Shown: positions 1 through 35,848, counted from the stretch's first letter. The stretch is 35,848 nt of DNA from Sandaracinaceae bacterium (GCA_044220955.1 JBGAQA010000073.1:1-35848); one strand, 5' to 3'. Numbers and translations are program-made. Notes: generated by a model from the sequence alone, not told the origin.

Positions 1-2
1 CG

Positions 3-89
3 CCCCGGCAGACCCGCTACGCGGACGCCGTCGCCGTCATCGAGGCGCTCGCGGCACGAAGGGACGTCGCGCTCGCCGCGATCGAGTGA
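3..89 (+). CDS. 3' end of a truncated CDS, possibly ExbD/TolR-like
   Basis: Frame reads PRQTRYADAVAVIEALAARRDVALAAIE* with GC3-rich codons. It resembles the ExbD C-terminus (T.Y..vv.v...l......valA). Only 28 residues are visible. Confidence 0.35.
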   Translation, partial: PRQTRYADAVAVIEALAARRDVALAAIE

Positions 90-116
90 TGGACGAGCGG
101 CCGCAGGGCCCGGGCG

Positions 117-749
117 TCAGCCGCTGGTCATGCGGATCGTGACGTTGACCGTGATGGTGTCCGACACCTTGAGGCGGACGAGCGGACCCACGCTCACCGA
201 GTAGTCGGGGAGCATGACCGTGAACGCCGCCTGGGCGCGGATCAGGTCGCCGGTGATGCCCTGGCCGCGGAGCTCGTCGCTGGCCGGGAGGTAGCGCACC
301 TGCGCGGGGATCGTCACGTCGTGCGTCACGCCGTGGATGGAGAAGCGGCCGTGCAGCTGGACGCGGACCACCTCGCCGGCCGGCAAGGACGACGCGCCGG
401 TGACGCTCGTGATCTCGAGCACGGCGTCGGGGTGCGCCGGCGCGTCGAGCCAGGTGGGCGAGTGGAGGTGCTCGTCGCGAAGGTCCGAGCCCGTGTGCAG
501 GCTCGTGATCGGCACGGTGATGCGCCCCGTCGCGGTCGAGAGGCTCGCCGGATCGATCGAGATCGAGCCGTTGACGGTGCTGCTCGTCCCCGTCGTGCGC
601 TCGAGAGGCGCGTCCGACACGAACTGGATGCGGCTCCCGGAGGTCGCGGTGAACGTGCGCGTCTGGGCCTCGGCGCGCGTCGCGGCGAGCGAGAGGAGCG
701 CGGCGAGCGAGACGAGCGCGAGGGCGGGGAGGCGGGCGGTACGAAGCAT
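117..749 (-). CDS. YceI-family (polyisoprenoid/lipid-binding) secreted protein
   Basis: Signal peptide (MLRTARLPALALVSLAALLSLAATRAEA) followed by YceI motifs S.IQF, 'SLHTGSDLRDEHLHSPTWLDA', 'GRFSIHGVTHDV'. AGGAG RBS lies upstream of ATG 749. Confidence 0.9.
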   Translation of the reverse strand: MLRTARLPALALVSLAALLSLAATRAEAQTRTFTATSGSRIQFVSDAPLERTTGTSSTVNGSISIDPASLSTATGRITVPITSLHTGSDLRDEHLHSPTWLDAPAHPDAVLEITSVTGASSLPAGEVVRVQLHGRFSIHGVTHDVTIPAQVRYLPASDELRGQGITGDLIRAQAAFTVMLPDYSVSVGPLVRLKVSDTITVNVTIRMTSG

Positions 750-1001
750 CACGATCTCCTGGTGCCCGGAGGATAGTGCGAAACCCGCGCCCACGAGGGC
801 GAGAACTGCCGTCGGAGCGCGCGCGCCCGACGCGTCCTCGCGGGGCGTTCCATCGCGGTTCGCCGGGTTCGACGCAGGCCCGCGCCCCTCATTCATCCGC
901 GCCCGCGGCCCCACCTGCCCCTTCTCACGGCTTCACGCGTCGGCGGACGCCCACGCTCGAGAGCGCCTCGACCCACGGCTGGCCCGCGCTACCGTCTCGC
1001 G

Positions 1002-1223
1002 GTGTCCGCCGACGACGTCGTGACCGCGATCCTCGTCACGGCATCCATCGCGGGCCCCGCGCTGCTCGTCGCGTCGCGTCGCGTCGGCCGGAGCGACGAC
1101 CCCGAGGCGCCGCCGCCGCGCAACGCTCTCTTGGCGCTCGCAGGCGCCTCTCTCACGTTCTTCGGCTGGATCCTGCTCGCGCTCTGGATCTGGCTCTCGA
1201 CCAGGCACTGGGGGATGTTGTGA
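1002..1223 (+). CDS. small two-TM hypothetical membrane protein
   Basis: 73-aa ORF with two hydrophobic segments and GC3-biased codons, filling the gap between neighbouring genes. Confidence 0.6.
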   Translation: MSADDVVTAILVTASIAGPALLVASRRVGRSDDPEAPPPRNALLALAGASLTFFGWILLALWIWLSTRHWGML

Positions 1224-1294
1224 GCGGTCGGCGCGGCGACACCGCGCGCGCGCTCGACCGGTGGGCGCGCCGATCGCGTGTACCCTGCAGGACC

Positions 1295-2338
1295 GTGACA
1301 CGGGCATGGGTCCTCTCCCTGGCGATCGTCTCGGTCGCCTGTCAGGCCGTCGGTGAGCGGGGTGCGAGCTGCGAGCGCGCGTCGGAATGCGCCCAGCCGC
1401 TCGTGTGCGCGCTCGGCCGATGTCGCGCGCAGTGCAGCGAGTCTCGCGACTGCCCGGCCGGTGCTCGCTGTCTCGCTGCCTCGCGCGGCGCGGGCGTCTG
1501 CTCGCTCGAGGTCGAGTCGCGGTGCACCGACTTCTGCTCCCCCCCGCTGCGCTGCGAAGCAGACCAGTGCCGTACCGAGTGCACGACCGACGCCGACTGC
1601 TTTCGCGGTCGCTGCGTCGACCTCACGTGTGTCGAGCCGACCTCCGGCCTCGACGCGGGCCCCCCACCGGACGGCGGCGACGATGCCGCGCAGGGCGCCG
1701 ACGCGGGCCGCGACGCGTCGGCGGGCGACACGGGTGACGACGCGGGCGCCGACGGGTGGGCGCCGGATGCGTGGGCCGACGACGCGTGGGCCGACGATGC
1801 GTGGGCCGACGACGCATGGACGCCGGATCTCGGGGTCGACGCCGGCTGCGTGACCGGCTGCCAGGCGGGCACCGGCTGCGCGCCCGGGAACCTCGCCGGC
1901 GAGTGCGGCTACGGAGGTCACCTCTGCAGCAGCTGCGCGTCGTGCACCGCGACAGGGGTGTGCGCGGGGGGCGACACCTGCGCGTCGCCCTTCGACATCA
2001 CCGCGCTCGGCTCGTACGTGTTCGCCGTCGACACGTGTGCCCTCGCCGACGACGTCACCGTCGCCAGCTGTTCCACCGGGACGCCGGGGGGAGGTCCCGA
2101 CGCGATCCTGGTCGCCCATCTCTCGGCCGCGAGAGGCATCCACCTCCGCACCGATCCGCCCGCCACGATCGCGTACCTGTCCCCGACCGGTCCATGCAGC
2201 TCGGCCCCGGTCGACTGCACGACGCTCGGCGACTTCACCTCCACCGGTGGCGGGGCGGGCATCGACACGTACTTCGCCGTCGAGAGCGTGTCCGGCACCT
2301 GTGGCCTGATCACCATCCTCGTCGACCAGATGCCCTGA
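1295..2338 (+). CDS. Cys-rich secreted lipoprotein (myxobacterial type) with acidic DAG/WADDA linker
   Basis: GTG start and lipobox-like LSLAIVSVA-C. Repeated C-x5-C/CxxGxC modules, an Asp/Ala/Gly linker, then a second Cys-rich domain. Confidence 0.75.
   Translation: MTRAWVLSLAIVSVACQAVGERGASCERASECAQPLVCALGRCRAQCSESRDCPAGARCLAASRGAGVCSLEVESRCTDFCSPPLRCEADQCRTECTTDADCFRGRCVDLTCVEPTSGLDAGPPPDGGDDAAQGADAGRDASAGDTGDDAGADGWAPDAWADDAWADDAWADDAWTPDLGVDAGCVTGCQAGTGCAPGNLAGECGYGGHLCSSCASCTATGVCAGGDTCASPFDITALGSYVFAVDTCALADDVTVASCSTGTPGGGPDAILVAHLSAARGIHLRTDPPATIAYLSPTGPCSSAPVDCTTLGDFTSTGGGAGIDTYFAVESVSGTCGLITILVDQMP
1757..1831 (+). repeat. 15-bp in-frame tandem repeat x5 (WAPDA-WADDA-WADDA-WADDA-WTPDL)
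   Basis: tgggcgccggatgcg / tgggccgacgacgcg / tgggccgacgatgcg / tgggccgacgacgca / tggacgccggatctc. Confidence 0.9.
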
Positions 2339-2454
2339 CCCGCGCGCGCGGCCGCGACCGGACGAGCGCGCGGGCGAGGTGCGACGCGGGCACCCGGCGG
2401 CGCGCAGCAGTCCTTGGATGCCGCGGCCTGGTCGCGGCACACTCTCGCAGCGCG

Positions 2455-3048
2455 ATGACGCGGGCCCTCGACGACGTCTACCTCGAGATCGAGGGTGCCC
2501 AGTGGTGCCTCCTCGACGGCGAGATCGTCGAGGGTCCGGAGGTCGCGGCGGTTCTTCTCCGCGCTTGCTGGTCCGGGGCGAGCGACGGCCCACCGCGCAA
2601 GCGCCGGCTACGGGTGGACGCGCAGGGGCACGTCAGGCTGGTCCAGGTCACCGACTTCGGCTGGCGGCTCGACCGGGATGGCCGGCCTCTGCACATCCCA
2701 CCCGAGGCGGGGCCGCCCACGGGCCCCGAAGGCGCATCGGTGGTCACGGTCGACGTGGACGCGCCCCAGCGCGCGACCGGACGCTGGCTCGTCGGGCGCC
2801 GTGTCAAGGATGGGGTCTCGCTGCACTCGCGGCTGCCCCGCCCGGAGGACTTCGAAGAGGCGCGCGTGCTCGACGTCGCGAACGGACGGATCGTGCGCGT
2901 GCACGAGTGGGCGGCGTTCCGCCGGCGCCGCGCGCGGCTCTGGGTCGGCGCGATGCTCGGTCTCTGCCTGCTCGGCCTCGGCCTGCTCGTGCTCGGCCTG
3001 CTCGGACTGCCGAGCACGTGCACGTCCTCGCACGGCGGGGGCGGCTGA
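2455..3048 (+). CDS. hypothetical protein with C-terminal membrane anchor
   Basis: ATG 2455 (MTRALDDVYLEIEG...). Globular N-terminal part, then RRRRAR and a Leu/Gly-rich TM helix. Confidence 0.6.
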   Translation: MTRALDDVYLEIEGAQWCLLDGEIVEGPEVAAVLLRACWSGASDGPPRKRRLRVDAQGHVRLVQVTDFGWRLDRDGRPLHIPPEAGPPTGPEGASVVTVDVDAPQRATGRWLVGRRVKDGVSLHSRLPRPEDFEEARVLDVANGRIVRVHEWAAFRRRRARLWVGAMLGLCLLGLGLLVLGLLGLPSTCTSSHGGGG

Positions 3049-3200
3049 TCGTCTCCAGGCCCCGGAGCGCTCGAGGTGACGCGCTCTTCTCGACGCCCAC
3101 CGCGCTGCAGGCTCGCGCTCGCGCGCACGAGCCTCGCGCGCAGCGGGCTCGCCCACGGCGGCCCGGCGCCCCGCGGCGCCCAGGGCTCACTTGGCCCTTC

Positions 3201-3965
3201 TCAAGCCGCGGCGGGGGGCACGCTCCCGAGCAGCGCGCCGTTGTCCACGAGGAGCGCGACGAAGGTCGACATCTCGTCGACGAAGGCGGCGTCGGCGGCG
3301 CGGGCGTGGGCGGCGAGCGCCGCGCGCACCGAGTCGATGGCGGGCCGTTCGCCGCGCGCGAGGTCGTCGAGCAGCGTCGCCCAGATCGGCTCCATCCAGC
3401 GCGTCTCGACGCGGTGGTCGGGCCGCCGGTACACGGCGAGCCGGAACGCCCCCGGCGCGGGATCCGCCTCCCCGCAGGTGTGCACCGACCACGCGACGGT
3501 CAGGAGGCGGAGCGCCGGGCTGGGGATCGGAACGAGCTCGAGGTCGAAGTCGACGCAGGCCACCGGGCGCGGCGCGGGCCGGTAGTTCGCCTGCCACTGC
3601 GCCTCTTCGAGGCGGAGCAGATCGTGCGCCCACGCCGGCTCGATCGGCGCGTTCGCCATGGCGCGGACCGCCCAGGCGCCGAAGTGCTCGGCATGCTCGC
3701 GGAAGAAGCGCGTCGCGAGCGGGCTCACGCTCACGTGCGCGTCGGCGAGCGCATCCATCCGCGCGCGCCCGAGGGCGCGGGTGGTGCGCGGGTAGGCGGA
3801 CGCGACCAGGTCGCGCAGCCGCCCGCGGACGAGGTCGCGATAGAGCGCGAAGCGCCCGGCCGGGCCGCCGCCGTCGCGCTCGAGCCGCGCGACGTCCGCC
3901 GGATCGACCGCCTCGGCGACGCAGACGCGCTGGAGCGCGGCGAGCACCTCGTCGAGCTCGCTCAC
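3201..3965 (-). CDS. DUF2063-family MNIO partner protein (HvfC/BufC-like, putative substrate recognition)
   Basis: 'RFALYRDLVRGRL...AYPRT..ALG', 'FF..AEHF..W', 'DLLRLEEAQ'. Overlaps the DUF692 stop by 4 nt (GTGA), the usual arrangement for this pair. Confidence 0.8.
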   Translation of the reverse strand: MSELDEVLAALQRVCVAEAVDPADVARLERDGGGPAGRFALYRDLVRGRLRDLVASAYPRTTRALGRARMDALADAHVSVSPLATRFFREHAEHFGAWAVRAMANAPIEPAWAHDLLRLEEAQWQANYRPAPRPVACVDFDLELVPIPSPALRLLTVAWSVHTCGEADPAPGAFRLAVYRRPDHRVETRWMEPIWATLLDDLARGERPAIDSVRAALAAHARAADAAFVDEMSTFVALLVDNGALLGSVPPAAA

Positions 3966-4780
3966 CTCGCCTCCCGGACGATCGTCGTCAGCGCCTCGAC
4001 CTCGGCGACCAGCTCCGAGAAGGCGGGGTAGTTCCCGTCGCGCTCGAGCAGCACCGGCACCTCCGGCATGCGTCGCAGCGCGTGCGCCAAGAGCGCCTTC
4101 ACCTCCTCGCGCACCGGCTCCGCGTGGGTGTCGAGGATCAGCCCGTCCGGCCGCACGAGGTGACCGGCCACGTGGATCTGCACGACGCGCTCGGCCGGGA
4201 TGCGGTCGAGGTACGTGCGCGCGTCGATGCCGTGGTTGTTCTGGTTCACGAACACGTTGTTGACGTCGAGGAGCACCTTCGCGCGCGACCGATCGAGCAC
4301 CTCGAGCACGAAGTCGATCTCGTCGAGCCCGCGTGGACCCGGGTGCGCGTAGGTGCTCACGTTCTCGAGCGCCACGTCGAGCTCGAGGGCGTCGGAGAGC
4401 TCGTCGACGCGGCGCGCCGCGCGCGCGGCCGACTCGATCGTCTGCGGCAGAGGGAGCAGATCGTGCAGGAACGCGCTGCCGGTGCCGCTCCAGCAGAGGT
4501 GCTCGCTGTGCCAGCGGGAGCCGAGCGAGCGCGTGAGGGCGCGCAGCTGCCGCACGTACTCTCGATCGGGCCGGTCGGGGTTGCCGAGGCAGAGCGTCAG
4601 CCCGTGCGTGACGATCGGGTAGTGCGCGCGCGCTCGCTCGAGCTGCTCCTCGTAGAAGCCCGCGCGCGCGATGTAGTTCTCGGGGTGGATCTCCAGCCAG
4701 CGGATGGCCTCGGGACGCTCGCGGAAGAGGTCGTCCGCGAGCTCCCAGCGAAGTCCGATCCCGACGCCGACGACGCTCAC
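3962..4780 (-). CDS. DUF692 multinuclear non-heme iron-dependent oxidase (MNIO; MbnB/TglH/ChrH/BufB family)
   Basis: Family motifs present in order: GIGLR, LEIHPENY, THG.TL.LG, SEHLCWS, DLLPLP, LENVSTY, LLDVNNVFVN, QIHVAGH, LDTH, LLERD. Confidence 0.93.
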   Translation of the reverse strand: MSVVGVGIGLRWELADDLFRERPEAIRWLEIHPENYIARAGFYEEQLERARAHYPIVTHGLTLCLGNPDRPDREYVRQLRALTRSLGSRWHSEHLCWSGTGSAFLHDLLPLPQTIESAARAARRVDELSDALELDVALENVSTYAHPGPRGLDEIDFVLEVLDRSRAKVLLDVNNVFVNQNNHGIDARTYLDRIPAERVVQIHVAGHLVRPDGLILDTHAEPVREEVKALLAHALRRMPEVPVLLERDGNYPAFSELVAEVEALTTIVREAR

Positions 4781-4796
4781 CGCCGCAGTCTAGCGG

Positions 4797-5600
4797 TCAG
4801 CGCGTCGTGACGCGCGGCGAGATCGCGAACGCGGGGATCTCGAAGCGCACGTCGGGCCCCGGCGCCGGCGCGAGCGTCCGCTCGACCAGCGTCGCCGTGC
4901 CGTCCGAGCGCACGACGAGCACCGTCGCGCAGCGCGTGCCGTAGGCGGGGGTCTCGATCCGGATCGGGGAGAGCGCGCGCTCGAGCGCGAGGCCGACGCC
5001 CGTGTCGGGCAGCGCCGCGTCGTCGGGGCGCGCGTCGTCCGCGAGGATCGCGAAGAGCGCGTCCACGTCCGAGCCCGAGGGCCTCGAGAGGGCCGCGGCG
5101 AGCATCGCCTTGGCCCGCTCGACCTTCGGCCAGGGCGTGTCGAGGGCGGCGTTGGACAGGCCGTGAACGCCGCGCGGGATGCGTCGCGGGAGCGCGCCAC
5201 CGCGGTTCGAGCACCAGAGGAGCGAGCTCTCGTCGAGCAGGAGCAGGTTGAAGCCTCGCATCGTGCGATCGGAGGACACGCGTTCCGCGTACGCGAGCGC
5301 ATCCTCGTCGCATTCGAGGAACGCGCGCACGAGATCGCCGCGCGACGGCTCTGCCGGCTCCTTCGGGCGCAGATCGGCCGGGTCGCGCACGTTCGTCACC
5401 GCCGCGAAGCGCGCAGATCCGCGGGCGGCGCGCACCCCGAGCCACGTCCCGCCGCGCTCGCGGTCGACGCCCGCGATGATCCCCGACGCGCCCCACGCAT
5501 GCATCGGCTGCGCGGGGCGGGCGTGGAATTCGTCGCGGTTGGCGATGACGACGAGCGCGAGCTCGGGGCGCGGCGCCAGCGCGAGCGCGATGAGGCACAT
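4797..5600 (-). CDS. NRDE family protein (TANGO2/DUF833, Ntn-hydrolase-like)
   Basis: MCLI start, ANRDEFHARP, GGTWLG, AVTNVR, SRGDLV, GFNLL, HGLSNAALDTPWPKV, LPDTGVG, YGTR. Confidence 0.93.
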   Translation of the reverse strand: MCLIALALAPRPELALVVIANRDEFHARPAQPMHAWGASGIIAGVDRERGGTWLGVRAARGSARFAAVTNVRDPADLRPKEPAEPSRGDLVRAFLECDEDALAYAERVSSDRTMRGFNLLLLDESSLLWCSNRGGALPRRIPRGVHGLSNAALDTPWPKVERAKAMLAAALSRPSGSDVDALFAILADDARPDDAALPDTGVGLALERALSPIRIETPAYGTRCATVLVVRSDGTATLVERTLAPAPGPDVRFEIPAFAISPRVTTR

Positions 5601-5731
5601 CCGCGCGAGTGTGGCCTCACGGCCGCATCCGCGCGACCCGGCCGCGCGCCTGCCGCGCCGTCAACCCGAGGCGTGGTCGTGCGCGCGAATACGTGGCCGG
5701 TGCCGTCCGTCGAAGTCACAATGAGGCGGTG

Positions 5732-6268
5732 ATGCGGACCCTTCCGACGCTCGTCTGCTCGCTCGCGGCTTCGCTGGTGCTCGCGCTGGCCGCAAGCGCC
5801 CAGGATGCCAGCCCGATGCTCGTCGACGCGACGCTCGAGTCGATGCGTGGCGGTCACCGGACGCTCTCCGACGAGCGCGGTCACCGGGTCGTCGTCGTGT
5901 TCTACGAAGACCGCGACCACGTCGAGGAGAACTCGACGTTCAAGGGCGACCTCAGCCGCTTCGTCACCGACAACGACCTCGACGACCGCGTCGTGATGTA
6001 CGGCGTCGCGAACCTCGCCGACGTCGGCATGGTCCCGCAGGCCTTCGTCCGGCAGATGATCGCCCCGCTCGTCGACCGCTGGGGCTCGGACATCCTGCTC
6101 GACTGGGACGGCGTGATGCGCCGTGACCCGTTCTCGTTCCCGACCGCGGCGACTACCTGCGCGATCATCGACCGCAGCGGCGCGATCGCGTACCGCTACA
6201 CCGGCGTCATCGACGAGACGCAGCGCCGCGCGTTCTATCGCGTGCTGCGCGCGGCGATCGCGCGCTGA
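5732..6268 (+). CDS. secreted thioredoxin-fold protein lacking CXXC (YtfJ-like)
   Basis: Signal peptide (…LALAASA-Q), 'TLSDERGHRVVVVFYEDRD', 'ILLDWDG', 'AIIDRSGAIAYRYTG', typical of AhpC/YtfJ-like folds. Confidence 0.65.
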   Translation: MRTLPTLVCSLAASLVLALAASAQDASPMLVDATLESMRGGHRTLSDERGHRVVVVFYEDRDHVEENSTFKGDLSRFVTDNDLDDRVVMYGVANLADVGMVPQAFVRQMIAPLVDRWGSDILLDWDGVMRRDPFSFPTAATTCAIIDRSGAIAYRYTGVIDETQRRAFYRVLRAAIAR

Positions 6269-6350
6269 TCCCGACCGGAGTGCCCGGCGCAGCCGGGCCG
6301 ATGCTCAGACTCGACGTCTGTCCTTGGATCGACGACGGCCTCGGGCACGA

Positions 6351-6411
6351 CGAGGCCGGCTCGGCCGGTGCGTCGAGGGGCCCGCCCAGGCCGCCCAGGG
6401 CCCCTGGAAAG
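6351..6411 (-). repeat. REP-like two-hairpin intergenic element, copy 1
   Basis: Minus strand right after a stop codon: CTTTCC-AGGGGCCCTGGGCGGCCTGGGCGGGCCCCT-CGACGCA-CCGGCCGAGCCGG-CCTCG. Aligns with 16547-16598. Confidence 0.6.
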
Positions 6412-7242
6412 TCAGAGCTCGATCCGGTACGCCGGGGAGTCGCCGTCGAGGCCGGTGCCCGTGACCGTCACCGTCCCTCCGCGCGTGACGGTGCCGACGA
6501 TGGGGGCCGCGCCGGTGAGCGCGAGCCGACCTTCGAAGCGCACCTCCGCGCCGCTCGCGGTGCCGGTGAGCCCGTCGATCGTGACCGTCGCGTGAGCCCC
6601 GAGCGGTCCGGTGAGCGAGGGGAGGGTGACCTCGTGCGCCGTGATGCCCAGCGGGCTCGCCCCGTCGAGCGCGAGCGCGTCCACCGAGACGGCGGGGCGA
6701 CCACCCTGGGTCACCTCGAGCGTCGCGACCTCGATCGGCGGTGGTGACATCCGCGCGACCTCGGAGGCCGCGCTCACGAGGCCCCCGATGCGCGCGGGCA
6801 CACCCAGCATCGACGCGAGCGGCCCCAGCGACCCGGCGTCGACGGGCGGCCCCGACCCACGCATGGCCACGCGCATCGTCCCGGCCCTCACGGCAGTGAC
6901 GCGCTGCCCGTCGAGATCGACGGTCAGCGGGTCCACGATCTCGAAGCTCTCGACGGCACCTTGCTCCATCGTGCACGTGCACGGCGCGATCTCGGCGTGA
7001 GCGAACGTCGCGTCGGGCGTCACGTCGAACCCGTCGCCGCACGAGATGCCGTGCTCGGACAGCGCGGCGCGCGCCACGTACCGAGCGAGCGCGCCACGGC
7101 CGAGCAAGAGGCCGGCGCCGCAGAGGCAGCAGAGGCCGAGCGGCAAGAGGCCGACGACGATCCACGCGGGACGCCGGCTCGCCTTCGCCGGCGGGGGCCG
7201 CGAGGCGTCGTCGTCGTCGTCGTCGTCGTCGCGATCCGCCAT
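6412..7242 (-). CDS. hypothetical single-pass membrane protein (acidic N-tail, CCLC TM segment, beta-rich extracytoplasmic domain)
   Basis: ATG 7242 MADRDDDDDDDD..., TM WIVVGLLPLGLCCLCGAGLLLG, GC3-rich codons. Confidence 0.7.
   Translation of the reverse strand: MADRDDDDDDDDASRPPPAKASRRPAWIVVGLLPLGLCCLCGAGLLLGRGALARYVARAALSEHGISCGDGFDVTPDATFAHAEIAPCTCTMEQGAVESFEIVDPLTVDLDGQRVTAVRAGTMRVAMRGSGPPVDAGSLGPLASMLGVPARIGGLVSAASEVARMSPPPIEVATLEVTQGGRPAVSVDALALDGASPLGITAHEVTLPSLTGPLGAHATVTIDGLTGTASGAEVRFEGRLALTGAAPIVGTVTRGGTVTVTGTGLDGDSPAYRIEL
7207..7230 (-). repeat. (GAC)8 trinucleotide tract encoding poly-Asp
   Basis: gtc x8 on the plus strand, in frame within the 6412-7242 gene. Confidence 0.85.
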
Positions 7243-7312
7243 GCGGCCGGCAATATAGCCTGCTCGCCCGCGCGAGGTTGCTTCACGGCGCGACATCGGC
7301 TCCGATACGATC

Positions 7313-7708
7313 GTGGGCGCGCTCGCGATCGTCTGGCTCGCACTCCCCGTGCTGGCATTCCTCTCGACCCTCGTCGTGCTCGCCGTCGCCTGGCCACGCG
7401 CCAGCCTCGGCGTGAGCCGCCGTCCGCTCCTGTGGACCGCCGCGATGGGCCTGGCCGAGCTCGTTCCTTGGGCCATCGCGCTCGGCGGGCCCGGCGCGCT
7501 CTTCGACACGCACTCGGCGCGCGCGACGTTCCTGGTCGCGGTCGGCACCGTGATCGCGGGCGTCGCTCTCGTCGGCACGCCCGTGCTCGCGCGCTCGCTC
7601 GAGCCTCGCGCTCGTCTCCGCGCGCTGGCCTGGCTCGTTCCGCACGGTCTGTTCCTGGCGAGCTACCTCACCGACGTCGGTCGAGATGGCATCGGGCAGA
7701 TGCTCTGA
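7313..7708 (+). CDS. hypothetical 4-TM membrane protein
   Basis: 131-aa ORF with four hydrophobic stretches, followed by a GC hairpin at 7711-7730. Confidence 0.65.
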   Translation: MGALAIVWLALPVLAFLSTLVVLAVAWPRASLGVSRRPLLWTAAMGLAELVPWAIALGGPGALFDTHSARATFLVAVGTVIAGVALVGTPVLARSLEPRARLRALAWLVPHGLFLASYLTDVGRDGIGQML

Positions 7709-7797
7709 CTCCCCGGGGTGTCGCCCGGGGCCCGTGACGTCGCCTCGCGCCCGAGCCGCGCGTGGCCTTCGGGGGTTGCGCGCGTAGGATGGGCGCG

Positions 7798-9207
7798 ATG
7801 GAAGTGACGTTCCTGGGCGCCGCCCAGACCGTGACGGGCTCGATGCACCTGGTCCGCACGCGCCACGCGCGCGTGCTCCTCGACTGTGGCCTCTTCCAGG
7901 GGCGACGGCGCGAGGCCGCCGAGCGCAACCGCGAGCTGCCCTTCGATCCGGCCGACCTCGACGCCGTCGTGCTCTCGCACGCGCACATCGATCACTCGGG
8001 CGCGCTCCCGATGCTCGCGAAGGACGGCTTCCGCGGCACGATCTACGCCACGCCCGCCACGCGGGACCTCGTCGCCGTCATGCTCGAGGACGCGGCGCTC
8101 ATCCAGGTGTCCGACGCGCGGCACGTCAACAAGATGATCGACGCCGGCCAGATCGACGGCGACCACGTCGAGCCGCTCTACACGACCGAGGACGTCGTGG
8201 CGATCCTCGGCATGACGGTCGCCGTGCCCTACCACCGCGCCATGGACGTCGCGCCCGGCATCCGCGCCACGTTCCTGGACGCGGGGCACATCCTGGGCAG
8301 CGCCATCGTCGTCCTCGACGTGGAGGAGGACGGACGGAAAGCGCGGCTCGTCTTCTCCGGCGACCTCGGCCGGAAGAACATGCCCATCCTGCGCGACCCG
8401 GAGGTCCCGGAGGGGGCGAGCATGCTGGTGCTCGAGAGCACCTACGGCGATCGCATCCATCCGAGGCGTGAGGAGATGGACGACGCGCTCGCGGCCACCA
8501 TCACGCGCACGTTCGCGCGCGGGGGCAAGCTCGTCGTGCCGACGTTCGCGCTCGAGCGGGCGCAGGAGATCGTCCTGACGATCGGTCATCTCTCGCGCGC
8601 GGGGCGGCTGCCGAAGGTGCCCATCTACGTCGACTCGCCGCTCACGGTGAAGATCACCGAGGTCTTCCGGATGCACCCCGAGTGCTACGACGTCGCGCTG
8701 CGACAGCGCATCGAGGCGGGCGAGTCGCCCTTCGACGTGCCAGGCCTGCGCTACGTGTCGAGCGTCGAGGACAGCAAGGCGCTGACCGCCGACGACGCAC
8801 CGTCCATCGTGCTCGCCGCGAGCGGCATGTGCGAGTCGGGTCGCGTGCTGCACCACCTGCGCGGGCTGCTCGGCGACCCGCGCAGCACGGTCGCGATCGT
8901 CGGGTTCCAGGCGCCCCACACGCTCGGGCGCAGGCTCGTCGAGCGCCGCGATCGCGTGCGCATCTTCGGCATGGAGCAGGACCGGCGCTGCGAGGTGGTC
9001 GTCCTGAACGGCTTCTCGGCGCACGCCGGGCAGGACGAGCTCGTCGACTTCGCGACCGCCGTCCACGCCGGCGGGCCGCTCGACGACGTCGCGCTCGTGC
9101 ACGGCGAGCTGCCTGCCCAGCGCGTCCTCGCGTCGCTCCTCGAGGAGCGTGGCCTGCCTCGTGCCCGGATCCCGGAGCGCGGCGATCGGGCCCGGCTCGG
9201 CCGCTGA
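7798..9207 (+). CDS. MBL-fold metallo-hydrolase, beta-CASP family (YSH1-like RNA-processing nuclease)
   Basis: FLGAAQTVTGS, LLDCGLFQG, LSHAHIDHSG, DAGHILGS, FSGDLG, ESTYGDR, PTFALERAQE, SGMCESGRVLHHL, GFSAHA, LVHGE. Confidence 0.95.
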   Translation: MEVTFLGAAQTVTGSMHLVRTRHARVLLDCGLFQGRRREAAERNRELPFDPADLDAVVLSHAHIDHSGALPMLAKDGFRGTIYATPATRDLVAVMLEDAALIQVSDARHVNKMIDAGQIDGDHVEPLYTTEDVVAILGMTVAVPYHRAMDVAPGIRATFLDAGHILGSAIVVLDVEEDGRKARLVFSGDLGRKNMPILRDPEVPEGASMLVLESTYGDRIHPRREEMDDALAATITRTFARGGKLVVPTFALERAQEIVLTIGHLSRAGRLPKVPIYVDSPLTVKITEVFRMHPECYDVALRQRIEAGESPFDVPGLRYVSSVEDSKALTADDAPSIVLAASGMCESGRVLHHLRGLLGDPRSTVAIVGFQAPHTLGRRLVERRDRVRIFGMEQDRRCEVVVLNGFSAHAGQDELVDFATAVHAGGPLDDVALVHGELPAQRVLASLLEERGLPRARIPERGDRARLGR

Positions 9208-9235
9208 GCCCCGGGATCCGGCGCGCGGACGGCGT

Positions 9236-9270
9236 CGGCAAGCAGTGCGGAGCGCGCGCACCGTTTGCGC
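9236..9270. promoter_or_regulatory. tandem GCGCA-N5-TGCGC activator sites
   Basis: CGGCA-AGCAG-TGCGG (9236-9250, degenerate) and perfect GCGCA-CCGTT-TGCGC (9256-9270). Confidence 0.7.
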
Positions 9271-9300
9271 GCTCGCGCGGCGAACGCGGCGCCGTGGGGT

Positions 9301-9316
9301 GGGTGCGCGCGTTGCA
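9301..9316 (+). promoter_or_regulatory. sigma54 -24/-12 promoter for usp-ATPase
   Basis: GGGTGCGCGCGTTGCA = GG-N10-GC with perfect TTGCA, 24 nt before ATG 9340. Confidence 0.6.
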
Positions 9317-9339
9317 TCGACCGAGCGGGAGGCTGGGAC

Positions 9340-9903
9340 ATGGACAACGGACTGGACACCTATCGCGTCGTGGTCGGGCACGACCTCACGGCTGCCGGCA
9401 ACGAGGCCCTCGAGCAGGCGGTCGCGCTCGTGCGGCGGATTCCCGGCTCGGAGGTCCACGTCGTCCACGCCCTCTCGCGTCCGTCCCCCACGAACGTGGC
9501 GGGCAACGACCGCCGTCTCGAGGCGGCGCTCGGCGCGCTCAAGGCGCGCGTCCAGGCGGTCCTCGCGCGCGACCCGTCGGTCAAGGCCCGCGTCCACGTC
9601 CGCTTCGGCAAGGTCGCCGAGACGATCCTCGAGGTCGCCATCGACTACGACGCGGACGTCGTGCTGGTCGGCACCCACGGCCGTCGGGGGCTCGACCGTG
9701 TGGGACGACGCTCCGTCGCCGAGAAGCTCGTCCGCACCGCGCCGCTACCCGTGCTCGTCGCGCACGCCAAGGACTTCACCGGTCTTCCCCTGACGGCGCG
9801 GGCCCCGCGGTCGCACGCCGCCGAGGCTCACCCTCGCGCGCGCGCCCTCAGCGAGCTCGTCGTGCTCCCGGAGCACGGCTGGCACGCCTCGGGTGTGGCC
9901 TGA
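9340..9903 (+). CDS. universal stress protein (single USP domain)
   Basis: YRVVVGHDLT...ALEQA, VHVVH, GKVAETILEVA, ADVVLVGTHGRRG, SVAEKLVRTAPLPVLV. GGGAGG RBS. Confidence 0.9.
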   Translation: MDNGLDTYRVVVGHDLTAAGNEALEQAVALVRRIPGSEVHVVHALSRPSPTNVAGNDRRLEAALGALKARVQAVLARDPSVKARVHVRFGKVAETILEVAIDYDADVVLVGTHGRRGLDRVGRRSVAEKLVRTAPLPVLVAHAKDFTGLPLTARAPRSHAAEAHPRARALSELVVLPEHGWHASGVA

Positions 9904-10533
9904 ATGCAGTCTTCCCTCGCAGGGAACCGCGAGTGCCGCTGCGCCCGGCCGCACGTGCCGCGGCTCGTCGCCGTCACGGGCGGCCCGGGCGCGGGGAAGA
10001 CCGCGGTGCTCGAGGTGGCGCGCCGCATCTACTGCTCGCACGTGCTCGTCCTGCCGGAGTCCGCCACCATCGTGTACGGGGGCGGCTTCCCGCGCCTCGA
10101 CACGCCCGCGGCGAAGCGGCGCGCTCAGATCGCCATCGCGCACATCCAGGACCAGATGGAGCGCATCGAGCTGGACGAGGGCCGCGCAGGCCTCGTCATC
10201 TGCGACCGCGGCATCCTCGACGGCCTGGCGTACTGGCCCCACGACGAGACCAGCTACTTCCACGAGGTCCACCTCGGTCGCGCCGAGGCGCTCGCACGCT
10301 ACGCCGCGGTGCTGCACCTGCGGCCGCCCGCGGACGGGCACGGGTACGATCACGACAACCGCCTGCGCATCGAGACGGCGCGCGAAGCGGCCGACATCGA
10401 CGCGCGGATCGAGCGCGCCTACGCCGGCCACCCCGACCGGCACTTCGTGGACAGCACCGCCGACTTCATCGACAAGATCGCGACCGCGACGGCGATCCTC
10501 GATCGCTACGTGCCCGCGTGCTGTCGGAGCTGA
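9904..10533 (+). CDS. P-loop ATP-binding protein (AAA_28 / NadR-like kinase family)
   Basis: Walker A VAVTGGPGAGKT, 'LPESAT', 'ICDRGILDGLAYW', 'RIETAREA..ID'. Abuts the upstream stop (TGA ATG). Confidence 0.85.
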   Translation: MQSSLAGNRECRCARPHVPRLVAVTGGPGAGKTAVLEVARRIYCSHVLVLPESATIVYGGGFPRLDTPAAKRRAQIAIAHIQDQMERIELDEGRAGLVICDRGILDGLAYWPHDETSYFHEVHLGRAEALARYAAVLHLRPPADGHGYDHDNRLRIETAREAADIDARIERAYAGHPDRHFVDSTADFIDKIATATAILDRYVPACCRS

Positions 10534-11004
10534 TCACTTCTTCGCGTCCTTCGGGCGCGGCACGGTGAGCACCGGGACCGGGCAGGTCCTGACCACCCGC
10601 TCCGCGACGCTCCCGAGCACGAGGTGCGAGAGCCCGGTGCGCCCGTGCGTGCCCATGACCACGAGGTCGGCCGAGAGCTCCTCGACCGCGCGCACGACCT
10701 CGATCGCCGGCAGCCCCTCTCGCACGCGTCCCGAGGGCTCCACGCCCCGACCCCGGTACTTCGCGACCAGCGCGTCGAGCTGCCCCTTCAGCGCGTCCTC
10801 CACGCGCATCATCACGTCCACGTTGAACGTCAGCGCGCCGTCCGGCACGGCGTAGACCGGGATCTCCCACGCGTGGAGGAAGTGGACCGGCACCTCGAGC
10901 CGTCTGGCGAGATCCACCGCGTAGTCGGCGGCGTGATCCGAGCAAGGCGAGAAGTCGACCGGGCAGAGGATGCGCGTGATGCGAGACATGAGCTCAGCCT
11001 TCAT
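10534..11004 (-). CDS. universal stress protein (single USP domain)
   Basis: RILCPVDFSPCSDHA, FLHAW, ADLVVMGTHGRTGLSHLVLGSVAERVVRTCPVPVLTV. Start is the ATGA overlap at 11004 or ATG 10989. Confidence 0.93.
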   Translation of the reverse strand: MKAELMSRITRILCPVDFSPCSDHAADYAVDLARRLEVPVHFLHAWEIPVYAVPDGALTFNVDVMMRVEDALKGQLDALVAKYRGRGVEPSGRVREGLPAIEVVRAVEELSADLVVMGTHGRTGLSHLVLGSVAERVVRTCPVPVLTVPRPKDAKK

Positions 11005-11888
11005 TCCGAGACGGGGACCCGCGCCACCAGCACCGGTACGTGGCTCGCGCGGGTGACGCGCTCCGCGACACTGCCGAGCAAGAAGTGGTCGACGCCGGTC
11101 TTGCCCGTCGTCCCGACGACGACGAGATCGGCTTCGACCTCCGTCGCGGCGCGCAGGATCTCGACGTCCGGCACCCCGCGCCGCAGGTGCCGCAGGAGCG
11201 TCCGCCCCGGCGTCTCGTGCCGGTGCGCCGTGGCGTCGAGCTCGCGGCCCATGTCGCGCTCGATCGACTCGAGCAGCTCGGGCATGCGCGCGACGTAGGG
11301 TGCGACGTGCCACGCGTGGACGACGTGCAGCCGCGCGTCGTGGGCGCGCGAGATCGCGCTCGCCCGCTGCAGCGCGAGCCCCGAGGGTGGCGCGAAGTCC
11401 AGCGCACAGACGACGTTCCGGATCCGGGTGCGCGCCGGCGCGTGCTCGCCCGGCGCCGGGACGACCAGCACGTCGAGGCCGCTGGTGCGCACGACGCGCT
11501 CCGCGGTGCTGCCGAGCAGGAACCGGGGAAGGACGCCGCGACCGGTCGCGCCGACCGCGATCCGCGTGCAGTCGCGCGCCTTCGCCTCCGCCACGATGGC
11601 GCTCGCGGGCGCGCCCTCGACGACGTGCGGGTGGACCGCGACCGGGCCGTGCGCGTGGCGCTCGACGGCCTTGCGCAGCGCCTCCTCGTGCTCGGCGCGC
11701 AGGCGTGCGTCGAAGTCGGCCGCGAGGACGGCTTCACCCGACAACACGGGCGTTCTCGGGAGCGAGATCGCGTGCACCGCGTGGACGATGGGCTCGTGCT
11801 CCTTGCTCGCGAGCACGACTGCGAACTCCAGCGCCGCGAGCGAAGCGGGGGAGAAGTCGATGGCGGTGAGGGTGCGTGAAGCGGTCAT
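11001..11888 (-). CDS. tandem-domain universal stress protein
   Basis: Two USP domains, each with xDFS/DFA and G..G.....LLGS.AERV.R motifs. Confidence 0.93.
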   Translation of the reverse strand: MTASRTLTAIDFSPASLAALEFAVVLASKEHEPIVHAVHAISLPRTPVLSGEAVLAADFDARLRAEHEEALRKAVERHAHGPVAVHPHVVEGAPASAIVAEAKARDCTRIAVGATGRGVLPRFLLGSTAERVVRTSGLDVLVVPAPGEHAPARTRIRNVVCALDFAPPSGLALQRASAISRAHDARLHVVHAWHVAPYVARMPELLESIERDMGRELDATAHRHETPGRTLLRHLRRGVPDVEILRAATEVEADLVVVGTTGKTGVDHFLLGSVAERVTRASHVPVLVARVPVSE

Positions 11889-11915
11889 GGAAGGATCCTC
11901 TCCGAGATCGACACC

Positions 11916-12314
11916 TCAGAAACCACGGACGTCGTCGAGCACCAGATGGCGCAAGAGCAGATGCAGCGCGTCCGTCGTGGTGAAGATGCCGACCACCTTA
12001 CCCGCTTCGACCACGATGGCCGACCCCAGCTTGCGTGCCGCCATCGCGGCGACGACGTCCTTCAGATCTTCGTCCGTGTGAACGACGAAGGGCTCGGGCG
12101 TCATCACGTCACCGACCAGGACGTGCTCGCCCTTCGCGACCGACTCGACGAGGCGCGCATCGCGATCGCTCAGCAGCCCGACGAGCTGGGCGCCCGAGAG
12201 GACCGGGAGGTGGCGCACCTGGGCTCGACGCATGCGGCGGTTGGCCTCGTCGATCGATTGCTCCGCGCCGATCGTCTCGGGCGCCGGGGTCATCAGCTCG
12301 CGTACGCTCGTCAT
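11916..12314 (-). CDS. CBS-domain pair protein
   Basis: VRELMTPAP...VRHLPV...LVGLLSDRD and VGDVMTPEP...GSAIVVE.GKVVGIFTTTD. GGGGAGA RBS. Confidence 0.92.
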   Translation of the reverse strand: MTSVRELMTPAPETIGAEQSIDEANRRMRRAQVRHLPVLSGAQLVGLLSDRDARLVESVAKGEHVLVGDVMTPEPFVVHTDEDLKDVVAAMAARKLGSAIVVEAGKVVGIFTTTDALHLLLRHLVLDDVRGF

Positions 12315-12338
12315 TCGTCGTCTCCCCGCGCGGGCGGC

Positions 12339-12354
12339 TGCACCGTCCGTTCCA
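12339..12354 (-). promoter_or_regulatory. sigma54 promoter for the CBS-usp-usp operon
   Basis: Minus strand TGGAACGGACGGTGCA (consensus TGGCACG-N4-TTGCW). Confidence 0.8.
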
Positions 12355-12405
12355 AGGGCACGATCCCCTCTGCGCAGGCCGCCGGGGGCGCGGCGCCGGA
12401 GGGCG

Positions 12406-12442
12406 GCGCAGTTCGTGCGCCCGGCACGCGCAGAATCTGCGC
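12406..12442. promoter_or_regulatory. two perfect GCGCA-N5-TGCGC sites shared by divergent sigma54 promoters
   Basis: GCGCA-GTTCG-TGCGC (12406-12420) and GCGCA-GAATC-TGCGC (12428-12442), 22 bp apart. Confidence 0.8.
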
Positions 12443-12483
12443 CCAGCCGCCGCGAAACGCCGGCGAACGGGGGGGATCGTCGG

Positions 12484-12499
12484 TGGCACGTGCCTCGCT
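12484..12499 (+). promoter_or_regulatory. sigma54 promoter for the sigma70-usp-HK(-ntrC) operon
   Basis: TGGCACGTGCCTCGCT, with a perfect -24 box and GG-N10-GC spacing. Confidence 0.8.
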
Positions 12500-12526
12500 T
12501 GGGCCCGCGTCGGAGGGTCCGACCCG

Positions 12527-13336
12527 ATGCCCACGACACCGACGAAGTCGCTCGACGCGCGCACGCCCCGCAGCGAGCCCCCGATGCTCGAGGCCGAGCG
12601 CGAGCGGGATCTCCTGGCGCTCGCCCAGGGGGGTGATCGTGCCGCGCAGAGCGAGCTCGTGTCGGCCCACCTCCGGCTCGTGCGCGCGGTCGCGCGCCGC
12701 GTGACGCACTCGCCGACCGAGGACGCCATCGCGGAGGGCGTCGTGGGCCTGCTCGAGGCGATCCAGCGCTTCGACGCGTCGCGCGGCTGCCGGCTGGCGA
12801 CGTACGCGGCGCACTGGATCCGCGCGAGGGTTCAGCGATTCGTGCTGTCCAACCGCGGCATCGTGGGCTCCCCCGACACGCGCGCCTCGCGCCGCGTCTT
12901 CGGGCGCCTCGCGCGCGTCCAGCGCGTCCTCGCGACACGCACGAGCCGCCCCGGGCTCGACGAGATCGCCGAGGAGATCGGCGTGCACGTCTCCGACGTC
13001 GAGGGCGTGATGTCGACGCTGCGCGGGCGCGACGTGCCGATCGACACGACGCGGGACGCGGGCGCCGAAGAGGTGTGGATCTCCGAGGGCCCGGAGGATC
13101 GCTTCGCGGAGGCCGAGCTGGCCGAGGCGCGTCGCCGCGTGATCGCGGGGGTCCTCGCGTTGCTCCCCGAGCGTGAGCGTCGCGTGGTGCAGGAGCGGGC
13201 GCTGGCCGAGGACGGCGCGACGCTCGATCAGCTCGCGATCACGCTGGACCTCTCTCGCGAGCGCGTTCGGCAGCTCGAGGTCCGCGCGCTGCGCCGGATC
13301 GGCGATGCGCTCGTGGTCGAGGGCCTCGCTGCGTGA
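12527..13336 (+). CDS. sigma-70 family RNA polymerase sigma factor, RpoH/sigma32-like
   Basis: LVSAHLRLVRAVARR, EGVVGLLEAIQRFDASRGCRLATYAAHWIRA, degenerate RpoH box (ASRRVFGRL), region 4 LPERERRV...TLDQLA..LDLSRERVRQLEVRAL. GGAGG RBS. Confidence 0.9.
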   Translation: MPTTPTKSLDARTPRSEPPMLEAERERDLLALAQGGDRAAQSELVSAHLRLVRAVARRVTHSPTEDAIAEGVVGLLEAIQRFDASRGCRLATYAAHWIRARVQRFVLSNRGIVGSPDTRASRRVFGRLARVQRVLATRTSRPGLDEIAEEIGVHVSDVEGVMSTLRGRDVPIDTTRDAGAEEVWISEGPEDRFAEAELAEARRRVIAGVLALLPERERRVVQERALAEDGATLDQLAITLDLSRERVRQLEVRALRRIGDALVVEGLAA

Positions 13337-14187
13337 GCCCATCGTCGCTGCGACCCGACACGATCTACGTCGGCGTCGACGGTAGCGAAGGCGACGCGCA
13401 GGTCGCCGAGGTGGCGCTCGACGTCGCGCGGGATCTGGGTGCGAAGCTCGTGCTCGTGCGCGCGATCGATCGCGGCGCCGACGACGACACGGCGACCCCC
13501 GCCACACTGGCCCACGTGGCGCTGGCGGAGCGCGTCCACGAGCGAACGCGCGAGGCGGAGAGGCTCCTCGAGTCGCTCCGGTCGCGGCTCGTCGCGCGTG
13601 CCGGGGGGAGCGTCGCGGTCGAGGCACGCCTCGTCGACGGCCACCCCTTCGAGGCGCTGATCGAGGCGGCTGCCGCGGGGGCGAGCACGTGGATCGCCGT
13701 GGGCGCGCGGCGCACGACCCGCGTGCTCGGGCGGACGGTCGACCTCGTGCTGAGGCGCGCGAGCCGGCCGGTCCTGGTCGTCCCGGACGCTGGCTCCTGG
13801 GGCGCGGGTCCGGTGCTCGCGGCGATCGACGCGGGCGAGCTCGACGGCGCGGTGCTCGGCGTCGCCGATGGGCTCGCGCGTACCCTCTCCCGGCGCCTCG
13901 GCATCACGCACGTGCGCACCAGCGGCGACGACTCCGCGATGCTCCGAGTCACGGAGCACACCCGCGAAGTGGCGGCCGGCATCGCCGCGAGCGCGACCAT
14001 CAGCGTCATGCGCGTCGAGCGCTCGATCGCGCAGACGCTCGCCGATCACGCGCGCCGCACCGGAACCGCGCTGCTCGTCGTCGGCACCCACGGACGTCGT
14101 GGCGTCGAGCGCTGGGTGCTCGGCAGCACGGCGGAGGCGCTGGTCCACGAGTCGCCGGTTCCCTTCCTCGTGGTGCGCGCCCCATGA
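13333..14187 (+). CDS. tandem-domain universal stress protein
   Basis: IYVGVDGSE...; LLVVGTHGRRGVERWVLGSTAEALVHESPVPFLVV. GTGA overlap with the sigma stop. Confidence 0.88.
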   Translation: MSPSSLRPDTIYVGVDGSEGDAQVAEVALDVARDLGAKLVLVRAIDRGADDDTATPATLAHVALAERVHERTREAERLLESLRSRLVARAGGSVAVEARLVDGHPFEALIEAAAAGASTWIAVGARRTTRVLGRTVDLVLRRASRPVLVVPDAGSWGAGPVLAAIDAGELDGAVLGVADGLARTLSRRLGITHVRTSGDDSAMLRVTEHTREVAAGIAASATISVMRVERSIAQTLADHARRTGTALLVVGTHGRRGVERWVLGSTAEALVHESPVPFLVVRAP

Positions 14188-14891
14188 CCCTCGTGCGGGC
14201 GCCGAGCCGAAGCCTCGAGGCGACGCGCACGCTGACGGCCGGGCTCGCCCACGAGATCCGGAATCCGCTCCACGGAGCCCTCTTGCACACGCGCGTCCTC
14301 GAGCGCGAGCTCGCGGGCGCGCCCGTGTCGGCTGGCGCGCGCGCGTCGGTCCGCACGATCGAGCACGAGCTCCGGCGCATCGCGGCGTTCCTCGACGAGT
14401 TCGTGGAGTTCGCGCGGCCCCAGCCCCTGGTCCTCGAGCGCGTCTCGCTCGAGCGGATCTGCCGGAGGGCGGCCGAGGTCACGGGACCGCTCGCCGAGCG
14501 CGCCGGGGTGTCGGTCGACGTCGCGCTCGCGTCGGGCGACCTCGAGGTGGACGCGGACCGCGAGCGCCTCTGCATGGCGATCGCGAACCTCGTCACGAAC
14601 GCGATCGAGTCGATCGCCGCCTCCGGCCGGCCGGGTCGAGTGATCGTGCGCGTGCGCAGCGCGGGCGTGTCCGCGTGCGTGGAGGTCGAGGACGACGGAC
14701 CGGGCCTGCGTGACGAGGGCGCGCGCATCTTCGACGTCTTCTTCTCGACCAAGCCCGACGGCACGGGGCTGGGCCTGCCAGTCGCGCATCGCATCGTGTG
14801 CGATCACGGCGGCGAAGTGGTCGTGGAGGCGCAGCCCGGGGCGACCGTGTTCCGGGTCTTGCTCCCGCCGCCGTCCGAGGCGGCCACCTGA
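14184..14891 (+). CDS. histidine kinase (HisKA + HATPase only, no sensor domain)
   Basis: [12 protein letters not shown]-box about 20 aa from the start, [10 protein letters not shown]-box, [26 protein letters not shown] overlap with the USP stop. Confidence 0.88.
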
Positions 14892-14944
14892 ACCATCCCC
14901 GGTGTCCGCGGGTCGGGGTAGGCTCGCGGCGAGGTGAACTCCAC

Positions 14945-16330
<1,386 letters not shown>

Positions 16331-16351
16331 GCGCTCGGTGCCCCGCTCGGT

Positions 16352-16447
16352 TCATGGCCCCTGCTGCCCGATGCCGTCCCCGTCGCAGTCGGCGTAGTAC
16401 GTCCGCTCGCTCGCGACGTGCGGGTCCAGGGTGAGCGGCTTCCCGAG
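16352..16447 (-). pseudogene. coding-like remnant LGKPLTLDPHVASERTYYADCDGDGIGQQGP*
   Basis: 30 consecutive codons end in G/C. The YYxDxDGDGxG motif resembles myxobacterial MopE-related/metal-binding repeats. No canonical in-frame start lies in the intergenic space. Confidence 0.4.
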
Positions 16448-16546
16448 AAGCGACGCCCGCCGCGGGCACGATCCGGCCGCCGGATGAGACGTGCCGTGTG
16501 CCTCGCGAGGCGAGCGGTCGCGAGCCGAGGCGGAGCTGGGGGTGAG

Positions 16547-16598
16547 CGAGATCCGGCTCTGCCGGTCTCGCGAGGGGCGCGCCCAGCGCCCCTGAAAA
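16547..16598 (-). repeat. REP-like two-hairpin intergenic element, copy 2
   Basis: Minus strand right after the ccoG stop: TTTTC-AGGGGCGCTGGGCGCGCCCCT-CGCGAGA-CCGGCAGAGCCGG-ATCTCG. Confidence 0.6.
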
Positions 16599-18023
16599 TC
16601 AGCGCGGGCCGAGGAGCTGCGCCGTCTCGCGCAGCTCGACGTGATCGCCCTCGTCCTCGGCGCTCGCCGTGATCGTGAGGAGCGCACCGTCCACGAACGC
16701 CGCGCGCGGGCCGACCGCGATCACCGTCATCGGGTGGTTCTCGAGCGGGTCGAGCGCCAGGTCGCCCTCGAGGCTCACCTCGACACCCTCGGGGGCCTGC
16801 GCCGCGAGGTGAAGGGTCAGCGGGTGGTCCTGCTTGTTGATCACGTGCAGCTCGAACGTGTTGCGGATGGTGTCGCCGTCCGCGATGTACGGCATGCCGC
16901 GCATGCGCACGAGGTTGGCCTCGAAGGGCGTGCGGCTGCGCAGGGCGAAGAACGCGACCGTCGCGCCGAGCAGGCCCATCCCGACGTAGGCGAAGACACG
17001 GGGACGCAGCCAGTGGCGCTTCTCGCCGCGCAGCGAGCGCAGTGAGTCCCAGCGCACCAGGCCGCGCGGCTGCTTGAGCTTGTCCATCACGTCGTCGCAA
17101 GCGTCGATGCACTGCGTGCAGCCGATGCAGTCGAGCTGCAGGCCGTTGCGGATGTCGATGCCCGTCGGGCAGACGACGACGCAGCGGTCGCAGTCCACGC
17201 ACGAGCCGTGGCCCGCGCGATCCTTGCCCTTGCCGCGCGGCTCGCCGCGGAGCGCGTCGTAGCCGACGACCATCGTGTCGTCGTCGGTGAGGATCGACTG
17301 CAGTCGCCCGTACGGACAGACGATCAGGCAGAGCTGCTCGCGGAACCACGCGAAGTTGCCGTAGAGGAGCGCGGTCATCACGACGACCCAGGCGAACGCC
17401 GTCGGATGCTCGGCGGGGCTCGAGCGCACCATGACGAGCAGGGACGGAATCGACACGAAGAGCGCGAGGAACGCGTGCGCGACCAGGAGCGCGGCCACGA
17501 CGAAGAGGGCGTGCTTGAGGATCTTCTTGCCCCAGAAGCGCCCGTCGCGCGGGCCCGCGTTGAGCCGCATCCGCTCGTTGCGGGGGCCCTCGATGAGCCG
17601 CTCGATCGGGCGGAACACACCCTCGAGGAACACCGTCTGCGGGCACGCCCACGCGCACCACACGCGGCCGAGGACGGTCGTGACGAAGAGCAGCGCGAAG
17701 AGCAGCCCGCTCGCGAGGAAGAACGCGAGCCAGAAGTCCTGCGCGTTGTAGGCGCTCCCGAAGAGGAAGAAGCGACGCTCCGGCACGTCGAGGAAGAGGG
17801 CCGGCCGGCCCGCGATGCGGATCCAGGGCAGGAACACGAGGATCACCCCGAGCACCGCGAACACGACGTGACGCGCGCGCGTGAAGCGCCCGCGCACGTC
17901 GGCCGGATGGACGATCTCGCGACCGCCGTCGCTCCGGAGCGACGAGCGGCCCTGCGTCACGGGCAGGTGGTGCTTGCCGTCCGCGCTCGCGATCGGGACC
18001 TTCTCACCCGGGCGGGACGGCAT
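16599..18023 (-). CDS. ccoG: cbb3 oxidase accessory protein CcoG (FixG; cupric reductase, 4Fe-4S)
   Basis: GRVWCAWACPQTVF, FREQLCLIVCPYGRLQS, CVDCDRCVVVCPTGIDIRNGLQLDCIGCTQCIDACD. Confidence 0.96.
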   Translation of the reverse strand: MPSRPGEKVPIASADGKHHLPVTQGRSSLRSDGGREIVHPADVRGRFTRARHVVFAVLGVILVFLPWIRIAGRPALFLDVPERRFFLFGSAYNAQDFWLAFFLASGLLFALLFVTTVLGRVWCAWACPQTVFLEGVFRPIERLIEGPRNERMRLNAGPRDGRFWGKKILKHALFVVAALLVAHAFLALFVSIPSLLVMVRSSPAEHPTAFAWVVVMTALLYGNFAWFREQLCLIVCPYGRLQSILTDDDTMVVGYDALRGEPRGKGKDRAGHGSCVDCDRCVVVCPTGIDIRNGLQLDCIGCTQCIDACDDVMDKLKQPRGLVRWDSLRSLRGEKRHWLRPRVFAYVGMGLLGATVAFFALRSRTPFEANLVRMRGMPYIADGDTIRNTFELHVINKQDHPLTLHLAAQAPEGVEVSLEGDLALDPLENHPMTVIAVGPRAAFVDGALLTITASAEDEGDHVELRETAQLLGPR

Positions 18024-18684
18024 CGGTGCTCGGGCCCTCCGAGCCGGGCTCGCTGCTGGGGGGAGGCGGCGCCACGCCTTCGGAGCCCGTGCCCGGCGGC
18101 GTGGCCGGCGCAGCGGCGGGAGCGGCGCCCGGGACGTAGACCTCGCCCTCGGCCGGCCGGCCCTGCACGTTCGTGTCGCGCACGGTCAGCAGGAACGCGA
18201 CCACGGCCTGAAGCGAGCGGTCGCCGAGCACCGGGCCCCACTGGGGCATCCCTCGGGCGCTGACGCCGTCGCGGACGGTCGCGAAGACGTCCGTCGGAGC
18301 GCCGCCGTGGATCCAGCGGTCGTCGGTGAGGTTCGGGCCGATGTTGCCCTGCGCCTGGTCGCCGTGGCAGACGACGCAGTTCGCGACGAAGACGTCGTGC
18401 CCGCTCGCGACGGTCGTCGCGTCCTGGGAGAGCGTCACGAGGACGTCGTCCGTCATCTCGCCGCCCGCCGTCGCGCGCTCCGACATCTCCGCCGCGTAGA
18501 TCTCGCGGGTATCGGGGGCCAGCTGCCAGTTCTCGTACACCTGGTAGTAGCCGAGCGCGAAGACGACGGTCCCGAAGAAGGTCGCGAGCCACCATCGCGG
18601 GAGCTGGTTGTCCGCCTCCTCGATCCCGTCGTACTCGTGGACGATCTCGCCCTGGATCGGGTCGTGTTTGCGCGTCTCGCTCAT
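18004..18684 (-). CDS. ccoP: cbb3-type cytochrome c oxidase subunit III, single heme
   Basis: HEYDGIEEADNQLPRWW N-terminal domain, one CVVCH, GPNLTD..WIHGG, GMPQWG. Confidence 0.93.
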   Translation of the reverse strand: MSETRKHDPIQGEIVHEYDGIEEADNQLPRWWLATFFGTVVFALGYYQVYENWQLAPDTREIYAAEMSERATAGGEMTDDVLVTLSQDATTVASGHDVFVANCVVCHGDQAQGNIGPNLTDDRWIHGGAPTDVFATVRDGVSARGMPQWGPVLGDRSLQAVVAFLLTVRDTNVQGRPAEGEVYVPGAAPAAAPATPPGTGSEGVAPPPPSSEPGSEGPSTDAVPPG

Positions 18685-18884
18685 CGCGTCTCTCCATCGT
18701 TGGCGGCGGTGCGGGGGGTCTCGTCCGAGAGCGGAAGCGCCGCATCGCGGGACCAGTCGGCCGGCCTCGAGCGCAGGACGCGCACCGTCACGGCCGCGAA
18801 CACCAGGAAGAAGAGCACCAGCGCGACGAGCGGTCCGGCCATCGCCGGGCTGGCCTCGAAGAACCCGTGGGCGATGTCTCGCAT
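18681..18884 (-). CDS. ccoQ: cbb3-type oxidase subunit IV (CcoQ-like)
   Basis: MRDIAHGFFEASPAMAGPLVALVLFFLVFAAVTVRVL...AALPLSDE, positioned between ccoNO and ccoP. Confidence 0.8.
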   Translation of the reverse strand: MRDIAHGFFEASPAMAGPLVALVLFFLVFAAVTVRVLRSRPADWSRDAALPLSDETPRTAANDGETR

Positions 18885-18886
18885 GC

Positions 18887-21238
18887 TCAGTGCGCTCCTT
18901 CGGCGCTCGCGCTCGCCACCGGCGCGCTCCGGTCGCGCTCGGGCACGAACGCGCTCTCGTCGTGGCCGAGGCGCTGGAGGTAGGCGATCAACGCGACGAG
19001 CTGCGAGTCGGGGTCGAGCGTCTCGTCCGCGGCGAGCCCGCGCACGATGCCGTCCGCCTGCGCGTGCGCGTCCTCTTCGGCATGGGCCACCTGCTCGTCG
19101 GTGTAGGGGATGCCCAGCGTCTGCAGCGCGGTGAGCTTTCCGCGCGTGCCGGCGTAGTCGACGTGGGTCGTCCTCAGGTGCGGGTAGGCCGGCATGATCG
19201 AGCCCGGCGACGTCGAGCGGGGGTCCTCCATGTGTCGTGCGTGCCAGACATCCGGGTAGCGCCCGCCCTCGCGCGCGAGGTCGGGCCCGGTCCGCTTCGA
19301 GCCCCACTGGAAGGGATGGTCCCAGATCGAGTCCGTCGACTGCGAGGGAGCGCCGTAGCGCGCGCTCTCCCAGGTGAAGGGCCGGATCATCTGGGAGTGG
19401 CACGTGTAGCAGCCCTCGCTGACGTACACGTCGCGTCCCTCGATCTCGAGCGCGGTGTACGGTCGGTGCGAGGTCTGCGCGGCCTCGTTCTCGCCGATGA
19501 CCACGACCGGGACGATCTCGGCGATGCCGCCCACGAGCACGGCGACCGCCGTGAGCACCGTGAAGGGCAGCGCGCGTCCCTCGAGCAGGCGGTGCCAGGC
19601 CGGACCGCCGTTGCGCCGCGCGGCCTCGAGGGCGAGCGTGCCGAGCAGCGCGATCGCGAAGGTCACGACCAGGATCGCGCCGCTCACGAGCCCGCTCAGG
19701 AGACCGGCGACGAGCACCAGCGTACACACGACGAAGACGAGCAGGACGGGCGGCGAGAGGACGAGCTGCCTGAACGTGGTCCGGTCGGTGTCCGGGACGA
19801 CGGGCACCTCGATCTTGCTCTCCGCGAGCTTGGCGCCGCGGACCGTCATGACGAGGTTCCACGCCATCAGCACGAAGCCGAGCAGGTAGATCGAGCCGCC
19901 CACCAGGCGCAGCCAGTAGAGCGGCCGGATGGCGTCCACCGTCTCGATGAACGTGGGGTAGAGCAGGCCGCCGCCCGGCGCCTCGGCGCGCCACATCAGG
20001 CCCTGGGTGATGCCCGACACGTACATCGCGACGACGTAGAGCAGGATGCCGAAGGTACCGGTCCAGAAGTGCGTGTTCGCCGCGGACCGCGAGAAGAGCT
20101 CACGGCCGTAGAGCCGCGGCACGAGCCAATAGAGCATCCCGGCCGCCATCATCCCGTTCCAGCCGAGCGCGCCGGCGTGGACGTGACCGATGATCCAGTC
20201 CGTGTAGTGGGAGAGGGCGCTCACCGAGCGGATCGAGAGCATCGGGCCCTCGAACGTGGCCATCCCGTAGAACGTCACGCCGGCGGCGAAGAACTTGAGC
20301 ACGGGATCGGTGCGGAGGCGATCCCAGGCGCCCCGCAGCGTGAGCAGGCCGTTGATCATGCCGCCCCAGCTCGGCGCCCAGAGCATCAGGCTGAACACCA
20401 TGCCGATCGTCTGCGCCCACTCGGGCAGCGACGTGTTCAAGAGGTGGTGCGGGCCGGCCCAGATGTAGAGGAAGACCAGCGACCAGAAGTGGATGATCGA
20501 GAGCCGGTAGCTGAAGACCGGGCGGTCCGCGGCCTTCGGCACGAAGTAGTACATGATCCCCAGGATGGGGGTCGTGAGGAAGAACGCGACGGCGTTGTGG
20601 CCGTACCACCACTGCACGAGCGCGTCCTGGACGCCGCCGAAGACGCCGTAGCTGGCGGTGCCGGAGATCGGCAGCGCGAGGTTGTTGACGATGTAGAGGA
20701 TCGCGACCGTGACGATGGTCGCGATGTAGAACCAGAGCGCGACGTAGAGGTGCTTCTCGTTGCGGACCGCGATGGTCCAGAAGAAGTTCACGGCGAAGAC
20801 GACCCAGACGAGCGTGACGGCGACGTCGATGGGCCAGATGAGCTCCGCGTACTCCTTGCCCTGGGTGAGGCCGAGCGGCAGCGTGAGGGCGGCCGAGACG
20901 ATGATGAGCTGCCATCCCCAGAAGTGGATCTTGGACAGCAGGTCGCTCGCCATGCGCGTCTTGAGCAGGCGCTGCGTCGAGTAGTAGACGCCGGCGAAGA
21001 GCATGTTCCCGACGAACGCGAAGATGACCGCGTTCGTGTGGAGCGGGCGCAGGCGGCCGAACGTCAGGTAGGGACCGATGTTGGCCTGGTACATCGCCAT
21101 CTGGAGGGCGACGATCACACCGACGAGCATGCCGACGATGCCCCAGAGGACCGACGCGGCGGCGAAGTTCCGCGTCGTCGCGTCGTCGTAGACGATCGTC
21201 CGGGTTCCGGAGGCCTCGGTGGGGGTCGACGTGGTCAT
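18887..21238 (-). CDS. ccoN: fused cbb3-type cytochrome c oxidase subunits I/II (CcoN-CcoO)
   Basis: FGRLRPLHTNAVIF, KEYAEL.WPID, QWWYGHNAVAF, WAGPHHL, HVHAGALGW, then the CcoO part GRDVYVSEGCYTCHSQMIRP, HPFQWGSKRTGPDLAR, PGSIMPAY, all in one frame. Confidence 0.97.
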   Translation of the reverse strand: MTTSTPTEASGTRTIVYDDATTRNFAAASVLWGIVGMLVGVIVALQMAMYQANIGPYLTFGRLRPLHTNAVIFAFVGNMLFAGVYYSTQRLLKTRMASDLLSKIHFWGWQLIIVSAALTLPLGLTQGKEYAELIWPIDVAVTLVWVVFAVNFFWTIAVRNEKHLYVALWFYIATIVTVAILYIVNNLALPISGTASYGVFGGVQDALVQWWYGHNAVAFFLTTPILGIMYYFVPKAADRPVFSYRLSIIHFWSLVFLYIWAGPHHLLNTSLPEWAQTIGMVFSLMLWAPSWGGMINGLLTLRGAWDRLRTDPVLKFFAAGVTFYGMATFEGPMLSIRSVSALSHYTDWIIGHVHAGALGWNGMMAAGMLYWLVPRLYGRELFSRSAANTHFWTGTFGILLYVVAMYVSGITQGLMWRAEAPGGGLLYPTFIETVDAIRPLYWLRLVGGSIYLLGFVLMAWNLVMTVRGAKLAESKIEVPVVPDTDRTTFRQLVLSPPVLLVFVVCTLVLVAGLLSGLVSGAILVVTFAIALLGTLALEAARRNGGPAWHRLLEGRALPFTVLTAVAVLVGGIAEIVPVVVIGENEAAQTSHRPYTALEIEGRDVYVSEGCYTCHSQMIRPFTWESARYGAPSQSTDSIWDHPFQWGSKRTGPDLAREGGRYPDVWHARHMEDPRSTSPGSIMPAYPHLRTTHVDYAGTRGKLTALQTLGIPYTDEQVAHAEEDAHAQADGIVRGLAADETLDPDSQLVALIAYLQRLGHDESAFVPERDRSAPVASASAEGAH

Positions 21239-21438
21239 CGCTGATCTTCGTCCTTCTCGTGCGATTCGGGGGAGGGTGAGGCTTCGGAGGGCGGCCTCGG
21301 GTGCTCGTCGTCCATCGGGAGCAGCGCGAGGCGGTCGGCGTGATCGAAGGTCCGGGCGCCGGCGAGCCACGCGAACATCGCGACGCCACCGGCCGAGAGG
21401 ACGATCGAGACGAACATCGTGAGGATCAGCGCGTCCAC
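21235..21438 (-). CDS. ccoS: cbb3 oxidase maturation protein CcoS
   Basis: GTG start after AAGGAG. MDALILTMFVSIVLSAGGVAMFAW...TFDH.DRLALLPMDD. Confidence 0.85.
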   Translation of the reverse strand: MDALILTMFVSIVLSAGGVAMFAWLAGARTFDHADRLALLPMDDEHPRPPSEASPSPESHEKDEDQR

Positions 21439-23816
21439 GGGAGCTCCTTCATGCGCACGCGCGCGTGGGTCACCACCGCGATCGACGAGAGCGGCATCAA
21501 GATGGCCGCGAGCCAGGGCCGCATGGCGCCGCTCATCGCGAGCGTGACGGCGAGCGCGTTGTAGAGGGCGGCGATCGCGAGGTTGGTGCGGGCGATCAGG
21601 CGCACGCGGTCGGCGACCTCGAAGAGCGCCCGGATCGGCGCCAGACCCGCCGTGACGAAGTAGAAGTCGGCGCGGCCGGGCACGAAGGGACGCTCGATCG
21701 ACGGGGTGCCCGAGACGAAAGCCCGCGAGACGGCGAGGGCGTCGTTGAGGCCGTCGCCCACGAACATCGTGTCGCCGTGGTCGAGCGCCGCGAGGCGCGC
21801 CGCTTTGGCCTCGGGGCTCGCGCCGCCCTCCGCCCGGCTCGCGTCGATCGCGAGCGCCGCTGCGATCGCCGCGACGCGCGCCGGCGCGTCGCCGCTCGAG
21901 ACGTGCAGCTCGAGGCCGCGCGCCGTGAGCGCGTCGAGCTCGGCCCGAGCGTCGTCGCGGAGCGTCTCTTCGAGCGCGAAGCGCGCGCGCACCACGCCGT
22001 CGGTCGCGAGCACCAGGCCGTCCGCCGGCTCTCCGGAGCCCGGCGCCGCCCACGCAGCCCGGCCCAGGCGGACGACGCTGGTCCCGTCGCGCCCCTCGAC
22101 TCCCGAGCCCGCGACCTCGCGGACCGCGTCGAGCACGATGCCGGGCGTGCCCTCGAGCGCAGCGGCGATCGCGGCGCTGGCGGGGTGCGACGATGCGCGC
22201 GCCAGCCCGGCGAGCCTCGCGCGGTCGGTCGCACCGAGCCGATCGACCTCCTCGCGCGACCCCAGCCTCGGCACGCCCGTCGTCAGCGTGCCCGTCTTGT
22301 CGAAGATCACGCGGCGCACGTCGCGCACGCGGTCGAGCAGGTCGGCGCGACGGACGAAGAGCCCACGGCGGCGGAGCGCTCCGAGCGCCAGGGTGTACGC
22401 GAGCGGCGTCGCGATGCCGAGGCCGCACGGGCAGGTCACCACGAGGAGCGCCGTCGTCGCGTCGAGCGCGCGCGCGGCGTCGCCGGTCGCCACCATCCAC
22501 CCCACGAAGGTGAGCGCCGCGAGGCCGAGCACGGCGGCCACGTACACGCGCGCCGTCCTCTGCCAGAACGCCGACGCGTGTCCGCGGCGTGTCTCGGTGG
22601 GACGCGCGAGCAGCGTCCGCAGGGCCGAGCTCGCGAAGCTCTCCTCGGCGCGAGCGAACACCTGCGCCGCGGCGGCGTGCACCGCCCCCGCCGGGACGCG
22701 CTCCCCCGCCGCGAACGCCCGCGGCTCTGGCTCGCCCGAGATCCAGTCGAGGGTGAACGTGCTCGGCTCCTCGAGCGTCGCCGCGACCGGCACGACCTCG
22801 CCGGCGCCGAGCGCCAGCCGATCACCGGCGCCGATCGACGACGCGCGGACGACGTGCGACCCCGTCGCGTCGACCCGGCGCGTGAAGAGGCCGTCGCTGC
22901 CCGGATCCTCGAGCAGACGATCGCGGTCGCGGCGCAGCGCCCGCTCGGTGAGCCAGCGCCCGACGAGCATCAGCGCGACGAAGACCGCGAGCGTGTCGGC
23001 GTAGCTCGCGTCGCGATGCATCGCGATGGACACGAGCGTGCTCGAGCCGGCCAGCACGATCCCGAGCGCGATCGGCACGTCGAGCGAGAGCACCCGCTCG
23101 CGCAGAGAGGCCCAGGCGCTCCTGAGGATCGGCGGCGAGCCCACGAGCACCGCGGCTCCGGCGAGCACCGCCTCGAGCACGCGCGCTGCGCTCGCCGCGA
23201 TCCCCTCGGCGAGCCCGAGGTAGAGGGCCAGGGCGAACGTCATGGCGTTCATCGCGAGGGCCACCACGACCGCCGTCCGGACCAGGAGCGCGTCCTCTCG
23301 CTCGCTCGCCTTCTTCGTGCCGGGGCCGAGCGTGTAGCCGAAGCGCTCGACCCCGCGAACGAACGCGCCGAGGTCGAACCCGCTCTTGACCCAGAGCTCG
23401 AGGCGCCCGATCGACGGGTCGACGACGACGCGAACGCTCCCCGGCGCCCGCCGAAAGAGCTGCTCCACCACCCAGACGCAAGCCGAGCAGTGCACGCCCT
23501 GGACGTCGAGCGCGAGCGTGTGGACGCCGGGCCCGGCGACCGCGGCGGCGAGGGGCTCGACCCACGCCAGGTCCCGACGTCCCTGCGCCGTGAGCGCCAC
23601 GGGCGCCTCGGCTCCCGCGCGCAGATCGTAGTAGCGCTCGAGCCCGTTCTGACGGAGCAGGGTCGCGACCGCCGCGCACCCCGCGCAGCAGTACGCGCGC
23701 TCGGCCTCGTCGAGCAGCCCCCCCTGCGCCGGGAGGGGCGAGCCGCAGTGGGCGCACGTCGGACAGGCGGGAGCTCGTGCCCTCGGGGGGCTCGCCAGCC
23801 GTGCAGACGCCGTCAC
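21426..23816 (-). CDS. ccoI: heavy-metal (Cu) P1B-type ATPase CcoI/FixI
   Basis: N-terminal CAHC...YCCAGC..V, HMA GVHCSAC, SGEPEP, TCPC, FDKTGTLT, HP, GDGLNDA, YN...ILMPLSS. Directly upstream of ccoS. Confidence 0.92.
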   Translation of the reverse strand: MTASARLASPPRARAPACPTCAHCGSPLPAQGGLLDEAERAYCCAGCAAVATLLRQNGLERYYDLRAGAEAPVALTAQGRRDLAWVEPLAAAVAGPGVHTLALDVQGVHCSACVWVVEQLFRRAPGSVRVVVDPSIGRLELWVKSGFDLGAFVRGVERFGYTLGPGTKKASEREDALLVRTAVVVALAMNAMTFALALYLGLAEGIAASAARVLEAVLAGAAVLVGSPPILRSAWASLRERVLSLDVPIALGIVLAGSSTLVSIAMHRDASYADTLAVFVALMLVGRWLTERALRRDRDRLLEDPGSDGLFTRRVDATGSHVVRASSIGAGDRLALGAGEVVPVAATLEEPSTFTLDWISGEPEPRAFAAGERVPAGAVHAAAAQVFARAEESFASSALRTLLARPTETRRGHASAFWQRTARVYVAAVLGLAALTFVGWMVATGDAARALDATTALLVVTCPCGLGIATPLAYTLALGALRRRGLFVRRADLLDRVRDVRRVIFDKTGTLTTGVPRLGSREEVDRLGATDRARLAGLARASSHPASAAIAAALEGTPGIVLDAVREVAGSGVEGRDGTSVVRLGRAAWAAPGSGEPADGLVLATDGVVRARFALEETLRDDARAELDALTARGLELHVSSGDAPARVAAIAAALAIDASRAEGGASPEAKAARLAALDHGDTMFVGDGLNDALAVSRAFVSGTPSIERPFVPGRADFYFVTAGLAPIRALFEVADRVRLIARTNLAIAALYNALAVTLAMSGAMRPWLAAILMPLSSIAVVTHARVRMKELPWTR

Positions 23817-23828
23817 GGCCGGGCGCCG

Positions 23829-23844
23829 TGCACGTCGCTTGCCA
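23829..23844 (-). promoter_or_regulatory. sigma54 promoter for the cco operon
   Basis: Minus strand TGGCAAGCGACGTGCA. The GC lies 13 nt before GTG 23816. Confidence 0.8.
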
Positions 23845-23873
23845 TCCAGAACCCGCTGCGCTCGGTTGCGGCC

Positions 23874-23930
23874 GCGCAATCGCTTCGCCGCCACGCGCAA
23901 GTATTGCGTGTGCCCCTCCAGTTCGTGCGC
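23874..23930. promoter_or_regulatory. three 21-bp-phased GCGCA-N5-TGCGC-like sites between divergent sigma54 promoters
   Basis: GCGCA-ATCGC-TTCGC (23874), GCGCA-AGTAT-TGCGT (23895), CTCCA-GTTCG-TGCGC (23916). Confidence 0.7.
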
Positions 23931-23938
23931 CCGAGGAT

Positions 23939-23954
23939 CGGCCCCGTGCTTGCT
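23939..23954 (+). promoter_or_regulatory. sigma54 promoter for the DsbD_2-kinases-mgtA run
   Basis: CGGCCCCGTGCTTGCT (GG-N10-GC, TTGCT). The GC lies 13 nt before ATG 23967. Confidence 0.7.
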
Positions 23955-23966
23955 TTGCGCACTCCC

Positions 23967-24665
23967 ATGTTCGCGGCCCTCCTGCTCGGGCTCTCGCTGG
24001 GCGTGACCAGCGCCGTCCACTGCGTCGCCATGTGCGGGCCGCTCTCGGCGTTCGTCTCGATCGATCCGGAGGGCGCGACCGACCCATCGCGCGTCCTGCG
24101 CTACCAGATCGGGCGGACGGGCGGCTACGCCGCGCTCGGGGGGGTGCTCGGAGGCCTCGGCGGCGGCATCGCCGACGTCTTCGCGCCCTGGGCAGAGACG
24201 ATCCTCTCGCTCGTGCTCGGCTCGGCGCTCGCCCTCGCGGCGCTCCAGCTCTGGCCGCGCCGCGGGGCTCCCGCGCTCGTCGCGCTCGCGGGTGGGCCGC
24301 GCCGCGCCACGCTTCGCGAGCGCCTCGCTCGCGCGTCCACCGCCCTGCTCGGGCAGACGCGCCGCCACCCGCTCGCCCTCGGCGCCGCGACGGCGCTCCT
24401 TCCGTGCGGCGTCCTCGCCTCGGGCGCGCTGCTCGCCGCGAGCACCGGCCACGCGGTGACCGGCGCCGTCGCGATGACCGGGCTGGCGCTCGCGAGCGGG
24501 CTCGGCATCGGCGTGGCGGGCACCGCGCTCGGCCGCGCGCGCGTGAGCGCTTCTCCGGTGCTCGCCCGCGTCATGGCCGTGACGCTGGCCCTCGGCGCCG
24601 TGCTGCTCTTCGTCCGTCCCGTCCTCGCGACGCCGGAGGCCTCGTCGTGTTGCCATCCGCGCTGA
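23967..24665 (+). CDS. DsbD_2 / TauE-SafE family membrane protein (cbb3 biogenesis-associated)
   Basis: SAVHCVAMCGP, YQIGRTGGYAALG, LLPCG, multiple TMs, C-terminal SSCCH. Confidence 0.88.
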   Translation: MFAALLLGLSLGVTSAVHCVAMCGPLSAFVSIDPEGATDPSRVLRYQIGRTGGYAALGGVLGGLGGGIADVFAPWAETILSLVLGSALALAALQLWPRRGAPALVALAGGPRRATLRERLARASTALLGQTRRHPLALGAATALLPCGVLASGALLAASTGHAVTGAVAMTGLALASGLGIGVAGTALGRARVSASPVLARVMAVTLALGAVLLFVRPVLATPEASSCCHPR

Positions 24666-24685
24666 CGCGGGCGATCGTCCACCCC

Positions 24686-25819
24686 GTGCCGAAGTCGAAG
24701 CAGAACCGTGTCCTCGTGGTCGACGACAACGCCGACAACCGCCTGCTCGTGGTCGAGACCCTCGCGCCGGAGGGCATGGAGGTCGTCGAGGCCGACTCCG
24801 GCGCCGCCGCGATCGGGCTGTTCTCCGCGCGACCCTTCGACGTCGTGCTGCTCGACGTGCGCATGCCGGGCCTCGACGGGTTCGCCACGCTCGAGCGCCT
24901 GCGTGACCTGCCCGGCGGCACGGACGTGCCGGTCGTCTTCCTCACGGCGCTCCGCGACGTCGAGACCTTCGATCGCGCGCGCGCGGCCGGCGCGGTCGAC
25001 TTCCTCAACAAGCCCGTCCGCCCGACGGAGCTGCTCGCCCGCGTCGAGACGCTGCTGCGCGTGCGGCGCCTGAGCGTGGAGGTCCGCGGACAGCTGGCGG
25101 AGATCCGCCGGCAGCGCGACGATCTCATGCGCGTCCAGCTCCAGAAGGAGCGGCTCGCGGCGTTCATCGTGCACGACCTGAAGAACCCGCTCGCGGCGAT
25201 GCGCCTGCACGCCACCGTGATCGGGCGGACGCCGGAGCTGCCCGTCTCCGCGAAGGAGTCGGCCGTCGCGATCCGTGAGCAGTGCGACCGCCTCGGACAG
25301 CTGGTGATGAACCTGCTCGACCTCTCCAAGGCCGACGAGGGGCTGCTGGTCGCGCGCCGCTCCGACGTGGACCTGCCTGCGCTCGCGGTCGAGGTGCTCG
25401 CCGAGCTCGGGGTGCAGGCCGACGCGCGCCGCGTGGCGCTCAAGGTCGAGATCGCCGAGGGGCTGCACCTCGACGCCGACCGCGACCTCTTGCGCCGCAT
25501 CCTCGAGAACCTCGTCGACAACGCGCTCCGGCACACGCCCGCGGGGGGCGCGGTGCGGATCGAGGCCGAGCGGGGCGCCGATGCGACCCGCCTGCGCGTG
25601 CGCGACACGGGTCCGGGGATCCCGGCCGGGCTCGCCGACCGGATCTTCGACCCCTTCGTGCAGGTGGACGGCGGAATCGGTGCGACGCGCTCCGGCCGAG
25701 GCCTGGGGCTGGCGTTCTGTCGTGCCGCAGCCCTCGCGCACGGCGGGGCGATCGCGGTCGAGCCGAGCGCGTCGGGGGCGTGCTTCGTCCTCACCCTCCC
25801 GCACGAGCTGCTCTCGTGA
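24686..25819 (+). CDS. response regulator receiver–histidine kinase hybrid
   Basis: VLVVDDN, VLLDVRMP, FLNKP; IVHDLKNPL, ENLVDNALRH, VRDTGPG, GRGLGL. Confidence 0.93.
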   Translation: MPKSKQNRVLVVDDNADNRLLVVETLAPEGMEVVEADSGAAAIGLFSARPFDVVLLDVRMPGLDGFATLERLRDLPGGTDVPVVFLTALRDVETFDRARAAGAVDFLNKPVRPTELLARVETLLRVRRLSVEVRGQLAEIRRQRDDLMRVQLQKERLAAFIVHDLKNPLAAMRLHATVIGRTPELPVSAKESAVAIREQCDRLGQLVMNLLDLSKADEGLLVARRSDVDLPALAVEVLAELGVQADARRVALKVEIAEGLHLDADRDLLRRILENLVDNALRHTPAGGAVRIEAERGADATRLRVRDTGPGIPAGLADRIFDPFVQVDGGIGATRSGRGLGLAFCRAAALAHGGAIAVEPSASGACFVLTLPHELLS

Positions 25820-25839
25820 CCCCGGACGGAGATGCGTCC

Positions 25840-27747
25840 ATGGATCTCGCGGAGCTCGTCGGCGTCGCCCTCTTCGACGCCGCGCCGGACGCGATGCTGC
25901 TCGTGGACGAGGCCGGCACCATCGTCCTGGTCAACGAACAGACGGAGCGCGTCTTCGGGTTCTCGCGGGCCGAGCTGGTCGGCAAGCCGATCGAGGCCCT
26001 GATCCCCTCTCGCTTCCGCGAGGGGCACCTCGTGCACCGGCAGAACTACGGCAAGGCGGCGCGCACCCGCGCGATGGGCATCGGCCTCGAGCTCTGGGGC
26101 CAGCACAGGGACGGCCGCGAGATCCCGGTCGAGATCGCGCTCGCGCCCATCACGACGCCGCGCGGGCGCTACGTGTCGGCCGCGGTCCGCGACATCAGCG
26201 CGCGGCGCGCGATCGAGGACAAGGCCCGTGTCACGCACGAGCGCCTGCTCAGCGCGCTCGAGAGCGTGCAGGACGCGATCGCGATCTTCGACGCCGACGA
26301 CCGCCTCGTGCTCTGCAACAGCGTGTACCGGTGCAGCCTCCCGACCACGTGGACCGGTCCCGTCGTCGGGGCCTCGTACGCGACCTTGCTCGACGCGGAG
26401 CTCGAGACGCTCGATCTCGGCGGCGACACCCTCGAGTCGACGCGCGCGCGCCGCATGGCGTACCACGACGCCCCGACCGGCAGCATCGACGTTCGCACCC
26501 GCGACGGCCGCTCGCTCCGCGTGGTCGACCGGATCACTCCCGAGCGCGGGCGGGTGCGGACCATCTACGACCTCACCGACGACGTCCGTCGGCAGACCGA
26601 GCTCGACGACGCACGGCGCACGGCCGAGGCCGCGAACGCCGCCAAGACGGAGTTCCTGCGCTCGATGAGCCACGAGCTGCGCACGCCGCTGAACGCGGTG
26701 CTCGGCTTCACGCAGCTCATCCAGCGCGATCCGACGCTCGGCGAGCGGCCCAAGCGCCTCGTCGAGCACGTCGCCCGCGGGGGCGAGCACCTGCTGAGGC
26801 TCATCGACGACGTGCTCGACCTCGCGCGCGTCGAGGCCGGCGCCGTGCCGCTCTCGCTCGAGCCCGTGGCCCTGAGCACCGTCCTGGCGGAGGTGCGCAC
26901 GACGCTCGCGGCCATGGCCCAGACGCGCCACATCCGGGTCATGCTCGACGAGGACAACGAGCCGCTGGTCGCGCACGCCGATCGCACGCGGCTGGTGCAG
27001 ATCGTCCTCAACTTCGGCTCGAACGCAATCAAGTACGGCAAGACCGAGGGGGAGGTCGTCCTGCGCGCAGGCCGCACCGGCGATCGCGCGCGCATCAGCG
27101 TGCGTGACGACGGGCCGGGGATCCCGCGTGCTCGCCAGGACCGCCTGTTCCAGGTGTTCTACCGGGCTGGGCAGGAGACGGGGCCCATCGAGGGCACCGG
27201 CATCGGCCTCGCGCTGAGCCAGCGCCTCGCGAGCATGATGGAGGGCCGCGTCGGCTTCGAGAGCCAGGAGGGCGCGGGCTCCGAGTTCTGGGTCGAGCTC
27301 CCGCTCGAGCGCGCGCAGAGCACGCCGACGTTCGAGCGCGGTGAGGGGGGCGCCCGCCGGGAGGGCGCGCTGCGGGACGCGACGGTCCTCTACGTCGAGG
27401 ACAACCCCGCGAACCTCGCGTTCATGGAAGAGCTGATGATGGACTTCCCGCACGTGCAGCTGCTCACCGCGCCGACGGGGGAGCTGGGGCTCGACCTCGC
27501 GGTCGCCGTCGTGCCCACCGTCGTGATCCTGGACATCAACCTGCCGGGCATGAGCGGCTTCGAGGTGCTCCGGCACCTGCGAGCGAACGAGCGCACGAGG
27601 GCCATCCCGGTCGTGGCGCTCAGCGCGTCCGCCATGCAGCGCGACGTCCGACGCGCCGAGGAGGCGGGCTTCGCCCGCTACCTGACCAAGCCCGTCAAGG
27701 TCGACGAGCTCGTCTCGACGCTCGAGTCGCTCCTCGAGCGACGCTGA
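25840..27747 (+). CDS. PAS-PAS-HisKA-HATPase-REC hybrid sensor kinase, first PAS FixL-like
   Basis: PAS 'LIPSRFREGHLVHRQNY...RAMG.GLEL.G..RDG.EIPVEIAL', second PAS, MSHELRTPLN, NAIKY, GTGIGL, REC ILDINLP...YLTKP. Confidence 0.92.
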   Translation: MDLAELVGVALFDAAPDAMLLVDEAGTIVLVNEQTERVFGFSRAELVGKPIEALIPSRFREGHLVHRQNYGKAARTRAMGIGLELWGQHRDGREIPVEIALAPITTPRGRYVSAAVRDISARRAIEDKARVTHERLLSALESVQDAIAIFDADDRLVLCNSVYRCSLPTTWTGPVVGASYATLLDAELETLDLGGDTLESTRARRMAYHDAPTGSIDVRTRDGRSLRVVDRITPERGRVRTIYDLTDDVRRQTELDDARRTAEAANAAKTEFLRSMSHELRTPLNAVLGFTQLIQRDPTLGERPKRLVEHVARGGEHLLRLIDDVLDLARVEAGAVPLSLEPVALSTVLAEVRTTLAAMAQTRHIRVMLDEDNEPLVAHADRTRLVQIVLNFGSNAIKYGKTEGEVVLRAGRTGDRARISVRDDGPGIPRARQDRLFQVFYRAGQETGPIEGTGIGLALSQRLASMMEGRVGFESQEGAGSEFWVELPLERAQSTPTFERGEGGARREGALRDATVLYVEDNPANLAFMEELMMDFPHVQLLTAPTGELGLDLAVAVVPTVVILDINLPGMSGFEVLRHLRANERTRAIPVVALSASAMQRDVRRAEEAGFARYLTKPVKVDELVSTLESLLERR

Positions 27748-27765
27748 GGCCGCGCGGGTCGCGGG

Positions 27766-30342
27766 ATGTTCCGCTCGCTCCTGCGCCACTCCGACCTCCG
27801 GGCACGCCCGGCCGCGGTACGTCCTGCCTGGTGGAGCCGGACGCGCGACGAGCTCGCGCGCGAGGTCGGATGCGATCCTGGCCGCGGACTCGACGACGCG
27901 GAGGTCGAGCGCCGGCGGCGCATCCACGGCCCGAACACGCTCGAGCCCGAGCGGCGCCCGAGCTGGCTGGGCGCGCTCCTGGACCAGCTGCGTAGCCCGC
28001 TCGTTCTCTTGCTCGTCGTCGCTGCCGTCATCTCCGCCGTCGCGCGCGAGTGGACCGATGCCGTCGTCGTCGTCTCGATCGTGCTCGGCAGCGCGATGCT
28101 GGGCACGTTCCACGAGTACCGCGCGAGCGCCGCCGTGGAGAAGCTGCGCGCGCAGGTGCTCGTTCGCGCGACGGTGCTGCGCAACGGCGTCTTCACGCAG
28201 CTCCCGGCCGCCGCGATCGTCCCGGGGGACGTGGTCCGCCTCGGGGCGGGGAGCCTCGTCCCGGGCGACGCGGTCCTGCTCGAGACCAAGGACCTCTTCG
28301 TCGCGGAGGCGGCGTTGACCGGAGAGTCGTTCCCGATCGAGAAGGAGGTCGGCGTCTCGGGCGCCGACGCCTCCGTCGCCGAGCGTCGCGGCGCGCTGTT
28401 CCTCGGGAGCTCGGTGCAGAGCGGAACGGGCCTGGCGCTCGTCGTGGCGACGGCGCGCGCGACCGAGCTCGGCGCGATCGCGCACCGGCTCGCGACGCGT
28501 GCACCCGAGAGCGCGTTCGAGTCGGGGATCCGCCGCTTCGGCGCCTTGCTCATGCGCGTCATGGCCCTGCTCACGTTCGTCGTGCTCGCGGCGAACCTCT
28601 TGCTCGCGCGACCTGCGATCGAGTCGCTGCTCTTCGCCATCGCGCTGGCCGTGGGGATCTCGCCGGAGATGCTGCCCGCGATCCTCGCCGTGACGCTCTC
28701 GCGGGGTGCCGTGCGCATGGCGGAGCGTGGCGTGATCGTGAAGCGGCTCGCGGCCATCGAGGGACTCGGAGCGATGGACGTCCTGTGCACGGACAAGACC
28801 GGCACCCTGACCGAGGGCGTCGTGCGTCTGGACGGCGCGCTCGACGCGTCGGGCCATCCCTCGGACGAGGTGCTCGGCCTCGCGCTCGTGAACGCCACGC
28901 TCCAGGCGGGCATGCCGAACCCGCTCGACGCGGCGATCCGCGAGGGCGCCCGGATGCGCGAGGTCGACCTCGGCGACGCGACGAAGTGCGACGAGATCCC
29001 CTACGACTTCGCGCGCAAGCGGCTCGGCGTCGTCGTCGCGCGAGGGCCCGATCGGACCCTGGTCGTCAAGGGAGCGCTCCGGAGCGTCCTCGACGTCTGC
29101 ACGACGGTCGAGGAGCCCTCGGGTCGGGTCGGCATCGACGCGCGCCGCGGCGCGATCGACGCACGGCTCGACGCCTGGAACGCGAAGGGCTTCCGGGTCC
29201 TCGGCGTGGCCACCAAGACGGTGGACGCCAAGGAGCGCTACGACGTCGCCGACGAGAGCGGGCTCGCGCTCCGAGGGTTCCTGCTCTTCTTCGACGCGCC
29301 GAAGGCCGACGCGGAGGCCACCGTGCGTGCGCTCGAGGCGCTCGGCATCGGGCTCAAGGTCCTCACGGGCGACAGCCGCGGCTGCGCGGTGCACGTCGCG
29401 AGCGCGGTCGGCATCCCGGTCGAGGGGGTCCTCGTCGGCAGCGAGCTCGCGGCCCTCGGGCCGGAGGCGCTCGCCGCGACCTGCGAGCGCACGACGATCT
29501 TCGCCGAGCTCGACCCGGCCCAGAAGGAGCGCGTGATCCTCGCGCTCGCGAAGCGCGGCCACGTCGTGGGCTACCTCGGTGACGGCATCAACGACGCGCC
29601 CGCGCTGCACGCGGCCGACGTCGCGATCTCGGTCGATGGCGCCGCGGACGTCGCGAAGGAGGCCGCCGACTTCGTCCTCGGTCGCCGCGACCTCGACGTG
29701 CTGCGCGCCGGCGTCGAGGCCGGGCGCGTCACCTTCGCGAACACGCTCAAGTACGTGCGGACGACCGTGAGCGCGAACTTCGGGAACATGGTGAGCATGG
29801 CGTTCGCGTCGGCGTGGCTCCCGTTCCTCCCACTGGCCGCGGGCCAGATCCTGCTCAACAACTTCCTCTCGGACGTCCCGCAGACGTTCATCGCCTCGGA
29901 CGCCGTCGATCCCGAGGTCACCGCGCGACCGGGTCGCTGGAACGTGCGGGCCATCCGCGACTTCATGGTGGTCTTCGGGCTCGTGAGCTCGGCGTTCGAC
30001 ATCCTCACCTTCGTCGCGCTCCGCTACGCGTCGGCGACGCTCGACGAGTTCCGCACCGCGTGGTTCGTCGAGTCCCTGCTGACCGAGCTCGGCATCGCGC
30101 TCGTGGTGCGGACGAGCCGGCCGGCCTACAGGAGCCGGCCCGCCCGGGCGCTCGTCCTCTCGACGGGGGCCGTGACGTTGGTGGCGCTGCTCTCGCCTTA
30201 CCTACCGTACGGGTCGACCTTCGGGCTGGTCCCGCTCGAGCCCCGCTGGATCGTCCTGATCACCACGATCGCCGCCCTCTATCTCGTGGCGTCCGAGGTG
30301 ACCAAGCGTCTCTACGTCCGCTTCCGCTCGTTCGAGGGCTGA
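27766..30342 (+). CDS. mgtA: magnesium-translocating P-type ATPase
   Basis: ALTGESFPIEK, AVGISPEMLP, LCTDKTGTLT, DEIPYDF.RKR, GDGINDAPAL, KY...TVSANFGNMVS, QILLNNFLSD, WFVESLLT. Confidence 0.9.
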   Translation: MFRSLLRHSDLRARPAAVRPAWWSRTRDELAREVGCDPGRGLDDAEVERRRRIHGPNTLEPERRPSWLGALLDQLRSPLVLLLVVAAVISAVAREWTDAVVVVSIVLGSAMLGTFHEYRASAAVEKLRAQVLVRATVLRNGVFTQLPAAAIVPGDVVRLGAGSLVPGDAVLLETKDLFVAEAALTGESFPIEKEVGVSGADASVAERRGALFLGSSVQSGTGLALVVATARATELGAIAHRLATRAPESAFESGIRRFGALLMRVMALLTFVVLAANLLLARPAIESLLFAIALAVGISPEMLPAILAVTLSRGAVRMAERGVIVKRLAAIEGLGAMDVLCTDKTGTLTEGVVRLDGALDASGHPSDEVLGLALVNATLQAGMPNPLDAAIREGARMREVDLGDATKCDEIPYDFARKRLGVVVARGPDRTLVVKGALRSVLDVCTTVEEPSGRVGIDARRGAIDARLDAWNAKGFRVLGVATKTVDAKERYDVADESGLALRGFLLFFDAPKADAEATVRALEALGIGLKVLTGDSRGCAVHVASAVGIPVEGVLVGSELAALGPEALAATCERTTIFAELDPAQKERVILALAKRGHVVGYLGDGINDAPALHAADVAISVDGAADVAKEAADFVLGRRDLDVLRAGVEAGRVTFANTLKYVRTTVSANFGNMVSMAFASAWLPFLPLAAGQILLNNFLSDVPQTFIASDAVDPEVTARPGRWNVRAIRDFMVVFGLVSSAFDILTFVALRYASATLDEFRTAWFVESLLTELGIALVVRTSRPAYRSRPARALVLSTGAVTLVALLSPYLPYGSTFGLVPLEPRWIVLITTIAALYLVASEVTKRLYVRFRSFEG

Positions 30343-30412
30343 ACGGGCCCGCCGGCCGCCCCCCCGTCCGGCCGGGCTTGCGGCCACGCGAACCGTGCTG
30401 AAATCGAGGCCC

Positions 30413-31582
30413 ATGGCCGCCGACTCGCTCCGCGTGCTCGTCGTCGACGACGACGACGTCGATGCGCTGCTGCTCACCGAGAACCTGGCCGAGGGCTGGC
30501 GCGCGCCGCTGCGGTTCTCCCGCGCGCGGAGCGGGGCCGAGGCGCTGGCCGCGCTCCAGACCGAGGTGTTCGACCTCTGCCTGCTGGACTATCGCCTCGG
30601 CAGCGAGTCCGGGATCACCGTGCTCGCGTCGATCCGCGTTCTCACGGACGAGCTCCCCGTCGTCGTGCTCACCTCCGCACCGGCCCACGAGGTCGACGTC
30701 GCCGCGAGCGAGGTCGGGGCCGACGACTACCTCGACAAGGCTCGCCTGAGCCCCTTCGTGCTCGAGCACAGCGTCCGCTACGCTCGGAGTCACCGCAGCG
30801 TCCTGCGCCAGCTACGGGCGCGGAACCGCGAGCTCGCGCGCCTCGACCGCGAGAAGAACGTCCTGCTCGGCATGGCGGCCCACGATCTGCGCAACCCGAT
30901 CGGCGTGGTGCGCGGCTACGCCGAATTCCTGTCCGCGCACCTCGCCGAGATCGACGCGGCCGAGACGCTCGAGATCCTCGAGACGATGCGCAGCTCCTGC
31001 TCGCAGATGTCCGGCCTCATCGACGATCTGCTCGACGTGTCTTCCATCGAGGCGGGCACGCTCATCCTCCGCAGGACGAGCGTGGATCTCGCGCAGCTGG
31101 CGCGCGACGTGATCGCACAGCAGGCGACGGTCGCCGACGCGAAGAAGCTCTCGCTCGAGCTCGCCGCCGAGGAGCTCCCGATGGTCTCGCTCGACCACGC
31201 CCGCTTCGAGCAGGTGCTCTCCAACCTGGTGAGCAACGCCATGAAGTACTCGAACGCCGGCGCGAAGGTCGTCGTCCACCTCTCGCGCCTCGACGACGCG
31301 CACGTCCGCGTCGCCGTCGAGGATCACGGCATCGGCATCGCGGCGGAGTTCCTGCCGCGCCTGTTCCGGCCCTTCCAGCGAGAGCAGCGCGCCGGGACGT
31401 CGGGCGAGAAGAGCACGGGCCTCGGGCTCGCCATCGTCAAGCGCGTCGTCGAGGCGCACGGAGGCACGATCTCGGTGCGCAGCCAGCGCGGCGAGGGCTC
31501 GACGTTCACGGTGGAGCTGCCCATCGCGGACGAGCTCCGGACTTCCGAGGGCGCGTCAGCCGGTGATCGCGTGCGCGAGTGA
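30413..31582 (+). CDS. response regulator receiver–histidine kinase hybrid
   Basis: VLVVDDD, CLLDYRL, YLDK; AAHDLRNPI, NLVSNAMKY, VEDHGIG, STGLGLAIVK. Confidence 0.92.
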   Translation: MAADSLRVLVVDDDDVDALLLTENLAEGWRAPLRFSRARSGAEALAALQTEVFDLCLLDYRLGSESGITVLASIRVLTDELPVVVLTSAPAHEVDVAASEVGADDYLDKARLSPFVLEHSVRYARSHRSVLRQLRARNRELARLDREKNVLLGMAAHDLRNPIGVVRGYAEFLSAHLAEIDAAETLEILETMRSSCSQMSGLIDDLLDVSSIEAGTLILRRTSVDLAQLARDVIAQQATVADAKKLSLELAAEELPMVSLDHARFEQVLSNLVSNAMKYSNAGAKVVVHLSRLDDAHVRVAVEDHGIGIAAEFLPRLFRPFQREQRAGTSGEKSTGLGLAIVKRVVEAHGGTISVRSQRGEGSTFTVELPIADELRTSEGASAGDRVRE

Positions 31583-32848
31583 CGCGAGCTGCTGCGCGTC
31601 GAATGGCTTGCCGAGGAACGCGTTCGCGCCGAGCCGTCCGAGCAGCGACCAGTCCGCCGGGCCACCGATCGCGCTGAGCACGATCACGGGGACGTCGGCG
31701 AGCTCCGGGCGCGCGCGCACCTCGGCCACGAGCTCGACGCCGTTCATCAGCGGCATGTCGAGGTCGGTCACGAGCAGATCCGGGCGGTGACGCAGGGCGG
31801 AGGCGAGGGCCGCTGCGCCGTCCGGCGTCGTCTCGATGGTCGAGCCGCGGAAGCTGCGCGCGAGCGTGCGGCGAACGATGTCGCAGTACGCGGGGTCGTC
31901 GTCCGCGACGAGGATGCGCAGGGGCCGCGTCGGTGGGTGGTGGAGCGGCACCTGCTCGAGCGCGCGCCGCAGGGCGTCGACGCTGGGCGTGCGGACCACC
32001 GGGTCCGAGGCCAGGGCGGCGAGGACGGGCGCGTCGAAATTCGTCCCGAGGCCCGCCCGCAGCTCGCTCGGGTTTCGCGGGACGCGGCCGCTGGCGAGCG
32101 CGTCGAGGCGCTCCGCGTCGCTCGCGAACGGGAGCTGTCCGGTGAGCAGCTCGTAGGCCATGACGCCGATCGAGTAGACGTCGACGCGCTGCGCGAGCTC
32201 CGGCCGGAGCGTCTCTTCGAGGACCAGCTCGGGAGCGCCGTACGCCGGGGTCGACCACCCGGACGGCGGCGCGCCGGCCCGGCGCGAGAGGCCGAAGTCC
32301 GAGATCACGACACGGAACGCGGGCCCGAGCAGCACGTTGCTCGGCTTCAGGTCCGCGTGCACGAGCCCGGCCGCGTGCATGGCCGACGCGCCGCGGCAGA
32401 TCTGATCCAGGATCGCCGTCGTCTGGGCGACGCGCAGCGGCCCGTCGTTCGCGGCCATCATCTTCCCGAGGTCGGTCCCGGGGACGTGCTCCATGACGAT
32501 GTAGGGCAGTCCGTCGGACTCGCCGAGCGCGAGGATGCGTACCACGTGGGGGTGCGCGATCCGGGCCATCGTGCGCGCCTCGGCGCGGAAGCGCTCCAGC
32601 ACGTCGAGCGGAGGGCGCGTGTCCGAGCGGATGAGCTTGATCGCGACGTCACGATCGAGCGACTCGTCGTGCGCGAGGTAGACGCTGCCCATGCCCCCGG
32701 CGCCCAGGAGCCGCACGATGCGGTACGTGTCCAGCCGCGCACCTGGCTCGAGGGGCTTCGGGGGCGGTGCGGCGTTGCGCAGCAGACCGGGGCGCGCGGG
32801 CGCGGTGTGATGCACGAGCGGCGTCTCGTCGCGGTCACGATTGCTCAT
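31556..32848 (-). CDS. Ser/Thr protein kinase fused to a C-terminal receiver domain
   Basis: LGAGGMGSVY, VAIK, RFRAEA, HADLKPSN, DFG, APE, DVYSIG; REC ILVADDD, LVTDLDMP, FLGKP. Confidence 0.92.
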   Translation of the reverse strand: MSNRDRDETPLVHHTAPARPGLLRNAAPPPKPLEPGARLDTYRIVRLLGAGGMGSVYLAHDESLDRDVAIKLIRSDTRPPLDVLERFRAEARTMARIAHPHVVRILALGESDGLPYIVMEHVPGTDLGKMMAANDGPLRVAQTTAILDQICRGASAMHAAGLVHADLKPSNVLLGPAFRVVISDFGLSRRAGAPPSGWSTPAYGAPELVLEETLRPELAQRVDVYSIGVMAYELLTGQLPFASDAERLDALASGRVPRNPSELRAGLGTNFDAPVLAALASDPVVRTPSVDALRRALEQVPLHHPPTRPLRILVADDDPAYCDIVRRTLARSFRGSTIETTPDGAAALASALRHRPDLLVTDLDMPLMNGVELVAEVRARPELADVPVIVLSAIGGPADWSLLGRLGANAFLGKPFDAQQLASLAHAITG

Positions 32849-32932
32849 GGGCAACTCTGCCCTCCAGGCGTGCATGCCGGAACACCTGGGCACGTGCGGA
32901 CCGTCCGCAAGACCCGGCGCGCGCGCGCACGT

Positions 32933-32977
32933 GCGCAGCTCTTGCGCAGCGCCCACGTCGACGCGCAGTGCCTGCGC
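32933..32977. promoter_or_regulatory. two perfect GCGCA-N5-TGCGC sites
   Basis: GCGCA-GCTCT-TGCGC (32933-32947) and GCGCA-GTGCC-TGCGC (32963-32977). Confidence 0.8.
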
Positions 32978-33007
32978 CGGCCGCGCGGGATCGTCGGGGC
33001 CCCGACC

Positions 33008-33023
33008 TGGCACGCTGGCTGCT
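33008..33023 (+). promoter_or_regulatory. sigma54 promoter for hemerythrin-usp-M50 protease
   Basis: TGGCACGCTGGCTGCT. The GC lies 13 nt before ATG 33036. Confidence 0.82.
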
Positions 33024-33035
33024 CTCCGGTCCGTC

Positions 33036-33542
33036 ATGGCGCGAGCGCGCGCGACCGGGACGAACAAGGCGGGCGGCGATCTGCGCGAGGCGCTCGTGCG
33101 CGAGCACGACACGCTCCAGTCCCTCTTCGCCGACGTCGTCGACGCGTTCGACACGGGCAACGGCACGTGGGCGGCGAGCTGCTTCAGCGAGCTCGAGCGG
33201 CAGCTCTCGGCGCACATGGAGATGGAAGAGGAGCACGTCTTCCCCGGCCTCTCCCGCGTCGATCCCGTGGAGACGCGCGCGCTCCTCGGCGAGCACGCGG
33301 CCATCCGCTCGCAGCTCGCCTCGCTCGCGGTCGGGGTCGACCTGCACACGACCCGCGCCGCGGAGATCGGCGAGCTCGTGGCGATGCTACGGGCGCACGC
33401 GGGGCGTGAGGACGCGCTCGCCTACCGCTGGGCGGAGACGCACCTCGCGGCCGGGACGCGCGCGAGCCTGCTGGCCCGCGTGGAGGAGCGGATGGCGAAG
33501 CTGGCCGAGCATGCGCGCTCCCGGCGCTCGAAGAACGGCTAA
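33036..33542 (+). CDS. hemerythrin-like (HHE) domain protein
   Basis: L..EH..L, AHMEMEEEHVFP, LLGEHAAI, AHAGREDALAY, giving the H / HxxxE / H / HxxxE ligand pattern. Confidence 0.88.
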   Translation: MARARATGTNKAGGDLREALVREHDTLQSLFADVVDAFDTGNGTWAASCFSELERQLSAHMEMEEEHVFPGLSRVDPVETRALLGEHAAIRSQLASLAVGVDLHTTRAAEIGELVAMLRAHAGREDALAYRWAETHLAAGTRASLLARVEERMAKLAEHARSRRSKNG

Positions 33543-33590
33543 GGTAGGGGAGCGCGGTCCCGGTGGGCGCGCGGCGCGACTGAGGTGCCC

Positions 33591-34442
33591 ATGTTTCGTT
33601 CGATCCTGTGTGCGACGGACTTCTCGCGCGGCGCCTCGCACTCCGTGGCCACGGCCGCGAAGTGGGCCGAGGCGCTCGGCGCGTCGCTCGAGGTGCTGCA
33701 CGTCGTCACGCCGCTGATCTCGCACGTGCCCCCGTCGTCGTTTCTCGAGGAGCTCCAGGCGACGGTCCGGAACGACGCCGAGGGCAAGCTCGAGTCCCTC
33801 GTGGAGCCGCTGCTCCCGCGCGTGAAGGCGACCTGGCGCGTGGTGGACGGCTTCCCGCGCGACGAGATCGTCGGCCGGGCGCGCGCGCTCGCGGCCGACC
33901 TGGTGGTCGTCGGCCAGACGAGCGAGACGCCGCTCTCGCGCGTGGTGCTCGGCAGCGTCGCCGACCGCGTGGTCCGCACCTGCGACAGCGCGGTGCTCGT
34001 GGTGCCCATGAGCTCGACCGGCGCGCTCCCGCGCGCGATCGTTGCGCCGACCGATCTCTCGGCCCCCTCGCAGCGCGCCGTGCGCGCCGCCTTCGAGCTC
34101 GGGCGGACCTTCCGGGCGAGCGTCGAGGTGGTCCACGCGTACGAGCTGCCGTGGCTTGCCGATCGCGAGGCGCCGTGGGCCAAGGACCTGCCGCGCGCCC
34201 TCGGCGAGAAGGCGCGCGCCACGCACGCGCTCGACCCCGGCGCCGCGCTCCGCGTCGTCGAGGGAGCGCCGGCGGCCGCCATCGCCGAGGTCGTGCGCAG
34301 CACGAGCGCCAACCTCGTCGTGATCGCGAGCAGCGGAAGGGCGGCCTCGCGCCTGCTCGGCGGCGTGACCGATCGCGTGCTGCGCAGCGCCCACGAGCCC
34401 GTCCTCGTGCTCCACGGGCCCTCAAAGTCGCCCCGGCGATGA
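33591..34442 (+). CDS. tandem-domain universal stress protein
   Basis: MFRSILCATDFS...LGSVADRVVRT; IVAPTDLS...LLGGVTDRVLRSAHEPVLV. Confidence 0.92.
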   Translation: MFRSILCATDFSRGASHSVATAAKWAEALGASLEVLHVVTPLISHVPPSSFLEELQATVRNDAEGKLESLVEPLLPRVKATWRVVDGFPRDEIVGRARALAADLVVVGQTSETPLSRVVLGSVADRVVRTCDSAVLVVPMSSTGALPRAIVAPTDLSAPSQRAVRAAFELGRTFRASVEVVHAYELPWLADREAPWAKDLPRALGEKARATHALDPGAALRVVEGAPAAAIAEVVRSTSANLVVIASSGRAASRLLGGVTDRVLRSAHEPVLVLHGPSKSPRR

Positions 34443-35596
34443 GCGACGCTGCGGCCGCGGGCTCCCCGGCGCCCACCCCGGCGGATCGACACCCGTGGTC
34501 ATTGAGGGTCGGCCGCCTGCTCGGCATCCCCATCGACATCCACGTCACCTTCCTCGTCCTGCTCCTGTGGATCGCGCTCTCGCCGCTCGCCACGGGCAGC
34601 TCGCTCGAGAAGGGCCTCGAGAGCGCGGCGTTCACGTCGCTCGTGTTCGGCATCGTCGTCCTGCACGAGCTCGGCCATGCGCTCGTCGCGCGACGCTACG
34701 GCTGCCCCACCACGCGCATCCTCTTGCTCCCGATCGGGGGCGTCGCCTCGCTCGCGCGCATGCCCACGCGCCCCCTCGAGGAGCTCCTCGTCGCCGTCGC
34801 CGGCCCCGCCGTCAACGTCGTGCTCGCCTCGCTGCTCGCCGTCTGGGTCGGGGTCACCGATCCCGCGCACGGCTTCGACGTCAGCACGCCGGACGCCGCG
34901 CTCGCGACACGACTGCTCTGGGTGAACGTGGGCCTGGCGGTGTTCAACCTGCTGCCGGCGTTCCCGATGGACGGCGGCCGCGTGCTCCGCGCCGTCCTCG
35001 CGATGTTCGTCGATCGGGAGCGCGCCACGCAGCTCGCGGTGCTCGCCGGCCGCGCGATCGCGCTCGGGCTCGGCGTGCTCGGCCTGCTCTTGCAGCCGAT
35101 CCTCGCGCTGGTGGCGTTCTTCGTGTGGAGCGCGGGGCGCGCCGAGGCCGCGATGGAGTCGACGCGGGCCGCGCTCGCGGGGATCCGCGTGGGACAGGTC
35201 GCGACCGGCGAGCTCGACGCGCTCGGCGCACGCGTGCCTCTGGCCGAGGTCGCGCAGCGGATCCTCGCCGGCAGTCCCCACGACGTGGTGGTCGTGGACG
35301 GAGACGCGGTGACGGGCTTGCTCACGCGCGGCGACGTCCTCCGTGGTCTCGCCAAGGGCGAGCTCGACGTACCGATCGGCGAGCTCATGCACACGAGCGT
35401 CGTCACCGCCGCCCCGGACGAGCTGCTCGAGTCGGCCCTGCCGCGCCTCGAGGCCAGCCACCTCGGCACCCTCGTCGTCGTCGACGCCGGCCGCGTGGTC
35501 GGCATCGTCGACGCCGAGAGCCTCGGCGAGCGCATCCTGCTCGCGCGCGCTCTCTCCCGCCGCCGCCTCCCGCGCCGAGCGCCCAGCACGCCATGA
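34439..35596 (+). CDS. site-2 protease (M50 Zn metalloprotease) with CBS pair, Rip3/Rv2625c-like
   Basis: GRLLGIPIDIHVTF, VLHELGH, LLPIGGVA, AVAGPAVN, FNLLPAFPMDGGRVLRA, followed by two CBS domains. ATGA overlap with the USP stop. Confidence 0.93.
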   Translation: MSDAAAAGSPAPTPADRHPWSLRVGRLLGIPIDIHVTFLVLLLWIALSPLATGSSLEKGLESAAFTSLVFGIVVLHELGHALVARRYGCPTTRILLLPIGGVASLARMPTRPLEELLVAVAGPAVNVVLASLLAVWVGVTDPAHGFDVSTPDAALATRLLWVNVGLAVFNLLPAFPMDGGRVLRAVLAMFVDRERATQLAVLAGRAIALGLGVLGLLLQPILALVAFFVWSAGRAEAAMESTRAALAGIRVGQVATGELDALGARVPLAEVAQRILAGSPHDVVVVDGDAVTGLLTRGDVLRGLAKGELDVPIGELMHTSVVTAAPDELLESALPRLEASHLGTLVVVDAGRVVGIVDAESLGERILLARALSRRRLPRRAPSTP

Positions 35597-35684
35597 CCGC
35601 CGAACCCTTTCCCCCGCCCCCGGCTCCAACCCGGGGTCACTCCACACCCACTCAACCCACTGGATTCCTTACGAACCGGCGGCC

Positions 35685-35700
35685 AGGTGCGCGATTTGCG
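35685..35700 (+). promoter_or_regulatory. candidate sigma54 promoter, with an IHF-like site at 35650-35662
   Basis: AGGTGCGCGATTTGCG (GG-N10-GC) 25 nt before ATG 35725. Upstream ACTCAACCCACTG resembles the IHF consensus WATCAANNNNTTR. Confidence 0.45.
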
Positions 35701-35724
35701 CCGGTCACCCCCAGAGAGCCTCCC

Positions 35725-35848
35725 ATGCACACCCTCCGAACAGCGCTCCTGACCACGGCCCTCGGTCTCGCCGTCGCCGCCTGCTCCGGCAGCGCGTCGA
35801 GCCAGTCGCACCACGTCGACTCCGCCGAGGCCCACCGCCTCGTCGAGC
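35725..35848 (+). CDS. lipoprotein, probably rhodanese-like (truncated by the window edge)
   Basis: MHTLRTALLTTALGLAVAA-C lipobox, then SHHVDSAEAHRLVE, similar to the first helix of rhodanese domains. Confidence 0.55.
   Translation, partial: MHTLRTALLTTALGLAVAACSGSASSQSHHVDSAEAHRLVE

Follow-up and report, generated by a model that had tools for sequence, protein, structure and literature searches.

What might explain how a predicted low-oxygen regulon in a Sandaracinaceae bacterium receives its signal when the kinase encoded next to its regulator has no sensor domain? The question arises from a stretch of 35,848 nt (GCA_044220955.1 JBGAQA010000073.1:1-35848; the window), in which the palindrome GCGCA-N5-TGCGC accompanies sigma54 promoters around an NtrC-like gene (Table 1). 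The original prediction was that this gene controls high-affinity respiration and that the regulon may be orthologous to that of the Myxococcus xanthus NmpRSTU system, which has a similar palindrome, with different sensors. The window motif is the exact NmpR consensus published for M. xanthus (PMC11841059). The motif and core regulon are already known from that organism; it is the wiring that differs here.

Table 1. Features of the window (USP, CBS and other names as called from domain matches unless indicated)
Feature	Coordinates	Strand	Basis or remark
Weak distal NmpR-type site	9236..9250	.	3 mismatches, core intact; 59 bp to -24 GG
Perfect NmpR-type palindrome	9256..9270	.	Centre to -24 GG, 39 bp
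Sigma54 -24/-12 element, for USP 9340-9903 and AAA_28 gene 9955-10533	9301..9316	+	Weak -24, 5/8
Predicted operon of a CBS protein gene and two USP genes, read from promoter 12354-	10534..12314	-	Gene calls, Pfam-type matches
Sigma54 element	12339..12354	-	60 bp from site 12406
Perfect palindrome	12406..12420	.	Motif scan
Perfect palindrome	12428..12442	.	Motif scan
Sigma54 element, sigma factor-USP-kinase-nmpR operon	12484..12499	+	50 bp from sites
RpoH-like sigma factor	12527..13336	+	Below family cut-off
Tandem USP	13333..14187	+	Stop overlaps kinase start
235-aa HisKA-HATPase kinase without sensor domain; NmpS-type core	14184..14891	+	Tree, domain search
NmpR orthologue, REC-AAA-Fis HTH	14945..16330	+	REC D60, T88-S89-D90, K110; GAFTGA 227-232
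cbb3 oxidase operon ccoI-ccoS-ccoNO (fused)-ccoQ-ccoP-ccoG	16599..23816	-	Domain matches; ccoS and ccoQ, with no Pfam match, named from location and size alone; ccoI start 23600 or 23816
Sigma54 element, cbb3 operon	23829..23844	-	To site 23874, 38 bp; to site 23895, 59 bp
Three imperfect sites (1, 1, 3 mismatches)	23874..23930	.	Motif scan
Sigma54 element, dsbD_2-kinase-kinase-mgtA run	23939..23954	+	38 bp from site 23895; moderate, 6/8
DsbD_2 membrane protein	23967..24665	+	Domain match
REC-HisKA-HATPase hybrid, candidate second NmpR kinase	24647..25819	+	L-H at H+11/+12, as cognate kinases
PAS-PAS-HisKA-HATPase-REC hybrid, candidate replacement sensor	25840..27747	+	First PAS heme-PAS-like (H63, H66, M79)
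MgtA and second REC-kinase	27766..31582	+	Assigned to run by co-orientation only; specificity residues of kinase unlike cognate set
Perfect palindrome	32933..32947	.	Motif scan
Perfect palindrome	32963..32977	.	15-nt gap from 32933 site
Sigma54 element	33008..33023	+	39 bp from site
Hemerythrin, tandem USP, M50-CBS protease	33036..35596	+	Domain matches

NmpR-type sites, promoters and regulator

All five predicted perfect palindromes were recovered in a scan of the window, where dinucleotide shuffles give a mean of 0.42 and none of 100 reaches five, and all lie between called genes. Two clusters hold two perfect sites each, one holds one, and the cbb3 cluster holds none. The four predicted near-matches also exist (one mismatch each at 23874 and 23895, three each at 9236 and 23916), but the GCA-N5-TGC core, intact in all sites bound in M. 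xanthus (PMC11841059), is broken at 23874 and 23916, and the cbb3 promoter therefore has the weakest site cluster of the window; several relatives have perfect sites in the equivalent region. With up to one mismatch there are 19 matches in the window against 11.7 expected, so near-matches by themselves carry little weight. Genome-wide, with coding and noncoding DNA split by our own codon-based gene caller, perfect single sites are 2.2-fold denser in noncoding DNA (19, 29.6/Mb) than in coding DNA (91, 13.2/Mb; n = 110) rather than equally frequent, an enrichment ranking 11th among 60 palindromes of equal composition; at that scale, single-site scanning is uninformative. Paired sites are specific: at spacer 5 there are six noncoding pairs and one coding pair, and the seven other spacers tested give two noncoding pairs in total.

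The protein encoded at 14945 and M. xanthus NmpR are reciprocal best matches (425 against 375 bits in the Sandaracinaceae genome; 490 against 417 bits in M. xanthus AM003, whose nmpR locus was located via a published nmpR primer). They are 53-54% identical, one of ten recognition-helix positions differs, and a quick tree places the window protein in an NmpR family clade (SH-aLRT 92), bearing out the predicted orthology. Published NmpR targets include cbb3, CBS, USP and hemerythrin genes (PMC11841059), all of them predicted oxygen-use targets in the window as well.

The six predicted sigma54 elements are all present, downstream of sites and pointing at the target gene, 9301+ being weak and 23939+ moderate on an ad hoc box score of 0-8; the orthologous promoter to 9301+ in the relative G005 has, by eye, a better -24 box. 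G005 conserves promoter 12484+, with a pair of sites upstream of it. In the window, sites and promoters lie 38, 38, 39, 39, 50 and 60 bp apart, and the sites stand in helical phase with the sigma54 boxes: around 78 sites in 41 loci of relatives, boxes peak about every 10 bp, and 19 of them lie 48-51 bp from a site against 1.0 expected. With this conserved phasing as a simple rule, hypoxia genes could be predicted in sludge myxobacteria that have not been cultured. It is very probable that the palindromes serve the NmpR orthologue in a low-oxygen programme, as enhancer sites to which it would bind and from which it would activate the six promoters under hypoxia, with positive autoregulation of the nmpR operon predicted through promoter 12484.

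Like NmpRSTU of M. xanthus (PMC6211767, PMC11841059), the window combines the same consensus and an orthologous NtrC-like regulator with sigma54 promoters bearing paired sites, predicted autoregulation, cbb3/ccoI, CBS, USP and hemerythrin targets, and a cognate kinase core in the NmpS clade; the gap between its 32933 and 32963 sites is that of most M. xanthus NmpR promoters. Unlike in M. xanthus, most targets are clustered around nmpR, and an RpoH-like sigma factor, MgtA, an M50 protease and, beyond the window, SQR and GroEL/Hsp20 are extra predicted targets. The regulon had been described as clustered into one island. It is instead a conserved gene cluster, because its GC content (0.730) matches that of the genome (0.725), its synteny is common to relatives and paired sites occur on four further contigs; horizontal acquisition as an island is rejected on the genome-like GC and shared synteny. 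The published motif and core regulon are here extended to another myxobacterial order.

A cognate kinase without its sensor

In relatives, the NmpU-NmpT-NmpS relay is mostly replaced by a single globin-PAS-kinase with an NmpS-type core, adjoining nmpR. These proteins of about 480-580 aa are the orthologues of the short window kinase, in which no globin or PAS domain was found, whereas H, N, G1 and G2 are all preserved as motifs. Different sensors had been predicted, and the finding is sharper than that: the cognate kinase is without the globin and the PAS domain that its orthologues carry, and the signal therefore likely arrives by another route. A tree groups it with the globin-PAS-kinase of G005 and a second sensor-less form, P0122 (SH-aLRT 97), within the NmpS clade (95) and apart from NmpU (99). 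P0122 has the same start and a core 50% identical to that of the window kinase. The G005 globin has an identity of 30-38% against 42-53%, a weak hint of a decay gradient, and the core of this kinase is also lower, at 47-48% against 53-59%. Of the strain differences listed in the short-kinase gene, six of seven are silent.

Could the missing sensor be an artefact? The USP-kinase junction is crossed, with at least 31 letters on each side, by contigs from five runs (X1, X3, X5, X4 and X12; coverage of the junction is lacking in X2 and X10, and the source sample may be among the runs), on which an assembly error is rejected, and the 165 open codons upstream in the kinase frame hide no globin with a Pfam match. 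A decay gradient built on the weak globin match of G002 was also discarded: the frameshifts there are probably assembly errors, because ccoI of G002 is split too. In the genome (87.9% complete) protoglobin PF11563 has no match, against 24 of 30 relatives with one. At this 88% completeness, the genome showed no protoglobin-kinase of the NmpU type, M. xanthus NmpU matching only kinase cores, and NmpT, with its two receiver domains, has no match at E<1e-8 in the predicted proteome. By the criterion for NmpS, an NmpS-clade core without REC is present, and the kinase with NmpS architecture belongs to another clade. The system here differs from NmpRSTU in that NmpU, NmpT and protoglobin were not found and its NmpS-type kinase is without any input domain.

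The relatives' kinases share the N-terminal protoglobin family of AfGcHK/NmpU from Anaeromyxobacter sp. Fw109-5 (PMC8697598, discussed in PMC11841059); unlike AfGcHK, they fuse the globin to a PAS domain and an NmpS-type core, and the window copy is without it. AfGcHK is switched on by O2 (PMC11841059); to drive a hypoxic regulon, the globin-PAS-kinase fusion would have to be off with O2. These systems form a natural series for one output, from full relay through relay with PAS, fused globin kinase and sensor-less kinase to no cognate kinase, and it poses two questions: whether it is the attached core that decides if the same globin activates or silences a kinase, and how a regulator keeps hold of its regulon once its sensor is gone.

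A candidate route for the signal

The predicted route leads from the hybrid at 25840, a putative heme-PAS sensor of oxygen or redox state, through the REC-kinase at 24647 to NmpR. Such a relay would rebuild the logic of NmpU and NmpS from unrelated parts, the REC-kinase having NmpS-like architecture in an unrelated kinase clade of the tree. Against a cognate profile of five helix-1 positions only, with specificity-residue offsets from PMC2991266, the REC-kinase ranks first and the short kinase second of the genome's 54 kinases with a parsed H-box, both at 12-13, well below the 13-23 of intact cognate kinases; among the 54, these two alone have L-H at H+11/+12. In the REC-kinase of G004, L-Y replaces L-H.

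The best PDB matches of the first PAS domain of the hybrid are FG214, FixL and DosP. Its H63 aligns with the proximal H156 of FG214 and the matching FixL His, and M79 matches FG214 M172; this predicted heme-PAS domain has no His at the position of distal H175 of FG214, and Leu stands at the position of the Arg that is the distal residue in FixL. The PAS-hybrid's own terminal receiver would tend to take phosphate itself. FixL-FixJ, DosP and FG214 are thus the nearest heme-PAS parallels (bioRxiv 10.64898/2026.03.15.711900), and FixLJ also controls cbb3, as the NmpR orthologue is predicted to here; unlike FixL, the PAS-PAS-kinase-REC hybrid is paired with a REC-kinase and has a predicted sigma54-activator output, and the distal ligands differ.

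The kinase pair adjoins nmpR in G112, with motif sites, and in G212, with no called site; in G004 it is placed behind the dsbD_2 promoter. No cognate kinase was found in these three genomes; the phylum search for the PAS-hybrid, which scored ten candidates per genome, missed G112, which has it, and the kinase search missed G267, which carries a split copy, so that "not found" is soft. Five genomes whose globin kinase is intact (G001, G011, G035, G036 and G039) carry the pair too, three of them with no site in the stretch analysed. The NmpR residue at T+2 is altered in exactly five of 45 loci, those without an intact cognate kinase, which fall into two lineages and amount to two independent events only. 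Phe is likewise absent at T+2 in 26 of 118 parsed database homologues, taken without regard to genomic context. In G046 the NmpR loop is changed as well, and neither a cognate kinase nor a PAS-hybrid gave a match. A metagenome scan gave mostly distant NtrC loci; two of 80 were used.

Re-routing through the hybrid and REC-kinase is, on these sequence features, about evenly balanced between likely and unlikely, and we judge the full explanation, regulon plus re-routed input, to have an even chance. A broader history can be put forward only tentatively: myxobacteria may repeatedly have rewired this input, the three-protein inverting relay collapsing more than once into a globin-NmpS-core fusion of reversed sign (O2 off), after which the globin would here have been discarded, the heme-PAS hybrid and REC-kinase would have converged on NmpR specificity residues, and the NmpR loop would have been re-tuned.

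Alternative explanations

Might oxygen sensing simply have been dropped from the same regulon? The sensor-less kinase would then phosphorylate NmpR constantly, and the autoregulatory promoter would keep the cbb3 and stress genes on, a state that would be of use to a bacterium living where sludge flocs are low in oxygen. We consider this unlikely, though it fits the intact kinase motifs, the second sensor-less form, the mostly silent strain differences and the placing of kinase and nmpR behind an NmpR-type promoter. M. xanthus NmpS is active when freed from receiver phosphorylation, and the runs matching the stretch are sludge or bioreactor metagenomes. However, G004 keeps nmpR and sites without such a kinase and therefore needs another phosphate source, and the shared specificity residues of the REC-kinase are left unexplained.

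It is improbable that a globin kinase or second NmpR system does the sensing from genome sequence missing from the assembly, leaving the short kinase as a decaying leftover. The incompleteness of the assembly would allow it, and the 1.1-kb contig C189 encodes the C-terminal fragment of a second NmpR-family protein, its recognition helix being similar, but that contig may be misbinned because it contains an N gap and neither G001 nor G004 yielded a separate counterpart. G004, 97% complete, also has no protoglobin match, and the short kinase shows no decay.

Still less probable is an energy-charge sensor, in which the adjacent tandem USP or the ATP/ADP ratio would control the short kinase directly. 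The two genes overlap, and the USP-kinase-nmpR order recurs in G005, G002 and G003, but USP adjacency is also seen beside intact globin kinases and hence predates the sensor loss.

That the palindromes are chance occurrences at high GC, with cbb3 under a RegA-like or Crp-family regulator, is very improbable: most perfect genome matches are coding (91/110), the window cbb3 promoter is without a perfect site and a RegA/PrrA-like protein exists (full-length match, 178 bits against a cut-off of 250), but pair statistics, helical phasing, conservation at orthologous promoters and identity with the tested site stand against it, as do the Crp-family proteins and the missing FNR box. FNR is recognised by the box TTGA-N6-TCAA and by a Cys cluster; the window has no such box, and no Cys-cluster FNR protein was found: five proteins pass the Crp-family cut-off, and they have one to three Cys. 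The original prediction that the NtrC protein rather than FNR/FixK or RegA is in control is supported as regards FNR/FixK; "rather than RegA" is not supported, because the RegA/PrrA-like gene, although below its family cut-off, exists, and a RegA-like regulator may have a secondary role on cbb3.

In content, the NmpR regulon of the window is reminiscent of the DosR dormancy regulon of Mycobacterium tuberculosis, with its many USPs, CBS protein and small heat-shock protein; regulator family and promoter type are unrelated, and the likeness is one of resemblance only. The M. xanthus gene mxan_1578 may encode a metallo-beta-lactamase.

NmpR and its site

Which regulator is likely to read the GCGCA-N5-TGCGC palindromes of the window? 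The original prediction had pointed to a Myxococcus xanthus Nmp system with a similar palindrome, and this link was right. In its accessible text, PMC11841059 uses EMSA and reporter assays to establish the same palindrome as the binding site of NmpR. The targets it lists are CBS, USP, hemN-hemerythrin, the nmp genes and the cbb3 operon together with its P-type ATPase, and it reports that one target promoter is induced in hypoxia. These targets are matched by the window's genes; the motif and the regulon are already known. When orthology was checked with the M. xanthus AM003 nmp locus, reached via a published primer, AM003 NmpR and the 14945 protein were reciprocal best hits that a quick tree put in the same family (SH-aLRT 92), and their recognition helices differed at one of ten positions. 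Judged by named homologues in the databases, the DNA comes from a Sandaracinaceae-like representative of the Polyangia. Runs containing the window stretch are sludge and bioreactor metagenomes.

Input to NmpR

As far as the available part of PMC6211767 describes it, the globin kinase NmpU is on with oxygen and signals to the receiver of NmpS, turning NmpS off, and NmpS alone phosphorylates NmpR. NmpR-type HTH domains (E<=1e-12) occur in 24 of 32 family genomes, a count that takes in the window's own genome, the unpublished G043 and some receiver-less paralogues, and in 38 of 251 sampled phylum genomes. Four input types are found among the fetched loci: the M. xanthus arrangement NmpU-NmpT-NmpS (G007, G042), NmpU with a REC-PAS-kinase (e.g. 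G008, G015, G202), a single globin-kinase, with or without PAS, adjoining nmpR, and no kinase adjoining nmpR. A quick tree was built from 49 kinase cores, with SH-aLRT support only and leaving out the G046 kinase (no parsed H-box). On it the globin kinases of relay-less loci group with NmpS (95), not NmpU (99), and are scattered, for instance that of G142 with the G202 REC-PAS-kinase (94) and that of G197 with the family's NmpS (97). Because they group with NmpS in several positions, the tree suggests that the NmpU globin was fused to an NmpS core repeatedly. In 25 further genomes that came from an order-level search, with a query favouring the window's clade and two loci stopping at a contig edge, a kinase core always lay upstream of nmpR; globin was matched in 23 of these genomes and PAS in 22.

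The short kinase beside the window's nmpR has 235 aa and starts 22 residues ahead of the phospho-His. Its catalytic motifs are retained, and in the tree it sits together with a 551-aa globin-PAS-kinase from G005, a genome of the same genus with the same gene order. Contigs from five of the seven metagenome runs examined cross its junction, and six of seven listed strain differences in the gene are silent. The database homologue P0122 (233 aa, core 50% identical) begins at the homologous position, so the short form also occurs outside the window's strain; the rest of the short hits, out of 110 hits in all, mostly resemble fragments or late-start calls. A constitutive regulon powered by this sensor-less, catalytically equipped kinase is rather unlikely. 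Two signals point to a changed input.

The first is a change in the NmpR receiver loop. Of 45 locus rows, 40 have A-F or A-Y after the conserved receiver Thr. The five exceptions (the window, G004, G046, G112 and G212) come from two lineages and are those with a truncated cognate kinase or none found; among the 25 further genomes, 24 have Phe or Tyr at T+2 and one has Val. Phosphorylation kinetics are affected by T+1 and T+2, according to the accessible part of PMC12632262. Counting against a loop-kinase link, 26 of 118 parsed database homologues also lack Phe at T+2. A subgroup of NmpR homologues (P0007, P0020, P0021, P0028, P0041 and others) combines Asn/Asp at D+2 with a non-aromatic T+2.

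The second signal is the specificity match of the REC-kinase 24647. Out of 59 kinases found, 54 had a parsed H-box; among these it and the short kinase come out on top when scored against the cognate specificity profile, and these two alone carry L-H at H+11/+12, the positions being those in the available text of PMC2991266. Its core belongs to a distant clade despite the shared specificity residues; L-H is kept in nine of its ten orthologues, that of G004 having L-Y. The PAS domain of the adjacent hybrid 25840 is closest to the heme-binding domains of FG214, FixL and DosP, and retains the proximal His without the distal His of FG214 (FG214 residues from the accessible part of a preprint). This kinase pair occurs in eight of 31 other family genomes, some of which have an intact globin kinase and some not, and adjoins nmpR in G112 and G212. 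G046 has no such pair but a globin-STAS gene close to nmpR. We hold with moderate confidence that the signal was re-routed from the stripped kinase, an oxygen/redox signal entering via the predicted heme-PAS hybrid and the REC-kinase.

The genome is 87.9% complete and yielded no protoglobin; that a sensor sits in its missing part, or that the C189 paralogue is involved, is improbable. In the sister genome G004 (97% complete), nmpR directly follows USP, and neither a close kinase nor a protoglobin was found. As to novelty, we found no description of fused or stripped kinases, or of the regulon in Polyangia, in literature that covered subscription papers thinly and PMC12753109 in part; S2 Fig of PMC6211767 (synteny, domain divergence), a paper available in part, may show some of these kinase forms.

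Promoters and extent of the predicted regulon

All six predicted sigma54 elements of the window exist, with site centres 38, 38, 39, 39, 50 and 60 bp from the -24 GG, and rpoN is present in the genome. Around 78 intergenic sites of 41 relative loci, boxes called with the sigma54 consensus peak near 39, 50, 62, 70, 80 and 93 bp, with 19 in the 48-51 bin against 1.0 expected, the box score being ad hoc and the loci non-independent as kin. This helical phasing is the strongest sequence evidence for the sites as presumptive sigma54 enhancers. NmpR-phosphate would bind the paired sites and most likely drives the six promoters, its own operon included. Control by USP or energy charge is highly improbable.

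The predicted regulon extends past the window to other contigs of the genome: the expected cluster is present in the window, and its confinement to one island is contradicted by paired sites on four contigs (table). At the C77 perfect site, no sigma54 box was found within 130 bp. The Beta-CASP metallo-hydrolase may be a member, because its G001 orthologue (70%) clusters with USPs, an RpoH-like sigma, the kinase pair and motif sites.

Features of the window, its genome and related loci
Feature	Location	Remark
DUF2063, MbnB/TglH/ChrH, TANGO2 genes	window 3201-5600	consecutive; also near G005 locus
Beta-CASP metallo-hydrolase	window 7798-9207	
Short kinase	window 14184-14891	
NmpR orthologue	window 14945-16330	
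ccoI frame	window, upstream of 23600 to GTG at 23816	Cys-rich segment
REC-kinase	window 24647-25819	
PAS-PAS-kinase-REC hybrid	window 25840-27747	
Type III sulfide:quinone reductase operon	C244	paired sites, phased sigma54 box ahead
Small gene and USP	C264	paired sites, phased sigma54 box ahead
GroEL and Hsp20	C290	paired sites, phased sigma54 box ahead
Unnamed gene	C263	paired sites, phased sigma54 box ahead
2-oxoacid:ferredoxin oxidoreductase operon	C77	one perfect site ahead
PAS-hybrid paralogue and neighbourhood	C77:6411-8729 and 10196-14029	near hemerythrin, perfect site, 2-oxoacid:ferredoxin oxidoreductase-rubrerythrin operon
Second NmpR-family activator, C-terminal fragment	C189 (L140:674-1090, -)	1,091-bp contig with N gap; tree placement not settled; searches of G001 and G004 gave no separate counterpart; possible misbinning
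Small stand-alone globin (PF00042)	C236:29041-29310 (L193)	the one such match in the genome
NmpR-family activator (G012)	L128:12148-13245	no receiver by Pfam; two perfect palindromes immediately upstream
NmpR-family activator (G006)	L129:5769-6695	no receiver by Pfam
Protoglobin-STAS protein and separate kinase (G046)	L145:8713-10948	near nmpR; possible further input type
Globin match upstream of nmpR (G505)	L212	no PAS match; kinase core matched over only ~120 aa

Could RegA or chance account for the palindromes? The window's five perfect copies, all intergenic as first reported, compare with a shuffle mean of 0.42; copies with one mismatch are in small excess (19 against 11.7 expected). Of the 110 perfect sites in the genome (7.5 Mb), 91 lie within coding DNA, and their density is just 2.2-fold higher in noncoding DNA. 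Pairs at spacer 5 number six in noncoding and one in coding DNA, and seven alternative spacers give two noncoding pairs in total: paired sites, unlike single ones, stand out genome-wide. RegA or chance is scarcely credible. NtrC-type control had been proposed in place of FNR/FixK or RegA; the first exclusion fits the finding of no FNR box or Cys-rich FNR, and the second is less secure, a RegA-like gene being present in the genome.

The GTG of the extended ccoI frame lies ~2 nt past the predicted transcription start, so the ccoI transcript would be nearly leaderless.
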